Shown: one piece after another, positions 1-64,000 of the stretch | Numbering within the stretch: the first letter of the stretch is position 1 | Layout: the number at the start of each line of letters is the position of its first letter | NCBI RefSeq assembly: GCF_964204645.1 | Contig: NC_134033.1 | Location: forward strand, 8,440,655-8,504,654 | Source: Tubulanus polymorphus | Taxonomy: Eukaryota > Animalia > Nemertea | DNA: 64,000 nt | Direction of reading: 5' to 3' | Translations under genes and position numbers: made by a program | Notes under the pieces: model-generated | Databases searched by the model: none | What the model was told of the DNA's origin: nothing | What the model saw: only the letters and a program-made list of their open reading frames with translations

Positions 1-718
1 ACAGTTCACATAAGTACACGCTCACAGAACAAAGCCAAGATGTGAACAACCACAACCGTAAAAGTACGTCCGAGAGCGAGGATAACCAAAGCCAAACTGA
101 CTTCTCACAGATAGAGGTTCACAGATAGAGTTCTGGGGGCTTCCGCCTGTCCGCAGCGCCACGTAGTGAGAATAAGAACGCGAGTGCGTCCCATATGTTG
201 GAGGAAGTGGTCCACCCGGGCAGCAAGCAGCAAATATAAAAATGTGTAAACATGTAATTTCAATATTCAGATGTTTTAGGAATATGTTCGATATTAGGGG
301 TATGCAGGTTTCATGAGATTAGCAACTTATAAAAGCATAGCTGTCATATACGGCTCCGCGTCCTCTGATGGCATGTTTACTAGGTGGCAATTCAATTCTT
401 TATTGATCCTTATTACATATAAAATTTCCAAATTCAATAAAGTAACAAATTTTGAAAATAAGAAAATACAACATACAAGACACATGCGTTATTCATACAG
501 AATAACATAAACAAGTTATTGTAAATGACATTGTCTACTCAACTCAGACTCAAGAAGATATCGAGTGACAGCCAAACTGGGCGCTGGCTAGGCCACACGA
601 TATGCTCCAAAGTCATGGACCAAAGTCATCGATGCAATGAAGTGTAAAAGCAGACATCAGAGCTCTTTCCTCAACCATGGAGGCAATGAAGTGTAAAATT
701 GATTTCAATTTGATTTAT

Positions 719-948
719 TGTAACGGTGCGACTGCGACGTTATTACATTGTAATATAGTATATTTGTATTTGTAATAATAAATGTTGACGATAGGTGGCA
801 TATCTATCACTCTCTTGAAAAGAGTCCATTGTCCTGGTGAGTTATGTGTGCTTCTATTGTCTCGGTTCAAGACTCTGATTGTCCCCTATATCAGCGGCGA
901 TTAACCCCGATGTATCCATAAGAATACCCCAAGACGACAATTGTTACA
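719..948 (+). repeat. 5' LTR of Gypsy A
   Basis: Close but not identical copy at 21611-21841; TG...CA ends. Confidence 0.9.
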
Positions 949-952
949 CTTG

Positions 953-970
953 TGGCAGCGAAGTGGGATT
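953..970 (+). promoter_or_regulatory. Primer-binding site, tRNA-Leu-like
   Basis: TGGCAGCGaagTGGGATT just after the LTR resembles the complement of a tRNA-Leu 3' end (TGGCAGCGGTGGGATT). Confidence 0.65.
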
Positions 971-1095
971 TTATTTCGATTGTCGTGTATTTTATGGTCT
1001 TTTTAATTAAGCGGCCCCACGTTGGGAACCTACTAGTCTGAGCGAAGCACGTTTACCGTTATTGATTAGAAAACCCTTGACAGATTTATAACAGA

Positions 1096-1521
1096 AGTAA
1101 TAGGAAAAGTGGGCTTTCAGATATGGAGGTCGGAGGTCGAGCTCACTCAACCTCTCTCCCTCTAGAATGAAAGCCTCAATTCCTTATTACTCTTAATAAT
1201 TTCATATAAATGAACATTATTTACATGAATTTCATTTATTTTAAAATCATTTATATGTTAATTACAAAAGTAGTGTGAATAAAGTGTGAGAAATAATTCA
1301 TATTTTAACAGATTTCGAATAAAAATATAAGTAAAATAATTAGATTTTTAAACATAAAAGTGTGAGTAAAGTGTGAGTGAAATAACTCATATTTTAGAAA
1401 AGTGACAAGTTATTAACGAGTTGATTAAAATTAGATTTTTAAACATAAAAGTGTGAGTAAAGTGTGAGTGAAATAACTCATTTCATACCAGAGTACGAGA
1501 GTACGAGACACCTCTCATCAC
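1096..1521 (+). repeat. Left TIR of P1 (first ~96 bp self-complementary; internal AAAGTGTGAGT repeats)
   Basis: Reverse complement of 17456-17899. Confidence 0.93.
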
Positions 1522-1797
1522 AGCGAGGCGCTAGTGAGAACGGTCGATTGCTCTGTGATACACATATACAGTGAGTGCGCGTAACAACAGCTGCGCGTGG
1601 ATAGATCGATACATCGAGGTGCTACCGAGAACGGTTATTAACGCATGTACTATTACTGTAGTACAGTGATTGCGTGTCAGCTGTGCTCGGATAAATAGAT
1701 GCTGTGAGGCTTGGATGACAACGGTTAATAGCGCGCTTGTTATATATAAGGGGAAGTAATCCCCACTCATCACCACAAGTAATTTTTTTCCTTATAA

Positions 1798-4700
1798 ATG
1801 GGGGAGAATAAGACAGGATAAATTGATGTTAATGAAAATCAATATTATTGTACATATTGTAAAAAATACATTGATAAATCTCAAAAATCGCGTCATGAAA
1901 AATCTACAAATCATCTGAAAAATGTAATAGATTTTGAAACTCCAGAAAATTCCAATGAAAGAAAAGAACGATTAGATGATATGAAAAAAGATGAAATTAG
2001 ATGTATTGTTTGTAATGAATTTATAGTAAAAAGGAATTATAAAAGACATCTCGAATCACAAAAACACTATCAAAATTTAAATAAAAATGTTTTAGGATCA
2101 GAACATTTTGATGATAAACCTCAACAAGTAAAAAAATCAACTTCAAAAACTAAATCCATTTTAAATAAACCTTACATGGAAAATGTTAGAAATTATATCG
2201 ATTCACTAGAAATAAAAGATACAATTGAAATATTAGGAACATTACGTAGTAAAATTGGTCCTGCAGCTATTATATTTAGATTTTTTAAAGGTACAAAAAT
2301 AGAAGATTATAGTAAATTTATTGAATTCATGGAAAAATACTAGATTTGATAACAGATGTTGAATATCCAAAAATTAGTATTTCTGGGAAAGTAAGTTTTT
2401 TAAAGTCAGAAGATAAAATGGATTATGATATTCAAACACTCTCTGAAGAAAAAATTTTAAAACGCAAATAAAAGAGAAGTTAGAAAAAATATTTAATGAA
2501 TTTAAACGACATATTGAAGAAAGATATTTTGAGGGTTCTGGTTTAACATTGAATGAAATTATATTTTTAGATTTAAATGTTTATAATACAAAAATGATTA
2601 AAACATCAAAAAGTAAAACAATGTTTAAAAATAACTCAAACTTTACAACAGAAAAGGATATTAAAGCATCATCTTATATTAAAATACCATTTACAACAAA
2701 AGCAGTAATAAATATTCAAAATGAAGATAATAAATGTTTTCTATGGTCAATTATTAGTCGCTAACACCCAACTCAGGAAAATGTTTGTAGTACAACAAAT
2801 TACCAGAAATATGAAACAAGATATAAAATTGATCAATATCCAGTAACTATAAAAATGATTCCTAAAATAGAAAAAGATTATGATTTAAAAATAAATCGAA
2901 TTAATGCAATTACCAAAGACAAAAGGTGAAAATATTAAAGATTATATATTAGAAGCTTTATATTTAACAGAATATTATGATGATGAAAAAGTTATAGTTA
3001 CAAAAAAGTTATATTACCAAAAAGATGAAAATGAACATTATATGTGGTTAAAACAAATTGATTTATTCTTTAGAACAGAAAGTGATCATCATCATAAAAT
3101 TTATCTATGTAGGAAATGTTTATCTAAATTTATGACTGAGAATACATTATTAAAACATAAAGAATTATGTGATAATAAAGATTTTTGCAAATTAATAATG
3201 CCAACAGAAAAAGATTGTAAGTTGAAATTTACTAATCATAAATTTAAAAACATTGTTCCATTTGTAATTTATGGGGATTTTGAATCGTTGAATAAAGAAT
3301 TAACTAATCAAGATAGAAAAGAAATATATAATAAAAAGCAAATTTAAAAATCAATGGATAAAGGAAATGAATTAAATGAAGATATAATTCAAGATCCACC
3401 AATAATAAACACAAATGAAAAAGTTCATCAAAGAGCTGCTGCTTATGGAATTTACATAAAATCAAATTATCCTGAATTATATCAAAGTCAATATATTCCT
3501 TTTAGAGGTGAAGATGTAGTTAATAATTTTTGTAACAAAATAATTGAATTAGAAAGTGATTTTGCAAAATCATTAAACAAAAACAAAAGAATAGTTATGA
3601 CAAAAGAAGATGAAATTGATTTTAATTATGCAACTCATTGTTGTTATTGTGAAAAACGTTTTTATTCATTTGATAAAAAAGTTAGAGATCATGATCATTT
3701 AAATTCGAAATATCGTGGAGATGCTCATGAAGATTGTAATTTACAAGCTAAGAAAGCTAATTTCGTACAAATATTATTTCATAATTTATCGGGCTATGAT
3801 ACCCATCTATTTATAAAAACAATTATCAGGAAAATTGGGTGCAATTAATCAAGAAATAGAAGAATATAATGCTATGAATGGTACAAATGTAAGAAAATAT
3901 GATTTTAAACTATTAGCTAGACATCCGAAAATTATATTTCATTTCAATTTGGTTGCATTAGATTTTTAGATTCTTATAGATTTCTAGCAAGTTCATTAGA
4001 TAATTTAGCAAAAAGTTTAGTTGATATTGATTTTGTAATAACTCGACATTATTACCCAAATGACAAGATTTTAAATTATTGAGATATAAAGGAGCAATTC
4101 CTTATTCATTTTATAAAACACATGATGATTTTAATGTAACAGAATTATTAAAAGAACAATTTTATGATCAATTAAAAGAGGAGTATGTGAAAGATGAAGT
4201 GTTTAATAGAACATTAAATATTTGGAATCACTTTAAGATAAAAAATCATGTTGAATTAGTAGATTTATATTTAAAATCAGATGTTATGATATTGGCTGAT
4301 ATATTTGAAAAATTTAGAGAAGTTAATTCGAATCATTTTAATGTTGATCCTTGTTATTGTTATTCAAGTCCTGGTTTAACCTGGCAATGTGGTTTAAAAT
4401 ATACAAATGTAGAATTCGATTTATTAAAAGAACCAGACATGGTTTTATTATTTGAAAAATCAATTAGAGGTGGAATTAGTGGTGTTATGGGAGATAGACA
4501 TTTTAAAGCAAATGATGAATATAAATTATTATATATTGACGCCAATAATTTATATGGTTGGGCAATGATGCAACCTCAACCATACAAAAATCTTATATTA
4601 ACAGAAGTTGAAAGTGATGATAAAACTGATTGGGAAAGCGCAATTATTAGTTTAAAAGATGAAGCACCAATTGGTTATTTCTTTGTAGTTGATTTAGAAT

Positions 4701-7040
4701 ATCCTGATAACATAAAATTTAAAACAAGAAACTTACCATATTGCCCAGAACATTTAGCCGTAGATGATAGTTATTTAAGTGAATACCAGAAGAAAATAAA
4801 ACCGAAAGATCATGTTTTTACAGAAAAATTAATACTTACTCAAAACAATAAATACAATTATATTGTTTATTATAGAATGCTAAAATTTTATCTAAAACAA
4901 GGAATGAAAGTAAAGAAAGTACATAGATATATTGAATTTAATCAATCGAAGTGGTTAGAAAAATATATACAACAGAGAACCATATCAAAAACAGATTTTG
5001 AAAAAGATTTCTTCAAATTAATGAACAATAGTTTTTATGGTAAAACATGTGAAAATATTAGAAATAGAAATGAAATATTGTTAGTAAATAATTCTGAACG
5101 ATTGAGACATTTACAATCAAGTCCTAGACATTTAGGAAATAAAAGATTTGAAGATTATTTAACCGCAGTTAAATTAAAAAGAACGTCAATGAAATTTAAT
5201 AAACCTATATTCATTGGTTCAACTATTTTAGAAGTATCAAAATTATTAATGTATGATTTTTATTTTAATGTTTTACAACCACTTTTTGGGGAAAAGTATT
5301 GAAATATTATATTTTGATTCTGTATCAGCTGACACCCCAATATTATTAAAATGTAAAAATAAAATATTAATTAGAAGAATTTCAGAAATAATTCCAAAAC
5401 AAAATGAATGTTATATTTCGTATGGTGAAAAATTAATACAAATAAATGAATTAATGGATGTTCGGACAAGAAATGGATGGAAAAAATTAAAGAATATAAT
5501 CAGGCATAAAACAAATAAGAAAATCTATAGAGTTAGAACTAAATTAGCGTTTGTAGATGTTACAGAAGATCATAGTTTAATTAAACGAAATGGTGATGAA
5601 ACGAAACCAACTGATATAAAAATTGGAGATGAATTATTACATAAAAGATTTTTCCAAAGAATGAATCATATGTCATTTGATGAAATAATTGATAATATTT
5701 ATAATATAGAACCCGAAACATTAGAAGAAAAAGAATATTTTATCAAAGGATTTTTTATGGGAGATGGTTCAGCAGGTGTGTATAATTATGCTAGTGGAAC
5801 TCAATATTGTTGGTATTTATGTAATCAAGACTTGAAATTATTAGAAAGAATTAAGAAATTCTGTGAAGAAGTTTACTCATATAAAACATTTAGAATCGTG
5901 GATCATATGAAATCATCGGCAGTTTATAGAATACTCGTTAATAACCCTGAAGATTTTGCAATTAAATATAATGATGAATTCTATATTCATGCAATAGTGA
6001 AAAGTAATACTTCAACCAAAGAAATGATAGTTCCAGATTATGTATTAAATGCAAAATATAATTTAAGAAAATGATTCTTCATTGGATTCTATGCTGCAGA
6101 TGGTTCAAAAAGTTTCAAAAACCACAAAACAATATCTTTAGCTCAAAAATGAAAAGTTGCTATATCAGGATTGAATATATTATGCAATTCATTAGGTTTT
6201 AATTTTGAATATTGGATTGATTAAATTTAAACCAAATTGCTTTAATTTAAACCATGTAGAAAATGAGTTAACTGAAGAAGTTAAAGATTATTGGAAATAT
6301 ATAACCCGTCAGAATATGTTTATGATTTATCAACTGAAGATGGTACATTTAACTGTGGATTTCCATTAATAGCCAAAAATACGGACGCCTACATACTAAA
6401 AATCAAGACAAATGACATAACAAAAGACTTAAAAACATTAAAACATCATTTTGATTTTAGCAATTATCCCAAAGATCATGAACTATTTAGTAATGATAAT
6501 AAAAAGATTCCTGCTAAGTTTAAAGATGAATTAGGGGGTGATGAAATGATTGAATTTGTTGGGATAAGAAGTAAAATGTACAGTTATAGAACAAAAGATC
6601 ATGAAGCTAAAAAGTTAAAAGGAATAACAAAACATGTGGTTGATAAACATATAGAATTTCAAGATTATATCAAGTGTTTATACAACTCATTTGTTATGAA
6701 ACATAAAGTGAATTGTTTAAGATCAGAAGATCACGAGATGTACATAAATGAAGTTGAAAAAACTAGTTTGAATCCATTTGATGATAGAAGGCATATTTCA
6801 GATGATGGTATAAAAACATTACCTTATGGTTATCAAAATGGATCAATATCATCAAACTCGAAATCACTACTTGTTTCTTCTTTTTCATTTAATTGTTTTT
6901 GTATAATTTGTTTAGGTTCTCTTATCTTGTACCTCATTTCATCTCGCTCTCTTTGTTTCTTTTTGTTCGTTAATTCATCAAATGAATTTATAATATCAAT
7001 GTTTAAAAAATTAACAATCTTATTTAAAAAGAATTTATAA
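1798..7040 (+). pseudogene. polB: Protein-primed family B DNA polymerase of P1 (N-terminal Zn fingers, putative vOTU, EndoVII-like insert, exonuclease, polymerase), intein-containing; stops and frameshifts
   Basis: Fragments with VIYGDFES, FHNLSGYD, YLKSD, YIDANNLYGWAM, KLMNNSFYGK and YFD/TDA; collinear with P2 PolB; the true C-terminus probably lies near 6830. Confidence 0.93.
5319..6380 (+). mobile_element. Intein with LAGLIDADG homing endonuclease in PolB motif C (degenerate)
   Basis: YFD|SVSADTPILL (block A), VDVTEDHSL (block B TxxH), FIKGFFMGDGS and FFIGFYAADGS (two LAGLIDADG motifs), YVYDLSTEDGTF (block F), LIAKN|TDAY; 1062 bp, net in frame; absent from P2 (YFDTDSY). Confidence 0.93.
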
Positions 7041-8128
7041 TTAATTGAATCTGTTATTCTATTATCCACATAATATTTTAATATTTGTTTGAATGTTTCT
7101 TTTATATTTTCCATATCTTCTTCTGTTAATTTAGGTTTTTTATAATAATCGTTAAATAATAAATATAAATACATTTTCTTTTCTTGTGTGTTAAATGTTG
7201 ATGGAATAATTGTTTTTATTATATCTTTTTTTAGTCATTTCACCATTTTCATTTTCTATTATTTTCATTTTTTCAAGCCATTGCTTATATTCTGGTGTAT
7301 GATCTTCCATAGAAAATATATCAAATATTTCATCTATATATTTTAATTTTTGTTCTATAAGAATATCTCTAGTTTCTTCATCACCCCATAAATTCTTTTA
7401 CCATCCACATTCATTACAAAATATCACAGGACCTTCTTGTCTTAAGTACTCATAAATACATTGTGGGCATTTCTTTCTATCATAGCTTGGTAATAGATCT
7501 TCATTAAGCTCTTGGTATTTCCTTACGTTTTCTTTATGTTTTATTGTTCTATTATGTAGATTTAAATTACTTGTTGTAATAATAAATTTACAATATTTAC
7601 AATAATATTTTTTTCTTACTAATTCATTATATTGTTTATCTAACTTTTTAAGTGTTTCTTTATTATCTGGTAACGTTTTCCATATTTTATTTTTTCTAAT
7701 ATATTATTTTTTCTTTCATTGAATTCTGTTTCAAATTTATAAGAAATTTTATCTATATGTACTTTACGAAATTGATGATTCTCCCAATCTTCTATATTTT
7801 CAGGGCTATATTTTATTCGACAATGCTCACAGAAATGATCTTTTATATTATTCTTATCATAGAATAAGAAAGGTCTTTTCCAAATAACTTCAGGTTCACA
7901 TTCAACAGAATTACTATTACTTTCGTTACAATCAACATTAACCGTTGTGTCATTAATTTTACACTTCTCTGAATGTTTTTTAACATAATTTCTTGAGAAT
8001 AATTTATTACAATTTGGGCAGTTTATTTTAGGGGGTTTATAATTTTCATCATGTTTTTTCATATGTCGAGCCATATTACTTTTTCTTAGAAGTTCACCAC
8101 ACATTTCACATGGTATCTTCGCATCCAT
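6833..8128 (-). pseudogene. P1 accessory multi-zinc-finger protein (probably one frameshifted gene)
   Basis: CEMC..HMKKH, CPNC..HSEKC, CEHC..H..H and YCKYCK..H..H motifs; ORFs 7640-8128 and 6833-7174 appear joinable through frameshifts. Confidence 0.6.
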
Positions 8129-8196
8129 TTATTTAGGAAAAATTTTATTAAAATTAATTTTTAGTGATGGGCGGTAATTTTTTATGTTATAAATGA

Positions 8197-8983
8197 ATGG
8201 TAGAATTAAAAGAATACAGAATATTTGTTGATTCTAGAAGACATTCAAATTATAAATCACATAATTTATTAGTACAATTAGATAGAGAATTTAAGAATTG
8301 TGTTGATTTAAAATTAGTAAATATAAGTTTATTTAACTCATTTTACAATATATCGAATAAAACTATTGAACACAGAGCCTTTTTAATTTTTGATAAAGGT
8401 AAAAATGAATGGTCCTATATATATTATATATATTATATTATATTATTTTTATATATATATTAAATCAGGGTTATATAATTAGATACATTAGCACAAGAAA
8501 TTAATAGAAAAGCCTGGCACAAGTTAGGTAGTAATTCCGGGTTTAGTATTAGATTTTTAAAAAGTGATAGTTCTGATAGAATAAAGATAAGGTTGTCTCA
8601 TATTTAAAAACATAAATTTATGGTAAAGAAACCTATAGCTAAACTGTAAGGAATTCCTCCAGATAGATCTTTTACAAATATTGATGCTGCTACACCAAAC
8701 TTAATACCTTACACGCATTTTTATATTTTAATCGATCCTACAAAACCATTTGAAGCAACTAAAGATATAACTTGTAATTCTGGTTTATTAAACATTTTAC
8801 CATTGAAGAATGTTAAAGAATTTGGATTGCAAATAAATTATAATTAAACAGAATGTGATTTGAAACCATGCATTCCTCGTTTTAATAATTTTAGATTAGA
8901 AATTAGAAATCATAATGGATATTCAAATTGATTTGAATATCTTTCCTGTGATATATGAATTAGTTATAAGATGTAGAGAGTAA
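8197..8983 (+). pseudogene. Putative minor capsid (penton-like) protein of P1
   Basis: N-terminal IFVDSR, SFYNI and PGLYN motifs, ~250 codons, beta-rich; ortholog at 39281-40040. Confidence 0.6.
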
Positions 8984-8999
8984 TTTTTTTGATATATAA

Positions 9000-9302
9000 A
9001 TGAATATAACAGTAGGGCCGAGTATACGTTTTGGGTTTGATTTTAAACATGGTTAAGAAATGAGAATTAAACTAAATGATGTAATTACTGATATTAAACG
9101 TAAATCATTTAACAATGCATCAATGATTAATAAAGAAAATAATATTGATTTAATTAAAACACCTTTAGAGTATAATGAATTAAATGAAGATGGAATAATT
9201 GATGATATTAAAAACATATTAACTAAAATATATGATAATCATAAAAGTAGAAATGAAATAAATGTTGAAATAATCATCACTAAGATAACTAAATATTTTT
9301 AA
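9000..9302 (+). pseudogene. Conserved small P1/P2 hypothetical protein (premature stop)
   Basis: MNITVGPS...; ortholog at 38979-39263. Confidence 0.7.
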
Positions 9303-9326
9303 GATAGTAATTTTTTTGATTAATAA

Positions 9327-9548
9327 ATGAGTGATAATAAGTGGATAATAACTGGATTATATAATGGAGCATTACTATCAGTTGGAACTGTTGGTTATTC
9401 AATGGTATTAAAAAAAGTATTAAAAATGGGAAGTGTTAATGTTGATAGATTTTATATAAATGATATTTTAAAATTAACATTAGCAGTTACTTTATCTAAT
9501 TTAACTATTGATTATTTGGAAAAACAAATATATATCCCTCCCATATAA
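9327..9548 (+). CDS. Small hydrophobic Polinton protein (73 aa)
   Basis: Near-identical ortholog at 38703-38924. Confidence 0.75.
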   Translation: MSDNKWIITGLYNGALLSVGTVGYSMVLKKVLKMGSVNVDRFYINDILKLTLAVTLSNLTIDYLEKQIYIPPI

Positions 9549-9576
9549 GAAGTGTATAATTTTTTTTGTTAAATAA

Positions 9577-9999
9577 ATGGCTTCTGCAATTATAACTATT
9601 ATAGGATCGGCAGTTGTTAACGCTTTAGCATTTACAGGTGGTGGTTATTTATTTAAGCATATTGATAAAAATGGTTCATTATCAGAACAAAAAAGACATA
9701 ACTTAGCATTAGAGAAATATAATTAAGCTGCAGAAGAATATAGAGAAAAAAGACAAAACTATATGGATTACATCAATAAAGAATTATATGATCAGAAGAT
9801 TTCACATAGAGATTTTCAATCAGTCGATGATGCAATGAGTTTATATAACGCGGTAACCAATAAAGAAAAATTACATCTATACAAACCTAAATTATCAGAT
9901 TATTATACCCCAAGTAAAGAACAACAGAAATATGAAATAATTTGGATTTTAGGTGGAACTGTTATTATTATATTTGTAGCATATAAATTTACTAATTAG
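9577..9999 (+). pseudogene. Small Polinton protein with hydrophobic N-terminus and C-terminal TM helix (one stop)
   Basis: MASAIITIIGSAVVNALAFTGGGYLF...EQKRHNLALEKY; ortholog at 38261-38678. Confidence 0.75.
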
Positions 10000-10019
10000 T
10001 AATTATTTTTGCTAAATAA

Positions 10020-10454
10020 ATGGATGATAAATTTGATAATATTGATATTATTCCTCATGATATAAATAAAACTAATTTAAAAATATATTTAGAAAAACAA
10101 ATATTAGAATTTGAAAGTGACTTAAAGATAAAAAAGAAAGAATATTTAAAAAGTAAAATTATATATTATTTTATTATCAGTGGTTCAGTTACAATTAGTT
10201 CTGTAATAACATTTCTAGCAATATTCAGTCCATTAACACCTTTAGCTATATCAATTGGTGTGTTAGGATTATCATCAAGTGTTTTAACTGGTATAAGTTC
10301 AAAATTAAATATAAAAAGTAATAAAGATAAAATTACAACTAATATAAAAGAAATTAATAAATTGAAAAATACACTAGATTATATAATAAGTTTAAATGGT
10401 CATATTAGAGTTGAAGAACAAGATAAATTATTAAAAGAATTAATAGATTATTAA
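10020..10454 (+). CDS. Polinton membrane-associated protein (two hydrophobic helices between coiled coils)
   Basis: Intact 144 aa; ortholog at 37806-38240. Confidence 0.75.
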   Translation: MDDKFDNIDIIPHDINKTNLKIYLEKQILEFESDLKIKKKEYLKSKIIYYFIISGSVTISSVITFLAIFSPLTPLAISIGVLGLSSSVLTGISSKLNIKSNKDKITTNIKEINKLKNTLDYIISLNGHIRVEEQDKLLKELIDY

Positions 10455-10470
10455 TTTTTTTATTATATAA

Positions 10471-12545
10471 ATGGGGTTTCCAAAAGCTTTCCAATATAAT
10501 AAATAAATTAAATATAATATTCCTGCAATAGATTTTAATAAAGGTATTTCATATAAAAATTTTGTTTTAAATTCATTAACTAATTTAGAAATTTATGTTA
10601 CTGAATCACAGTTTTTTTATTTCTAAAATGGAAAATATATTTAATGCGTATGAAATTACTTTTACTGGAGATGAATATCATATATATAAAGTAAAATCTA
10701 ATATGAAATATTGGCAGAATCAATTAAATTTTGCTGTTTATTGTGCAACAACTGGTTGTGGTATAAGTTGGAATGATCATTTAAATAACTTAGATAAAAA
10801 TTTGAATTATTCTGATTTAAAGTTAATTCACACAATATTTAGATTTCACGCATATTTTCAAATCAGAATAATATTAAATGAATTAGAATGTCCTTTGATC
10901 TAAATATTTTAAAGAATTGGACAATAATATTAATCTATCTAAGTTTTATAAAATATGTAATGAATTTAATATAAATATTAATGCCGATTTTAGAGCGCAT
11001 GGTAAATTACAAGGTATTGGTGAACAGTATGAAATAAAAAGAATTGATTATATGCATAAAATTCGAGCTTATCATAATTATAAAATTGATAATAATAATG
11101 GTTGGATTAATTTCATTTTAGAAGATAGTGAAGGTTTTACTAAAGCTGGAATACAAAGGATAAATCAATCAATTAGAACTTATTTAATTTGTATTTTAGG
11201 TGCGCAAGTTGAAACAAGATCACCAATAGTTGGAAATGATAACACATCATTTGATACACAGAAACAATCTAAAGTATTATTTGAAGATTCAATTCATAAT
11301 GATAAAAAAGATCGATTCCAGAAAACATTGTAAGATATCAAAATTATTTAGATAAATCACATATTAGATTAAATTATTATATAGGCCCTAATCTATTAAT
11401 TATTTCTAATGATTACTGAATCACAGTTTTTTTATTTCTAAAATGGAAAATATATTTAATGCGTATGAAGTTACTTTTACTGGAGATGAATATCATATAT
11501 ATAAAGTAAAATCTAATATGAAATATTGGCAGAATCAATTAAATTTTGCTGTTTATTGTGCAACAACTGGTTGTGGTATAAGTTGGAATGATCATTTAAA
11601 TAACTTAGATAAAAATTTGAATTATTCTGATTTAAAGTTAATTCACACAATATTTAGATTTCACGCATATTTTCAAATCAGAATAATATTAAATGAATTA
11701 GAATGTCCTTTGATCTAAATATTTTAAAGAATTGGACAATAATATTAATCTATCTAAGTTTTATAAAATATGTAATGAATTTAATATAAATATTAATGCC
11801 GATTTTAGAGCGCATGGTAAATTACAAGGTATTGGTGAACAGTATGAAATAAAAAGAATTGATTATATGCATAAAATTCGAGCTTATCATAATTATAAAA
11901 TTTATGATAATAATGGTTGGATTAATTTCATTTTAGAAGATAGTGAAGGTTTTACTAAAGCTGGAATACAAAGGATAAATCAATCAATTAGAACTTATTT
12001 AATTTGTATTTTAGGTGCGCAAATTGAAACAAGATCACCAATAGTTGGAAATGATAACACATCATTTGATACACAGAAACAATCTAAAGTATTATTTGAA
12101 GATTCAATTCATAATGATAAAAAAGATCGATTCCAGAAAACATTGTAAGATATCAAAATTATTTAGATAAATCACATATTAGATTAAATTATTATATAGG
12201 CCCTAATCTATTAATTATTTCTAATGATTTAGTATTAAAGATGGGAAACATAATTGGTTATAATAATCTAATTAAAACTGCAACAATAAATAATTCATTT
12301 GGATTAAATGATATAAATAAAAAGATTATTACTGCTCCAAAATTAATTGAAGGTGAAAAAAATAAAAAACATATTCAAACAACTGAAACTAAACTGATAT
12401 TAAAACTGATAATGGTGCCGTACGGCACGATATTCAACATGACATAATTAAACTAAATGATGATAATAAATCCCATGAAAATGCTAAATTAGCTATAACT
12501 TGTATAGGAATTGTTATAGGAGGAATATTATATTTTAAATTTTAA
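10471..12545 (+). pseudogene. Conserved Polinton protein (WQNQLNFAVYCATTGCGISW motif), internally duplicated
   Basis: Ortholog at 36398-37789; stops and frameshifts. Confidence 0.75.
10598..12227 (+). repeat. 815-bp tandem duplication
   Basis: 10598-11412 repeated at 11413-12227 with a few substitutions; ORFs 10917 and 11732 are offset by 815. Confidence 0.92.
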
Positions 12546-12561
12546 TTTTTTTATTATATAA

Positions 12562-13987
12562 ATGACAGAAAATATTCCATTAGATGATGTGGATACTTTA
12601 GATGACCCCGTGGATACTTTAGATGACCCCTCTGATATAAGCGATGATTCACAACCTAAAATTAGTGAAACAAGTTTTAATGATCCAGAATATAATTCTA
12701 ATTTAGCAAGACCTGATACTAATGAATATGTTAATAAAGCACGTTCAACATTGGATATTGAAAATGAAAATCCAGGTTTATTAAAAATGGAATTAGAATA
12801 TGAAGAATTAACTGAAAAATTTAAACCAATATTAAAAAATTCTGGTTTCAATATAACTAATAAAGGTATGAATTATTTAGTAAAAGATTTGAAATATTTA
12901 AATGGTGATTATTATTGGCATTTGAAAGATGACTATTATTTTAAGATATCTTCTAATAAAAGTCTCGATAAAATAATAACAAAACCAACTTTAATTAAAT
13001 TAGAACAATCTAGAATTAAGAAAATCAATAATGATGTTATAACTGATGTTACAGAAGAAGAGATAACTCTTAATAGAATAGAATTTAAACGAAGAAATGA
13101 TGATTTTTTGAAGATAATAAATGAAAATTTAGAACCAGAAACAATTCCTAAAGAAGTTATTAATTCTAAAACTAGTAAACTTAAATCAACCGAAGTTCAA
13201 ACTGAAAAACTTTTACAAAATGGGTTACTTGATGCAACAGATCAAGAATTAGAAGATTTAAATATATTTTCTGATGAAGCAATTAGAGAAATTATTAGTA
13301 TAAGAAATGAAGCTGATAAAATTGCACATAATAAAAGTATAAGAGATATTAAAATTATATTTTAGAAAAAGAATTGACTAATGCAAATGAAGAAATAGAA
13401 CAATTAAAGTCTGATTTAGAACGACAAGTAATTGATAAAATAGAATATAGGCAAAAGAATTACGTTTAGAAAAAGAAATTGATAATTTAAAAGATAATTT
13501 AGAAGTACAGAAAGGTGAAAGAGATATATTATTAAAAGAATTTAGAAATAATTTTAAAAGGTTAAAAGATGTTTTCAAAAGATATCTAATAAAACCAAAT
13601 TCTAAAATATCATTGAAAGATAGAATAAGATTATTATTTAAATTAGACGGTATAACAATTCTTTCAATTCTAACAGCTGTAACTATGGTATTTACAACAA
13701 TAGGTTTAGCTATATCAAATTCATTGAAATGTACTCCTACTCCAAATAAACCGGATAAACCCCCAAATGATAATAATTCTATACAAGATAAAGTTAAGGA
13801 TGGTTTGAAAAAATTAGCAAAATATTTATGGGAACTATCTAAAAAATCTGCTGCAGCTTTACCCGGAGTTATTGCATCAATTGTTGGTTTTGTTTTTAAA
13901 TCTGCAGGGAATATTCTTAACTTTGCTGCTGAACATATTATTTTATTTTTAATTACAGTTGTAAGTGAAATTATTTTTGTTAAATAA
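12562..13987 (+). pseudogene. Large acidic/coiled-coil Polinton protein with C-terminal hydrophobic segments
   Basis: Ortholog at 34917-36381; frameshifted. Confidence 0.7.
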
Positions 13988-14735
13988 ATGAGTGGGAGTT
14001 ATATAAGTCCTTCTAAGAATTCTAGAATATCTAATGCTATTAAAGCAGAAAGATCACATCATATAATTACTCATAATCCTTCAAATATTAATCCCGATGA
14101 AACTTTATATGTTAGAATCCCTAGATTAACACAAAATACTTTTTATGTTCCAAATAGTATTTATTTATCAGCTGATATAAAAGTAACCGGGTAATAATAA
14201 TAATTATGTTGTTGATAATGTTGGAAGATATTTGATTAAAAAATTAACTATAAAGATTGGTCCAGAAACAGTTTTCTCATTAGATGATTATAATTTATTT
14301 ATGCATTATAAAGATTTATGGTTAACTAAAGAAAATAGAAATAATATGATATTTCAAGGCATCCAATCAGAAAACCAAAATAAATTAAGATCTGAAGCTA
14401 ATAATGCAGTAGTAGCCAATGACGTAGATAGTTTGATTAAAAAGATTTATGGAAGCAAATATAAAATTCCATTAGACTTTGAATTGATAAATAATAATGC
14501 ACCTTTATATAAATACGCAATTCAAGAAGATGTCATATTCGAAATAACATTTGCTCCTGTAAATTGTATTGTCTAGCGTTGTTAAATATATGGGTTATAA
14601 ATTATCGAATATATGTTTAGAATATGATACAGTAACTGATGAAAATATTGCTAACTCAATTCAAACTCAATGCAATCAAGTATTTTCATTATTATATGAT
14701 TATATTGATAAATTTAAAACTGTAACTGTAAAACT
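13988..14735 (+). pseudogene. Major capsid protein of P1, 3'-truncated
   Basis: Matches the N-terminal half of the P2 MCP up to YIDKFKTVT, then joins the integrase. Confidence 0.8.
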
Positions 14736-15620
14736 ATGGTAAGTTATGTAGATCAACAGTGGCAAGGAGATTTAATTGATATTAAAAATGTTAAGAAAGA
14801 TAATGATGATTATTGGTGGATCTTAAACATAATTGATATTTTTTGTCGTTATGTATGGAGCTTCCCACTTTATAGAAAAGATGCTGCACAAACATCACAT
14901 GTTTTAAGAAAATTTCTTTCAGGTGGTAAACTAAAGCCAGAAAAAATTCAATTTGATGATGGAAAAGAATTTGATAATTCATCTGTTCATGGACTCTTAA
15001 ATGTTCATAATATTAAATATTTTTCAACAAAATCAGTTAAAAAAGCAGCAATTGTTGAACGATTTAATAGAACATTGAGAACAAGAATATCAAAATATTT
15101 CACAGCAAATAATACTTATAAATGGATTGATATTTTACCGAAATGGATAAATGGTTATAATAATTCTTATCATTCTTCAATTGGAATGAAACCTATTGAT
15201 GCTAGAAAACCTGAAAATGCTGAAATTGTTTGGAATAATTTATATGGGGCATTTCTTGTAGATGATTTTGGTGAACCTAAATTCAAAGTTGGTCATAATG
15301 TTAGAATTTCTAAATATAAAAAGATATTTGATAAAGGTTACGATCGAAATTTTACTAGGGAAATATATAAAATAAAAAAGGTAATAACAACAAAACCATA
15401 TGTCTATAAATTAGAAGATTTAAGTGGTGAAGAAGTTGACGGATATTTTTATGAAGAAGAATTAAGTTTAAGTACTGAAAATCTGGAACAAGAATATAAA
15501 ATTGAAAAAGTATTAAAAACAAAAACTATTAAAAGAAAAAAATATTCTTTAGTAAAATGGGTTGGATGGCCAGATAAATTTAATGAATGGATATTATCAA
15601 GTAAAATTAAAAATATATAA
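14736..15620 (+). CDS. int: Retroviral-like (rve) integrase with C-terminal chromodomain; N-terminus deleted
   Basis: WQGDLID, IDIFCRY, QFDDGKEF, VERFNRTL (DDE); YKIEKVL..YSLVKWVGWPDKFNEWI chromodomain. Confidence 0.9.
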   Translation: MVSYVDQQWQGDLIDIKNVKKDNDDYWWILNIIDIFCRYVWSFPLYRKDAAQTSHVLRKFLSGGKLKPEKIQFDDGKEFDNSSVHGLLNVHNIKYFSTKSVKKAAIVERFNRTLRTRISKYFTANNTYKWIDILPKWINGYNNSYHSSIGMKPIDARKPENAEIVWNNLYGAFLVDDFGEPKFKVGHNVRISKYKKIFDKGYDRNFTREIYKIKKVITTKPYVYKLEDLSGEEVDGYFYEEELSLSTENLEQEYKIEKVLKTKTIKRKKYSLVKWVGWPDKFNEWILSSKIKNI

Positions 15621-16247
15621 ATGAATAAGGAATTATTTATATTTGAACCTCATAATATGTTAATTTCTGGTGTAACAAATTGTGGAAAAACTTATTTTAT
15701 ACTAAATTTATTAGAAACTATTTATAAAAACTTTTTTGATAATATAGTATTATTTTGTCCAACATATGAATTTAATCAAACTTATGATAGAAATATTACT
15801 ATAAATAACAAATTTATTATATTAGATCCTTAAACAGTTAAAGACAATTTAGATAATTGTATTAAAATAACAATTGATATATATAAAGGATCTAATACAT
15901 TATTTATCATAGATGATTGTGCAAATTTACATGATTCAAAAATTAGAGAGAGTGAGTTATGCTATTTAGCTTTCTCTGGGAGACATTTTGGGATAACAAC
16001 TTGGGTTTTAAATCAAAAATATAATTCAATTGTAAAAGACTTTAGGGAGAATATAAGATTTCTAGTTTTATTCTACAATAAAGATAGGAAATCGATGAAA
16101 AATGCGCTTGAGGAAAATGATATTATTCCACATGATTTACATAATGAATATATGGATAAATTGAAAAATAATAAACGATCAAAATTACTATTTCGATTAC
16201 AACACCCATTTAAATATGAATTTATTCAAACTCAACTAGCTTGTTAG
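15621..16247 (+). pseudogene. A32-like genome-packaging ATPase of P1 (one premature stop)
   Basis: Walker A GVTNCGKT, Walker B FIIDD, GRH; stop at 15831. Confidence 0.88.
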
Positions 16248-16490
16248 TCTAGTTGAATTCTAGTTTTTGGTAGTTGGAAAAAAATCAAATAAAAACAACA
16301 ATATTTCAACTAGCTTGTTAATCTAGTTGAATTCTAGTTACATTCTAGTTGAAATCTAGTTGTTAGTAGTTGAAACAAAAATCAAATCTAATTCAACAAG
16401 AAATAAATAAAAACAACAATATTTCAACTAGCTTGTTAATCTAGTTGAATTCTAGTTACATTCTAGTTGAAATCTAGTTGAATTCTAGTT
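16232..16490. repeat. Tandem array of CTAG-core motifs (TCAACTAG / TTCTAGTTGAA)
   Basis: Three degenerate longer units, each built from ~11-bp subrepeats. Confidence 0.8.
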
Positions 16491-16522
16491 GCAACAACAC
16501 AACTAATTTGTTTGTTATGTAA

Positions 16523-17098
16523 ATGGGAGGTGAAAAGAAAATAAAATCTAAAAATGGTGATGTTCCCATTGAAAAAACTTTAGATGATTTAGGAATAACA
16601 GAAACAAAATTAACTCCAGATGATGGTGCTTTAAATAATGTTACAACAAATAATAATTATGAATATTATCTTTATTGCAAACATCAATTAGAAATATTAA
16701 TAGCATCTGGGAAATGTAAAAATTTGACTTATAATGAATTAGATACAATGAAATCAGATGGAATTATTAGATTATTTAAGATTTATGAAACCGCGAGAAC
16801 AGCTAGAATTAATGATGCGATATCAGAAAATGTAGTAAAAGGTTATAGTAAATTATGTAATTATATGCTGCCAATTCAAGATGAAAATAGATTATATGCC
16901 GATTTGAAAAATTATTATTTAGTTATGACTGAATTGAATAAATGGATTGGATATTTATCATTTCAATTAGGTGGATTTATGACATTATTATCAACTGGAG
17001 TTATAACATTTTCAAATATTGAAAGTAAAAATATTTCTATAATAAATGAGCAAGGTGGAAGATGTGAAGAAAAAACCGAGAAGTCCGAAACAAATTGA
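16523..17098 (+). CDS. Conserved Polinton hypothetical protein X
   Basis: IEKTLDDLGI and YEYYLYCKH shared with 29688-30296. Confidence 0.75.
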   Translation: MGGEKKIKSKNGDVPIEKTLDDLGITETKLTPDDGALNNVTTNNNYEYYLYCKHQLEILIASGKCKNLTYNELDTMKSDGIIRLFKIYETARTARINDAISENVVKGYSKLCNYMLPIQDENRLYADLKNYYLVMTELNKWIGYLSFQLGGFMTLLSTGVITFSNIESKNISIINEQGGRCEEKTEKSETN

Positions 17099-17386
17099 AT
17101 GGTCTCGGCAATTAGAAATTAAATCACAAGAATATAAAAAGCTGTAAAAGAAAAAATAAGTAATAAAAATGGTGAAAATATTGTTATTTCTACTCCTTCT
17201 AATAATAGAATATTTGATAAATATCTATATTTATAGCTGGATTTGTAATTGTATTCATTTTGATTGGGTGTAGTTGGTATAAGAAATCAAATAAAATTCA
17301 TTATATTAATAATTCTGAAACAACTGCTATTAAAAATGAAAATACTTCTGAAATTCCAAAATTGACAATAAAAAAAAATGGATTAA
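17046..17386 (+). pseudogene. Basic small protein Y with TM segment
   Basis: VKKKPRSPKQIEW matches VKKKPRSEKQIIW of 30289-30657. Confidence 0.65.
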
Positions 17387-17455
17387 TATTTTAGAAAAAA
17401 GCAAAAAAAATAATTTTTTTTAAATTTATTGAATATCACCATGTGGGAAATGAAA

Positions 17456-17899
17456 GTGATGAGGGGTGTCTCGTACTCTCGTACTCTGGTATGAAATGAG
17501 TTATTTCACTCACACTTTACTCACACTTTTATGTTTAAAAATCTAATTTTAATCAACTCGTTAATTACTCGTCACTTTTCTAAAATATGAGTTATTTCAC
17601 TCACACTTTACTCACATTTTTATGTTTAAAAATCTAATTATTTTACTTATATTTTTATTCGAAATCTGTTAAAATATGAATTATTTCTCACACTTTACTC
17701 ACACTTTTGTAATTAACGTATAAATGATTTTATATGTTTTATAAATGATTTTAAAATAAATGAAATTCATGCAAATAATGTTCATTTATATGAAATTATT
17801 AAGAGTAATAGGGAATTGAGGCTTTCATTCTAGAGGGAGAGAGGTTGAGTGAGCTCGACCTCCGACCTCCATATCTGAAAGCCCACTTTTCCTATTACT
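17456..17899 (-). repeat. Right TIR of P1
   Basis: Reverse complement of 1096-1521. Confidence 0.93.
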
Positions 17900-18100
17900 A
17901 ACAGACACTCATAGCAGTTGAAACCGTTAACTAGTCATATTCTCTATTTGATCGGAATTGGAACAAGAGAAAAATTAGAAAAGAAATTTATTATTATAGG
18001 CATTGCTTGCTGGGGAGACTGGTATACGAATAACTTAACTTTGGGTATATTTTTTTATATAATATTGTGACTGACTTGAATTAACTGACTTGTACTTATA

Positions 18101-18812
18101 ATGTCAATGCCGGGGGAAAATTCCGAACATGATGCTAGTCACCTCGATGGGAATAAGGTCCTCACATCTGTTACACCAATGTGGAACATGAAATTGAAAA
18201 TACGAGGTCCGAATCACCCTCTGAGCCGGCCAAACCTAGTGACCCCATCTAGGTCAAAGTACCTGCGCCTAAAACTTTCAGCGCTGGCCACAATTTTAAG
18301 GTATGCTCGAGAGATTTGACAGCTATTGTGAGCTCATGGGGATAACTGATCCATCCGTGTAGAAGAATCATCTTTTGATGTATATGGACCATGAGTCATA
18401 TCTGGCGATTAAAAACCTTTACTTGGACAAACCGACTTACGATGAATTCTCGGAAGCGATTAAAGACCGTATGTCCTTGATAAAATCGCCTGGCGATTAT
18501 AAGCTCATGATTAAGGCACGCGAGCAAAAACAGCCAGAGAACCTGGCCGACGCGCTAATGGAGCTTGCCCAAAACGCCTATCCAGACGCTGGACATACAC
18601 TACAAGACGAGCTGGCTCGTGATCAGTTTCTGACCGGGATTAATCTACCATTAACAGCTAGGGAACCGTTGTACGTTTCCCAGCCGAAGACCTTGTCAGA
18701 GGCTCTGCCCCTGGCTAGGGGTTTTGAGTCAGCTCGCCGGTTAGCTGAAAAACAAGAGTCGAGGGGGAAACGGGCGATGGTAAACGAGGCCCAGCCAAAA
18801 CCCGTCGAGTGA
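18101..18812 (+). pseudogene. gag: Gypsy A gag remnant
   Basis: REQKQPE..LMELAQNAYP..LARDQFLTG capsid-like motif. Confidence 0.7.
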
Positions 18813-19036
18813 TCTCTAGTGGTTAACACCACGGGGAGAGCACACCTCTTAATGGTCAAAGCTCTTCTCCAGAGTGCACCCCGGAATCGGAAGCAGACCT
18901 ACCAACAGACAGTGACCGAGGGCCCGCCCCATTAGTGAGAAGTGTGTAGAATGTAGATATCCATGACACTAGCCTCTATTGTTCTGCTATAGTCAATAGT
19001 GTAGGAAGAATCTCTGCGCTTCTCGACATCGCTGGT

Positions 19037-19717
19037 GTGACTATGAAGACTTCAGTCTGGGAGGCGAGTAATGTGGGTGAAGTGGGGTGCCTGAAACCAA
19101 TTGATTTTGAATTGGTTACGGCTCCCGGCAAGGACGTTAAGGTTAGGGGTTCATACATTATTGTTGTCCAGGACGCTTTTAGTAAGTGCGTGGAGGCATG
19201 GCCAGTACGGAATGAGAAGGCTCCCACTGTAGCTAGAAAAGTCGTGGACGAATGGGTGACGACGTATGGCTGCCCAGAAAGCATTCACTCGGACCGGGGA
19301 AACAACTTTGAGTACAAGGTTTTTGCAGAAGTTTGTCGACTGTTGGGTATCAGGTATAAGACACGTACCACCTCGTATCACCCAATGGAAAATAGTCAGG
19401 TGGAAAACTTAAATAAATCAATCAAGGCCATACTGACCATATCCGTGAATGAAACCAGCAATGACTGGGATACGAAGCTGTCATCTTGCCTGATGGCATT
19501 CCGTTCTAGTTTTCAGGAGTCCACTGGCGAAACCCCTTTTTACCTGACCTTTTGTTCAGAGATGGTCTTGACTCTGGATATCATGTTTGGACCACCCGAA
19601 GAACCAGTGTACACTACTAAGTATAGCCGTGATGTACACGAAAACCTTCAGGAGGCGCACCATACGGTTAGGGAGAGACTGGAGGGGGGTCTCCCAAAGC
19701 AAAGACGGTCAACTTAA
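19037..19717 (+). pseudogene. Gypsy A integrase remnant (PR/RT/RH deleted)
   Basis: VVQDAFSK, IHSDRGNNF, YHPMENSQVENLN. Confidence 0.85.
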
Positions 19718-20275
19718 ATGATATGAAGCCAGCGTTTGGCCAGCCCCCTACCAACGTTAAGAGGGGTTTCCCTGCCAGAACGGATGAAAGAACAGTAGAG
19801 CCCCAACCAGCCCACTGAGAGTGAAAGTTCAGCTTTTCAGGGAGCGATGATGAGGAGATTGTCTGGAGGCGCCCAAACGACCGGAGTGTGGCAGTACCGA
19901 CAGATAACGCTGCACCAATCGAAGCAGAGGCTGAATTCGATCCCCAGCGGGTCAGCCTGTGGAAAATGCCCAGCCGCATCCACCGGTCGACAACGGAGAT
20001 CAATTTGGTCGTCTGCGCCCGAGGAGACCATTGAAACAGCCAGCCGGATTTGGGGACTTTGTTCGTCATTGCTCGATACCGGTAGCAAGTACAGCTGTTG
20101 ATGGTGACTGTACCACCTGCTGTCAGCGATGATCCAGAATCCGGAAGAAGAATGACCTGTGGCTGAAGACAGCGGGAAAATTGCTGCGAGACAGAAAACA
20201 CCTCACTGGTTAAACTCTCTGCTCTCCAGCCAACTTAACGTTTTTCTCTGTTTTCTTCTGTTTTTAGCTACCAAA

Positions 20276-21124
20276 ATGTCTGACGTGCTCCAGTTGGATA
20301 CGTTGAACGAAGAAACCCGAGATCTGAAGAAAGCTGCTGTGCATGATGTGCGGAGATACGTACAAAGCTACACAAAGAGGACTGAGCCTGAATGGACTCC
20401 GGACTTCAGCGCTCTGGTAAGTTCTTGTGAGCGCCACTTGTACCAGCCAGGGGACATGGTTGCGGGTTCGATAGTCGATGGCATCAAGGCTTTTCTGGCA
20501 TCAGCTAAGCGCTCACGGCCATATACGTCGTTGGGACGGTTTAATCGGCTGGGTACAGAACTCAGCTGTTTGATATCCCAGCATGGGGGTACGAGTTTAC
20601 GCCTCGAAGATAAGCTGGAGAAGCTTAAACGGCAGCTTCGAGTTGGAGATCTGCAGCGTCCGATTCTCCTGTTGAGCGACTCGATATTCAAATGAGTCAA
20701 GATCAGCGATGACTTGTATGTAATCGCTCACTCAGGAGAGCGAGTTGAAGACGTAAGTCAGTTGATGAGACTGATGAGCGCCAGTTTCTCTGCTGTCGTC
20801 GTTAACCACGGGGTAAATAACGTGCGGGAATTCGGGGACACAGTCAAGGAGATATACTCCTTAGCAAACATGATACGGCGGAAGTATCCACTCGTCCCGA
20901 TCTTCCACCTTCGCGTTCCAAAGGCCCCATGTATGAGAGGCAAGCGTGAGACGGTCATCCCGATTGACCGTATCAATCTACACTTCATGAAAGCTGGGTT
21001 CAGCACCATCGAACATCCAGATCTCGCAGACCATGACTACAGAGGGATCCATTATCGACTGAAGGCAGTCAACGAAGTAGTTCATCATGTTATTGCCTCC
21101 GTCAAGAGTCATCTAGAGTCCTAA
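20276..21124 (+). pseudogene. Extra ORF in env position encoding an SGNH/GDSL hydrolase domain (one in-frame TGA at 20693)
   Basis: LLLSDSI, HSG, NHGVNN and DYRGIH blocks; ORFs 20159 and 20714 share a frame; upstream polypyrimidine-AG acceptor. Confidence 0.65.
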
Positions 21125-21610
21125 ATTTTGGACACCTCACTACGGTCAATACCCACTCTACGAAACCTGGCCTTTTGACTCATGCATCCCTGCCTCAGTC
21201 CTGGTTCTGTGTATTAGAACTTTTTCTGCTGGCCTCTTACTATTACTTTTTCAGCGCTACTGGAATCATCATACATCATAGACCATCACTTGTATATAGA
21301 CCGCAAGTACTGACACGTGAGTAGGTGTGGGGATGGCGGTGCCAACACCAGATATCGGTAAATGGCCAGCCATCAACCCTGCGGCGGTGAACCCTTGTCT
21401 ACCTCTTGCTGCATATTCAGTGGAAGTGTAAATAATCATCTAAAACTCATGTGGGCACTGTGCTATAGCATCGTGTGTTATCTCTTGTAAACTTTTTGCG
21501 ATGGAAACCCTGCGCGTTGGAATTTAATGTTATCGTGTTGGACTTATAGTATTGCGAAAGTTATCTTTGGTACTGAACCGTGTTTCAGCACGCATTTTTA
21601 TGGGGAGTGG

Positions 21611-21841
21611 TGTAACGATTTGACTGCGACGTTATTATATTTTAGTACAGTGTATTCGTATTTGTAATAATAAATGTTAACGATAGGTGGCGTATCTATC
21701 GCTCTCTTGAAAAGAAACCATTGTCTTGGTGAGTTGTGTGTGCTTCTATTTGTCCCGGTTCAAGATTCTGATTGTCCCCTATTACAGCGTCGATTTACCC
21801 CGATATATCCATAAGAATACCCCAAGACGACAATTGTTACA
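21611..21841 (+). repeat. 3' LTR of Gypsy A
   Basis: Copy of 719-948, preceded by a polypurine tract. Confidence 0.9.
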
Positions 21842-22331
21842 TATTGTTTTCTTACGCTTCCGTGTCCTCTTCTCTTCCTTTGCCTTTCCTTCTTTTTATG
21901 TTACGTAACCGTACTTAAATCCTTAGGCGTGGGGTGGTAAATTCACATTTGAAGTGGTTTATCTACCTTTATTTCAGTCGCGTGGCTTCTGTCATTTGTT
22001 TCTAATGCGTAATTCTCGCATTTTTGTAGTAATTAATCATGCGGGTTCGAGTCCCGTGTTTTCATAATTTATGTGCAGCAACGAGCCTCGCTGTGGTCTT
22101 TTACCAATCACAGCCTTTGTTGTTGTGTGCGACGTTGCTGCACGTGTTTCGTTAGCCAATCGCGGAGTAGCTGGAGGTGAGAATGTGTTTTGATTTGCGT
22201 CTGAGGGAATAACAATGTGGACTAGAGGCTGTGTGCAGTTACTCCAGGTTATCTGGCCAGAATAACCACCAGTTCCAGTTCCCAGTGACACACGGCCGTA
22301 TCAACGAGATTAGTCTTTTAGTGTCTGCAAG

Positions 22332-25300
22332 ATGAAGCCCGAGTTGTACTCTGGCAAAATTCCCTGGCAAGACTACAGTCGAGTCTTCGAAACAGTGTCA
22401 CGAATCAATGGCTCTAGATGAAAGCCGATTACTTGTTTGCATTGCTACGTGGTCCTGCTCGAGACAGTTGGCGTGTGCAGTCCCGGCACGTGATCGTTCC
22501 AATTTTCACGAACTGAATAGAATACTTGACAGTAGATTCGGTTACGGAAATCAGGCAGATTTTTTCATGGCTGAAATTAGAAATAGAAAACGAAGACGAA
22601 ATGAGACGTTACGTGAGTTTGCTAAGCTCCGACGACATTATCGGCTAGAAGGTATCCAGACCTTGATTCCCGCCAGCGTGATCGAATAATTAGAACACAT
22701 TTTGTCGACGCATTAGGTGACTACTATTTGCGAATGCGGCTGTATAGAAGTCGATGCGAGACTATAGTCTATCCCAGTGGTTATGATCGCGGCATTTCCA
22801 CTCTCAAAGAGCCAGTATCAACAACAATTTAATTGATACTGACAGCTGTAAGTGGTCAAACTCACCATGAGCATCCCTGACTCCCTGGACCCCAGCTGCT
22901 TGTTACTATAGTAACAGGCAAGAGTGAATAAAGAGCAAAACTTTTCGAAGCTTACACTAAGAAAATGAAGAAATTAGCAAGGAAAAATTAGTTTTGTAGT
23001 CTTGTTGCATTCAAGAGTGAATATTTTCCGAGGATACCAAAGTCAATGTTTACATTAGAAAGTGTCAGAACTAATTTTCAAGTTGAAACATTATATTTGG
23101 ACGGTGTTTAAGCAAAATAGCAACACAGTACGTACGAATCATGAGATAATAATCAAATCCACAAATAGTCATTTGTTAACATATTTGCGCATGTCTAGCT
23201 TTGTAAAGCGCACAAAATAAGAAATTAATCCACGAAATTCCATGCTTAAATACATTTTAAGTAATTCTCTTTGAGAATATACAAGAAAAAACCAAATCTA
23301 GAGGAATAAAGAGAAGTGAATGACCAGGATGGGAAAACTTTAGTATTATTCACTCTTGAATATAGTAGTTGCCTGACCTCAGTTACTTGTAGGGTTTAGC
23401 ACATAGAAACCACAGGGTTCCAGATCTGCGATGATATGAACTGTTTGATGCACCGCGATCATAACCACTGGGGTAGACTATAGTTAGTTCGTTTTGCAGT
23501 TGAACTGGGAGGTTTTACCAAGCTCGAAGAGTACCGTGGGCGAGGAAGTCTGGGTCATGTTAACACGGTTAAGCTTGATGATCGAAGAGAAATGCGACAG
23601 TTAAGACAACAAGTATCCGGAACTCAGCAACATGATGAAGACCGTAATGATGAACGAAAATGGTCCCCGAGATCAGTTTATGCGCAGAGAACAGAAGAAA
23701 AATGTCAAATGCTATAACTGTGGTGAAATGGGACACATTGCTCGATTTTGTAGAGTCCCAAATTCAAAGCACCAGGGAAACGAGAGATGGCTGGTCCGAG
23801 GAGAGCCGTATCAGCCCAGGCAGCAGAGCTCTCGTCGAAGTCGCTTGAACCTGAAACAAATAAACCAATAGTTAGATTAAGTATTTCAGATAAACGATTC
23901 AATAAAGCAGATTAAACATAATCATCAATGGAAATATCAATAATAGACAGGTCGATAGTTTAATTGACACCGGAGCTTGCATTTCTGCCTTAAGTCACGT
24001 ATGTTTTTGCTCGACAGAAAGCTCGACGACTAGCACAAGCTAGACAGGTCTTAGCAGACGAATTAGTGAAAGACATGCTTCCGCGAGAGGTGATTGAACC
24101 TTCTACTTCGCCATGGGCAAGCCCTATCGTTTTTGTTAGTAAGAAAGATGGCAGTACTAGATCTTGCGTCGACTATCGAAGATTAAATGAACTTACTGTT
24201 AAAGATGCTTATCCTTTGTCCAGATTTGATGATTCTATCCGTTCGTTATCGGGTGCGAAGTATTTTTGTACCATGGACTTAGCTTCTGGCTATTGGCAGG
24301 TGGAACTATCTGAAAAATCGATAAAATCAGCATTTGTAGTGAGAAATGGACTCTATCAATTCAACAAAATGCCGTTTGGTCTATGTAATGCTGGAGCTAC
24401 TTTTGAACGATTGATGGAGCAACTTTTGGGTGGTTTGCAAAATGAAATCTGCTTAATGTACTTAGATGACATCATAGTTTTTGAAAAGAATTTTGATTCA
24501 ACTTTACAGTGCGACTTTTTCAAACCTTCAGCATTATTCTTGGGACAAATCGTGTCGGAGTCTGGAGTTTCCTGCGGCCCGAGCAAAGTGGAGTCCGTAG
24601 CCAATTGGCCAGTTCCAAAGTACCAGACTGACGTTAGATCATTTCTTGAATTAGCTTCCTACTACAGACAATTCCGCGAAAAAATGCTATTATCGCAAAA
24701 CCGTTACATAGACTTACTGAGAAAGGCCATCTATTCGGTTGGACTGATGAATGCCAAACGTCATTATCTACATTGAAGAGTATGCTTTCTTCAGCTCCGG
24801 TCGTAGCTTATTTCACTCCAGGGTTGCCGATTATTCTAGATACAGACGCTTCCGGAGTGGGCTTATGAGGAGTTTTATCTCAAACTCATGATGGTATAGA
24901 GAGAGTTGTCGCCTATGGTAGCCATACCCTATCTAAACAAGAAAGAAATTATTGCGTGGCAAGAAGATAATTATAAGCAGTAGTCACCATTATAAAGCAT
25001 TTTCGACATTACCTTTGAGGATCGAAAATTCTACTTAGAACAGACCACGGATCTTTGAGATGGCTCATGTCATTCAAAGATCCGGAGGGTCAGGCCGCAC
25101 GCTGGCTCACTGTTTTGGCGGAATATCATTTTGGTAAACAACGCCGTCCACGTAGAAATCACTTGAACGCGGATGCTCTATCCAGAAGGGAATGTGCAGA
25201 CGGTCTTTCTGCTTCGAAGAGCGGATACTCGGCCGTATCTCCGTGTAACGTAGCATCTAGTAGTCCAGCCAACAGTGTTGGGATTTCTACTGCTCTGTCT

Positions 25301-26735
25301 AGCACAGGCCCAGTCACTATTTCTTGTCTCAATTTTGACGAATCCTTTCCTTGTAAGAGCCTAAGAACAAGAAAAGGACACCGATTTCATGGTTAGATAG
25401 CGGCGCCGATGAAGGGTGGAAATCCATCGTGGCAGGATGTATCACATAGTGATGATAAAAGTAAATTTTACTGGTCTAGGTGGCAGAATTTAGAAGTTTC
25501 CTACAGCGTTTAATATATCATTAAGGAAAGAGACGGTTTACCCGAATCAAAGTTAATCTTCTTACCTGAGATTTTCAGACGCGATGTGTTTTTCAGTCTT
25601 CACTCCGCCCGCACTGCAGCTCATTTTGGTTTCCCTAAAACTCTAACTGCTGTTCATTCTAGATATTTTTGGTATAGTATTCGGTTGGACGTTAAGTCAT
25701 GGCGTAGTATTTGCCGGACGTGTGGTGCCAGGAAGACGTCTCCAAGGAAAATGAGAGCAGCTCCATTAAACGACTACAGAGTAGAACTACCCTTGGAACG
25801 CATCGCTCTATATATTCTCGGCCCACTTCCCATCACTGACAGGGGTTATGCTGTGATTTTGGTCATTAGTGACTATTTCACTCGCTGGGTGGAAGCTTAT
25901 CCCTTGCCAAATCAAGAAGCTGAGACTGTGGCTCGTACTCTGGTTACGGAGTATATTTGTCGTTTCGGCATACCTCGGATGTTACACAGTGATCAAGGAA
26001 CAAATTTTTAGTCCAGATTAATGTCGGAATTATACCAGGTTCTCGATATGAAGAAGACCAGGAGCACAGCCTACCATCCTTGTTCTGGTGGTTTGGTCGA
26101 AAGATATAATTGAACCTTATTAGATGGTCTGGCTATGACAGTGAATAAGAACCAATCTAATTGGGATAGACAGATTCATTTTATCACCATGGCTTATCGT
26201 TCGTCCGTCCAAGACAGTACCGGGTTTAGTCCAAACTATCTGATGTTTGGCAGAGAAGTAAACCTGCCTGTTGATATAGTCTCTGGTGGTCCTATTACGA
26301 ATGTTTCTGTGCCTATCATAATTTATAGCCTGGAGCTACAGGACAGGTTAAGGTCGGCATTTCATCACAATCGCAAACACCTGGCTCTCAGAGCGAAGCG
26401 TAACAAGAAAAACTAGGATATGAAGGCCTATGGTCAGAGATATAAAGTTGGAGATCTGGTCTGGGTACACAAACCAGCAGTCAAGTCAGGCCGATCGTCA
26501 ACATTGTCGTGCCACTGGCATGGACCGTGTTGTTAAGAGTTTGTTTAACGATTTCGTCTATGAAATATCTGAACTCGAAGCTGACAGATCGATCAAGGTC
26601 TACTATGACCGGCTTAAACCATATATTTCTGAGCCGCCCGTCGATGATGATGTCGAAGCTCAGACTCATCATGTTGTGACGTCTTCAGGCCGACAGACGA
26701 AACGTCCTGACCGCTTCGGCGAATGGCTTTTATAA
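22332..26735 (+). pseudogene. Gypsy B gag-pol (CCHC knuckle, protease, RT, RNase H, integrase)
   Basis: CYNCGEMGHIARFC; LIDTGA; SPWASPIV, CVDYRRLN, YLDD; LDTDAS; ISDYFTRW, HSDQGTNF; many stops. Confidence 0.9.
22761..23484. mobile_element. Non-autonomous DNA transposon (MITE) inserted in Gypsy B gag
   Basis: ~32-bp inverted ends ACTATAGTCTAtCCCAGTGGTTATGATCGCGG. Confidence 0.75.
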
Positions 26736-26935
26736 GCCCTATCGATCCAGTCTGCTAGTATCATAATACGAAGTGACTACTGGAACGAACCCGTACGCTT
26801 ACTTCCGCAAATTAATGGTACGTACACCGTACCACAGCGCCACCTAGGCTATACACAGCGCCACCTACACAGGAAGTTGTTTGACACCAGACTGAAGAAG
26901 GGTTGACGGTATATCCAGGACTGAAAAGTCACCTC

Positions 26936-27498
26936 AGTAATAGGGGTAATGGGCTTTCAGGCCAAAGGTCGAAGGGTCGAGCTCATTAAAAAACAAAACA
27001 TTAAAAGTAATTTAAAACTATAATATATTTTCATAACCGTGTGTATTTTATATTATAACTAAATATTTATTCTAAGATATCAATAATTTAAATTTAAAAA
27101 GCATATTGTATTAAATCAATTGGTCGCTCCACTTCGCTACAGCTCCGCTCCGCGACCAATTGATTTATTTACAATACACAAATTCATATAATCAAATATA
27201 TTTTAATAATAATAATAATTATTATTCTATTATTCAACTGAAATACACACGGTTATGAAAATATATTATAGTTTTAAATTACTTTTAATATTTTTTTTTA
27301 ATGAACTCGACCATTCAACCTTTAACCTGAAAGCCCATTACCCCTATTACTCTTAAAATAATCATATACATGAATACATTTAAATTGACAGATTATTCAA
27401 TATAAAAGTATATATTTACAACATTATTTCAATATTCATATTTGTGTGAGTAAGATTTTTAAACATTAAAAGTGTTAGTAAAGTGTGATTGAAATAAT
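26936..27498 (+). repeat. Left TIR of P2, including ~416-bp imperfect palindrome 26936-27351
   Basis: Reverse complement of ~44537-45094. Confidence 0.93.
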
Positions 27499-28249
27499 GC
27501 ATAGCTGTTTATACTAGAACATGATTCTATTTGAGCCTATATACATTTCATGTAATGAACGATTGAATAAATCTATACATTCACAGCTGTTACAGCTGTT
27601 ACTATGACGCCGAGACATATGAATCATTATTGCAAACGTGTAGAGAACACTCTAGAACCGGAACCAGATGACGTGGCAAGAAATGAACAGACGCTGTAAC
27701 ATTGTGCTCAGGATATTCTATCTATTGAAACGAAATTAGGAGTTTATAGTTTACAATTCTAAATCTTAATGTAAGTACTGTTTTTTGTAGTTATTAGGGC
27801 TATTAAATATGAAACCTCTAGATATATTTAAGTGTATTTAGTAATCTTTTAGATGGCTAGAGTTGCCGCTAATATCTTTTAGATTAATAAAACGCCATAC
27901 GCATCAAGAAGTGATAGAGAAACTCAAGATACTCTTTCTGACTGAGGAATCAACAGCAATGGGGATATCGAACCAATAGAAATTAGCACAAGAAACACAA
28001 GAATCGCCAAAAGATCGACGAAGAAACTATATAAGAATTTCAAAAACATTAAGACTCCAATGATTAAGTTTAACATTTGTTGATGTAGTTAAATATTTAC
28101 CAGCAATTGAAAAAATGTTTGTAATTATAAATTGTATTTATAGAAATCAAATGATGTATTGGAAGAAACGGCCGAACAACTTGTATAATGTATTGTGTAA
28201 ATCCGATTGGTGAATTTTTATGTTCGGTCGTTTCTATTCAGAATGAATA

Positions 28250-28580
28250 TATAATTAGGATTAGCGCATGCGCATTGATCAAAAGTGCGCACGAATGCGC
28301 GGTTTGCTCAGTGGTATGATTTAGATATTTCATGTCGGTTGTTTCTATTTACATAATTATATATTCATTATGTAAATATAATTATGATTAACGCATGCGC
28401 ATTAAGCAAAAGCGCGCATGAATGCGCGGTTTGCCTAATGCGAACACTTTTAGATATTTCATGTCGGTTGTTTCTATTTTACACAATTTACATAATTATA
28501 TATAATTATGATTAGCGCATGCGCATTAAGCAAAACCGCGCACGAATGCGCGGTTTTGCCCAGTGGTATTATTTAGATAT
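28250..28580. repeat. Three ~125-130-bp tandem repeats with GCGCATGCGC cores
   Basis: Repeated TTAGCGCATGCGCATT..AAAA..GCGCACGAATGCGCGGTTT. Confidence 0.8.
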
Positions 28581-28706
28581 CAAGGAATCGAAACAACTTA
28601 TCAAAAGCAGCGAGGAATGAAAAAGGATGACGTTGGTCGAAGAAACGGAAGAGGATTCTAAAATATTAACCAATTTAGTAAAAATACAATAATATAAGTA
28701 TAATAA

Positions 28707-29396
28707 ATGGAACAAGAACAACCACAAATTATCAATATTACAAATAACACTGCCGGTGTTATAAATATATACTACAAGAAGTGTTCTAAATGTGAATTAG
28801 ATAAATTAGCTTTAACAGAATTTAGTAAGCGTAAGATTAGCAAAGATGGTTTTCAATATTGCTGTAAAACTTGTTTTAAACTATATACCAAACAATACCG
28901 AGAAGATAACAACAAGAAGATAGAACATTATAATTATTATATGGCAGAATATATGAGAGAAAGATATCAAACAGATCTTAATTTTAGATTGAACCAATGC
29001 TTAAGATCTAGATTAACACAATTATTCAACAAAGAAACACATTCAGAAACACTATCTAATCTATTGGGTTGTTCAGATGAATTTCTCAAATCATGGATTA
29101 CATTTCAATTCGATGATAAAATGAATATAGATAATTACGGGGATTATTACCATATTGATCACGTGTTACCAATATCTAGATTTAACATGAATGATGAATA
29201 CAATAAAAAACTTATTTGGGGTTGGAAAAATTTAAGGCCTTTAGAAAAGAAAGAAAATCAAATAAAATCTAATAAACTAGATTTACAGTTATATTTAGAA
29301 CAGTTAACAAAGGCAAAGAAATTTATTGATCAATGGAACAATGATCCAAATAATGAACAATACGTTGAGGAATTTGATATCAAGGATCCGAAATGA
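28707..29396 (+). CDS. Zn-ribbon plus HNH-like endonuclease of the type seen in large DNA viruses
   Basis: CSKC..FSKRK.SKDG...CKTC; LLGCS..FLKSWI..QF; NYGDYYHIDHVLP...NLRPL...N..KSNK. Confidence 0.7.
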   Translation: MEQEQPQIINITNNTAGVINIYYKKCSKCELDKLALTEFSKRKISKDGFQYCCKTCFKLYTKQYREDNNKKIEHYNYYMAEYMRERYQTDLNFRLNQCLRSRLTQLFNKETHSETLSNLLGCSDEFLKSWITFQFDDKMNIDNYGDYYHIDHVLPISRFNMNDEYNKKLIWGWKNLRPLEKKENQIKSNKLDLQLYLEQLTKAKKFIDQWNNDPNNEQYVEEFDIKDPK

Positions 29397-29687
29397 CTTA
29401 TCTGGACAGTTATAATTACTGCTCCTAATAGATAAACGAAAGTAGTGAGATATCAAATAGAATTAGAAACAATAACTTCAACTAGCCATTATTTCTATTT
29501 TAATTTTTAATATTTTCTTTTACAATTCTTTTCAAAAGAGAATACTTTATATCGCAAATAAAAAATACTAAAAAAACAATAACTAATACTAAAATTCTTT
29601 ACCTTTAACTAACTAGTATTAATCTAAAGAGATACTGGTATCATTTTATAATACTTATATTTTTTTTCGCTTTTTTCTCTAATATAA

Positions 29688-30296
29688 ATGTCAAAGAAAT
29701 CGAGTAAGAATAGTATTGATATTGAAAAGACATTAGATGATTTGGGTATAAGTGATAATAAAGACACAGCTGTAACTAATTGTGCTCAAGTTAATTGTAA
29801 TATAGATTATGAATACTATTTATATTGTAAGCATCATCTAGAACTATTGATTGCCGGTGGAAAAACTAAAGAGTTTTTAAATAGAATCATTACTTTTCAA
29901 GAACTAGACTCTATGAAACCAGATAAAGTAATAAAATATTTTAAGATTTATGAAGAAGCTAGATTAGCTAGAATAAATGATTCTATTTCAGATGGTATTG
30001 TCAAATGTAATTCTAAGTTATGTAACCAGTTAATACCAATTGATGATGAAAATAAATTATATAGTGATTTGAAAAATGACTACTTAGTTATGACTGAATT
30101 ACAAAAATGGGTTGGTTATGCTTCATTCCAATTAGGATCGGTTATGACATTAATTTCTACTGGCGTCATAACATTTTCGAACATCAAGCCTATAGAATAT
30201 AAATCAGGTAAGAACGAAACAGATGACGCTGTACTACAACCAAACGTCGAAACAGAAAATGAATCAGAACAAAAATTAACTAAAATAAATGAGTGA
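29688..30296 (+). CDS. Conserved Polinton hypothetical protein X
   Basis: Ortholog of 16523-17098. Confidence 0.75.
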   Translation: MSKKSSKNSIDIEKTLDDLGISDNKDTAVTNCAQVNCNIDYEYYLYCKHHLELLIAGGKTKEFLNRIITFQELDSMKPDKVIKYFKIYEEARLARINDSISDGIVKCNSKLCNQLIPIDDENKLYSDLKNDYLVMTELQKWVGYASFQLGSVMTLISTGVITFSNIKPIEYKSGKNETDDAVLQPNVETENESEQKLTKINE

Positions 30297-30657
30297 TAGC
30301 GTTAAGAAGAAGCCTAGATCTGAAAAACAAATTATATGGGCAAGAGAATTAGGGAAAAGATCTTCAGAATTAAAAAAAGCTAAGAAAAAGAAATTAACTG
30401 ATATAAATGAAACACAGACTTTATCTGATATTAATTCAAATAATAATCCATCTGATTCTTCTAATGCTGGAAGTAATTATAAATTATATATTAAAATTGG
30501 ATTAGTAACAGTTATTATATCATCCGGTGTAATATATAAATCAAAATTCAAATGTGATGATAAAGATGATTCCAATGATAATAAACCTATCATACCAGAA
30601 AATAAATCAAATGATAAAGTCATTGAAAATAAACCAAGATTATTATTAATGGATTAA
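30289..30657 (+). CDS. Basic small protein Y with TM segment
   Basis: Ortholog of 17046-17386. Confidence 0.7.
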   Translation: MSDSVKKKPRSEKQIIWARELGKRSSELKKAKKKKLTDINETQTLSDINSNNNPSDSSNAGSNYKLYIKIGLVTVIISSGVIYKSKFKCDDKDDSNDNKPIIPENKSNDKVIENKPRLLLMD

Positions 30658-30663
30658 AATAAG

Positions 30664-31779
30664 ATGAAAAAAGAACAATATTTAAGAGATTTATATTATA
30701 ACCCAGAAAGTGAAGTATCATATTCTAACGTTTCAGAATTATGGAATAAAATAATTAAATCTGATAATGAAAATGGTGCCGTACGGCACCCACATGGTGA
30801 TATAAAATATAGTGAATTGAAATCATGGTTACAAAATCAACCAACATATCAAATCCACAAGAAAATGGATAAAACTTATTTAACAAGAAAAGTTATGGTT
30901 TCATATATCGATCAACAATGGCAAGCAGATTTAATTGACATGATGAACTTAGAGGAATACAACAAAGGATATTTCTGGATATTAAATGTTATAGACATAT
31001 TCAGTAGATACGCATAGTCAATTCCAATCAAAAATAAAACTGGAATAGAAGTTACAAATGCTTTTAAGAATATATTTAAAGAAGCTATTCCAGATAAGAT
31101 ACAATTTGATGAAGGTAAGGAATTCTATAACAAACATTTCAAAAAACTATTATCTGATAACGATGTAAAATATTTTTCAACACATTCAGATAAAAAAGCA
31201 TCTATTATAGAAAGATTTAATAAAACATTGAAAACTAGAATGTGGAAATATTTTACTGCTAATGAAACATATAAATATATCGATGTGTTAGATGATTTGG
31301 TGAAAGGTTATAATAATTCTAAACATAGTTCTATAAATATGAAACCTATACAAGCTAGAAAAGAAGATAATTCGGAAATAGTTTGGAATAATTTATATGG
31401 AGCATTTGTTACACATGATTTCGGAGAACCTAAATTTAAAATAGGACAACACCTAAGAATATCTAAATATAGAAAAACATTTTATAAAGGTTATACCCCT
31501 AATTTTACAGAAGAAATATTTAAAATTAAAAAGATAATATTAACTAAACCTTTTGTTTATAAATAAGAAGATCTAAAAGATGAAGAAATATTAAGTTATT
31601 TCTATGAACAAGAAGTATCACTTGTACCAAATCCAGATGAAATAGAATACAAAATAGAAAAAGTATTGAAAACAAAAACTCTTAAAGGAAAAAAGTATTC
31701 TTTGGTGAAATATAAAGGATACGATGATAAATTTAATGAATGGATTTTATCTAGTAAAATTAAAAGAATAAATGAATAA
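30664..31779 (+). pseudogene. int: rve integrase with chromodomain of P2 (two in-frame stops)
   Basis: LYYNP, WQADLID, QFDEGKEF, IERFNKTL; stops at 31015 and 31564. Confidence 0.9.
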
Positions 31780-32383
31780 AGATTTATTTATATTTGAACC
31801 GCATAATATGTTAATAACTGGAGTAACCAATTGTGGTAAAACACATTTCATATTAGACTTGTTAGAAACTGTTTATAAAAACTATTTTGATAATATAGTA
31901 TTATTTTGTCCAACGTATGAATTTAATCAAACTTATGATAGAAATATTACTAGAAATAATAAATTTATTATATTAGATCCTAAAACAGTAAAAGAAAATT
32001 TAGATAATTGTATAAAAATAGCAATTGATACTTATAAAGGATCAAATACATTATTCATTATAGATGATTGCACAAATTTACATGATTCAAAAGTGAGAGA
32101 AAGTGAGTTACGTTACTTAGCTTTCTCTGGGAGACATTTTGGGATAACAACATGGGTTTTAAATCAAAAATATAATTCAATTGTTAAAGACTTTAGGGAG
32201 AATATAAGATTTCTAGTTTTATTTTATAACAAAGATAAAAAATCTATGCAACAATCATTGGAAGAAAATCAAATTATACCTACTGAATTACATGATGAAT
32301 ATATGAATAAATTAAAGAATAATAAAGGTTCAAAATTATTACTGAGATTACAATTTCCCTATGAATATAAATTTATAAAATAA
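31772..32383 (+). CDS. A32-like packaging ATPase of P2
   Basis: GVTNCGKT, FIIDD, SGRH, LNQ; intact. Confidence 0.9.
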   Translation: MNKDLFIFEPHNMLITGVTNCGKTHFILDLLETVYKNYFDNIVLFCPTYEFNQTYDRNITRNNKFIILDPKTVKENLDNCIKIAIDTYKGSNTLFIIDDCTNLHDSKVRESELRYLAFSGRHFGITTWVLNQKYNSIVKDFRENIRFLVLFYNKDKKSMQQSLEENQIIPTELHDEYMNKLKNNKGSKLLLRLQFPYEYKFIK

Positions 32384-32389
32384 CTATTT

Positions 32390-32700
32390 GTATACCTATG
32401 TATCTAATACGTATTTAATACGTATCAAATACGTATTAAATACATTAATACTTAAAACCCCCTTTTTTAAAATAAATATTATTCATATAATTTTCAACCA
32501 ATTTATTTTTATTTTTTTCAACAAATATATGAATAAGTTTGAAAATAATAAAGGTTATTTATTATTACTGAGGTTTCAATATAAATTTAAAAAAGAAATA
32601 TGATTTAAGGTATTTTCAAATGATACGTATTAGATACGTATTAGATATGTATTAAATACGTATTAGATACCTTAATACTTAAAACCCCCTTTTTTATTTA
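32390..32700. repeat. Two blocks of 11-bp ATACGTAT-core repeats, each followed by TTAATACTTAAAACCCCCTTTTTT
   Basis: Visible at ~32400-32468 and ~32622-32695. Confidence 0.8.
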
Positions 32701-32729
32701 CTATTATTTTATACAATTTTCAACCTTTA

Positions 32730-33617
32730 TTACTTTTTGAGTGTTAGATAATTACTTTCTGAATCACTTTCATCATCACTCTCCAATTCATCATCAGACC
32801 CTAACAATTTATTCAAATGCTCTACCGTATCTTCATAAATAATTGGTTTATTGATATACTTATAAGTCATCTCAACTATATCTTTATTTTGTGATTTAAG
32901 TTTGATAGAATCTTTATTATCAATATGCTTATCTGTTACTATATCACCATGTGGGTGCCATACGGCGCCATTTTCATTATCATCTTTCTTAGTGTTTGAC
33001 CTTAATATTGTATTTACAATGCTTGATTCTAGTATTTTTTTAGCAGCAGATAAATCTAATTCATCATTACTAGGTTCCTTAGATAAAAATTCACCTAATA
33101 AATCTTTATATAAATCTTTACCATCTACTTTTTTATTTGAAACAAACTTTGTAACATAATTAAATGGGTGTTCTATAAATTCTCTTATACCAACACGATC
33201 TATTACATTAATAATATGTGAATTTGTATTCATATGATTATTCCAATTTGATGGAGCGTTTGAAAATTCACCTTTACAATATTCACAATAATTTCTATTT
33301 TCACTAACATTTAATATTATTGCATTATTAGATGTAGAAGGTATTACATTATTAGATGTAGAAGGTATTGCATTATTAGATGTAGAAGGTATTACATTAT
33401 TAGATGTAGAAGGTATTACATTATTATCAATTACATTACTTAAATTATCAACAACACCACTTTTATTATTATCGATTTCTATTAGTTTAGTTTTATAAAT
33501 TTTGAAAATAGGATCAAATATCAAAGCTATATTACAAGGTATTACATAATACAAACCATCATTATTTTCATGTGTATCGATGTATGGAATATGTTTATAT
33601 ACTTTACCTCCTTCCAT
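32730..33617 (-). CDS. P2 accessory protein Z (NNVIPSTS repeats, C2H2-like finger)
   Basis: Intact 295 aa; 24-bp repeat x4; YCEYC..HMNTNSH. Confidence 0.65.
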   Translation of the reverse strand: MEGGKVYKHIPYIDTHENNDGLYYVIPCNIALIFDPIFKIYKTKLIEIDNNKSGVVDNLSNVIDNNVIPSTSNNVIPSTSNNAIPSTSNNVIPSTSNNAIILNVSENRNYCEYCKGEFSNAPSNWNNHMNTNSHIINVIDRVGIREFIEHPFNYVTKFVSNKKVDGKDLYKDLLGEFLSKEPSNDELDLSAAKKILESSIVNTILRSNTKKDDNENGAVWHPHGDIVTDKHIDNKDSIKLKSQNKDIVEMTYKYINKPIIYEDTVEHLNKLLGSDDELESDDESDSESNYLTLKK

Positions 33618-33649
33618 TTACATAATAAATTTTTATTAAAGTTAAAATT

Positions 33650-34896
33650 TTAATACATAACACTATCTAATTGTGAATTTACAATATTTAATTGTGCGTC
33701 AGATATAATATAAATGTGCATTTCAAAATTTTTGATTCCTTTATTCTTTGTCATGAATAATTGTATTCCATCTTTAGTGTTCTGTAATTTTTTTCCAGAA
33801 CCATGTAATGAATTATCCTCTGTTGTTCTAAAATCTAACCATAATGCATATTTATTACCGGTATAATAATCAATTTGATTAATGTTACAATTTTCAGATG
33901 ATTTTACTTTTTCATTCATAAAATGTTTTCTAATTTCTGGCCATTGATCAATCATTCTCATTCCTTGACAAAATATTTTATTTGCTATTCCTTCGATAGT
34001 TATTTCTACTTTTGTTATTTCAGGATTATAATAATTATCAACATTTATTGCGCCATTAGTATATGTTGCAATGGTAAAAAATATTAATATACCTTTAATA
34101 GATCTTCTTGGGAAGTTAATATTCTCATTAATAATTTCATCATTTGCATTAATAGTTACAGTTTTAAATTTATCAATATAATCATATAATAATGAAAATC
34201 CTTGATTGTATTTAGTTTGAATTATACTTGAAATATTTTCATCAGTTACTGTGTCATATTCTAAACATATATTCGATAATTTATAACTCATTTCTTTATT
34301 AACGCTAGATATTACAATTTCATTTACAGGAGCAAATGTTATTTCGAATATAACGTCTTCTTGAATTGCGTATTTATATAAAGGTGCATTGTTATTTATC
34401 AATTCAAAGTCTAATGGAATTTTATATTTGCTTCCATATATACTTTTTATCAATTTATCTACAGCATTAGTTAATATTGCGCTATTAGCTTCTGATCTTA
34501 ATTTATTTTGGTTTTCTGATTGGATGCCTTGAAATATCATATTATTTCTATTTTCTTTAGTTAACCATAAATCTTTATAATGCATAAATAAATTATAATC
34601 ATCTAATGAGAAAACTGTTTCTGGACCAATCTTTATTGTTAACTTTTTAATCAAATATCTCCCAACATTATCAACAACATAATTATTATTATTACCGATT
34701 ACTTTTATATCGGCTGATAAATAAATACTATTTGGAACATAAAAAGTATTTGTGTTAATCGAGGAATTCTAACATATAAAGTTTCATCAGGATTAATATT
34801 AGAAGGGTTATGAGTAATTATATGATGTGATCTTTCTGCTTTAATAGCATTAGATATTCTATGATTCTTAGAAGGATTGATATAACTCCCACTCAT
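33650..34896 (-). pseudogene. Major capsid protein (double jelly-roll type) of P2; one frameshift near 34740
   Basis: ~415 codons; THNPSNINPDETLYVRIP, YNPEITKVEITIEG and YALWLDFRT..LHGSG resemble invertebrate Polinton MCPs. Confidence 0.8.
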
Positions 34897-34916
34897 TTAT
34901 TTAACAAAAAAATTAA

Positions 34917-36381
34917 TTATTTATTTTTTATCATGTTTACTAAACCAAAAATAATAGCACTTACAACTGTAATTAAAAATAAAATAATATGTTCAGCAGC
35001 AAAGTTAATAATGTTTCCTGCAGATTTCAATATAAAACCAACAATTGATGCAATAATTCCTGGCAATGCTGCAGCAGATTTCTTTGATAGTTCCCATAAA
35101 TATTTTGCTAATTTCTTTAAACCATCTTTAACTTTATCTTGTATAGAATTATTATCTGGAGGTTTATCTGGTTTCTGGAGGTTTATCTGGTTTATTGGGA
35201 GTAGGAGTAGATTTCAAAGCATTTGATATAGCTAAACCAATTGTTGTAAATAACATAGTTACAGCTGTTAGAATTGAACGAATTGTTATTCCTTCAAACT
35301 TAAATAATAATTTTATTCTATCTTTTAGTGATATGTCAGAATTTGGTTTTAGTATTAACTCTTTAACAACAACTTTTAATCTATTAATACAATAATCATA
35401 TGATTTTAATAATAATTTCATTTTTTCTTTCTGAAATTCTATGTTATATTCTAAATCATCAATTTCTTTTTCTAAATATGCATTTCTTTTTTTAAATTCA
35501 ATTTCTTCAATAACTTTAAATTCTCTATCTAATTTTAATTGTTCTAATTCTTTTCTGGTGTCAAATAATTTATTTTCTAAAGGTTTAATTTTATTATATC
35601 TAATATGTTTTTCGCGCGCAATTTTATCAGCTTCATTTCGTATACTTATCATTTCTCTAATTGTTTTTTTAGAAAACATACTTAAAGCTTCTATTTCTTG
35701 ATCTGTTGCATCAAGTAATCCATTCGGTAAAAGTTTTTCAGTTTGAACTTCGTTTGAGTTAAGTTTACTAGTTTTGGAAGTTTTATTCTGTTCAGAAGTT
35801 GTTTCCGGTTCTAAATTATTATCGATTGTTTCAAATAAGTCATTAATTCTTTGTTTAAATACTCTTTTATTTTGATTTATTTCTTCTTGTGTTACATCTT
35901 CAATTTTATTACTATTTATTATTCTCTTAATTCTAGATAGTAATGAGTCAGACTTAAGCAAAGTTGATTTTGCTATTATTTTGTCTTGATTTTTATAAGA
36001 GATGTTAATATAATAATCATCTTTCAATTTATAATAATATTCACCATCTAAAAACTTTAATTCTTGTACTAAAAGTCTGGCGCCTTTATCATTTATATTA
36101 TATCCAGAATCTTTAAATACATGTTGAAAATCATACATAAATTCAATATTTTCTAAATTTTGTCTTGATAAACCTTGATTTTCATTTTCAGGATTTATTC
36201 TCGATCTAGTCCTTCTATCAAATTCATCTGTTGATGGGGCTTTAGAACCACTATCTGCTAAATTAGAATTATATGCTGATTCATCATCATTATCAATATA
36301 AGTTTCATTAAAATCAGGTTGTGGTTCATCACTTATACCAGGGGCGTCACCAAAAGTAACCAATGGAATTTCTTCATCCAT
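34917..36381 (-). pseudogene. Large coiled-coil/membrane protein (frameshift near 35165)
   Basis: Ortholog of 12562-13987. Confidence 0.7.
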
Positions 36382-36397
36382 TTATATAATAAAAAAA

Positions 36398-37789
36398 TTA
36401 AAATTTAAAATATAATATTCAATATATAATATACAAGTTATAGCTAATTTTGCATTTTCATGGGATTTATTATCATCATTTAGTTTAATTATATCATGTT
36501 AATATTATCAGTTTTAAAATTTTCTGATGTATTGTAATCTTTTATTTTAGAATCATTATTTAATTTAATATTATTAGTTTTAGTTTCTGTTGATTGAATG
36601 TGTTTTTTATTTTTTTAACCTTCCATTAATTTTGGAGCAGTGATAATCTTTTTATTTATATCATTCAATCCAAATGAATTATTTATTGTTGCAGTTTTAA
36701 TTAGATTATTATAACCAATTATATTTCCCATCTTTAATACTAAATCATTAGAAATAATAAATAGATTAGGGCCTATACAATAATTTAATCTAATATGTGA
36801 TTTATCTAAATAATTTTGATATCTTACAATGTTTTCCGGAATCGATCTATTTTTATCATTATGAATAGAATCTTCAAATAATACTTTGAATTGTTTCTGT
36901 GTATCAAATGATGTATTTAAATTTCCAATTATTGGGGATCTTGTTTCAACTTGCGCACCTAAAATACATATCGAATAAGTTCTAATAGATTGATTTATTC
37001 TTTGTATTCCAGCTTTAGTAAAACCTTCACTATTTTCTAAAATAAAATTAACCCAACCATCATTATTTTGTTGTTGTTTGATATAAATATAATATTTTGG
37101 TATTTCATTCCATTCAAACGTTTTTGAGTTTGTATTTTTTATTTCTTTTCTATATTTTTAGTATAAGGCACAGCAAAACCTCCGATTGGAAATGATGAAT
37201 TATTCATTGCATCCAAAGCTTTCTCTACTTTAGATAAATCTCCCCCTGTAATTGTTCCCATCTTTGATCTAAAATCAGAATTATTTATATCTATATTAAA
37301 TTCATTACATATTTTATAATACTATAATAAATTAATGTTATTATCTAATTCTTTAAAATATCTAGACCCTGGTAAAGGACACTCTAATTCATTTAATATT
37401 AATCTTATTTGAAAGTATGTATGAAATCTAAAGAGTGATAATATTAATGGTAAACTTGGTTTATTTAAATGATCATTCCAACTTATTCCGCATCCTGTTG
37501 TTGCGCAATAAACAGCAAAATTTAATTGGTTTTGCCAGAATTGCATATTTGATTTTAACATCCATAATTTTGCTTTACTTAATTCTTTTTCAAAATTAAT
37601 TTCATAAACATTGAATATATTTTCCATCTTTACATGAAAACTATTACTTTCAGTAACATAAATATATAAATCAATTAATGAATTTAAAACTTCATTTCTA
37701 TATGTAATATCTTTATTAAAATATATTGCTGGAATATTATATTTAATTGATTTATTATATTGGAAAGCTTTTGGAAAACTATCTGCCAT
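36398..37789 (-). pseudogene. Conserved WQNQLNFAVYCATTGCG protein
   Basis: Ortholog of 10471-12545. Confidence 0.75.
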
Positions 37790-37805
37790 TTATATAACTA
37801 AAAAA

Positions 37806-38240
37806 TTAATAATTAACTAATTCTTTTAATAATTTATCTTGTTCTTCAACTGTTATATGGCCATTTAAACTTATTATATAATCTAGTGTATTCTTTAATT
37901 TATTAATTTCTTTTATATTAGTTTTAATTTTTTCTTTATTACTTTTTATATTTAATTTTGAACTTATACCAGTTAATACACTTGAACTTAATCCTAATAC
38001 ACCAATTGATATAGCTAAAGGTGTTAATGGGCTGAATATTGCTAAAAATGTTATTACAGAACTAATTGTAACCGAACCACTTATAATCAAATAATATATA
38101 ATTTTAGATTTTAAATATTTTTTCTTTTTAACTTTTAAGTCACTTTCAAATTCTAATATTTGTTTTTCTAAATATGTTTTTAATTTAGTTTTACTGATAT
38201 CATGAGGAATAATATCAATATTATCAACTTTATCATCCAT
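37806..38240 (-). CDS. Polinton membrane-associated protein
   Basis: Ortholog of 10020-10454. Confidence 0.75.
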   Translation of the reverse strand: MDDKVDNIDIIPHDISKTKLKTYLEKQILEFESDLKVKKKKYLKSKIIYYLIISGSVTISSVITFLAIFSPLTPLAISIGVLGLSSSVLTGISSKLNIKSNKEKIKTNIKEINKLKNTLDYIISLNGHITVEEQDKLLKELVNY

Positions 38241-38260
38241 TTATTTAGTAAAAAAAATTA

Positions 38261-38678
38261 CTAATTAGTAAACTTATAAGCAACAAATATAACAATAACA
38301 GTTCCGCCTAAAATCCATATTATTTCATATTTCTTCTGTTCATTACTTTGGGTATAATAATCTGATAATTTAGGTTTGTATAGATTTTTCTTTATTGGTT
38401 ACCGCGTTATATGAACTCATTGCATCATCAACTGATTGAAAATCTCTATGTGAAATCTTCTGATCATATAATTCCTTGTTAATATAATCCATATAGTTTT
38501 GCCTCTTTTCTCTATATTCTTCTGCTGCTTTATTATATTTCTCTAATGCTAAGTTATGTCTTTTTTGTTCTGTTAATGAACCATTTTTATCAATATGCTT
38601 AAATAAATATCCGCCACCAGTAAATGCTAAAGCGTTAACAATTGCCGATCCTATAATAGTTACAGCAGCAGAAGCCAT
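38261..38678 (-). pseudogene. Small hydrophobic protein (frameshift)
   Basis: Ortholog of 9577-9999. Confidence 0.75.
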
Positions 38679-38702
38679 TTATTTAGTAAAATAATTACGC
38701 AT

Positions 38703-38924
38703 TTATATGGGAGGAATATATTTTTGTTTTTCCAAATAATCAATAGTTAAATTAGATAAAGTTACTGCTAATGTTAATTTTAAAATATCATTTATATCAA
38801 ATCTATCAACATTAACACTTCCCATTTTAAATACTTTTTTTAATGCCATTGAATAACCAACAGTTCCAACTGATAGTAATGCGCCATTATATAATCCAGT
38901 TATTATCCACTTATTATCACTCAT
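38703..38924 (-). CDS. Small hydrophobic protein
   Basis: Ortholog of 9327-9548. Confidence 0.75.
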   Translation of the reverse strand: MSDNKWIITGLYNGALLSVGTVGYSMALKKVFKMGSVNVDRFDINDILKLTLAVTLSNLTIDYLEKQKYIPPI

Positions 38925-38978
38925 TTATTTATCAAAAAAATTACTATCATCAAAATATTTAGTTAACTCATTTATGAA

Positions 38979-39263
38979 TTATTCAACATTTTTTTCATTA
39001 CTAGTTTCATTTGTATATATTTCAATTATTATTTTTTTAATATCATCAATAATTCCATCTTCATTTAATTCATAATATTCTAAAGGTGATTTGATTAAAT
39101 CAATTACTTTTTCTATATTATAATTTTCTTTATTAATCATTGATGCATTGTTAAATGATTTACTTTTTATATCAGTAATTACATCATTTAGTTTAATTCT
39201 CATTTCTTTACCATGTTTAAAATCAAACCCAAAACATATACTCGGTCCAACAGTTATATTCAT
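38979..39263 (-). CDS. Small hypothetical protein
   Basis: Ortholog of 9000-9302. Confidence 0.7.
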   Translation of the reverse strand: MNITVGPSICFGFDFKHGKEMRIKLNDVITDIKSKSFNNASMINKENYNIEKVIDLIKSPLEYYELNEDGIIDDIKKIIIEIYTNETSNEKNVE

Positions 39264-39280
39264 TTATATAGTGAAAAAAA

Positions 39281-40040
39281 TTACTCTCTACATCTTATAA
39301 CTAATTCATAAATTACAGGGAAATTATTTAAATCAATTAAGTATCCATTGTGATTTCTAATTTCTAATCTAAAATTATTAAAACGAGGAATGCATGGTTT
39401 GAAATCACATTCTGTTAAATTATAATTTATTTGCGTTCCAAATTCTTTAACATTCTTCAATGGTAAAATGTTTAGTAAACCAGAATTACAAGTTATATCT
39501 TTAGTTGCTTCGAATGTTTTTGTAGGATCGATTAAATTGCAATAGATATAAAAGTGTGTAAAAGGTATTAAGTTTGGTGTAGCATCAATATTTGTAAAAG
39601 ATTTATCTGGAGGAATTCCTAACAGTTTAGCTATAGGTTTTTTTTACCATAAATGCATGTATTTCACTATTAGACAACCTTATCTTTATTTTGTCAGTAC
39701 TCTCACTTTTTAAAAATCTAATATTTAACCCGGAATTATTACCTGACTTGTGCCAGGCTTTTCTATTAATTTCTTGTGCCAATGTATCTAAATTATATAA
39801 CCCCGGTTTTAAATATATATAGGCCCATTCATTTTTATTTTTATTAAAAATTAAAAAAGCTCTATGTTCAATAGTTTTATCCGATATATTATAAAAAGAA
39901 TTACATAAACTTATATTAACTAATTTTAAATCGACACAATTCTTAAATTCTCTATCTAATTGTACTAGTAAATTATGTGATTTATAATCTGTAAGTCTTC
40001 TAGAATCAACAAATATTCTGTATTCTTTTAATTCCACCAT
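39281..40040 (-). pseudogene. Putative minor capsid protein of P2 (frameshift in an A-run)
   Basis: Ortholog of 8197-8983. Confidence 0.6.
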
Positions 40041-40093
40041 TTATTTTACATATTTTCTTATTCGAAATCTATTTCATGGTGCCCCTTTTCATT

Positions 40094-40411
40094 CTAACCT
40101 TTGTATACGAAATAGAAATCTCCAGAACATAATTCTTCTAAGTCTTCACTTGATAAACTATGAAATCTATCCGGTAAATATGTTCTGAATTTATACGTAT
40201 TTCCTTTTAATCCTTCATATTCTAAGTGTATAACTAATTCATCTCCATAATTATTAGTAACTGTATCCATATTTGTAATTAGATATTTCTTATGGATTGT
40301 TAATTCCGTTAACTTTTTGAATTTATAATCTACAGATTTTACATTTGTTATATCTTTAATTCTCTCTAGAAATAATTTGTTGTTCTCACTGTGTGTTTGT
40401 TTACTCTCCAT
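40094..40411 (-). CDS. Small hypothetical protein, possibly an OB-fold ssDNA-binding protein
   Basis: KLTEL...Y.I....VTNNYG..LVIHL...TYLPDRF pattern; immediately downstream of polB; fold is a guess. Confidence 0.4.
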   Translation of the reverse strand: MESKQTHSENNKLFLERIKDITNVKSVDYKFKKLTELTIHKKYLITNMDTVTNNYGDELVIHLEYEGLKGNTYKFRTYLPDRFHSLSSEDLEELCSGDFYFVYKG

Positions 40412-40440
40412 TTATTATACATATTTTTATTAAAATTTGA

Positions 40441-43400
40441 TTAACACGTTAGAATTCTTTTCATTATCTCTTTCTCTTTTGTTTCTTCTCTTTTAAATTT
40501 TAAGTATTCATCTAAATTGCAACCATATGCAACTGTATGAATTCCATTATCTAAAATATTTCTTTTATCATCAAATGGGTTTAGACTTATCTTTTCAATT
40601 TCTTCAATAAACATTTCATGATCTTCAGATCTTAAACATCTCATCTTATGTTTTCTAACTTCTTCATTGAATATACAATTGATGTAATCTTTGAAATGAA
40701 TATTCTCTTCTACTACACTTTTGGTTATTCCTTTTAACTTTTTAGCTTCATGTTCTTTAGTTTTATATGAATACATTTTAGATCTAATACCTATGAACTC
40801 TATCATTTCTTCACCACCTAATTCATCTTTGAATTTACCGGGAACTTTTTTATTATTATTGCTAAACAATTCATGATCTTTAGGATAGTTACTGAAATCA
40901 AAATGATGTTTTAATGTTTTTAAATCAGCAGTTATGTTATCAGTTTTTATCTTTAATATGTAACTGTCAGTATCAAAATATAATATTTCTATATGTTTTT
41001 CTCCAAAAAGTGGTTGTAATATATTATAATAGAATTCATACATTAGTAATTTTGATAATTCTAAAACTGAAGCGCCAACATAGATTGGTTTATTAAATTT
41101 CATTGATGTTCTTCTCATCTTAACTGCAGCTAAATTTTCATCAAATATTCTGTTACCTAAAAACTTAGGATATGATTGTAAATGTCTAATTCTTTTACCA
41201 TTACTAACTAACTCAATATCATTTTTATTTCTAATATTTTCACAAGTCTTACCATAGAATGCATTATTTATTAACTTGAAGAAATCTTTTTCGAAATCAG
41301 TTTTAGCTTCAGTTCTCTGTTTGGTGTTAAAATCTATATATTTTTCTAACCACTTAGATTGACTAAATGAAATATATCTATGTACTTTTTTTAGAACCAT
41401 TCCTTGATTCAAATAAAACTTTAACATTCTATAATGTACTACATAATTATATTTATCTTCTTGAGTTACCATTAACTTTTCTGTATGAATATGATTTTCG
41501 GGTTTAATTCTTTTTTGGTAATTTGATAATTCTTCATGAGTTACGGTTTTATGTTCGTGGCAGTAAGCTAGATTTCTAGATTTAAATTTTTTATCTTCAG
41601 GATATTCTAAATCTACAACAAAGAAGTAACCAGTATCTGAATCATCTGCAATATCTAGGATTATTTTCTTCCAATCAAATTTATCATTATTTTCATTTTG
41701 TAAAACTTCAGTTAATTCAAATACTCCATAAGGTTGTGGTTCCATCATTGCCCAACCATACAAATTATTTGCATCTATATATAATAACTTATATCCGGGG
41801 TTATCATTTACATTGAAATATCTATCCCCTAATACACCTGAAACTCCTCCTCTTATAGATTTTTCAAATAATAATAATTGATCTATATCTGTTAACAAAT
41901 CCATTTTTATATCTGTAAATTTTAATCCACAATCCCATGTTAATCCTGGTGATGAATAACAATGACAAGGATCAATATTGAAATATTTTAGGTTTACATC
42001 TCTAAACCTTTCGAATATATCCGATAATAATAATACATCTGATTTTAAATATAAATCTACTAATTGCCCATGATTTTCTATTTTGAAATGATTCCAAATA
42101 TTCAATGTTCTATTATATGCTTCATCTTTAACATATTCATTTTTTAATTCATCATAGAATTGTTCTTTCAATAATTCGGTTATGTTAAAATCATTATGTG
42201 ATTTATAAAATGAATATGGAATTGCGCCTTTATATCTCATTAATTGAAAATCATCATTATTTGGGTAGTGTTGTTTTGATATCTTTAATTCATCATCAAC
42301 TAATGATTTTGATAAGTTATCTAATGAACTATTTAAAAATCTATATGAATCTATAAATCTTAGGCAACCAAACTGGAATGATATATAATTCTCAGATGTT
42401 TTAGCTAACATTCTAAATTTATAAGTTGGTATTTTATCTTTTGATCTATTTGAATTTAATCTTTCTATTTCATTATTAATTTCTTCTATTTTATGGCATA
42501 ACTGTTTGATGAATAAATGTGCATCATATCCAGATAGATTATGAAATAAACCTGGTACAAAGTTAATTTTCTTAGCTTGTAAGTTACAATTCTCATGTGC
42601 AGCGCCTCTAAACTTTCCATTCAAATGATCATGGTCTCTTACTTTTTTATCTTTATAATTAAATATCTTTACACAATAATAACATTTATCTGCAAACTCA
42701 AATTCTTCTTTATCTTCTTCTGTCATTATAATTTCTATATTTGTATATATTCAATAATTTACTAAATCTTATTTCATATTCAATTAATAAGTCACAAAAA
42801 TGATTGATAACATTTTCATTTCTATAATGATAATATTCACTTTCAATTAGTTCTGGATAATCCGATTTTATATATAACCCGAAACCTGCAGCTGATTGAT
42901 GAATCTTTTTAATAGTATTTGTTTTTGGTGGTTCTTCAGAATAATCATTTTCATTAGAATTTAATTTCTTTCTCTTATAATATATTTCTTTTCTATCTTG
43001 ATCAGTTAATTCTTTATTTAATGATTCAAAATCTCCATATATAACAAATGATACTTTATTTTTGTAATCATATTTTTTGAATTCTAATATTTTATCTTTT
43101 TCATTTGATAAAACTAATTTACAATAATCATGATTTTCACATAATTGTTTATGATTTAATAATGTACTTTCATTACTGAATCTATGTAAACATTTTCTAC
43201 AAAGATATATTTTATGGTGATCATTTTCTGATTTAAAAAATAAATCGATTTGTTTAATCCACATATAATGATTCTCATAATATAATATATCTATAACATC
43301 ATTTGAATCATAATCTTTTGATAGATATAAAGGTTATAATGTATAATGTTTTATGTTGTTACCTTTTGTATTTGGTAATTTGATTAAATCAAATACATTT

Positions 43401-44478
43401 ATTCTTAAATTATTATCTCTTTCTATTTTTGGGATGTTTTTAATTATAACAGGATACTTATCTATCTTATAATTATTTTCAAATTGTTTATAATTTGTTA
43501 ATCTATAAGTATGTTTATTATAATCTTCAACTGGATGTAAACAACTTATTATAGCCCATAGAAAACATTTATCATCTTCATTTTGTACATTTATAACAGC
43601 ATTAGTTTTAAATGGTAGTTTAATATAACTTCAATATCTGGTTCTTTATAATATGATACATTATTTTCATCAATTGGTTTCGATTTAGTTAACTTATTAT
43701 ATTTTGTGTTATAAACATGTAAAGTTATAAATATTATCTCATCAAATATTAAACCAGACCCTTCAAAATATTTCTCTTCTATTTTAGTTTTTACTTCATT
43801 ATAACATTTATCTAATTTATCATCTATATGTTGTTTTGAAATAATATGTTGTGAATGAGAATTTATATTATATATTGGTTTATCTTCAGATTTTATAAAC
43901 TTTACTTTAACTGATATACTAATTTTAGGATATTCAACATCTGTAATTATTTTTATTATTTCTTTCATATTTTCTAAATGTTTTTTATTTTCTTCTAATA
44001 TTTTACCTTTATGAAATTTAAACTCGATAGCTGCTGGACCAATATCACTTTTAAATGCTTCGGTTATCTCTATATCTTTTTTATTATTCAATGAATCAAT
44101 TTATTTTCTTACATCTTCCATGTATTGTCTTTTATTGGTTAATTTATTTTTTATGCTTTTAATTGTCTTCTGTTTCTTATCATTATCTTTATCAAAATAA
44201 TCTTCACCTAAAATATCATTATTCTTATTTCTAATATGGCTTTTAGATTTTAAATAGTCATTATAATATCTTTTATCACTGAATGATTGATTACATGTAT
44301 CACATTTGTATGTTTCTTTTTCATTCTTTAATTCATCTAATTTAGTTTCTAATATATCATCTTTATATTCTAGTTTCAATTTATTCTCTAAATGTGTTTT
44401 AGTTTTATTGTGTCTTGATTTTTGGGATTTATCTATATTGATATTACATGTTGGACAGTAGTACTTATTTGCTTCCAT
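40441..44478 (-). pseudogene. polB: Protein-primed PolB of P2, intein-free
   Basis: YGDFES, FHNLSGYD, YIDANNLYGWAM, KLINNAFYGK, YFDTDSY; one stop and a few frameshifts. Confidence 0.94.
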
Positions 44479-44536
44479 TTTAATACTAAAATTTTTATTA
44501 AAATTGATTTTAGAAGTTCAATGATTTATATCATGT

Positions 44537-45094
44537 ATTATTTCAATCACACTTTACTAACACTTTTAATGTTTAAAAATCTAACTCACACAAATATGAA
44601 TATTGAAATAATGTTGTAAATATATACTTTTATATTGAATAATCTGTCAATTTAAATGTTATTCATGTATATGATTATTTTAAGAGTAATAGGGGTAATG
44701 GGCTTTCAGGTTAAAGGTTGAATGGTCGAGTACATTAAAAACAAATATTAAAAGTAATTTAAAACTATAATATATTTTCATAACCGTGTGTATTTCAGTT
44801 GAATAATAGAATAATTATTATTATTAAAATATATTTGATTATATGAATTTGTGTATTGTAAATAAATCAATTGGTCGCGGAGCGGAGCTGTAGCGAAGTG
44901 GAGCGACCAATTGATTTAATACAATATGCTTTTTAAATTTAAATTATTGATATCGTAGAATAAATATTTAGTTATAATATAAAATACACACGGTTATGAA
45001 AATATATTATAGTTTTAAATTACTTTTAATGTTTTGTTTTTTAATGAGCTCGACCCTTCGACCTTTGGCCTGAAAGCCCATTACCCCTATTACT
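44537..45094 (-). repeat. Right TIR of P2 (palindrome 44685-45094)
   Basis: Reverse complement of the left TIR. Confidence 0.93.
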
Positions 45095-45765
45095 CACCTC
45101 ACATTGCGCATGTATCTGCGCAGGTTACAACACGTTTTTCTCGCTTCCGAGATATTATTGTAAACGAATACACGTGCTAGGGGGATATTCTTCTCCTTCT
45201 TCCGATATTTGTCAACATCAACTGGTTGATGAAACACAGTGTATAATAGGTGTGCGCAATAAATATATACAGACAATATATTTTGACAACAAACGTATGG
45301 ACTGGAGCAGACGACTTTTTGACGGGTTGCACGGCTCCTATTTTAAACAAATGAGCAAGCGATGTCCTTCTTGTTTATCATTGGAGTTATGGGAGAGATT
45401 ACTGGCTTTCCTGCACTGAAGTTTGGTACGTTATACGAGGATAGAGAAAATCCGGAAGAAAAACACAATACTAGTTTCTTTAATTTAAATCCTTTATTTC
45501 AGACAATCACTTGAATTGAAAAACAGCAATGCTTTTCTTGTCCCCATTCTTTGTGCTACCACGCAAAAATACATGATCATCCACCGATACAAATGTTACA
45601 TCGTATATATTGAATACAAATTAAAGCATAGGCTACAGCTGATTATTTCATTGCAAGCTTACAAATTATGCATTCTGACCATCCTTGTAGGGGCACCTGC
45701 ACCCACCTCCAATTTCAATCGAACCAAATTGCTGTAATTTTCAAGTCATTCAAATAAAGTGAGTA

Positions 45766-46189
45766 CAGTGGAACCTTTTTACAACAAACTTCAGAGGACC
45801 AGAAAATCTGTTCTTAATAATTGGTCTAGTTCATTATAATGCAGTATTAATTATACTTCGTCATATATATTCAGTATGGAGGTACGTTAAGTAAATAATG
45901 TCTTAGGCTAAACAAAAATGATACCTTGTTTCTCCGCAGCGGCCGGGTCATTTTTTTTAAATACAATATAATTTTCAATAAGTTAAATTTTATAGCTGCC
46001 GGGTCAGTTATGGTAAAATTGATCACGATTTAAAAAAAAGTAATGTACAGGGTAGATAGGCTGCCGGTCGGGTCAACTTTTAAGCCGAGCAGACAGAGAA
46101 ACAAGGTATCAATTTTTCTTAGCCTTACTCGTCATGAAATTCTAATATCCAAAATCGCAATATCAGTTTGTTAAAACGATGTTCCACTG
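45766..46189. mobile_element. Tc1/pogo-type MITE containing a Harbinger-like MITE (45906-46124)
   Basis: TA|CAGTGGAAC...GTTCCACTG|TA; inner TTA|GGCTAA..GATACCTTGTTTCTC...TTAGCC|TTA. Confidence 0.6.
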
Positions 46190-46632
46190 TAACTAGATAT
46201 CATATTGAAGTGCTGTGGTTCCATTAAATGATATGATAAAGTGCATATAAAACAGTGCAAAATAAAAATATTGAAATCAAGAGTGGTTAAGTTGATAGAA
46301 GTGCTACATGCTAAGAGTAATCATTTCAAATGATTACTCCAAGCTACATGCATATACTGAGGATATGTACTTACCATCGATAATACATGTACTTACAATT
46401 GATACATACTTTAAACATTCCTAGAATAGATAAGATGATAAAGAAACATTTAATCCTGACCGATGTTATCTAAGATAGATATCATGACAAATTAAAATGA
46501 TATTTGTAAGTCTAGAAGTTTCCATACACCCAATACATTTTCTGTACCGTATATACCGGGTAATTATTCATTCACTGCATGGACCGTTTTGTTAGAATGA
46601 GTTTTTATGTACAAACCACAAAACGATAAAAC

Positions 46633-49600
46633 CTAGTTTTTGCTTTTGCAAGTAGAGCATAGATACTCATCATCAGTTGCCATATGTGCAACATCATTAG
46701 CTGACAACTTTGCACATTTATAATGTAACCATGTTTTGCAGTTGCAGCATTCAATCATTATAGAACCTGGAATGTACGTATGGCAAACACAATATCGAGA
46801 AATAACGAAAGTCTTGGCCATTAAGAAATGGTCGTGTCGTCAGCAAACAGTATAAACTTGAATAACTTAGAAACATGTATTATGTCATTTACATACAAAA
46901 GAAAAAGTGATGGTCCAAGAATAGAACCTTGTGGGACACCGTGCGAGATGGGCTGATAACTGGAAGGAGATTTGTTGTAGTCTACATATTGTTTACGATT
47001 TGATAAATAACTTTTAATCCAATCATTCGGTAAGCCTCTTATGCCTAATCTGTGTAGTTTTTGGATCAAAATTGAGTGGTCGATTGTATCGAAAGCTTTC
47101 GATAAATCAATGAAAATACTTATTGAGAATTGGCCATTTTCAACCTGTTTTGAGATATGATCTGTAAAGTCAAGCAGTGCAAGTTCCGTAGATGAATTTT
47201 TCCTAAAGCCATATTGATGAGGGTTAAGGATATGATGATTATCAACAAAGGATATTATACGGGCGTAGGTAATTTTTTCTAGGATTTTAGAAAAGAACGA
47301 AAGGACTGATATAGGTCTGTAGTTAGTGATTTCATTTTTATCACCGCCTTTATGAATTGGGGTAACTTTGGCGATTTGAAGAGCGTCGGGAACTATCCCC
47401 GTTGAATATGACTTATTGAAGATGTATAGTAATGGTTCCATTATTTCAGAGATGGCAGACTTAGCAATTTTAGGTTTTATATCATCAGGCCCAGCACCTT
47501 TATTAGCATCCAAATTATTGACAATATATAAAATGTCCTGCTGAATAATTGGGTTTAGGAACAGGTTATTTGAAGAATCGGGTTGGAGGTATGATAGGGG
47601 AGAGATTTCGGTTGTTGGAATTTTGTCCGCTAAGTTTCTACCAACGTTAGTAAAGAAAGAATTGAATTTATTGGCTACATCTAAAGGGTCAAGGTCTACA
47701 CCATTTATGTCTCTAAATGGTGGGCATATATTTATATCTTTAGGGCTACCGATAACTTGGTTTAGAATCGACCAAGTTTTTTTCAGGTCATGTTTCGCAG
47801 CAATTAATGCTCGTGCGAAGTGCTGTTTCTGCGCAGCTTTAAGCAATCGATTCAACCTGTTGCGATATTTCTTGTAACGTTCGTGATGATCAGCGCGCTT
47901 AGTTCGTTTGTATATTCGGTAATATTTCAATTTGGTTTTGACAGAATTTAGAAAATACATGGTTAAATAACAGTACAGTTTGAATAATTTTGTTAGAATA
48001 TAAAATACGACACCATCTGTGTACAATAAATTTAAATAATGATTGATCTCAGGGGACATATTTTGCTACAAAAAACAGCACTGATTTTTTCCTAATACCG
48101 GTATATCTCTTGTATATGAAGTTGTATAATATTTACCAGTTGCTCCATGATCTACTTTTGAAAGCCACTCGTTCCAAGCTTTCTCACGATGAAAGGCACA
48201 TAGACGCACAGTCACACCTTTAATAATAAATACATGTGAGAAAAGTTAAGAATAAATACGAAATGTGAGAAACTAAATACAAAGGCTCACATATTATCCT
48301 AAATTTCTAATTACCATTGAAAACACTCTCAATCACATTTATTTCGGCCGGGCAATAATCAGAGAGAAAATCTTGTGGATACCAATCCACATTCCAATTT
48401 CTGAAGATAGATAATGCCTCTCTTATGCTTTCCACATCTTTACGTTCAGTAATGAAAACTCCCACAACAGAGTAACATTCGTGCGCGTAACCAAGAAAAA
48501 AAGAGGTAGAGCATAGCGAACGGTACGGTAAGTCGCATCGAGGAGACAAACATCACTCCCATAACGATCGATGAACCTTCGTTGCCAAGAGGCTTGATAA
48601 CAAAAAAGAAAGTTTTTCATTTCCCCATCGTCTGCTTCATGGGAAGGGCGAAAAAAGAAGCTATCTCCTTGACTTTCTTCAGAAGTCTTCCAATCGTCAA
48701 TTCGTTTCGCTAAATTTTCTTGATCGATACAGCAATAAAGAACCATTTACTTAGGTTCCCCAAAAGTCATCATCCATATACACAAACTTAGATGAAAATC
48801 TACAATGCCAGGTATATATTAACCAAATCCTACAATTTTATTCATGTAATTTCATGAAATTATCATTTCAACACCTCCAGAATGTGTAAATCATAATTTA
48901 CCTTACTATTGCGAGTGGACATTTTTTCCTTTTTCAAATCAAATTTGAATTGTACTAAATGTGATTTGAGCCAAAATCTTTCTAGGCCCTATGTTTTAAA
49001 AATAAAAGTTCTATGCTCCAGGATAACTAGAAATGAAATACAACACTGGTATAACCTACGAGCAATCATCTCGTAGGTATAACTAACCATCTCTTCGTCT
49101 TTCTTTTTTGCATACATGGCCTTCTTGTTTTTGTTATAATCAACTCCGTGATGGCAGTTCCATGTTATTTTCCCCATAATCATAAATGGACGACCGTCGT
49201 AAGGAATGTTTGGTGCATTCTTGTATTCGTCGGAAGAACCAGATTTTTTTCGCCGATTTTGTCCAAGCCATTTTTTCCAATCTGTAAAACATAATTTTTC
49301 CGCGTAATTTTTCCTATCTCGAACCTAATGACCACACATATAAGCAGGTTTAATCAAAAAGATCCCTACTTCATTTAAGATATAGGGACCGGGTGAAGTA
49401 GGTTTTGAACAGTGGAGTTCATTGCATAAAATTCGGTACCTGAAGTTCTTTTTATGAAATCATATATTTTTTGCCTATTTGGGATTTTTTAAGAATAAAA
49501 AACCTTTCTCTCTTTTTAGCATAAAACTTATAATACACATTTCCACACACGATTCAAGACCAAGGGCGGATCAAGCATTTTGAAAAAGGGGGTACAAATA

Positions 49601-49875
49601 TCAAATAAGTATAAATGGTCGACAACAAACAAGGGTCCACAAACAAATCACTCACTACACTGACTAGGGCTACGTATATAATAAAAATTTGGTAAAAGTG
49701 TGTACTTTTGCAATGGTAATGGAAAGAAAATAACCACGTGTCGTGGTTATGATTTACCATGGTCATTAATAATCGGATCTTTATGCTGAACACAGTACTT
49801 TGTCCCATTCTCTATCTCGTGGGATCTGATGTGTTCACATACAGCTTCAAACGAATCAAAATACGCCGTAGTCAT
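46633..49875 (-). pseudogene. Intron-containing MULE transposase of M2 (CaRF-like N-terminus, C-terminal PHD finger), interrupted by LINE RT
   Basis: IPYDGRPF..WNCHHG, DQENL, CLLDATYRT..LPLFFL, FLSDY, LCAFHREKAW; PHD YCVC..MIECCNCKTWLHYKC..YLCSTC. Confidence 0.75.
46821..47930 (-). pseudogene. Non-LTR (CR1/L2-like) reverse transcriptase fragment
   Basis: NYRPIS, QYGFR, FIDLSKAFDTIDH, GVPQGSILGP, FADDT; truncated at both ends. Confidence 0.88.
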
Positions 49876-50050
49876 GTTTCCATCACCAGTTACATCAGCA
49901 AGCGCCGCTGCGCCCAAAATCATAAAATGTCCCGCCAAAACTGGTGCAGTCAAACGGCCTTGGAAATAAGAATTCATTGCGACCGAATATTAAGGTGAAG
50001 GTCACTAGGTGACTTTTCAGTCCTGGATATACCGTCAACCCTGAAGAAGA

Positions 50051-53000
50051 ATGGCGGCGGTTTTGGAAGTGCCGTCTGTTTATATCGAAAAAATGCAACT
50101 TTTGAATGTTACAAGGATCTCACCGGAAAGTTAAAAGAATATGAAAATGCAAATTTCGTTAAACTCTACAAACGTAGCTCAAGGACAATCGGAATAGTTC
50201 AGCGCAGGGCTCCTAAACGAGTATTTAAACCTGAATTGGTATACGCTGATCTTGACTACGCATGTATCCATGGAGGGAAAAATTTCAAATCGCAAAGTAA
50301 CGGTACAAGGCCCAATCAAAGGTAAGATGACCACTTAGAGTACTTAAAACATTCATATGTTCATGGTCAAAAAAAAGTATTTAATCAAAGTCAAAGCAAA
50401 ATAGGCCAACAACTCTCTTAAGTAAGGCCTGATAGGCATGTTGATGTGTAGTAAGGTCATTTTGACAGTCATGTGAATTGTGGCCTCATGCAGTCTTTGT
50501 CTTTTTCAGAACATTCCAAAAGAACTGTTCGTTCTTTATCAAAATACGTACTTCTGCCGATGGACAGAAACTAGTCATCACAGATATGGATGAATGCCAC
50601 AATCATGACGTATCTAAGGTTGGTATATATGCGTTAACATTAACTTTTGTCTATTCTATCATGTTATATTACCTAACGAAACTGTTCTTCTGATTACATG
50701 CTGCCTACGAACATCTCCCTCAGGTGCGTAAATTGGAAGGGGATGAATTTGCTATGGCACAGTCCATGTTACAAATGAGAGCTAATAAGAAGATATTACA
50801 AGATAAATTGGTAGCGTCGTGTGGGAAAGTAGTTACACTGAAAGATCTGCACAACATTGCAACTGCAGACAAAAAAGGTGGAAACGATCTGAATGATCTT
50901 GTAGCCGAAAAAACTAATGGTATACTTTCCTAAGAATGTCTGTAATGAAAGGTTGTTGTAAAGTTAATTCACAATTAAGTGAAATAAATTTTTCTATTTT
51001 TAGGATCTGTAGTAGAGGTTGTAGTGGATGAAGAAAATGTCTTAATGTTTGGAATTTTCTATCAGTCACCCAACATGCGGAAGATGTTTGAAAGCTATCC
51101 GGAATTGCTTCTGGTTGACGCTACGCACAAACTGAACAATCTGCGTATGCCATTGTATGTTATGATGGTGATCGATGGTAACGGCGAATCCGAAATTGTT
51201 GGATTGTGGGTCGTTATGGATGAGACCCGTCAGTCTATTGAAGCATTAGCAGATCATTTTAAGTAGCATAAGGTTCGTTGGAATGATGATGTCAGAGTAA
51301 TAATCACGGATAAAGATATGACAGAAAGAGATGACCTCACAAAAAAGTTTGAAAATGCGACACCTCTAATATGTCTCTTTCATACAATGCGTAGTTTTAA
51401 ACGTGAGGTCACAACTGAAAAAAATGAACATTAGTACCGACCAGCGTATAACTGTGCTCGAAATATTGTCTAAATTGGTCTATTCGAAGAATGAACAGCA
51501 GTATGACACGAACTATAGGCTGTTGCAAGATCTGAACATTGTGAGAGTTGTTACATACTTCGATAAAAACTGGCATGAGATACGACATCAATGGGTACAA
51601 GGCTTGAAAAACGAACACGCTCATTACTTGACGAATACAAACAACCGACTTGAATTTATAAACGGAAAAATTAAAAGTGTCGTGTCAAGATTCAGTAGCA
51701 TGGTTGTTTTCTGGAGAGACTTGATGCTCTGCATAGAGTCATTGAATCTGGAAAGGGATCATAGAGCTATACAAATGAAAACAAAAGTTCCGGTGAAAAA
51801 TTATATAAACGGTAGCCCAGAGTATCTGTACATGGGTCTTTTTACACCATTTGCATTTGGACATCTGGAAAAACAATTTGAGAAACGAGGAGAAATAAGT
51901 GAAAATGTTCTGACAAAGAATGCAACAACTTCTGTTTCATGCGCATGTACTGTTTACAAATCCATGAATTTACCATGTTTGCATATATTTAGCGTCCGAA
52001 TGAAAGAAGAATTAGATGTTTATCAGCCCGGTGTGCACGGCATTGGTATAGATCATATTACCAATCTAATCATCGTGCATTTAGTGACTCCAACAGTAGT
52101 CATAACGTCAATGAAATTGATATTTCATCCATTCCTAAGACCAGTAGCGATAATTCCCGTATACGTATTTTATCTGCGCATGAAAAGTATCGTAAAGTGA
52201 TCGCTATAACTCAGAACATTGCATCGGTTGTGTCGGAATACGGGATGCGTGAATTCAATCATAACTTTGGAATAATGAAGTCAGTGCTTGGTTATCTGCA
52301 GACCGGCAAGACATTCTATGTTGCTGCAGTTGCTGAAACTAACAATGCCGACATTATTCTCGATGAACACATCGGTGTTTCCTGTACGTAAATGAAACTG
52401 GAAATTTATTTAGTTTATTATCTGCCCTGTTGTACATAAAAGTACGTGTTAAAAATTAGGAATGTTTTTTGAATTTCATCTAGCAGTTGTTGACACAGAA
52501 ACGTCAAATAGAGACGACCTTTATTTGTCCATCGAAACTCCTCGCATAGATTTACCAGTTACTGGCTCGGTTGAGATTTCAGACGACAATTCTTCGGGTA
52601 AGTTACTTTCTTTATGATTAGATATTAACTCCAAATATACTAATATATAAAACCATATGACCCCAAAATATTTTTTTTAAAATCCAACAAGGATCAGGAG
52701 TTGCACAGGGAAACAACATGGTTATTCAATCTGATGTATCTATATCAGGTAATAAATAATGATGATGTCTAGATGATTAGATAGACCATACAAATTTTTC
52801 GTAATTTCATTTTCACATTTATGTTTTAGCAAATTATCTTATTAATTTCAGCCTTGCCTAGTAAAAAGAAGCGGTTTCCTCGAGATAAAAAGCCCAGAGA
52901 AACCGAGTCACTGTACAGTACGTATCCTTTGCTTTGGATTGTTCTTTTAATACATAACTATCGTACCTATTGATATCATCTGATTTCTATTCTACAGAGA

Positions 53001-54106
53001 AATTACTGGCTTATATAGCTGAACTCGCCAAAGAAGGACACCTGGCAAGATTAGTCACCTCATCTAAAGAGAAACGCCAACTGGGTAGATCTCTCCTAAA
53101 CTATCGTACGAAGAACCAGACGATTTATAATGCCTCAAAAGTACATGTTCAGCTGATGGAGAAGGTGGGTGGAGATTTAGAAGGCATTATCAGCATACTG
53201 TTGCAGTATGACCCCAGGTTAAAAGGCGATGCGTGTGCTGGGATTGTCTTGGTGGATGTACTTTTGCGGCAATTCGCTGAGATAGCAAACATAACATTGA
53301 AAGATGAGACCGAAACTGAAGCTCCAGCCCCAACCACTGACATTGAAATGGATAACAAAGGTATAGCTTTTAATCAAGTTAGAAATGATTTAAATTCCTC
53401 TAGAAATAGCATTATTAATAACCTTCCATAATGATAACCTTTGTTTCAGAAAATGACAACTCTCACCAAGTAAATCTTAGTGATATGAAGATGCCACCAA
53501 GGATGGCTAAGCGTGGTAGACCGAAAGGTGCTGAACAAACTACAATAGGTCTACCTCTTAAAAGGAAATGTAAACCAGCAACTTTTTTGAATATGTCTCC
53601 ATCTGAAAAAGAGGTAGGTAAGCTATCAAACAAGCACCATGATTTCAGTCAATAGACAGGAGGCTATCTAAGTATATATTAATTAAGAAATACTATTTGC
53701 TATATAATACTTTTTAAGATTTATAATTCTTTTTTACAGCTATATTGAAGACGATTGTACCTGATACCCTTGTAAGCAATGTGATGGCTGGGAAAAGACT
53801 AATATCTGTCTCACATTTATGCAAAGAAAATTGATCAATGAACATTACTGATGAAAACCTGGTGACACTATCAAGAGTGAAACATTATTTCAAGGAACAA
53901 GCGTGGATAAAACTGCTGAAGCTTCAGGTTGAACTGAACAGGTCTGGGGAGTGGGTCTGTAATTCTTTTCAGAAGTTTTGGGGGATGATGAGTCAGTTGG
54001 TTGTGATAGATGCTTGTCCTGGTATCATTTAAGCTGTGTTGGATTGGCAGCCGCTCCAAAGAAAAAAATATGGTTTTGTCGAACTTGTTGTTCTTTTATG
54101 CAGTGA
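50051..54106 (+). pseudogene. Intron-containing MULE transposase of M1 (ZSWIM3-like; DDE, SWIM, PHD)
   Basis: YACIHGG, LLVDATHKLN, IITDKD, CLFH, TNNRLE, CAC..PCLH and a terminal PHD-like motif; GT-AG introns. Confidence 0.8.
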
Positions 54107-54164
54107 TGCAAGATATTCACGTGTGTATATAATATTTCTTAAATGATGTTAGATGTTAAATTTA

Positions 54165-54560
54165 ATTTTTATTTGTAATAATACTTCTCATGATGATTTT
54201 CTTATGACTAGTTTCCAGTATTGATTTTTATTTGCTGTATATAGTATATTTCATTCCCATCATTTGTGATAAATTGTTAAAACGATGTGATTGTGCTTTT
54301 TTAACCTTCTTTTTTTATTTAAATGCAATAATCCAGTATTAATTTTTATTTGCTGTATATATTTTATTTCATTCCCTTCATTTGTGATGTTATAACGATG
54401 TGATTGTGCTTTTTTAACCATCTCATTTTATTCAAATGCAATAATCCAGTATTAAATTTTATTTGCTGTATTTCATTTGTAATAGTACTTCTCATGACGA
54501 TTTTCTTATGACGATATCCCAGTATTGATTTTTATTTGCTGTATATAGTATATTTCATGA
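54165..54560. repeat. Degenerate AT-rich direct repeats in the M1 3' region
   Basis: CCAGTATT..TTTTATTTGCTGTAT recurs four times. Confidence 0.6.
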
Positions 54561-56147
54561 TGGTTTCTTCAGTTAAACTTTTGCTCCCAATAGTCGAATA
54601 TTTGTATTAAGTGCTTGCTATTACTTTCATTTTTTCTTAATAATAAATTTTGTAACTTAAAAGTTTATTTGAAGTTAGTTGTATTTTAAAAATATGGCAA
54701 TCGGTTTTATGATCAGTTTTACCCATTCCCCATCAAATACTGATGCGTAAATCTGATTAAAAAAGAAGAGCATAGATTTTCTACACAACACCGTATGAAT
54801 AAAGATCGTACGCACCATATGCGTATCAATATAGTTTTTGCGTATTTATAAGACTGTGCGTATGGATAAACGCCGTACGTACGACGTGCGTATGAATAAA
54901 CGCCGTACGTACGACGTGTACGAATAATTAGCGTACGTAATTCATGTATGTGGCGCTGTGATACGGTGTACATACGAATAATTCACGGAAGTTAGCGTAC
55001 GGGTCCGTACGAGTAGCCACTTCGAATATAATACTTGCATGCTTTTCTTAGTAATATGAAGTCATAAATTGAGAAGTGGACCTGTAAACACTGCAATGGC
55101 AGTTTCTCCATCTCAACAAGTAGTAGCCGTCATTTACGCGTTTGGGAGAAAAACCCCAAACGTGAGAATGTAAATTTTCGCTGTGAAGGTGTGCAACTAC
55201 TCTACAAGAGCGTATGACACAACTCGCACTCGTACAAAGAAGAAACATCGAGACGAAACGGTCGGTCGAAGTTTGTCAGAGTTCATCGCATCAGATGACC
55301 TAGCGCCTATCGACAATGTTACCGTTTCTGAACCAACTTTTCCAGATGTAACAGGTCCGCCCCGCCGAAGACTTTGTTTTTAAGTTTTGTAGCGGCTGAA
55401 GTTGCCAAGCGAGAAAGTGTATCGCCGGCGAAAACTTTCGTCAGTCCAGAACGGCGGATTGTCACCAAAAATCCGGTTGTTGACGACCTGTTAGCGACAC
55501 CCGTGCTCCCGTTTGCCATTCCGCCCGTGGAACCACCGAAACAGCCGTCAACCTCAACTTCAACAATTACTTAGCTTCCGGAAATATCATATCATCAGAG
55601 CGCCAAGAAACATGTACATGTCATTCTATGTACAAGTCAACCATCAAGATATTACATCACCCAGATGATCTACCGCAATGTATTTTCTGCATGATGTGTC
55701 GAGAATTGGCAGGACTTACTCAGGAAGTCGCGGAGAAGTTTGGACGCAAGCTACATACCCACGTAATGTTCGAATCAGAGATAGTTACAGAGTATGAAAG
55801 AATCAACTGTGCAACATCTGTAGAGTGATTCACCAACGTCGACGTGAAGAGTAACCTGTCAAGCCTTCCTTTTATCCTGTTGTCTTTAGAGTTTTATCTC
55901 ATGTTATTTGTTGGTTGATCTGTTAGTATAGTTTGTACTGAACAATGTGATATAAGTAATATTACTATGTATTAGTAATGTTAGTACATAATATTAGTAT
56001 TAGCATGTATTAGTAGTATTTAATAAGAATGTAGATCTGGTTCGTATGCTTTCTTGTATTGGATGGTGTTTTCTAGCAATTTTCTTGGGCATTTTCGCCC
56101 ATTGCCTTTTATCTTTGTATGTACAGGCAGAGGGCTAGAGGGGGCAT

Positions 56148-56435
56148 TGTAGCAAAAATTGAAATGAATTTGATTTATTGTTTTCTTTCGCTTCCGTGTC
56201 CTCTCCTCTCTTCCTTTGCCTTTCTCCTTCTGTCTATGTTACGTAACCGTACTTAAATCCTTAGGTGCGGGGTGGTAAATTCACATTGGAAGTGGTTTAT
56301 CTACCTTTATTTCGGTCGCGTGGCTTCTGTCATTTGTTTCCATTCGCGTAATTCTCGCATTGTTGGAGTAATTAATCATAAGGGTTCGATTCCCGTGTTT
56401 TCATAACTTATGTGCAGCAACGAGCCTCGCTGTGG
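56148..56435 (+). repeat. Probable 3' LTR of Gypsy B (interrupted)
   Basis: Copy of 21842-22097; preceded by AGAGGGCTAGAGGGGG purine tract. Confidence 0.65.
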
Positions 56436-57570
56436 TTTTTAGCCCACTTGGGACTTTAGTCCCAGCGGGCTATTACGTTCATTTTTCGTCCGTCCGTTCG
56501 TCCGTCCGTAGACGTAATCAAGTTATTTTGGGAAGTTTTGAAGACGCTTCAATGTAATGTCCTGATATTTGGGTTACACATGTATCTACCCTAGACAAAT
56601 CTTCAGCCCAAAAACGGGCCCTGTAAGAATCAAGATGGCCGACTGGCAGCCATTGTTGTTCGCCAAAATCAACACTTTTTACACATTTTTGAACTTTTTG
56701 AGGGAAATTTTGAAGACGCTTTGATCAATTACCTTGATCTTTCCGATGTATGTGAATCCCCCCAGGGTTCATCAGCCTAACAAAAATTGGGTCGATCGGA
56801 CTCCTGAGGCAGGTACCTATTTATGATCAGCCAATTATGACGCAATCAGCGGCCATCTTGGTGTCATCAGTACTCATTCGTAGGTAGGAAAAAGTTTTTC
56901 CACATTATATTGATACCTTAGCGTATTTTGTTACCACAATCAATAAGAAACTTGTAGCTCATAACGTGTTCTATGATTGTGGTCAGTTTCAAGGTCATTG
57001 GTTTTTGTATATGGCCACCAGGGGGGCGTTGAATAATACAATATCTTAGTATTTCTATATTATATTCGTATTAATGCATATTTTGTAAACACAATCAATT
57101 GCAAAGTTGTAGCTCATTACATCATCTATGATTGTGGCAAGTTTGAAGGCCATTTGTTATTCTATATGGTCACCAGGGGGGCGTTGAATAGTAGAATTAC
57201 TTAGTATTTCCTTATTATATTGGTACATAGGCATATTTTGTTTCCATGATCAATTACAAAAGTTATAGTTCGTGACATGTTCTAAGATTGTGGTGAGTTT
57301 CAAGGTCATTTGGTATTGAATATGGTCACCAGGGGGCGTTGAATAGTAGAATAACTTAGAATTTCCATATTAAATTGGTAACGAGGCATATTTTGTTATC
57401 ACAATCAATTACAAAATCGTAGCTGCTGACATGTTCTATGATTGTGGTGAGTTTCAAGGTCATTGGTTTTTGTATATGGTCACCAGGGGGCATTGAATAT
57501 TGAAATTGTTAGATTGTTGAGCATTTGGAACCACTTTCCAAGTGGGCATGGTGTCCCTGGACCCCTAGTT
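56436..57570 (+). mobile_element. Helentron-associated non-autonomous element (HINE/DINE-like) with ~150-bp internal tandem repeats
   Basis: 5' TTTTTAGCCCACTTGG, (CGTC)n microsatellite, 3' subterminal CCAAGTGGGC, short hairpin, then CTAGTT; four repeats at ~56900-57500. Confidence 0.7.
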
Positions 57571-58397
57571 TAAGCGTGGTGATACAAAATAAATGCTTGG
57601 TCTAATCAATTTATATTTATTGATTTTACGTCCATGTAAGTTCGGTTTCAAAGCTGAATCACATTGGACGTTTACACAGTGGTCGTATATTAGGTTCAAA
57701 TCTGTCAATACATTATATTTCATGTATCGGCATTTAGATTTTCAATAATTCCTACCAACCTGAATGGCATGGTGTGGATTTGCAGAAAACCCGTTATCGC
57801 TCCATTGCAGCTATATTTTTAAGTTTAAAATAGGGTGCAGAGTGCATTGATAGAATCTACGCGGAGGGAAAGTCTGTTATATTTCTATCAGAATTCTACA
57901 TTCCGTTAAGTAGCTGTTAGTTGTCGAATCCGAGAGAAGATGAAGTTTATGTGATGAAAAAAAGTGGAAGATATGTTGTTAATAATAATAGTAATCAACA
58001 GAATTACAAGAGGGTTTTCGACGAAAGTCAGAAAACCCTAATTAGCAAATAGAATGAAGTCCAACCTTAATGGGGCTGAATTGGACGTTAACGAATTTGG
58101 CCAGTTGAGTTATGTGAAAAAAACTGGTAATATTATAAGAAGAGAATTATTATAACATGCAATTTTTACAGGGTTCTAATAAATTATTTCATATAAAATT
58201 CGATTTGTGGGATTTCTTCAATTAATCTACAGTATACACAGAGTCATTCATTCGACTGATATCTGTATTATGTTTCCTGTGGCAAGTTAGGTATATGCAC
58301 CCTGTAGCAAGTGAGGTACCCCTCGCGGTCATGTACTCCAGAGGGACGTACACCGGAGGACGGTTTCCATCCTACCCGTCTCAAAAACAATGGCTGT

Positions 58398-58906
58398 GAC
58401 TAATGTCTATTTCAACCTGACTTGAGAGCATTCCGGGTGGCCTAGCTCGCTAATTTTTGGTAGTACATACCCGATAAAGGTCTTAATGGGACCAGAAAGG
58501 ACAAGCAGTCGACCTAAAACATCACTTTTTAATCCATTAGAAACTGTATTGAAGTATATCCAAAAAGTCTTCACTTAAGGGGGTTCATGAGAGAGAAGAG
58601 ACTCCATGATTTGAAAGTTTAACAATATGTTTCCATGCCTCAAGTGAAGTTTGGTGACGTAGGCATGGAAACATATTGTTGAACTTTCAAATCATGGAGT
58701 CACTTCTCTTCATTTAACCCCTTTCAGTGAAGTCTTTTTGGATATCCTTCAATACAGTTTCAAATGGATTAAAAAATGATGATTTAGGTCGACTGCCCGT
58801 CCTTTCTGGTCCTACTAAGACCCGCTTTATCAGGTATGTACTACCAAAACTGACTGAGCTAGGCCACCTGGAATGCTCTCAAGTCAGGTTGAAATAGACA
58901 TTAGTC
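58398..58906. repeat. ~510-bp foldback palindrome (MITE-like)
   Basis: GACTAATGTCTATTTCAACCTGAC... pairs with ...GTCAGGTTGAAATAGACATTAGTC along almost the whole length. Confidence 0.8.
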
Positions 58907-60816
58907 TTAATACCAGTCGTTGTTACGGTGCCCTACAACCGTTGTTTGAGGAACAACGGCTAGGTACTAGACTAGGCTGTGACGAGCTGGAGCATACTTG
59001 GCATTTGGTCATTAACTTGATGTGGACTTTAATGTTGTCGGAGCTGCCCGCTATTAGTCGGAAGTATCCTCTAGAGCCTAAGATCGAACCCGAACTAACC
59101 CGGAAATATATCTTTCGCGGTATTTTGGATAGATATTCGATCTGCGAATTTCGATATTAGAATTTCTTTAAAAGTCTCGTTTTATCCGTGGAGTCGCTGT
59201 TGATATGAATGGAAATGATGGTAGCGAAGGTAAAAGAGCACCTAATTTGGGTAAAAGTGCAGATCCGCACCTCTCGTGATTGACGCAATTTACTGAATTA
59301 CACAAATCACTATTAGCGGTCATCCTTATTATACAGTCAGGAACACTTTCCAAAAACGGCTTATTCTGCCAATTTCGGCCTTTTCCGCCAATAACGGCGG
59401 AATCAGCCATTTATGGATTACTCAGTATTAAACTGCTTCTGCCAATTTAGCCGAAATCGGCGTTTTCTGCCATTTTTGGCTTGTTCTTAAAAAACGCCAT
59501 TTCCGCCGTTTTCAGCTGTTACAGTTTTTAAAACTACATCGCCAGAAACGGCGTTTTAGCTTAGATAGTTTTACAGGTGCTATTTATAGTGCTTAGTTCG
59601 ATGGGAGTCCCTATTATGACATCATCGCTTTTCTGCTGGCATACATTTGTATATTTGCGCCGAAAAATTAATCTCATTGATCCATTCCAGGCTTCAAGAA
59701 AGAATTAAATATAAATGTACGGGTTTCCGATGGCAAATGTATTTGAATTCTGTTCTTTCTTTATACCTGTACAGTCAGGAACACTTTCCAAAAACGGCTT
59801 ATTCTGCCAATTTCGGCGTTTTCCGCCAATAACGGCAGAATCAGCCGTTTATGGATCACTCAGTTTTGAAACTTTTACAGTCGTTTATGGCTTAATCAGC
59901 CAGTTTCAGCTCACTAAGTTTCGAGTTTTGCTTCAAAGTTTTTTGCGCACTTCCGGTCAAATTAGCGCATGTTGCCGATTACGTCATAATCTTGAGCAGA
60001 CGATAAGCTTTCATATGACGCTAGGATGGAAATTTTTGAGCTAGGTAAAGTGGTCAAATTCACGTTTTTCTAAATGATTACGTCATATGCAGCCCAAAAA
60101 CTCCGGGAAAACTCTCAAAACTACTACAGCATGAAACAAGTTTATTAATCATGATTTTTGTTAAAAATAAATTTGGGAACTAGTTTTAAAAACTATTATA
60201 AAGTTTTCAATTAAACGTTGCCATGGGTACACATAAAAACATTCGCCATTTCTGGCGTATTCCGCCGTTTTTGGCGTAGTTAGTTTTATAATCATAAACT
60301 ATTAAGCCATTATTGGCAGTCCACTTGTTATATATGAGGATTCCCCCACCCGCTTAGACGTTTTCCCTAGTGTCTACAGGGTACTTTTTATCGGAATAAA
60401 ATAATTAATTTGCTGAGGTGAACGGATGTGTAAATATTATATGTTAAAAATAAAATGATTATTATAATTATCATTCTCATAAGACAAATCAATCATGGAT
60501 GTATAAACTAGTGTATCAAAAATCTAGTTTTAAGTTTTGCCCATGGTCTTATCTTGCCTAATAAAGCATAGAATGGTTGAGTGAATAAAGAATATTGGAC
60601 TGCATATGATGTTGGTTGATTGAAGGTAATTAACATCCTCGATGCCTCCCAGCTATTTGGACTTGTGATGGGTAGTGATTGAATGAATTGGTGGCCGATG
60701 ACGTTACAACACTCAAAATCAATACAGCTGTATCTAGATTCATTTCAAAATAAAACAAACATTTTCGAAACAATTTGGGATACATGTATGTATATATTTA
60801 TTACATAGAATACACT

Positions 60817-61220
60817 CGAGATGATGTATTTTACCGAGATCAACCGAGATGAAATTAAATATAACATATTTATTTATTCCATATCGATTTTAACCATTGA
60901 AATCATATTATATCAGTAATAAATGCCTGCTGGGTTCATATTTTACATATTTTGTCGGATATTTTTGGAAAAATAACTTTTAACTTTACCGAGATGAGAT
61001 CGTCGATCAATCAAATTCAATGAAATTTTATTGCTAACCGAGTTTACGTTTTTGAAGTCAAAATTTTTTTAAATAAAAAAATATGTAAAATATGACTCTA
61101 GGAGGTATTTATTACTGATATAACATGATTTCAAGTGTTAAAATCGATAAGGAATAAATAAATATGTTATATTTAATTTCATCTCGGTAAAATACATCAT
61201 CTCGGTAATAAGGATGACCC
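60817..61220. repeat. Inverted-repeat MITE-like element with CCGAGATG motifs; related ends near 59318, 61290 and 61478
   Basis: 60817-60940 pairs with ~61080-61205; GGTCATCCTTATTA end motif recurs. Confidence 0.55.
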
Positions 61221-61608
61221 ACTATTAGTATTCACTGTTAGTGTTCACTGTTAGTTACTTCCAGAACCAGAACGATCCTCCTTAATATTACCGAGATGAC
61301 GTAATTGGCCGAGATGAGATGAAATATAACATATTAATTTATTCCTTATAGATTTTAACACTTGAATTGAAATCATTGAAATCATGAGCTCGCCTAAAAG
61401 TAATAATGTTGTAGGCCTATGGAAAAATAGCGGAAATAAATGCTTTGCCGTAAACTACAACTAGGGATTTCAGGTCCGGTCATCCTTATTACCGAGATGA
61501 CGTATTTTGATAAAACTACGCAATAAATCGCGAGAGATGAATGAAATATGAGTCCCACAATCACAAGTTCGAAAAAGATTTAAAACATCAAAACTATAAA
61601 GAAAATAT

Positions 61609-62226
61609 GGCGCTATTGCACTTTCGTACCCCCCTCCCAAAAATTTTTATTTCAGCATATTCATTATCAGGGAGGTCTAGAGATTCAAAATCAGCAACTT
61701 TTGACCCAAAAAACTTACTTTTTCTAGGTTAAAATTTTGTTATTTTGGGCCCTAAATCGCGTGTAAATTCGCCGATTCGCGACGTCAACACCGCCATATT
61801 GGATGTCAATCAAAGTTGCTAACCCTCCACTGAAATGTCATGACATAAAAACTTTGCAAAAACCATGTTTTCAAACATAACCATCTCTGAAAATAACGCG
61901 TATGATTGGATTATTTTCATACTTAGCTATTCATTTAAAGATGTCCTGATGAAGAAAAGTTATGTACCCAAAAACGAAATTGTCAATTCAATTCCATTTA
62001 TTGAGATAAATTTATTCAGATGTTTTTAGGTGGTAATTAGTGCGGAAACATGGCCGACCCGTCGGTTTGAATCGAGGAAATCGGCTCCAAATTATCCGAA
62101 TTTTGGCTTGGAAAAATTTTTTTTTTTTTGTCAAAAGTAGTTTATTTTGACTCTACAGACCTCCCTGATAATAAATATGCTGAAATAAAAACTTTTGGGA
62201 GGAGGGTACGAAAGTGCAATAGCGCC
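61609..62226. mobile_element. Non-autonomous DNA transposon with ~70-bp TIRs and 8-bp TSD
   Basis: GGCGCTATTGCACTTTCGTACCC...GGGTACGAAAGTGCAATAGCGCC flanked by GAAAATAT. Confidence 0.8.
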
Positions 62227-62239
62227 GAAAATATATGTA

Positions 62240-64000
62240 TTTAAATTGTCATAAATCTGATGTACCCTTACGCCCCATTATTTCTAATTGTGGATCACCC
62301 TCGTATTTTCTCTCGAAATCGCTTGCTAAAATGTTATCCCCTGTCGTTTTTCTAATTCTCATATTAAACATAACTCTGACTTGCTAGACAGATTTCGGTC
62401 CATCTTTCCTAACGGTGACAAATTCATCTCATTTGATGTTGTTTCATTGTTTACTAATATCCCTTTAGAGGCTACTTTTGATTTCATTCAACCCAAACTT
62501 CCGGGACTCCACCTCGATTTCCCCATTTCCGTTGAATGTCTCATTGATTTACTTGAACTGTGTTCCAAAAATATGTATTTTCATTTTGAAGGGAATTTCT
62601 TTCAACAGATTTTTGGATTTGCCATGGGGAATCCCCTCTCTCCTATTTTAGCCAATTTATTTTTGGAACATGTTGAAACTGAAATTTTGCCTTTGTATAC
62701 AGATATCCCTCCTAAAGCTTGGTTTCGTTATGTTGACGATGTTCTCTGCTTGGTTTCTGATAAATTTAACCTTCACTTATTTTCAGAGTTCTTAAATTCA
62801 CGTTACCCTAGCCTTAAGTTCACATTTGAATGGGAATCTAATAGTGTGATTCCTTTCCTGGATGTTCTTATACACAATTGTTTTGATCGTCTCCGTTTTT
62901 CAGTTTATCGGAAACCCACCCACTCTAATTCATATTTGCATTTCTTTTCCTTCACTAGTTTTAATATCAAGTTGTCTGTAGCCCAAGGGTTGTTTCTACG
63001 GGCTCTTAGAATTTGTGACCGTAAATTTATTGCAGGGATGAGAATTCTCCACGGTTTCCCGCGGATTTCCGTATTGAAAAATATCAATTTTCCAAATAGT
63101 CCAAAAATGATGTAAAAGTATTGGGGGGGGCGATTATCTCACTCAATCGGTAATCAGGTGAACCATAAAAGCATTCAGTGCCTGTTTTACTTATCGTCAC
63201 GTAAAAGTATCGCATTTCAATGCATATTCATTGCAACACAGTGATTTTGTATCTACATTTGTACTACGATGAGTATTTTATCGATCGGTTGCAGATATGT
63301 GCGCGCGGCAACAGTAGTAATGTACATAGGCCTACTTACTGTTGCCGCACGTGTGTGGATAACGCCTTCAGATATTATACACTACTGGGTGATGATTTTT
63401 AGTGAGCATTCATCGGCGCATTTTAACTGCAATAATTCAGGGCTCGACCCGTAATGCATGAGATGCTGAATGTAATCGAATGAGGATGTACCACATTGGA
63501 ACTAGCCATTAGCTTCCAAAATATAATAGTCATTCATGGGTTCAAGATCGCTCTAAGTGCTCGGAAAACGCATTTAATTTCTAAAATTTTTAATAAAAAC
63601 CCACTCTCAATGCGCTTAACACTGATATCATATTCAAGTATAATAACAAAATCTCGAGTCATTTATCCAAAAATAATACTCTGCCCAATACTCATGCGGG
63701 TGTTTATAAAATCCCTTGCTCAGATTGTGATAAATTTTATATAGGTGAAACTGGTCGCTCCCTCAGCATTCGTATTAAAGAGCTTAAGAAAGATATTATT
63801 AATCAAAAACCCCAAAGTGCTGTGGCTACCCACGTTTGGGATACCAATGGTCATCAATTTGATTTTGATAATTCTCGTATAATTTTTCCGTTTTACAGTA
63901 TTACCCGACGTCACATAGTTGAGTCGGCTTTAATAAATTCCCATTCAAATTCCTGTGTCAATAGTAACCTTGGTTTCTCCCTTCATAATAAACTTTTGTC
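62240..64000 (+). mobile_element. Penelope-like retroelement (RT plus GIY-YIG endonuclease), degenerate, interrupted at ~63030-63500
   Basis: HK.DVPLRPII, SFDVVSLFTNIP, GFAMGNPLSP, RYVDD, VYRKPTH; GVYKIPCSDCDKFYIGETGR at ~63695-63760. Confidence 0.88.

Follow-up and report, generated by a model that had tools for sequence, protein, structure and literature searches.

Damaged Polintons of the nemertean Tubulanus polymorphus with gene starts resembling poxvirus late promoters

Genes and termini of the two copies

The window analyzed here, a stretch of 64,000 nucleotides from Tubulanus polymorphus (assembly GCF_964204645.1, contig NC_134033.1, positions 8,440,655 to 8,504,654), contains two elements, referred to as copies A and B, each with a GC content of 24%, as compared with 45% in the DNA between them and 36% past B. 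Copy A occupies positions 1096..17899 and is flanked by a 6-bp target duplication (AACAGA at 1090-1095 and 17900-17905). Its TIRs (1096-1521 and 17456-17899; 426 and 444 nt) are 93% alike, and the 96-nt imperfect palindrome at the left end (1096..1191) is matched by one at 17804-17899. A protein-primed PolB gene interrupted by stops and frameshifts (1798..6830, plus strand) contains a broken intein (about 5319..6380, plus strand) and is followed by a broken minus-strand gene with zinc-finger, zinc-ribbon and VLTF3-like parts (6833..8128), which opens with TAAATG and is found in A only. The structural block (8193..13987, plus strand), comprising a minor capsid candidate, small membrane-type proteins and two larger conserved genes, consists mostly of broken genes and carries an 815-bp tandem duplication at 10598-12227. 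The remaining genes, all on the plus strand, are a broken major capsid gene (13988..14733) that ends at about residue 251 and abuts the integrase, an rve integrase with chromodomain lacking its N-terminal part (14736..15620), an A32-like packaging ATPase with one stop (15621..16247), and two small conserved genes with no function assigned (16523..17394), the second of which is broken.

Copy B occupies 26936..45094 between duplications of CACCTC (26930-26935 and 45095-45100), with TIRs of 567 nt that are 98% alike and terminal imperfect palindromes of 416 nt on the left (26936..27351) and 410 nt on the right (44685-45094). The plus strand carries a 127-bp tandem repeat (28238..28580) upstream of an open gene for an HNH / endonuclease VII-like homing-type nuclease of 229 aa that is absent from A (28707..29396), two small conserved genes with no function assigned (29688..30657), an rve integrase with chromodomain (PF00665 plus chromo; 30664..31779) containing two stops, and an open A32-like packaging ATPase gene (31772..32383; PF04665, E 5e-13). 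On the minus strand lie an accessory gene (32730..33617) that contains 24-bp repeats as well as a zinc finger and whose relatives occur in close kin only, the double-jelly-roll major capsid gene, with a single frameshift near its 5' end (33650..34896), and a structural block (34917..40040) made up of a coiled-coil/membrane gene, a conserved gene of 440 aa, SLATT-like genes, small membrane-type genes and a gene whose motif makes it a minor capsid candidate. Within this block intergenic gaps measure 3-54 nt, and every gene has a separate TAAATG. A 105-aa gene (40094..40411, minus strand), for which database searches found no function, adjoins the protein-primed PolB gene (40441..44478, minus strand; PF03175, E 5e-15), which has no intein, is broken in its N-terminal third and is open over its final 769 codons. 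The AlphaFold model of the B capsid (pLDDT 86) yielded Foldseek matches to iridovirus, PBCV-1 and mavirus capsids; PDB sequence searches with the capsid and three genes lacking assignment returned 0 matches, and Rfam and tRNA scans of the window returned nothing.

A multi-copy Polinton family

Copies A and B share 73-87% nucleotide identity, and their PolB pieces 69-75% amino-acid identity. Both possess the hallmarks of Polintons, namely a protein-primed PolB, an rve integrase, TIRs, 6-bp duplications, a double-jelly-roll capsid and an A32-like ATPase, and both are broken by stops, frameshifts and missing parts, as the preliminary description had stated. Reads point to about 100 or more chromosomal copies at many insertion sites. 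A and B are thus two damaged members of a Polinton family that exists in many copies. Empty-site joints were seen in 8 reads for A and in 13 for B (X6) and are not taken as polymorphism, since the flanks are partly repeats. The small runs X7, X8 and X9 yielded 1-4 records, which say nothing about expression, and X5, from another organism (share 0.05), showed scattered short matches and was left out of the analysis.

An adenain-like protease was found neither in the window nor in the metagenome relatives L004-L083 by tblastn with three candidates from L001-L003, a search that a divergent protease could escape. The window capsid gave no Pfam virophage match, while that of relative L001 does match PF21915. 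When IMG/VR was scanned with alignments of the capsid and of the VLTF3-like protein, and with the intein, no relatives were recovered.

Several features had been offered by the preliminary description as independent signs of replication alongside a large DNA virus, and most prove to be real without being informative. Relatives have full-length open frames, in keeping with an absence of introns, but those without TAAATG are equally intronless; likewise, the AT richness of A and B can be equaled by relatives that lack the motif. The hairpin-like termini are borne out as fold-back ends (z -21.5 for the 416/410 nt of B, z -4.6 for the 96 nt of A), but flip and flop forms are not seen among the four ends available, the two ends of each copy having the same form (95/96 positions in A and 407/416 in B, versus 67/98 and 331/427 when flipped). 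A Pol-c intein is present in A only, at YFD|TDS, a site that reads YFDTDS unbroken in B; it starts with Ser, ends with Lys-Asn before Thr, shows two LAGLIDADG-like motifs by eye, and matches TIGR01445 above cut-off and PF14890 below it (E 1e-5), but no giant-virus relative of it was found. Similarly, the HNH gene exists in B (phrog_1035, E 7e-15), but its viral relatives include phages besides giant viruses. Introns, base composition, intein, HNH gene and hairpins thus fail to discriminate, and nearly all of the weight falls upon the promoter.

A conserved signal at gene starts

In copy B, TAAATG is present at 14/16 gene starts versus 37/720 other ATGs (Fisher p 1e-15). In copy A it is present at 13/13 listed starts versus 42/665 other ATGs, in a list partly chosen by the motif and omitting the start of the truncated integrase, which is without TAAATG. 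The signal extends upstream: a T stands at -12 from the A of the ATG in 26/27 real TAAATG starts of A and B, as opposed to 29/79 other occurrences of TAAATG (p 2e-8), and at least six T residues within -16..-10 are found at 18/27 and 2/79, respectively. In vaccinia late promoters, TAAAT plus G overlaps the start codon, and a conserved T stands ten bases upstream (PMC11980589); the T of A and B lies 9 bases before the T of TAAATG and 10 before the first A, which reproduces the vaccinia spacing within one base. For a vaccinia intermediate promoter, PMC12917281 shows that it is the viral polymerase that reads the TAAA initiator, and the late initiator of ASFV is another motif, TATA (PMC7163114). 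Judged by its sequence, then, the layout of gene starts in A and B, a T-run followed by a short spacer and TAAATG, is of the poxvirus-late type, and a literature search found no report of such a promoter in Polintons. Splitting the promoters into an A-rich class for replication genes and a T-run class for structural genes suits B, but A and the relatives follow such a split only in part, and it was not adopted.

Among metagenome relatives, in which starts were set by homology and first ATG, the signal is all-or-none and restricted to some lineages. Specifically, of the 39 loci with at least two starts, 14 have TAAATG at two thirds or more and 25 at none. When grouped by capsid clade, TAAATG precedes 44/47 starts in the clade of B and 9/9 in a second, versus 0/81 in a third and 2/25 in a fourth. 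The contrast persists at matched GC (26-40%), with 33/35 versus 0/35 starts, and position -3 is T in 93% of 60 starts of the TAAATG group and A, Kozak-like, in 87% of 31 low-GC starts without the motif. The TAAATG starts claimed by the preliminary description are accordingly confirmed and in fact stronger than had been claimed, given the fixed upstream T, the T at -3, the restriction to clades and the independence from GC. Poly(A)-signal and splice-donor words showed no depletion in any group, and TTTTTNT was low in all groups (O/E 0.46, 0.66 and 0.51) and does not discriminate among them.

These counts bear directly on the proposal that TAAATG is a translation signal or by-product, arising from stop-start coupling, a trans-splice acceptor or AT bias. 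The TAA does serve as the upstream-frame stop at two starts of A (13988 and 15621), and at two more it terminates short frames that are not genes, but it is no stop at the other 23/27 starts, first and divergent genes carry TAAATG as well, no AG stands ahead of the ATG, and GC-matched relatives do without the motif. We therefore regard this proposal as largely refuted and retain for it only the slightest probability.

A relic would be a different matter: the motif could have been inherited from a virophage ancestor by a family whose present, or most recent, mobility is that of a conventional nuclear transposon. The broken state of both copies would be expected of a relic. However, the motif has been kept between A and B at their level of divergence and throughout a clade with capsid identities of 51-74% and a GC content of 20 to 44%, and it also opens patchily distributed accessory genes (HNH, kinase and VLTF3-like), all of which makes a relic highly improbable in our estimation.

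On a capsid tree built from metagenome relatives alone, TAAATG loci do not form one clade (3 changes; AU p 3e-5), and TAAATG also stands at 6/6 starts of L003, an element of another kind that encodes an adenain-like protease. Such polyphyly would suit a polymerase supplied in trans from a non-poxvirus source, be it a cytoplasmic element of linear-plasmid type that encodes an RNA polymerase or a different large virus whose initiator has converged. Yeast virus-like elements, which are AT-rich and compact and possess TIRs, use a TAAAN initiator with slippage (PMC6211774). Arguing to the contrary, the fusion of TAAAT to the start codon and the fixed upstream T correspond to the layout described for poxvirus late promoters, and by eye the profile showed no conserved upstream element like that of yeast. 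A non-poxvirus source thus appears improbable, though less so than a relic.

A VLTF3-like gene in copy A

The gene at 6833..8128 of copy A, which the preliminary description missed, likely encodes a VLTF3-like late transcription factor. Its Pfam PF04947 match is below cut-off (E 8e-5 to 3e-4), and the hhalign comparison is weak (E 0.003, probability 11%), while an Atlas search scored 0.93 with VLTF3 in 26/30 matches. It has intact relatives (P0122/P0123), the AlphaFold model of a relative reaching pLDDT 46, too low for fold comparison. The window gene was not recovered by a profile built from short VLTF3-like proteins, and a 133-aa piece of the gene had no match in Atlas. Read coverage of the gene is about 230-fold, which indicates that many members of the A subfamily carry it. 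The long form stands behind TAAATG in both A and the relative L006, so that mutual exclusion of VLTF3 and TAAATG is ruled out. Short VLTF3-like genes are carried by L017, L018, L024 and L064, where TAAATG is found at 0/18 starts. The occurrence of such genes in A and in these four loci suggests that Polintons can bring their own factor, and VLTF3 has been reported from some polintoviruses (PMC11131425) and from small polymerase-less viruses (PMC11253617).

It is conceivable, then, that the family can sustain itself within the nucleus, its VLTF3-like factor, provided by A-type copies and in trans for B-type copies, steering host RNA polymerase II to the T-run and TAAATG. The frequency of the long gene behind TAAATG, the precedents just cited and a copy number that fits a nuclear cycle all speak for such an arrangement. 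Against it stand the complete copy B, which is without the gene, the four loci that pair a VLTF3-like gene with 0/18 TAAATG starts, the TAAATG start of the factor's own gene, and the vaccinia initiator, which is read by the viral polymerase; moreover, transcripts initiated at the A residues would lack a 5' UTR, barring polymerase slippage. On balance, we consider nuclear self-sufficiency unlikely, although it is the strongest of the rival readings.

Proposed transcription by a helper polymerase

The reading that we favor, and deem more probable than not, is that the family is transcribed by a poxvirus-type polymerase supplied in trans, which would constitute a virophage life style. A co-infecting large DNA virus of poxvirus type would supply the RNA polymerase; transcription would begin within the TAAA, slippage would add a poly(A) leader, and a 5' UTR would be dispensable. 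Replication of the element would fall to its own PolB, packaging would take place in the helper's factory, and the integrase of the element would store it in chromosomes, as with mavirus; the VLTF3-like factor encoded by A would act on the helper's polymerase. This reading draws almost wholly upon the promoter signal. HNH genes, present in 5/26 TAAATG loci, and deoxynucleoside kinase genes, present in 2/26, as compared with 0/39 other loci, add slight weight, the queries having come from the TAAATG group. The dependence on a pox-like virus put forward in the preliminary description thus survives as the best reading by way of the promoter, but the other lines cited for it were uninformative and the overlooked VLTF3-like gene admits the RNA polymerase II rival.

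Neither copy, nor any of 92 accessory proteins that were scanned, yielded a recognizable subunit of RNA polymerase or a capping enzyme, several small genes of the two copies having no assignment. A promoter-pattern scan of IMG/VR for a helper returned 3 phage-like contigs only, whose own genes are without the pattern and which we attribute to chance. Given about 100 or more chromosomal copies, the helper reading requires frequent access to heritable cells, and it also calls for a route by which a cytoplasmic polymerase would reach an integrated copy. Core genes of coral polintons are expressed without a known helper in a study that does not cover promoter type (PMC11131425), and TAAAN initiators are also used by the polymerase of yeast linear plasmids (PMC6211774).

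In its broadest form, the proposal would be that a widespread integrating Polinton lineage consists of virophages of poxvirus-type viruses, stored in host chromosomes in hundreds of copies, and that TAAATG, by sequence alone, sorts helper-dependent from host-transcribed kinds, has been switched more than once and flags hosts with undiscovered poxvirus relatives; we judge this extension evenly poised between right and wrong. To our knowledge, the mode of expression of Polintons in animal-type genomes and the absence of seen particles are long-standing questions. A helper-specific promoter, if true, would explain silence without infection and extend the mavirus model beyond protists, and it would furnish a cheap sequence marker predicting both helper-needing elements and hosts that harbor undiscovered poxvirus-like viruses.

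Comparison with known systems

Copies A and B share with Maverick/Polinton elements (Polintoviricetes; possibly group 2 / protease-less types, 10.64898/2026.06.19.733378) a protein-primed PolB, rve, an A32 ATPase, a double-jelly-roll capsid, TIRs, 6-bp duplications and a length of 17-18 kb. They differ in that no adenain-like protease was detected, in the poxvirus-late-type signal that opens almost all genes, in the length of their fold-back ends and, for A, in an intein at the PolB catalytic motif. With mavirus and endogenous mavirus-like virophages, whose helper is CroV, they have in common an integrase, an element of protein-primed PolB type and the inferred use of a helper's late promoter motif, mavirus sharing the late motif of its helper (10.1101/068312). 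Unlike mavirus, they reside in a host that is no known protist system, carry a motif that matches the poxvirus class rather than one identified helper, and encode a capsid that by sequence falls outside the family of mavirus, its fold matches sharing 8-10% identity. As compared with Lavidaviridae / Virophaviricetes, no virophage-type capsid or protease was detected in either copy.

In yeast linear plasmids, one element relies on the polymerase of another. The plasmids pGKL1 and pGKL2 resemble A and B in their protein-primed PolB, TIRs, AT-rich compact genes and TAAAN initiator, but they have no capsid or integrase and require a separate upstream conserved sequence. The vaccinia late promoter is matched in sequence, and in spacing within one base, by gene starts that A and B, in contrast, employ at nearly all genes, including that of the polymerase. 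Finally, Polinton-like viruses found in entomopoxvirus occlusion bodies have been proposed to be poxvirus parasites in animals (Barth et al., PMC11296320), and A and B agree with them both in being of Polinton type and in the proposed parasitism. Those elements have an adenovirus-type protease, and two are without a detected integrase, whereas A and B are chromosomal and multi-copy; furthermore, the link to a poxvirus is provided in A and B by the promoter, a word that PMC11296320 never mentions.

Two damaged copies of one Polinton family

The window contains two AT-rich islands, each of which is a Polinton: A (1096-17899), bounded by the 6-bp duplication AACAGA, and B (26936-45094), bounded by the 6-bp duplication CACCTC. 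Both are 24% GC, as compared with 45% in the DNA between them and 36% in the DNA after, and both begin with AGTAATAG and end with CTATTACT. The terminal inverted repeats (TIRs) measure 426/444 nt in A (93% alike) and 567 nt in B (98% alike). Each copy encodes a protein-primed PolB, an rve integrase with a chromodomain and an A32-like ATPase, while the capsid candidate of B is a 372-residue open frame whose predicted fold (pLDDT 86) matches the double-jelly-roll capsids of iridovirus, PBCV-1 and mavirus; a search for an adenain-like protease found none. With DNA identities of 73% in PolB, 81-87% in the structural block and 78% in the integrase-ATPase region, A and B are, judged from their sequences, two subfamilies of one family.

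As the preliminary description held, both copies are damaged: stops and frameshifts break A and B, and A additionally carries a deletion and an 815-bp duplication. In A, at 14733-14736 of the window, a cut capsid gene abuts an integrase without its N-terminus, and the integrase of the metagenome relative L006 begins at the same residue (L006:7588). Decayed retroelement pieces (rve, reverse transcriptase) lie between and after the Polintons at 18378-26735, 46821-48059 and 62573-63115, and a tandem repeat (unit 155 bp, 3.7 copies) occupies 56924-57499. Flanks so rich in retroelements, together with what is published on elements of this class, suggest an animal-type host.

Abundance and rearrangement in sequencing reads

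Run X6 comes from another study under the same species label. Its raw reads cover most of B to a depth of 300-970-fold, as compared with 3.3-fold for a single 660-bp bin of flanking DNA that looks unique; reads running from B into unlike flanks (agreement 0.35) number 922 on the left and 655 on the right, and the intein and VLTF3-like gene of A are covered about 190-230-fold. These data suggest that insertions number about a hundred or more, a rough figure in that the baseline is a single bin and reads of A and B cross-map. In contigs of run X1, a high-depth joint bypasses B's entire PolB gene (40428-44501), suggesting a common polymerase-less derivative. Just inside the left TIR of B, a repeat and HNH module (27506-29391) is joined elsewhere in many reads, with joints that link 29281 to 44367 on the opposite strand and 29391 back to 27506, and looks like a mobile cassette.

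A TAAATG signal at gene starts

The TAAATG promoter motif reported earlier is upheld by counting: TAAATG occupies 14 of the 16 gene starts of B, the other two reading AAAATG and AAGATG, as compared with 37 of the 720 remaining ATGs (p 1e-15). In the main block of B, where intergenic gaps measure 3-54 nt, every gene has its own motif. For A, TAAATG is listed at 13 starts, a list in part chosen by the motif and omitting the truncated integrase. A T at -12 accompanies 26/27 real TAAATG starts vs 29/79 chance occurrences, and at least six T's fall within -16 to -10 at 18/27 vs 2/79. That TAAATG is instead a signal for translation is barely credible, given that its TAA forms the stop of the upstream gene at only 2 of the 27 starts.

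Distribution of the signal among relatives

Relatives comprised the best 80 of 102 metagenome loci from a capsid alignment plus three IMG/VR loci, with each start set at the first ATG of a homologue of nearly full length, the motif playing no part as a criterion. At least one start could be scored in 62 of these 83 loci, and TAA was found at 62 of the 194 starts. The signal is all-or-none: among 39 loci with at least two starts, 14 score at least two thirds and 25 score none. On a 44-row capsid tree, TAAATG marks 44/47 starts in the clade containing B and 9/9 in a second clade, as compared with 0/81 in an 18-row clade and 2/25 in a 7-row group, these loci being relatives of one another rather than independent events. 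The motif label changes three times on this tree, and a single clade of TAAATG loci is rejected (AU p 3e-5, for a group named after the first tree was seen). At 26-40% GC, the motif is present at 33/35 starts in 17 loci vs 0/35 in 19 loci (mean GC 34 vs 33%). In groups partly set by the motif itself, position -3 is A in 87% of the 31 starts of low-GC relatives lacking it, and T in 93% of 60 starts of the TAAATG group. TAAATG also stands at 6/6 gene starts of L003, a different element: a Polinton-like viral contig in which protease and integrase are fused. Clade restriction, the GC-matched contrast and L003 together identify the motif, at the level of sequence, as a lineage-specific, selected signal and not a product of composition; that it is a relic is very unlikely.

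Among other relatives, the IMG/VR contig L001 combines a Sputnik-type capsid with a PolB 39% identical to that of B, and L017, which lacks TAAATG, carries a Bcl-2 family gene (L017:2448-2858; PF00452, E 2e-18). Capsid relatives of 54% identity, which are listed under Bartonella as hypothetical proteins from short contigs (cluster P0020), are probably host-derived contamination.

Other features ascribed to a viral helper

The preliminary description made the family dependent on an unseen pox-like or other nucleocytovirus helper. The promoter lends this partial support, whereas the remaining arguments are shared by motif-less relatives or unspecific. Absence of introns and AT richness are both true of the family, but neither serves as an argument, since motif-less relatives are also intronless and AT-rich. 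The intein of A, located in YFD|TDS of PolB, is real (TIGR01445, above cut-off), and we take it to be Pol-c. Giant viruses carry Pol-c-type inteins. However, a search of IMG/VR found no relative, neither B nor any fetched locus contains the intein, and PDB yields weak matches only, to two inteins (E 0.007 and 0.009). Similarly, the EndoVII-like HNH gene of B, described as NCLDV-like, has 12 IMG/VR relatives (29-36% identity), of which four follow the start of a giant-virus capsid gene (Pfam confirms three) but three follow a T4-type capsid gene (one confirmed), the remainder being classed by look only. In L084-L087, relatives of this gene come immediately after the opening portion of giant-virus major capsid genes, the layout to be expected of intron-borne homing nucleases. 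Lastly, the supposedly hairpin-like ends of A and B do fold back strongly (arms 67-77% alike), but flip/flop forms, of the kind treated in PMC8956199, were not seen in either copy, both ends of each having the same form. Palindromes near contig or element ends occur in the motif-less L043 (1-206) and L027 (134-192); fold-back ends may thus extend beyond TAAATG elements and, if these palindromes are terminal, would not be tied to promoter type.

Which polymerase reads the signal

The family's genes are probably read by the poxvirus-type polymerase of a co-infecting virus. Such a polymerase would transcribe the element's genes, while replication would fall to the element's own PolB and storage to its integrase, and the element would package itself. 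All steps past the motif match we infer. No RNA polymerase subunit was found in A or B.

A broken VLTF3-like gene of A (6833-8128, minus strand), overlooked in the preliminary description, combines zinc fingers with a zinc ribbon and has a tail that matches Pox_VLTF3 below cut-off. It has two intact relatives among 1.84 billion representatives, for one of which VLTF3 clusters make up 26 of 30 Atlas hits (at 0.93), and an hhalign comparison with short VLTF3-like proteins of Polintons gives a weak match. L006 contains the start of this gene too, preceded by TAAATG. B has no copy of it, and four loci without the motif carry short VLTF3-like genes. VLTF3 in polintoviruses has already been published (PMC11131425, PMC8502044). 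The gene of A shows apparent traffic with large DNA viruses, and it cuts both ways: it may tune the helper's polymerase, or it could steer that of the host. Transcription by host polymerase II under a factor of the element's own is unlikely.

Comparison with known systems

In the literature searched, which has most subscription journals outside its coverage, nothing was found that describes promoters of poxvirus type in Polintons; an association of Polinton-like viruses with entomopoxviruses is made by Barth et al., with no promoter analysis in the main text (PMC11296320). For the favored reading by a helper's polymerase, mavirus with CroV (10.1101/068312) offers precedent for own replication, packaging and integrase storage. 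According to a review, vaccinia late promoters have TAAAT plus a G over the start codon and a conserved T ten bases upstream, amid further T's (PMC11980589); in A and B the upstream T precedes the motif T by 9 bases and the first A by 10. At an intermediate promoter, a cryo-EM study shows that the viral polymerase itself reads the TAAA initiator (PMC12917281). The late initiator of ASFV is TATA (PMC7163114), in contrast to TAAATG in A and B, whereas yeast linear plasmids use TAAAN (PMC6211774), a likeness that favors some other trans-acting polymerase, itself quite unlikely.

Follow-up and report, generated by a model that had tools for sequence, protein, structure and literature searches.

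The intein of the Mimivirus PolB (pol-c, R322 residues 1053-1403) shares with the insert described here the site YxD/TD, the Ser start and the block VTEDHS, and both also have two LAGLIDADG motifs, a Lys-Asn end, a +1 Thr and a length of about 350 aa (PMC549080, available text). Polintons or Mavericks (polintoviruses) have in common with the element carrying this insert the terminal inverted repeats, the 6-bp duplication, pPolB, the integrase, the ATPase and the capsid gene, to which the intein is an addition. The intein of Chilo iridescent virus lies in ribonucleotide reductase. It likewise occurs in an animal-infecting virus and differs in being a glutamine-type intein of a free large virus that is not host-integrated (PMC549080, available text).

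Inteins in viral-like DNA polymerases were reported on nuclear scaffolds of Klebsormidium, Tetrabaena and a labyrinthulid, together with Anaeramoeba inteins, in the available text of PMC10710043. As in the element described here, the intein reaches the eukaryotic nucleus in those cases inside a viral polymerase, with viruses as vectors. The words Polinton, Maverick, animal and metazoa have no occurrence in the main text of PMC10710043, supplements aside. The HNH and VSR inserts in Polinton pPolB2 (PMC10748475, available text) likewise place a nuclease domain in a Polinton polymerase, and the main text of that paper has no occurrence of intein, LAGLIDADG, Hint or homing. A single sentence of speculation in the available text of PMC11161782 holds that nuclease inserts of polinton pPolBs may stem from intein invasions. 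In the available text of two reviews, inteins are stated to be absent from metazoan genomes (PMC5784728, PMC8529194). No report of an intein with a splicing domain in a Polinton polymerase was found; subscription papers, repeat databases and supplements may hold one. None is described in the available text of PMC12220804, PMC11161782, PMC3671162, PMC13768754, PMC10710043, PMC10748475, PMC5784728, PMC8529194, PMC6446971, PMC10236294, PMC549080 and one 2026 preprint. According to the preliminary description of this DNA, inteins are not known as a standard feature of Polintons; within these sources this holds, the nearest precedent being the speculation in PMC11161782. The insert is a homing-type intein in a class of host for which no report was found.

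The window is the whole stretch of 64,000 nucleotides that was analyzed. Two Polinton-type elements were detected in it, with the following features:

1096-17899, element 1, a Polinton (intein-bearing, decayed); its terminal inverted repeats start AGTAATAG
1090-1095 and 17900-17905, target-site duplication AACAGA of element 1 (6 bp)
1822-5318, plus strand, pPolB N-extein of element 1, with several broken reading frames and YFD at its end
5319-6380, plus strand, predicted intein of 1062 bp and 354 codons, with Ser1, block B TxxH, two LAGLIDADG motifs, block F Asp and terminal Lys-Asn
5559-5576, plus strand, splicing block B VTEDHS, found in all 24 Polinton-type inteins listed
5742-5768, plus strand, first LAGLIDADG motif IKGFFMGDG, acidic residue retained
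6078-6104, plus strand, second LAGLIDADG motif FIGFYAADG, acidic residue retained, downstream of the first stop
6315-6380, plus strand, C-terminal splicing region, with YVYDLST at 6315-6335 and LIAKN at 6366-6380
6381-6839, plus strand, pPolB C-extein of element 1, with the +1 Thr and the second catalytic Asp (TDAY), alignable to element 2
14187-14576, plus strand, putative major capsid protein fragment of element 1 (Capsid_N, weak: E 0.0017, under cut-off)
14718-15620, plus strand, retroviral-type integrase with chromodomain of element 1 (rve 33.3 bits, cut-off 32.6)
15834-16247, plus strand, packaging ATPase fragment of element 1 (Pox_A32 26.2 bits, cut-off 22.8)
26936-45094, element 2, a Polinton of a related family with an empty allele, with terminal inverted repeats and the 6-bp target-site duplication CACCTC
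40441-42750, minus strand, pPolB frame of element 2, with the uninterrupted site YFD/TDS at 40972/40971

Element 1 was classed from its sequence as a Polinton/Maverick by its terminal inverted repeats, 6-bp duplication, pPolB, integrase, ATPase and weak capsid match. The core of its polymerase (4064-5302) matched DNA_pol_B_2 (PF03175) at 54.1 bits (cut-off 25.8). No maturation protease family was detected among the scanned frames of the elements, a subset of all frames. The polymerase of element 1 is also broken, with a frameshift just 5' of the insert (about 5296-5302) and several breaks between 1822 and 4064. Element 2 reads YFDTDSY, and its DNA could be aligned to element 1 before the insert and again after it. 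The integrase-ATPase block displayed the same direction in both elements (14745-17019 and 29721-32376) and the polymerase-to-capsid block was inverted, so that the two Polinton families differ in gene arrangement.

Several other features were identified in the window. Element 1 contains an 815-bp tandem duplication (10598-12148) in which 300 bases are 100% identical. Element 2 encodes a 229-aa frame (28707-29396) with zinc-binding and HNH-like motifs and no Pfam match at E 0.001, which we take to resemble giant-virus endonucleases. Decayed frames of a Gypsy-type retrotransposon are located between both Polintons (18363-26735). Two remnants of MULE-type transposases lie at 48423-52391; the minus-strand one has ALS2CR8, the other ZSWIM3_N and an RNaseH-like domain. 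A two-copy repeat with a tRNA-like look (21887-22101 and 56225-56440) is a SINE candidate for which neither ARAGORN nor Rfam gave a match, and 56867-57506 is occupied by a 155-bp tandem array.

Motif C of the element 1 pPolB is interrupted in frame by 1062 bp between YFD and TDAY. The first residue of the insert is Ser (5319), and Thr follows directly after its LIAKN end. An intein had been proposed at 5319-6380 in the preliminary description; the coordinates proved exact, and all of the motifs it named were found at the places given. The stops and compensating frameshifts it had reported were confirmed as well. In-frame stops are located at 6072 and 6150, and a frameshift at about 6205 is compensated by another at about 6287, the original frame between the two containing six further stops (6222-6284). 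These breaks lie in the 3' third of the intein, and the element 1 copy is dead and unable to work. The insert and the host gene of element 1 have GC contents of 0.26 and 0.24, respectively, and a third-position GC of 0.14 each.

Profile searches on the insert detected TIGR01445 (intein N-terminal region) at 29.6 bits (cut-off 24.5) and LAGLIDADG_3 at 30.7 bits (cut-off 22.5). With both profiles over their cut-offs, the earlier intein call stands. Pfam Intein_splicing matched at 29 bits (E 1e-6), under its cut-off of 35.8, and the homolog P0003 scored above that cut-off. The closest solved relative by sequence was PI-PkoII (E 2e-5). A model of the insert predicted from 21 sequences had a pLDDT of 80.5, and its best Foldseek matches were endonuclease-bearing inteins (E 2e-13 to 4e-12), followed by mini-inteins and I-DmoI; PI-SceI was also matched. 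These matches of the model to solved inteins and mini-inteins indicate a Hint fold. The class 1 residues Ser1, block B Thr and His, block F Asp, Asn354 and +1 Thr were all present. The penultimate residue of the element 1 intein is Lys and not His, and the other Polinton members end in HN, KN or SN. As for absence from homologs, the site was empty in element 2, in sequencing reads and in 126 of the 141 polymerases used for the tree described below. Both the sequence and the predicted fold identify the insert as a canonical (class 1) intein with a two-motif LAGLIDADG endonuclease, and the gene that contains it is proviral and not one of the host.

Two other kinds of insert were considered and rejected. 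A spliceosomal intron or nested transposon was ruled out because the insert is coding and in frame, and a hedgehog-type Hint domain because an endonuclease and a C-extein are present.

Run X10 consists of raw DNA reads from organism A; in the 12% or so that was sampled (1934 million letters), the intein was covered to a depth of about 100 to 260 reads. Most reads departed from the window at its breaks, namely 158 of 164 and 102 of 106 at the first two stops, and 62 of 67 and 115 of 149 at the frameshifts, and the breaks appear to be private to the element 1 copy. At least 54 reads in four listed joints skipped the intein, indicating that empty alleles are present. Reads 99% alike to the window numbered 41 among 4338; so few of them mean that X10 represents at least another individual or copy set, and the species of the window is not proven by it. 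A depth of 200 would correspond to a 10-Mb genome if the intein were single copy, which suggests many copies. A possible RNA run yielded 0 contigs and speaks neither for nor against expression. Run X5, a marine metagenome, accounted for a small share only and was not used for habitat. After the intein, at 6381-6389, the filled allele reads TDA, and element 2 and the empty-site reads have TDS; the TDA flank is possibly co-converted or of an escape type.

P0001 denotes the element 1 intein translated with X at the stops, the form in which it was scored against the profiles above. The best 6 of 645 longer homologs (120 listed) were of the pPolB type with an unbroken intein at the same site and 43-56% identity. 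Among the listed homologs, giant-virus-type PolB inteins ranked next with up to 40%, Mimivirus having 36%. A total of 270 full-length inteins were obtained from 356 proteins: 232 were in Mimivirus-like PolB, 18 in pPolB and 20 in proteins without such a match, the latter including P0001 and P0156, which are almost without extein. All 23 other Polinton-type inteins listed keep both endonuclease motifs and all splice residues, with one exception that has Ala at +1. The cluster of P0003 has 136 members, and the 15 listed (seven full-length filled, six empty and two fragments) sit on contigs of 57 kb to 1 Mb. From polymerase type and copy numbers, the homologous proteins would belong to Polintons. 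The intein of P0007 is encoded in a pPolB without BLASTP match (E 1e-3) to three other host polymerases, suggesting that the intein crossed between distant Polinton-type polymerases. Viral contigs scanned with one Polinton intein gave no match. Alignment-based scans gave 160 loci among the matches listed, all of them giant-virus-type PolB, and Polinton loci may be missed by these scans.

Some related sequences were found outside this setting. P0423 is a Polinton-type polymerase with 58% identity to the one encoded by element 2; UniRef assigns it to Sulfurimonas sp., but it is probably eukaryotic DNA in a bacterial bin. In P0048 and P0153 (residues 267-620), an intein of the giant-virus pol-c family is located in an ADP-ribosylglycohydrolase at the site GGD/TD. 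This intein is 60% identical to a PolB intein and has apparently jumped into an unrelated gene at a look-alike site. Related inteins were also found in type II topoisomerases and an XRN exonuclease, and one protein had ClpP and intein domains (P0268, P0336, P0339, P0193).

The origin of the intein was analyzed by phylogenetic trees of 180 rows, comprising 165 of 274 inteins after near-duplicate removal and 15 from loci. In the FastTree phylogeny of all 180 rows, 11 Polinton-type inteins formed one clade (100) inside a 57-row PolB pol-c group (99). The Polinton clade was supported at 100 in all trees (11 of 180, 11 of 80 and 7 of 44 rows), and IQ-TREE gave it 100/100 with both 80 rows (quick) and 44 rows (careful, LG+G4). 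It was joined with 96/96 to ten PolB inteins, including those of the contigs L082, L085 and L097, which carry giant-virus MAG labels. In an AU test, a basal Polinton clade adjoining the outgroup was rejected (p 1e-5), and sisterhood with the Mimivirus group was not (p 0.18); another AU test (p 0.0009) was confounded by three non-PolB inteins, the test with p 1e-5 being cleaner. These trees were calculated under LG+G4 with no mixture model and no archaeal inteins, from rows picked after the first tree, and the Polinton and giant-virus inteins are both AT-rich. With pol-b inteins as the root, the direction from giant virus to Polinton is likely.

These results agree with the preliminary description in placing the insert at the pol-c site (YxD/TDS), since it lies at YxD/TD and groups with giant-virus pol-c inteins. 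The likeness to the Mimivirus intein that it had pointed out was also recovered (351 aa, Ser start, KN end, 36% identity), although the nearest giant-virus inteins are uncultured ones and not Mimivirus. Its proposed giant-virus origin is supported by the nesting of the Polinton inteins among giant-virus pol-c inteins. It had further proposed that the intein was acquired from a co-infecting large DNA virus; the giant-virus source was retained, but not an event in element 1, as all 11 tested inteins form one clade.

A recent and direct capture by element 1 from a co-infecting giant virus, independent of other Polintons, would explain why the site and the ends match giant-virus inteins, and giant-virus relatives were far commoner in the searches. 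However, the nearest relative of the element 1 intein is Polinton-type (56%) and the best giant-virus intein reaches 39%, the Polinton-type inteins all form one clade, and the insert has the base composition of the host gene, in overall as well as third-position GC. Such a recent capture is contradicted by the trees and was rejected, and we regard it as barely credible. The nearest relative being Polinton-type and the base composition being equal to that of the host gene, the capture appears to be old. The sequences therefore point to one old transfer from a giant virus into Polintons as the likely origin, and the element 1 intein was likely inherited or received from other Polintons long after this single transfer.

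The polymerase phylogeny was based on 141 cores cut upstream of the site, 126 empty and 15 filled; P0007 and five rows that were short or without readable site were left out. The search that supplied the empties was restricted to proteins of 422-1346 aa, a range that excludes full-length filled proteins. Filled copies were scattered among empty relatives. The filled state needs 12 changes on this tree, at least 10 of them forced by well-supported branches. Shuffles needed 14.4 changes on average and were as low in 6-8 of 500, indicating some clustering of the filled copies. The empty P0142 is identical to filled proteins over 70 residues before and 120 residues after the site.

The empty sites were compared between an invaded and an uninvaded clade of similar diversity (83% identity in the uninvaded clade vs 80%). 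In the invaded clade (61 rows), all eight filled members have YMD before the intein. Ten of its 53 empties keep YMD/TDS and 43 are altered (CDS 25, TDA 12, TDG 5, ADG 1), and the dropped row P0477 (CGS) is, by its flanks, one further variant of the invaded family. The uninvaded clade displayed D/TDS in 57 of 57 members and an altered site in 0 of 57, the dropped row P0445 (TDN) being one exception by its flanks. To the uninvaded clade on the tree, three intein searches added no filled protein. A Fisher test was discarded, as its rows were not independent and its counts had been set ahead of the tally. The six listed empties of the P0003 cluster are 95-99% identical to filled proteins upstream and show three site variants. 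In the clade of the window itself, TDS is retained by 13 of the 14 empties, and the escape signature belongs to one lineage only. These site sequences suggest escape from the homing endonuclease, or co-conversion of the flanks.

The intein could be real and yet no longer home, with one early entry, vertical inheritance, and empties arising by precise loss or by recombination with empty relatives. The main groups of the intein tree recur in the polymerase tree, the two being broadly alike except for P0007, so that part of the distribution is explained by ancient inheritance followed by many losses. Polinton inteins are 37-56% identical, like the polymerases (37-44%, three N-exteins), and the count of changes cannot separate gain from loss. 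However, both endonuclease motifs are retained in every lineage, which from the logic of the homing cycle is not expected without homing. A lateral jump is also needed for the P0007 polymerase, given its lack of a BLASTP match (E 1e-3) to three other hosts, and the empty sites are changed in the invaded lineage. The loss of homing is considered decidedly unlikely, and persistence of the intein by homing between Polinton copies is, on these comparisons, likely.

An unbroken copy would direct synthesis of the polymerase as a single precursor containing the intein. Judging from the motifs, the fold and the established chemistry of class 1 inteins, excision of the intein would be carried out by Ser1, Thr and His of block B, Asp of block F, the terminal Asn and the +1 Thr, and it would join the two catalytic aspartates again. 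Another Polinton copy with an empty site would be a target for cutting by the endonuclease, either in the chromosome or in replicating free elements, and repair from the filled copy may convert the cut empty copy. Empty copies with a changed site, as in one lineage, may evade cutting.

Taken together, it is probable that a canonical LAGLIDADG intein, dead in this copy, lies in the Polinton polymerase motif, and that its family entered Polintons once from a giant virus and persists by homing. A further reading is that a giant-virus intein is still splicing and homing among Polintons in animal germ lines, and that the empties change the catalytic motif (DCDS, DTDA, DTDG). We propose this tentatively, as plausible and somewhat short of probable. 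If true, it would be the first working intein carried in animal chromosomes, and a selfish gene and a family of endogenous viruses would be engaged in an arms race.

The host of the intein-bearing Polinton is probably an animal, as judged from its surroundings and relatives. Flank domains above cut-off were ZSWIM3_N, ZSWIM1-3 RNaseH-like, ALS2CR8 and PHD, and the flanks also contain a PHD-plus-RT LINE, a Penelope-like RT, Gypsy elements and MULE, a transposon mix that is presumably typical of animals. No host gene was found in the flanks, where 51 and several further frames yielded transposon domains only; neither a tRNA nor an Rfam match was obtained. The intein and its mechanism could be as described and the host genomes still non-animal (protist, alga or another repeat-rich eukaryote), in which case the animal claim would fall. 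Such hosts would be consistent with flanks of transposon domains without a host gene, with the Atlas clusters for the flanking MULE transposase, which are mostly plant and FAR1-like, and with the viral polymerase inteins in algal and labyrinthulid nuclear scaffolds (PMC10710043, available text). However, the ZSWIM3_N, ZSWIM1-3 RNaseH-like and ALS2CR8 domains and the LINE, Penelope-like and Gypsy sequences argue against them. So do the Atlas look-alikes of P0003, which are commonest in Arthropoda and Mollusca and, with scores below 0.9, are a lead only. We consider non-animal hosts unlikely.

If the host is an animal, the intein would be an exception to the absence from Metazoa, and protein splicing and homing would be possible in animal cells via endogenous viruses. 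As the family has many copies, in which the site is filled, empty or altered, a single genome would be enough to test the homing cycle and the emergence of resistant sites. As a dated marker, the intein may also record that giant viruses and Polintons exchanged genes; their polymerases are too distant for ordinary homing, which points to shared cells. The pPolB that carries the intein gave no BLASTP match to the N-extein of Mimivirus at E 1e-3. In contrast to the Mimivirus case, the intein described here is located in the protein-primed polymerase of an integrating Polinton with many nuclear copies. It differs from the nuclease inserts described in the available text of PMC10748475 in that a full splicing domain lies in the catalytic motif and both empty and filled alleles occur.

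Follow-up and report, generated by a model that had tools for sequence, protein, structure and literature searches.

Two decayed Polintons lie in a window of 64,000 nucleotides (the whole stretch of DNA analysed) from the nemertean Tubulanus polymorphus, and nearly all of their genes begin at the same hexamer, TAAATG. The question raised by this locus is whether the hexamer is a promoter and, if so, whose RNA polymerase would read it.

Two Polintons and their gene starts

P1 and P2 are identified as Maverick/Polintons by their terminal inverted repeats and 6-bp target duplications.

1096..17899, unstranded: Polinton P1, decayed copy, terminal inverted repeats, 6-bp target duplication AACAGA
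26936..45094, unstranded: Polinton P2, decayed copy, terminal inverted repeats, 6-bp target duplication CACCTC

A Pfam scan recovered the Maverick/Polinton core of protein-primed PolB (PF03175), rve integrase (PF00665) and A32-type ATPase (PF04665), all over cut-off; the genes of P2 include pPolB, rve integrase, A32 ATPase and a capsid gene. The integrase is of the chromodomain type, Pfam scans show that the elements also encode zinc-finger proteins, and their GC content is 19–27%. The capsid gene had no match in the Pfam scan of window ORFs. A relative 72% identical to it scored 0.97 with clusters in which PF16903, PF21738 and PF04451 occur in 10–24% of members and, judged from such relatives, the major capsid protein belongs to the double jelly-roll kind that characterises Maverick/Polintons. 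The same scan of window ORFs detected no adenain-like protease, a group 1 trait, in P1 or P2; gene content is variable in group 2 Maverick/Polintons, according to the available part of 10.64898/2026.06.19.733378. Pfam scans of 29, 28 and 30 proteins (the 30 being non-core), several of which stay without assignment, detected no RNA polymerase gene, and no pox-family protein besides the A32-type ATPase was detected among the proteins scanned. The predicted fold of a conserved ~440-aa protein (pLDDT 64) matched nothing in BFVD or PDB at E 0.001.

Sequencing runs X1–X3 behave as DNA, with element and flank both covered. In X1, element contigs reach depths of hundreds to 1,700 against ~38 for the flank, a rough sign of a multicopy family rather than a copy number. 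Run X4, guessed to be RNA, yielded two partial pieces per query. None of these four runs has a bearing on expression.

The start-site features of P1, with its intein, are as follows.

1795..1800, plus: TAAATG, polB start, T-run upstream
5319..6380, plus: broken intein, inserted at the motif-C site of P1 pPolB, not in P2
8126..8131, minus: TAAATG, start of the zinc-finger gene, which lies head-to-head to the structural block
8143..8152, minus: element of the second class, TTTAATAAAA, 14 nt ahead of the ATG of the zinc-finger gene
8190..8195, plus: TAAATG, 4 nt ahead of 8197, the in-frame ATG for the first gene of the structural block, tentatively labelled minor capsid
8997..9002, plus: TAAATG, T-run class
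9324..9329, plus: TAAATG, T-run class, 73-aa membrane-type protein
9574..9579, plus: TAAATG, T-run class, ~139-aa conserved protein
10017..10022, plus: TAAATG, T-run class, 144-aa product
10468..10473, plus: TAAATG, T-run class, ~440-aa conserved protein (no fold match)
12559..12564, plus: TAAATG, T-run class, ~480-aa protein
13985..13990, plus: TAAATG, major capsid gene; TAA doubles as the upstream gene's stop in P1 only
15618..15623, plus: TAAATG, ATPase; TAA doubles as the integrase stop
16520..16525, plus: TAAATG without a T4 run
17043..17048, plus: TAAATG within the upstream gene's 3' end

Those of P2 are given below.

28704..28709, plus: TAAATG, HNH-like gene
29685..29690, plus: TAAATG
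30286..30291, plus: TAAATG
30660..30666, plus: exception TAAGATG, integrase
31769..31774, plus: TAAATG, ATPase, within the end of the integrase frame
33615..33640, minus: TTTAATAAAA-N13-ATG with TAAATG, 295-aa gene
34894..34910, minus: T-run, 6 nt, TAAATG, major capsid gene
36379..36395, minus: T-run, 6 nt, TAAATG
37787..37803, minus: T-run, 7 nt, TAAATG
38238..38254, minus: T-run, 6 nt, TAAATG
38676..38691, minus: T-run, 6 nt, TAAATG
38922..38938, minus: T-run, 6 nt, TAAATG
39261..39277, minus: T-run, 7 nt, TAAATG
40038..40043, minus: TAAATG, A-rich upstream
40409..40434, minus: TTTAATAAAA-N13-ATG with TAAATG, 105-aa gene
44476..44502, minus: TTTAATAAAA-N14-ATG with TAAAATG, polB, first gene past the terminal repeat

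The first-pass annotation had placed TAAATG at all 13 P1 starts. Twelve carry it directly; at the thirteenth, the hexamer's own ATG is at 8193, 4 nt from the frame shared with P2, which opens at 8197. All of its coordinates hold, as do its count of 14/16 for P2 and the integrase and polB exceptions. The P1 integrase start is missing (junction relative to P2 at 14727/14745) and was therefore left out of the counts. As the structural blocks of P1 and P2 are ~81–94% identical, the two sets of counts are not independent.

TAA precedes 36/629 other ATGs in P1 and 35/680 in P2, or 36/436 and 35/466 when only the first ATG after an in-frame stop is taken, which is 5–8% over both nulls. The comparison with internal ATGs proposed at the outset bears the enrichment out: binomial p values run from 1e-12 to 1e-16, below 1e-11 for either null. 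A T-run at a fixed spacing was likewise found upstream, at a tighter distance (N6/7) than the N6–9 first described: TTTT-N6/7-TAAATG occurs at 10/13 P1 and 7/14 P2 TAAATG starts, and at 2/42 and 1/37 other TAAATG sites, respectively. A scan of the whole window for T-run, spacer and TAAATG gave 33 overlapping matches against 3.4 expected, a number reached by 0/100 shuffles.

Distribution of TAAATG among Polinton relatives

Comparison with other Polinton groups, which had also been proposed, revealed a lineage trait. Among ORFs of 120 aa or more, TAAATG stands at 86/95 starts in capsid subclades A and B, versus 5/276 elsewhere. A single origin of the two subclades was not rejected (p-AU 0.365; quick tree, 30/60 rows), and a distant Polinton (L136), whose ATPase is 21% identical, has TAAATG at 7/7 starts. 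Scans of viral_contigs for the capsid and the ATPase turned up no relatives, and motif scans of the same set returned mostly chance matches.

That AT content, Kozak context or the start-calling method explains the hexamer is exceedingly improbable. The elements are AT-rich and TAA does precede some other ATGs, but the trait tracks lineage rather than composition. Subclades A and B span 20–44% GC, and TAAATG persists at 39–44% GC (L060 6/6, L005 3/4); it is lacking as a trait from AT-rich members of other clades at 26–30% GC (L022 1/7, L029 0/4, L012 0/2), and those clades overall have 1/49 such starts under 40% GC and 4/227 above. Kozak context fails because the base at -3 is T, the opposite of Kozak, in 88% and 95% of subclade starts, with G kept at +4 (33/52 and 31/43 in the two subclades); A occupies -3 in 78% of AT-rich other-clade starts. 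With other Polinton clades, rather than host genes, as the start-context reference, composition and Kozak context, which the first-pass annotation had named as grounds for abandoning its reading, were ruled out.

TAA might instead act as a stop and reinitiation signal, coupling translation along long polycistronic messages. The two plain stop–start overlaps suspected earlier are exact in P1 (major capsid and ATPase genes), and 5/48 tandem junctions in relatives abut exactly (1/32 and 4/16). However, 19/21 head-to-head pairs in the subclades (6/8 and 13/13), where no gene lies upstream, have TAAATG on both strands, as against 0/9 and 0/52 outside them, so stop–start coupling fails as an account. 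Gaps also separate most tandem genes, and coupling would leave the T-run spacing without a function. This explanation is considered very improbable.

A third account holds that TAAATG is a core promoter or initiator for host Pol II, giving near-leaderless mRNA, perhaps bound by the elements' zinc-finger proteins, with its likeness to poxviruses due to convergence or ancestral relic. TATAAA and AATAAA are indeed frequent in subclade A (ATATAA 15, AAATAA 11 of 52), the elements carry zinc-finger genes and integrate in the nucleus, and no helper is known. In subclade B, however, position -4 is unconstrained (of 42 starts, T 20, A 11, C 6, G 5), so the conserved unit is neither a TATA box nor AATAAA. 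With a TATA box at -7, transcription would start inside the gene. Furthermore, sister clades with the same gene set have ordinary start contexts, with A at -3. Tests for host poly(A) and TATA signals gave no clear enrichment in any Polinton group and do not discriminate between the accounts. A Pol II origin is thus rather unlikely, though it retains these points in its favour.

Proposed promoter architecture and the candidate helper

The evidence points to the T-run and TAAATG as a lineage-wide signal and likely a late-type promoter, for which a large cytoplasmic DNA virus infecting the same cell, most probably a poxvirus-like one, would supply the RNA polymerase; taken as a whole, this reading is given about an even chance. 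TAAAT overlaps the start codon, the T-run spacer is 6–7 nt, TAAA is fixed at -3 in 88/99 Polinton starts, and T stands at -13, the tenth base before TAAAT, in 67/88 TAAATG starts. According to review text, against which the consensus match was made, vaccinia late promoters have T 10 nt upstream of TAAAT (PMC11980589) and a spacer of 5–7 bp between the T residues and TAAAT (PMC5294985).

A second class, rich in A and located at polB and further non-core genes, resembles intermediate promoters in sequence. TTTAATAAAA lies 13–14 nt before the ATG of eight genes (of 19 occurrences) in five closely related elements, including P2 polB with its TAAAATG. Although AATAAA doubles as the poly(A) signal of the host, three of the eight have no upstream gene on their own strand. 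The poxvirus intermediate promoter has an A-rich core 15–19 nt upstream of TAAA (PMC11980589, PMC5294985). Of 12 early-like promoter matches, none was at a gene start. Avoidance of the pox early terminator TTTTTNT was considered, as it is depleted in subclade A coding strands (15 vs 38); this was rejected as a signal because other clades show the same depletion of T5 runs (ratio 0.54).

The earlier suggestion is partly supported: its promoter reading has withstood the AT, Kozak and stop–start controls and matches vaccinia late spacing, a helper polymerase would be a further step, and the motif is not specific to poxviruses. In 80 iridovirus-like loci, TAAATG stands at 139/691 starts (20%) versus 609/14,233 internal ATGs, and in three bins at 18/52 starts; the capsid of bin G002 is nearest to PDB 6ojn, an iridovirus capsid. 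Invertebrate iridoviruses are common in aquatic invertebrates. The P1 pPolB intein has same-site counterparts in iridovirus-like polymerases, including one from an iridovirus-like bin, and those of its large-virus relatives that could be classed (3/120) are in delta-like, not pox-like, polymerases. Isolate-type iridovirus records L148 and L152, loci chosen by their TAAATG pattern, show T-run..AAATAAATG.

A large DNA virus outside the poxviruses, iridovirus-like or otherwise, could serve as helper by the same mechanism, yet several differences make this unlikely. TAAA slides in iridovirus-like loci (141, 96, 94 and 75 of 704 at -3 to -6) and is fixed in Polintons; ATCTT is enriched upstream in the former (49/704 vs 27.6 shuffled) and not the latter (3/54, 1/45); and T at -13 and G at +4 occur in 70/141 and 21/141 iridovirus-like starts, compared with 67/88 and 62/88 in Polintons. 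The intein family is, moreover, scattered across many polymerase types. The poxvirus DNA compared, 20.7 kb of one entomopox-like record, has TAAATG at 7/18 starts with no clear T-run. A poxvirus-like helper is thus likely but not fixed, because TAAATG is favoured in iridovirus-like viruses too, with looser spacing, and non-pox polymerases are indicated by the P1 intein.

A possible virophage lineage in animals

Under the proposed poxvirus-like mechanism, each gene would have its own promoter, sited in the 14–37 bp gap, and the helper polymerase would initiate inside AAA and slip, yielding a 5' poly(A) leader; the T at -3 would consequently never appear in mRNA. Like Mavirus, the integrated copy would stay silent unless a helper entered the cell. 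Poxvirus early transcription takes place inside the virus's own core, and this confinement may be why only post-replicative promoter classes are used. The chromodomain integrase implies a nuclear step, which counts against the proposal. Compactness does not favour a helper, because other Polinton clades are equally compact and likewise lack host poly(A) signals.

Vaccinia late and intermediate promoters share TAAAT over the start codon, T ~10 nt upstream and a 6-nt spacer (PMC11980589, PMC5294985), and may also share a second class, in which the core is A-rich and TG need not follow TAAA. Here, by contrast, the motif belongs to a 17–18 kb integrating element in which no RNA polymerase gene was detected, is present at ~90% of genes and comes with no sign of an early class. 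The Mavirus precedent invoked at the outset is sound: Mavirus/EMALE virophages of Cafeteria are integrated pPolB/rve elements with one pre-gene motif, the CroV late motif, although that motif is TCTA, the host is a protist, the helper is known and dependence has been shown (PMC8547959). P1 and P2 differ in having a Maverick-Polinton capsid lineage, probably of animals, and a helper that is putative. Polinton-type elements associated with entomopoxviruses have likewise been proposed as poxvirus parasites in an animal, but came from occlusion bodies and, in the part of PMC11296320 available, have no rve integrase; the words 'promoter', 'motif' and 'TAAAT' do not occur in its main text. Yeast pGKL cytoplasmic virus-like elements are linear and use a pox-like TAAAN initiator leading to poly(A) leaders; they carry genes for an RNA polymerase and a capping enzyme, neither of which Pfam scans found in P1 and P2, and they have early-like upstream elements (PMC6211774). 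Other Maverick/Polintons (Polintoviricetes, adintoviruses) share the inverted repeats, 6-bp target duplication, pPolB, rve integrase, A32 ATPase and jelly-roll capsid (PMC8502044), but sister clades have these genes without the motif, and no protease was found in P1 or P2. A literature search of texts outside supplements, where motif logos may bear on the point, found no published account of TAAATG promoters in Polintons. The available part of 10.64898/2026.06.19.733378 states that no virion has yet been observed for any Maverick-Polinton.

It is tentatively proposed, as a possibility somewhat short of probable, that a widespread animal Maverick-Polinton lineage consists of endogenous virophages of poxvirus-like viruses, with an intermediate-then-late programme copied from the helper. 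Such elements would mark invertebrate hosts of undiscovered pox relatives, and host and helper transcription would have been switched more than once. A promoter readable only by a large virus would account for why Polinton copies look silent. If true, the proposal would take the virophage lifestyle beyond protists and into a defined lineage of animal Polintons, and would predict unseen pox-like viruses in the hosts of the TAAATG lineage.

Polintons P1 and P2 and their gene starts

Two decayed Polintons, P1 and P2, lie in the window. Both carry pPolB, an rve integrase, an A32 ATPase and a capsid gene, their GC content is 19–27% against 30–50% in the retroelement-bearing surround, and sequence comparison identifies them as close relatives.

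Features of the two Polintons
1096–17899: Polinton P1, decayed; terminal inverted repeats at its ends, 6-bp target duplication
26936–45094: Polinton P2, decayed; terminal inverted repeats at its ends, 6-bp target duplication
1249–1494, 17483–17639, 27450–27515 and 44520–44585: shared inner-repeat element of 47–66 nt
5319–6380: intein in the P1 protein-primed PolB, absent from P2

The first-pass annotation had placed TAAATG at all 13 P1 starts; 12 of 13 hold strictly and the remaining site is 4 nt off, while its figure of 14/16 for P2 was reproduced on recounting. Within P1 and P2, TAA precedes 5–6% of other ATGs and 7.5–8.3% of first post-stop ATGs. Because TAA is rare in both positions, base composition, which that annotation had named as a possible cause, and start calling are excluded as sources of the excess. 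In both elements the T-run ends 6 bases, at times 7, before TAAATG, and a T-run at that spacing accompanies 17/27 TAAATG starts versus 3/79 other TAAATG sites.

P1 also contains an 815-bp tandem duplication (10598–12230) whose copies are identical over at least 300 nt. Both Polintons have the 47–66 nt element in their inner terminal repeats; elsewhere these repeats differ, and the element is possibly an origin or binding site. The P2 terminal repeat (26925–27376, 44660–45105) is itself one long internal palindrome, GC-rich at its centre, and thus resembles a hairpin end. A 155-bp tandem array at 56867–57506 carries CCACCAGGGGG, which resembles a CTCF site and hints that the host is bilaterian. 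LINE matches give a weak sign that the host is probably an invertebrate animal: among the 120 listed, the one match with a named organism comes from a sea cucumber (44%).

Distribution among Polinton relatives

As P1 and P2 are closely related, independent support was sought outside the window. The capsid alignment comprised 43 of 120 homologues among the matches listed, and 83 loci were fetched with it; the capsid tree (60 rows) was built by a quick method. Group borders were set when tree and motif were already in view, and identity or N-terminus served to assign four loci whose length did not suffice for the tree. On the tree the motif marks subclade A, which includes the window elements (capsid identity at least 52%), and subclade B (~34%). 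ORFs of at least 120 aa start at TAAATG in 45/52 cases in A and 41/43 in B; at the same cut-off, other clades give 1/49 below 40% GC and 4/227 above. The core gene set is the same in those other clades. A test of one origin for A and B gave neither rejection nor positive support.

A distant Polinton, L136 (9,034 bases, viral_contigs), has TAAATG at 7/7 starts, possibly a separate origin; in it, a protease-like region is fused to the rve integrase. A close relative, L001, carries a deoxynucleoside kinase gene (10340–10981; PF01712), likewise with TAAATG. Protein cluster P0014 holds capsid relatives at 55% on short contigs, labelled Bartonella hypothetical proteins and probably host-derived contamination.

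Gene coupling and start context

Stop–start coupling is ruled out as the source of the motif by head-to-head pairs, which lack an upstream gene: 19/21 have TAAATG on both strands, and exact abutment occurs in 5/48 tandem pairs. Head-to-head gaps are mostly 14–37 bp, or overlaps of 22–28. In five relatives (L063, L068, L060, L061 and L048) the ATPase and a 440-aa gene overlap head-to-head by 22–28 nt, each TAAATG sitting within the other gene's coding sequence. Neither TATAAA nor AATAAA is the conserved unit, because position -4 varies in B. Sister clades are equally compact and also lack poly(A) signals, so compactness lends a helper no support.

Host Kozak context, the other cause proposed at first pass, fails to explain TAAATG, since position -3 is T in ~90% of A/B starts; in AT-rich sister clades it is A (78%). 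Position +4 is G in 64/95 A/B starts, and selection of this G despite an unfavourable -3 T would be expected if that T lay outside the mRNA. An initiator read by the host at Polinton starts seems unlikely. The TAAATG feature is real, lineage-wide and promoter-like.

Candidate readers of the motif

Vaccinia late promoters place TAAAT over the start codon with a conserved T 10 nt upstream (PMC11980589, PMC5294985), which the T at -13 in 67/88 Polinton TAAATG starts resembles; TAAATG is also taken as a late mark in a fish poxvirus (PMC4542343). Vaccinia intermediate promoters are described as having an A-rich stretch 15–19 nt upstream of TAAA, with TG not always next (PMC11980589, PMC5294985). 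A second Polinton form, TTTAATAAAA, lies 13–14 nt before the ATG of 8 genes in 5 close elements, including P2 polB (start TAAAATG); 3/8 have no same-strand upstream gene. Poly(A) leaders from slippage on AAA are reported for vaccinia and yeast virus-like elements (PMC6211774). The motif scan of Polinton elements found no early-type poxvirus motif at any gene start, and no RNA polymerase gene was found among the element proteins scanned.

A helper polymerase from another, non-pox virus is quite unlikely. TAAATG itself is not specific to poxviruses: iridovirus-like viruses favour it too (139/691 starts in 80 loci, versus 4% of internal ATGs; 18/52 starts in three bins), but there the TAAA-to-ATG distance slides and ATCTT is enriched, whereas Polinton TAAA is fixed at -3 in 88/99 starts. 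An entomopox-like record has TAAATG at 7/18 starts, a count too small for spacing comparison. Iridovirus-like capsid genes (loci L261–L340) share ATCTT(G) ~15–22 nt ahead of the start, followed by TAATA(T)AAA, whose distance slides; this is a candidate late promoter of that group.

The P1 intein occupies the motif-C site used by inteins of large-virus family B polymerases, and one iridovirus-like bin has an intein at the same site. Its closest relatives are other pPolB inteins (59%, 44–47%), followed by those of delta-like polymerases; relatives also occur in many large-virus-type polymerases, the three classed being delta-like. The intein suggests contact with large DNA viruses, with poxviruses not singled out.

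Helper-matched promoters are known in Mavirus-type elements (PMC8547959) and invoked for algal elements (10.1101/2025.10.09.676808, PMC6401483). Polinton-like elements have been found with entomopoxviruses, in a main text that contains no promoter analysis (PMC11296320), and the word 'promoter' is absent from the accessible portions of PMC8502044, 10.64898/2026.06.19.733378 and 10.1101/2024.03.23.586382. A search of main texts and paper listings, with thin coverage of subscription journals, found no published report of the motif in Polintons. The sequence evidence points to the polymerase of a helper, a large co-infecting DNA virus, as the likeliest and probable reader of Polinton genes; that this polymerase would be pox-like is about an even call.

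What the first reader, a model, noticed from the sequence alone, without database searches (positions are those of the whole stretch)
26936..27351. P2 TIRs begin with a ~415-bp imperfect palindrome (giant terminal hairpin)
Seen: AGTAATAGGGGTAATGGGCTTTCAGG at 26936 is mirrored by CCTGAAAGCCCATTACCCCTATTACT ending at 27351. The arms pair through AT-rich, partly mismatched stems to a GC-rich apex (TTGGTCGC-TCCACTTCGCTACAGCTCCGCTCC-GCGACCAA). The same structure is at 44685-45094, so the terminal sequence occurs four times per element. Known: the standard Polinton model is protein priming at simple TIR ends, whereas incompletely paired hairpin termini characterise poxviruses and parvoviruses. Inference: the free genome may have fold-back ends, or extra internal origin/integrase sites.
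Basis: partly seen in the sequence, partly recalled or inferred. Interest (0 to 1): 0.75.

Follow-up and report, generated by a model that had tools for sequence, protein, structure and literature searches.

The report
Fold-back hairpin ends of Maverick elements
Both ends of this virus-like Maverick (Polinton) element begin with a 410-416-base imperfect palindrome, a design shared in shorter forms by several distant relatives, which is predicted to fold on the strand carrying the 3' end and likely serves as the start signal for the element's own protein-primed DNA polymerase, a role untested so far.

Summary
Real and not chance (z about -23). P2 (26936-45094, 6-bp TSD) is a Maverick/Polinton whose TIRs begin with 416/410-nt imperfect palindromes flush with the ends. 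Neighbour P1 has a 96-nt version, reads from an independent run show 120-155-nt versions, and distant pPolB relatives (24-41% identity) have 68-174-nt versions; 5 of 12 ends in a uniform test had none. Arms covary (21 of 62 pairs in one phased family) while a bulge and a tandem G·A apex persist. In 10 of 10 hairpin types the 3'-end strand is the G-richer one, giving G·T, G·A and GNA-loop folds as in Streptomyces telomeres and parvovirus ends. No flip/flop pair was seen (4 of 4 elements alike at both ends; 9 of 9 family-C ends), and host flanks were seen only at the outer copy. This argues against closed poxvirus- or AAV-type ends and extra integrase sites. Best reading (0.5): a single-strand 3' fold-back origin for terminal-protein priming. 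Terminal palindromes are already reported in virophages/PLVs (2026 preprint), and this scan noted similar hairpins on other DNA.

The parts
26936..45094 (.). P2, a Maverick/Polinton of 18,159 bp; several genes broken
   Evidence: TIRs, TSD, pPolB, integrase, A32 ATPase
26930..26935 (+). left target-site duplication CACCTC
45095..45100 (+). right target-site duplication CACCTC
26936..27502 (+). left TIR, about 565 bp
   Evidence: 97.9% identical to 44533-45094
44533..45094 (-). right TIR
26936..27351 (-). left terminal palindrome, 416 nt; the - strand is the 3'-end strand here and folds better (-129.8 vs -121.1 kcal/mol)
44685..45094 (+). right terminal palindrome, 410 nt, same isoform; the + strand is the 3'-end strand
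27000..27049 (.). 50-bp perfect stem, pairs with 27240-27289
27112..27167 (-). 16-bp inner stem and 24-nt apex; on the 3'-end strand the apex is GNA triplets spaced by GC/GT and holds the only GCGNAGC mini-hairpin motif per TIR in the element
   Evidence: motif properties from PMC13037366 passages
27343..27356 (-). inner copy of the terminal motif followed by CTTAA, the same in P1
40441..44478 (-). protein-primed PolB gene starting just inside the right TIR; vOTU-like and HNH/EndoVII-like motifs; broken by two frameshifts near 43630 and 42740
   Evidence: Pfam PF03175 E 7e-15
30664..31771 (+). retroviral-type integrase gene, broken
   Evidence: 62% identical to the P1 rve ORF
31772..32383 (+). 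A32-like packaging ATPase
   Evidence: PF04665 E 4.5e-13
33650..34878 (-). probable major capsid protein gene (label recalled from position and motif, no library hit), frameshifted near its start
   Evidence: 35% identical to the 412-aa ORF of L120
28707..29396 (+). stand-alone HNH/endonuclease VII-like ORF
   Evidence: phrog_1035 E 6.6e-15
1096..17899 (.). P1, related Maverick (73-87% DNA identity), TSD AACAGA, TIR about 447 bp
1096..1191 (-). P1 left terminal palindrome, 96 nt
   Evidence: z -4.8
17804..17899 (+). P1 right terminal palindrome, 96 nt, same isoform
   Evidence: z -5.7

Best explanation
P2 is an integrated Maverick/Polinton whose two ends each begin with an imperfect palindrome flush with the terminus, a design kept in several distant relatives; it is predicted to fold when the element's DNA is single-stranded, on the strand bearing the 3' end, and likely acts there as the origin structure on which the element's terminal protein and pPolB start the second strand. 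Shown: the palindromes, their spread, arm covariation, kept imperfections, strand polarity, single orientation, use of the outer end for integration. Inferred: strand-displacement replication or single-strand excision exposes the 3'-end strand. Its last bases pair with the inner copy and give a local duplex origin capped by a G·A/GNA apex, without needing the 18-kb panhandle between TIRs. Protein priming at the true 3' end copies the palindrome in its original orientation, which explains the absence of flop. Stem length is free to drift (68-416 nt) while the end pairing and the apex are kept.
For: Flush palindromes in P2, P1, 120-155-nt read variants, L046, L041/L042 (contig-truncated), three AC-ended variants in G001 and L120. 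Phased covariation: 21 of 62 pairs change on both sides among 4 AC-family ends (3 variants), while an unpaired C and a tandem G·A apex stay in 4 of 4; 8 of 43 pairs in the L046/L041/L042 set. P2 family reads: 6 of 9 outer-stem variants have the complementary variant at the mirror site (p 4e-6, unphased). Polarity: G exceeds C on the 3'-end strand in 10 of 10 hairpin types; mismatches there are A·G 38, G·T 28, G·G 7 against C·T 10, A·C 9, C·C 0; the next 150 nt have the opposite skew in 12 of 13 ends. Single orientation. L120 and L032 share integrase (89%), capsid-like ORF (92%) and ATPase (86%) but have different pPolBs (22-24%) and unrelated palindromes. pPolB keeps the vOTU motif linked to terminal-protein priming (bioRxiv 2024.03.18.585575 passages). 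Precedent: Streptomyces 3' overhangs fold back with sheared G:A loops and are primed by a terminal protein (PMC4513846 passages).
Against: No experiment; no free genome seen. 5 of 12 ends in the uniform test lack a flush palindrome (family D, one family-C variant, contig starts of L024, L074, L028; the three contig starts may not be true ends), so it is not required for all Mavericks. Polarity is weak in P1, C50 and C9ac (+1 to +2); only about 7 lineages are independent (1/128); part of the mismatch tally comes from poorly aligned AT-rich stretches and from the weak L017 fold. G·T excess could come from deamination on one strand. A flush-paired 3'-OH is a ready self-primer, which this model must suppress. 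The pPolB/end swap is one pair, and nematode Polintons keep their TIRs across a pPolB swap (PMC10748475 passage). Covariation shows that the hairpin forms, not what for.
Confidence: 0.5

Rival explanations
1. Self-priming hairpin: the folded 3' end primes second-strand synthesis directly, as in parvoviruses and as proposed for Halocafeteria virophages/PLVs, and is resolved asymmetrically, perhaps by the HNH/EndoVII-like or VSR-like nuclease fused into pPolB.
For: The 3'-OH is paired flush with template ahead. A kept bulge resembles the MVM left-end bubble, and that end is reported in flip only (PMC1185569 passages). pPolBs carry HNH (P1, P2, L032, L046) or VSR-like (L120) motifs; that these families cut branched or mismatched DNA is recalled. 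38 reads join mirror sites on opposite strands.
Against: Simple hairpin transfer gives flop ends, not seen. Terminal AGT/AC repeats and the TP-vOTU architecture point to protein priming. HNH is also present in families without flush palindromes (family D, L024, L074). No Rep/HUH hit among 45 ORFs scanned.
Confidence: 0.2
2. Structure read by the integrase or an excision nuclease: the hairpin base marks the exact element boundary on single-stranded host DNA.
For: The hairpin base coincides with the terminus. An 89%-identical integrase serves two unrelated end sequences, as if shape mattered more than sequence.
Against: Only the 3'-end strand is favoured, whereas excising one strand needs a signal at both of its ends. 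Inner copies were not seen as integration ends. The end sequence follows pPolB in the one swap seen.
Confidence: 0.12
3. Neutral by-product: template switching at the ends, or a palindromic MITE inserted in a short hairpin, with the arms homogenised by intrastrand repair.
For: The centre of P2 is bounded by TTAA on both sides and varies in length. Palindromic MITE-like elements are common in this window and in relatives' hosts. Homogenisation alone gives covariation.
Against: Apex depth (about 1,300) does not exceed arm depth (1,900-3,700), so there is no excess of free centres. The centre occurs nowhere else in the window. Repair would erase, not keep, the bulge and tandem G·A. It would not give one-strand polarity in unrelated end sequences.
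Confidence: 0.1
4. Covalently closed, poxvirus-like hairpin telomeres in the free genome.
For: AT-rich, incompletely paired stem of similar scale. The odd junction in L003 has end motifs facing outward from a palindrome.
Against: Integrated copies carry the whole palindrome with the TSD at its outer edge, in one orientation; no flip/flop. The polymerase is protein-primed type. No resolvase or telomere resolvase hit, apart from HNH-like domains.
Confidence: 0.04
5. An RNA hairpin in transcripts running outward through the ends (terminator, small-RNA source or decoy).
For: G·U and tandem G·A also stabilise RNA; family C has a GAAA loop.
Against: Genes next to the TIRs of P2 and the G001 elements point inward. 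GNA mini-hairpins are far less stable as RNA (PMC13037366 passage).
Confidence: 0.04

Closest known systems
Maverick/Polinton termini (vertebrate survey PMC8097293, passages; Kapitonov and Jurka 2006 recalled, not held)
   Same: 6-bp TSD, TIRs of a few hundred bp, AG...CT ends, pPolB, integrase, ATPase; AGT- and AC-type end motifs.
   Different: No palindrome or hairpin is mentioned in that paper's main text (0 hits). Here the TIR itself begins with a self-complementary 96-416-nt unit. P1/P2 start AGTAAT, not (AGT)2.
Terminal palindromes of Halocafeteria virophages and PLV subtype 4 (bioRxiv 10.64898/2026.07.28.741278, section 7 read)
   Same: Palindromes inside TIRs next to the TSD, proposed to fold into hairpins.
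   Different: 52 nt in the example given and preferentially in non-pPolB elements, modelled as self-primers. Here they are in pPolB Mavericks, up to 416 nt. The section read reports no strand polarity, covariation or orientation.
Streptomyces/Rhodococcus invertron telomeres (PMC4513846, PMC7276702, passages)
   Same: Terminal-protein-primed linear replicons whose single-stranded 3' end folds back on an internal complement, with sheared G:A loops; the GCTXCGC motif occurs at the P2 and L120 apices.
   Different: Bacterial, several short palindromes, primed by Tap/Tpg end patching after internal replication; no sequence or protein homology shown. Convergence at most.
Parvovirus terminal hairpins (PMC1185569 passages) and poxvirus flip/flop telomeres (recalled; title seen)
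   Same: Imperfect terminal hairpins; kept asymmetric bubble as in the MVM left end.
   Different: They self-prime or are covalently closed and need NS1/Rep or a resolvase; AAV and poxvirus ends come as flip and flop, which were not seen here.

Membership tests
Maverick/Polinton | protein-primed PolB gene | tested here: met
   PF03175 E 7e-15; vOTU motif; gene frameshifted in this copy
Maverick/Polinton | retroviral-type integrase | tested here: met
   P1 rve hit above cutoff; P2 copy 62% identical, broken
Maverick/Polinton | TIRs, AG...CT ends, 6-bp TSD, 13-25 kb | tested here: met
Maverick/Polinton | packaging ATPase | tested here: met
   PF04665 E 4.5e-13
Maverick/Polinton | [quoted passage not shown] | tested here: inconclusive
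   No Pfam or PHROG hit; candidate named from recall; no fold was run
Maverick/Polinton | maturation protease | tested here: inconclusive
   No hit among 45 ORFs of at least 100 aa; may be broken or absent
AAV/poxvirus-type hairpin ends | flip and flop isoforms | tested here: not met
   4 of 4 elements alike at both ends; 9 of 9 family-C ends flip; no full-flop letters at 15% of reads
AAV/poxvirus-type hairpin ends | Rep/NS1 nickase or telomere resolvase gene | tested here: not met
   none among 45 ORFs; only HNH/EndoVII-like domains
AAV/poxvirus-type hairpin ends | covalently closed or self-primed ends in the free genome | not testable with these tools
   needs episomal DNA
Actinomycete invertron telomere | 3' strand folds back on an internal complement with sheared G:A loops | tested here: met
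   predicted only:
Actinomycete invertron telomere | Tap/Tpg end patching after replication from an internal origin | tested here: not met
   no such genes among the ORFs scanned; a pPolB instead. It works alike at most and is not a member

The most novel reading that the evidence does not exclude
Many Mavericks carry folded single-strand telomeres: a 3' fold-back with G·T, tandem G·A and GNA mini-hairpin features, convergent with actinomycete telomeres and parvovirus ends. Each pPolB class reads its own hairpin, so ends and polymerase are swapped together as a replication module, and the HNH or VSR nuclease fused into pPolB nicks the mismatched hairpin to release or resolve the genome.
Probability: 0.3. 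Interest if true: 0.82.

Novelty: new variant of a known kind. Interest (0 to 1): 0.63.

Why it matters
How Mavericks excise and replicate has, to my knowledge (recalled), not been shown experimentally, and the standard model assumes plain TIR ends. A conserved, strand-specific, covarying end structure gives a concrete origin substrate that can be tested with short oligonucleotides. It offers a possible role for the nucleases fused into pPolB, for which the passages read in PMC10748475 give none. It would also link eukaryotic protein-primed viruses to folded-telomere priming in actinomycetes.

Tried and rejected
No host assembly was held, so copies could not be phased genome-wide. A pattern for the inner end found 0 matches in viral contigs and 1 in metagenome contigs, a chance hit in a bacterial ORF (L004). 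The first pPolB scan gave 3 loci without ends. Of 76 pPolB loci screened for inverted repeats, most hold no terminus. Cluster look-ups gave no host names. Run X1 (share 0.14) had only 2 short pieces laid and is no evidence of habitat; Logan contig depths were not used as copy numbers. A link between the HNH domain and palindromes was rejected: HNH is also in palindrome-less families. Families C and D in G003 have ragged ends without a clear TSD, so their termini are approximate. My first family-C orientation count could not have seen flops and was redone anchored on the inner flank. The 38 opposite-strand joints could be central inversions or library fold-back chimeras; undecided. PDB search of a full-length homologue gave nothing relevant. 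The capsid label stayed unconfirmed. Kapitonov and Jurka 2006 was not held. No earlier notes exist for this genome.

Full report
Observation. The palindrome is present as described. P2 spans 26936-45094 with TSD CACCTC and TIRs of about 565 bp, 97.9% alike. The first 416 nt (410 at the right end) fold at -121 and -118 kcal/mol, z about -23, with 0 of 100 shuffles as good. The last base pairs with the inner copy, so the hairpin is flush with the terminus. Both ends are the same isoform.

The element. Pfam finds a protein-primed PolB and an A32 ATPase in P2 and an rve integrase in P1 (45 ORFs scanned); the P2 integrase is a broken copy, 62% identical to P1's. The pPolB gene starts just inside the right TIR, has vOTU-like and HNH/EndoVII-like motifs and is broken by two frameshifts. 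It is a Maverick/Polinton; the capsid label is recalled and unconfirmed. No assembly was held.

Same family. P1 (1096-17899, TSD AACAGA, 73-87% DNA identity) begins with a 96-nt palindrome ending in the same motif plus CTTAA (z -4.8, -5.7). In an independent raw-read run (X6, 12% read) 2,426 reads leave the outer boundary into unlike flanks (agreement 0.35), which indicates many insertions ending at the outer copy. No such cluster is among the 6 rows shown for the inner copy (154 hidden). About 70 reads in 7 listed joints skip 311-327 nt of the centre. Where the letters between are given (32-38 nt) they form their own stem, so hairpins of about 120-155 nt also exist. Of 9 variants at 15% or more in Watson-Crick positions of the outer stem, 6 have the complementary variant at the mirror site (p 4e-6). 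I left out sites mismatched in the window copy and the degenerate centre, and 2 rows were hidden. Reads are unphased and some cross between arms. Apex depth (about 1,300) is below arm depth, so the centre is not an abundant free MITE.

Distant relatives. A pPolB alignment fetched 29 viral-contig and 47 genome-contig loci; most lack ends. Where ends were found:
- L032/G001:C67 (41% pPolB identity) has 159-nt palindromes at both AC-type ends, with 118- and 114-nt variants in two other copies.
- L120 (G001:C9:291-15427, TSD TAGGAA, 24%) has 174-nt AGT-type palindromes.
- L046 (39%) has 129 nt and L041/L042 a truncated homologue.
- G003 family C has a near-flush hairpin of about 68 nt, and L017 a weak 158-nt fold.
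- In the uniform test of 12 ends, 5 were negative: family D, one family-C variant, and the contig starts of L024, L074 and L028.
The design is widespread, not universal.

Covariation and kept flaws. Among the 4 AC-family ends (3 variants, two nearly identical), 21 of 62 predicted pairs change on both sides. An unpaired C at column 20 and a tandem G·A/A·G under a 2-bp stem and variable triloop stay in 4 of 4. The L046 set shows 8 of 43. Homogenisation explains covariation but not flaws that survive it.

Strand polarity. Aligning arms by Watson-Crick matches only, mismatches read on the strand ending in the element's 3' terminus are A·G 38, G·T 28 and G·G 7, against C·T 10, A·C 9 and C·C 0. G exceeds C on that strand in 10 of 10 hairpin types (+1 to +22), whereas the next 150 nt skew the other way in 12 of 13 ends. 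About 7 lineages are independent (1/128), P1 is nearly neutral, and deamination could supply the G·T part but not the tandem G·A. The P2 apex on this strand is a run of GNA triplets with a GCGGAGC motif, the only such motif per TIR in the element. A variant in 35% of reads at 27131 gives GCGAAGC, also present at the L120 apex. GCGNAGC is a very stable DNA mini-hairpin with a sheared G·A, resistant to 3' exonuclease and much weaker as RNA (PMC13037366 passages).

Orientation. P1, P2, C67 and L120 have the same isoform at both ends. The two further AC ends and the three L046-type ends agree with their relatives, and family C is 9 of 9 flip. In reads, only 1 of the 5 inner-arm A>G changes that a full flop would bring is listed at 15%. 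Thirty-eight reads join mirror sites on opposite strands; these are rare central inversions or library chimeras. AAV-type hairpin transfer and poxvirus-type closed ends are therefore unlikely; MVM-type asymmetric resolution is not excluded (PMC1185569 passages).

A natural swap. L120 and L032 share integrase (89%), capsid-like ORF (92%), ATPase (86%) and a 142-aa ORF (99%). Their pPolBs are 22-24% identical (VSR-like versus HNH motif) and their palindromes are unrelated. The end sequence went with the polymerase. This is one pair, and nematode Polintons kept their TIRs across such a swap (PMC10748475 passage).

Mechanism. Best reading (0.5): on displaced or excised single strands the 3' end folds back into a local duplex origin with a G·A/GNA cap, on which terminal protein and pPolB initiate, preserving orientation. 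The closest working model is the Streptomyces 3' overhang, where Palindrome I pairs internally and G:A-closed hairpins are bound by the priming machinery (PMC4513846 passages); the GCTXCGC motif of Rhodococcus telomeres (PMC7276702 passages) matches the apex motif in the same polarity if that motif is written on the 5' strand (recalled). This is likeness of working, not membership. Rivals: self-priming with asymmetric resolution 0.2, integrase/excision signal 0.12, neutral or MITE origin 0.1, closed ends 0.04, RNA hairpin 0.04.

Novelty. A 2026 preprint reports terminal palindromes in virophages and one PLV subtype, mostly without pPolB, and models self-priming (10.64898/2026.07.28.741278, passages and section 7). 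End/replicase module turnover is proposed in PMC11296320 (passages). This scan noted end hairpins in Giardia Polintons and in a polymerase-less Maverick (unchecked). Searches aimed at Maverick ends and term look-ups in PMC8097293, PMC10748475, PMC11131425 (0 hits for palindrome or hairpin) and 10.64898/2026.10.13.758929 (one legend hit) found no report of long flush palindromes in pPolB Mavericks, nor of their polarity. Kapitonov and Jurka 2006, Repbase entries and all supplements were not seen and may mention them. Verdict: new variant of a known kind, interest 0.63.

Noticed in passing
L003:4657-4840: A 184-nt palindrome just upstream of pPolB has the end motifs facing outward (ACTACT before, AGTAGT after), the reverse of all other cases; possibly a genome junction with a hairpin outside the termini, or an assembly artefact.
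   Followed up: no
L093 near 7060-7120 and L097 near 7875-7950 (G003 families C and D): The pPolB genes appear to be interrupted by a GT-AG spliceosomal-type intron at the same motif in two families with ragged ends and no clear TSD.
   Followed up: partly
window 5253-6378: The P1 pPolB carries an intein-like insertion of about 1 kb absent from P2 (PF14890 E 1e-5, below cutoff).
   Followed up: no
window 6833-7174 (-): P1 has a weak VLTF3-like ORF (PF04947 E 3e-4, below cutoff).
   Followed up: no
window 28707-29396: P2 has a stand-alone endonuclease VII/HNH-like ORF.
   Followed up: no
window 1340-1480, 17500-17710, 27453-27503, 44538-44584: A repeat of about 45 nt shared by P1 and P2 lies in the inner part of the TIR, several copies in P1 and one in P2; candidate promoter or factor site just upstream of pPolB.
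   Followed up: no
window 58398-58906, 60817-61204, 61130-61366: Three unrelated long palindromes (237-509 bp, 75-88%) that look like palindromic MITEs.
   Followed up: no
window 32398-32445 and 32627-32670: Short AT-rich inverted repeats where the two gene blocks of P2 converge; possible terminator region.
   Followed up: no
window 10598-12229: An 817-bp tandem duplication (99.5%) inside P1; the L032 element has a 4.7-kb internal duplication.
   Followed up: no
L081:169-464 (G001:C9): L120 sits 8 bp from the end of another Maverick, so two terminal hairpins abut.
   Followed up: no
G001, G002, G003 and loci L031-L077: Many prokaryote-labelled MAGs hold eukaryotic Maverick-bearing contigs; G003 gave 177 pPolB matches.
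   Followed up: partly
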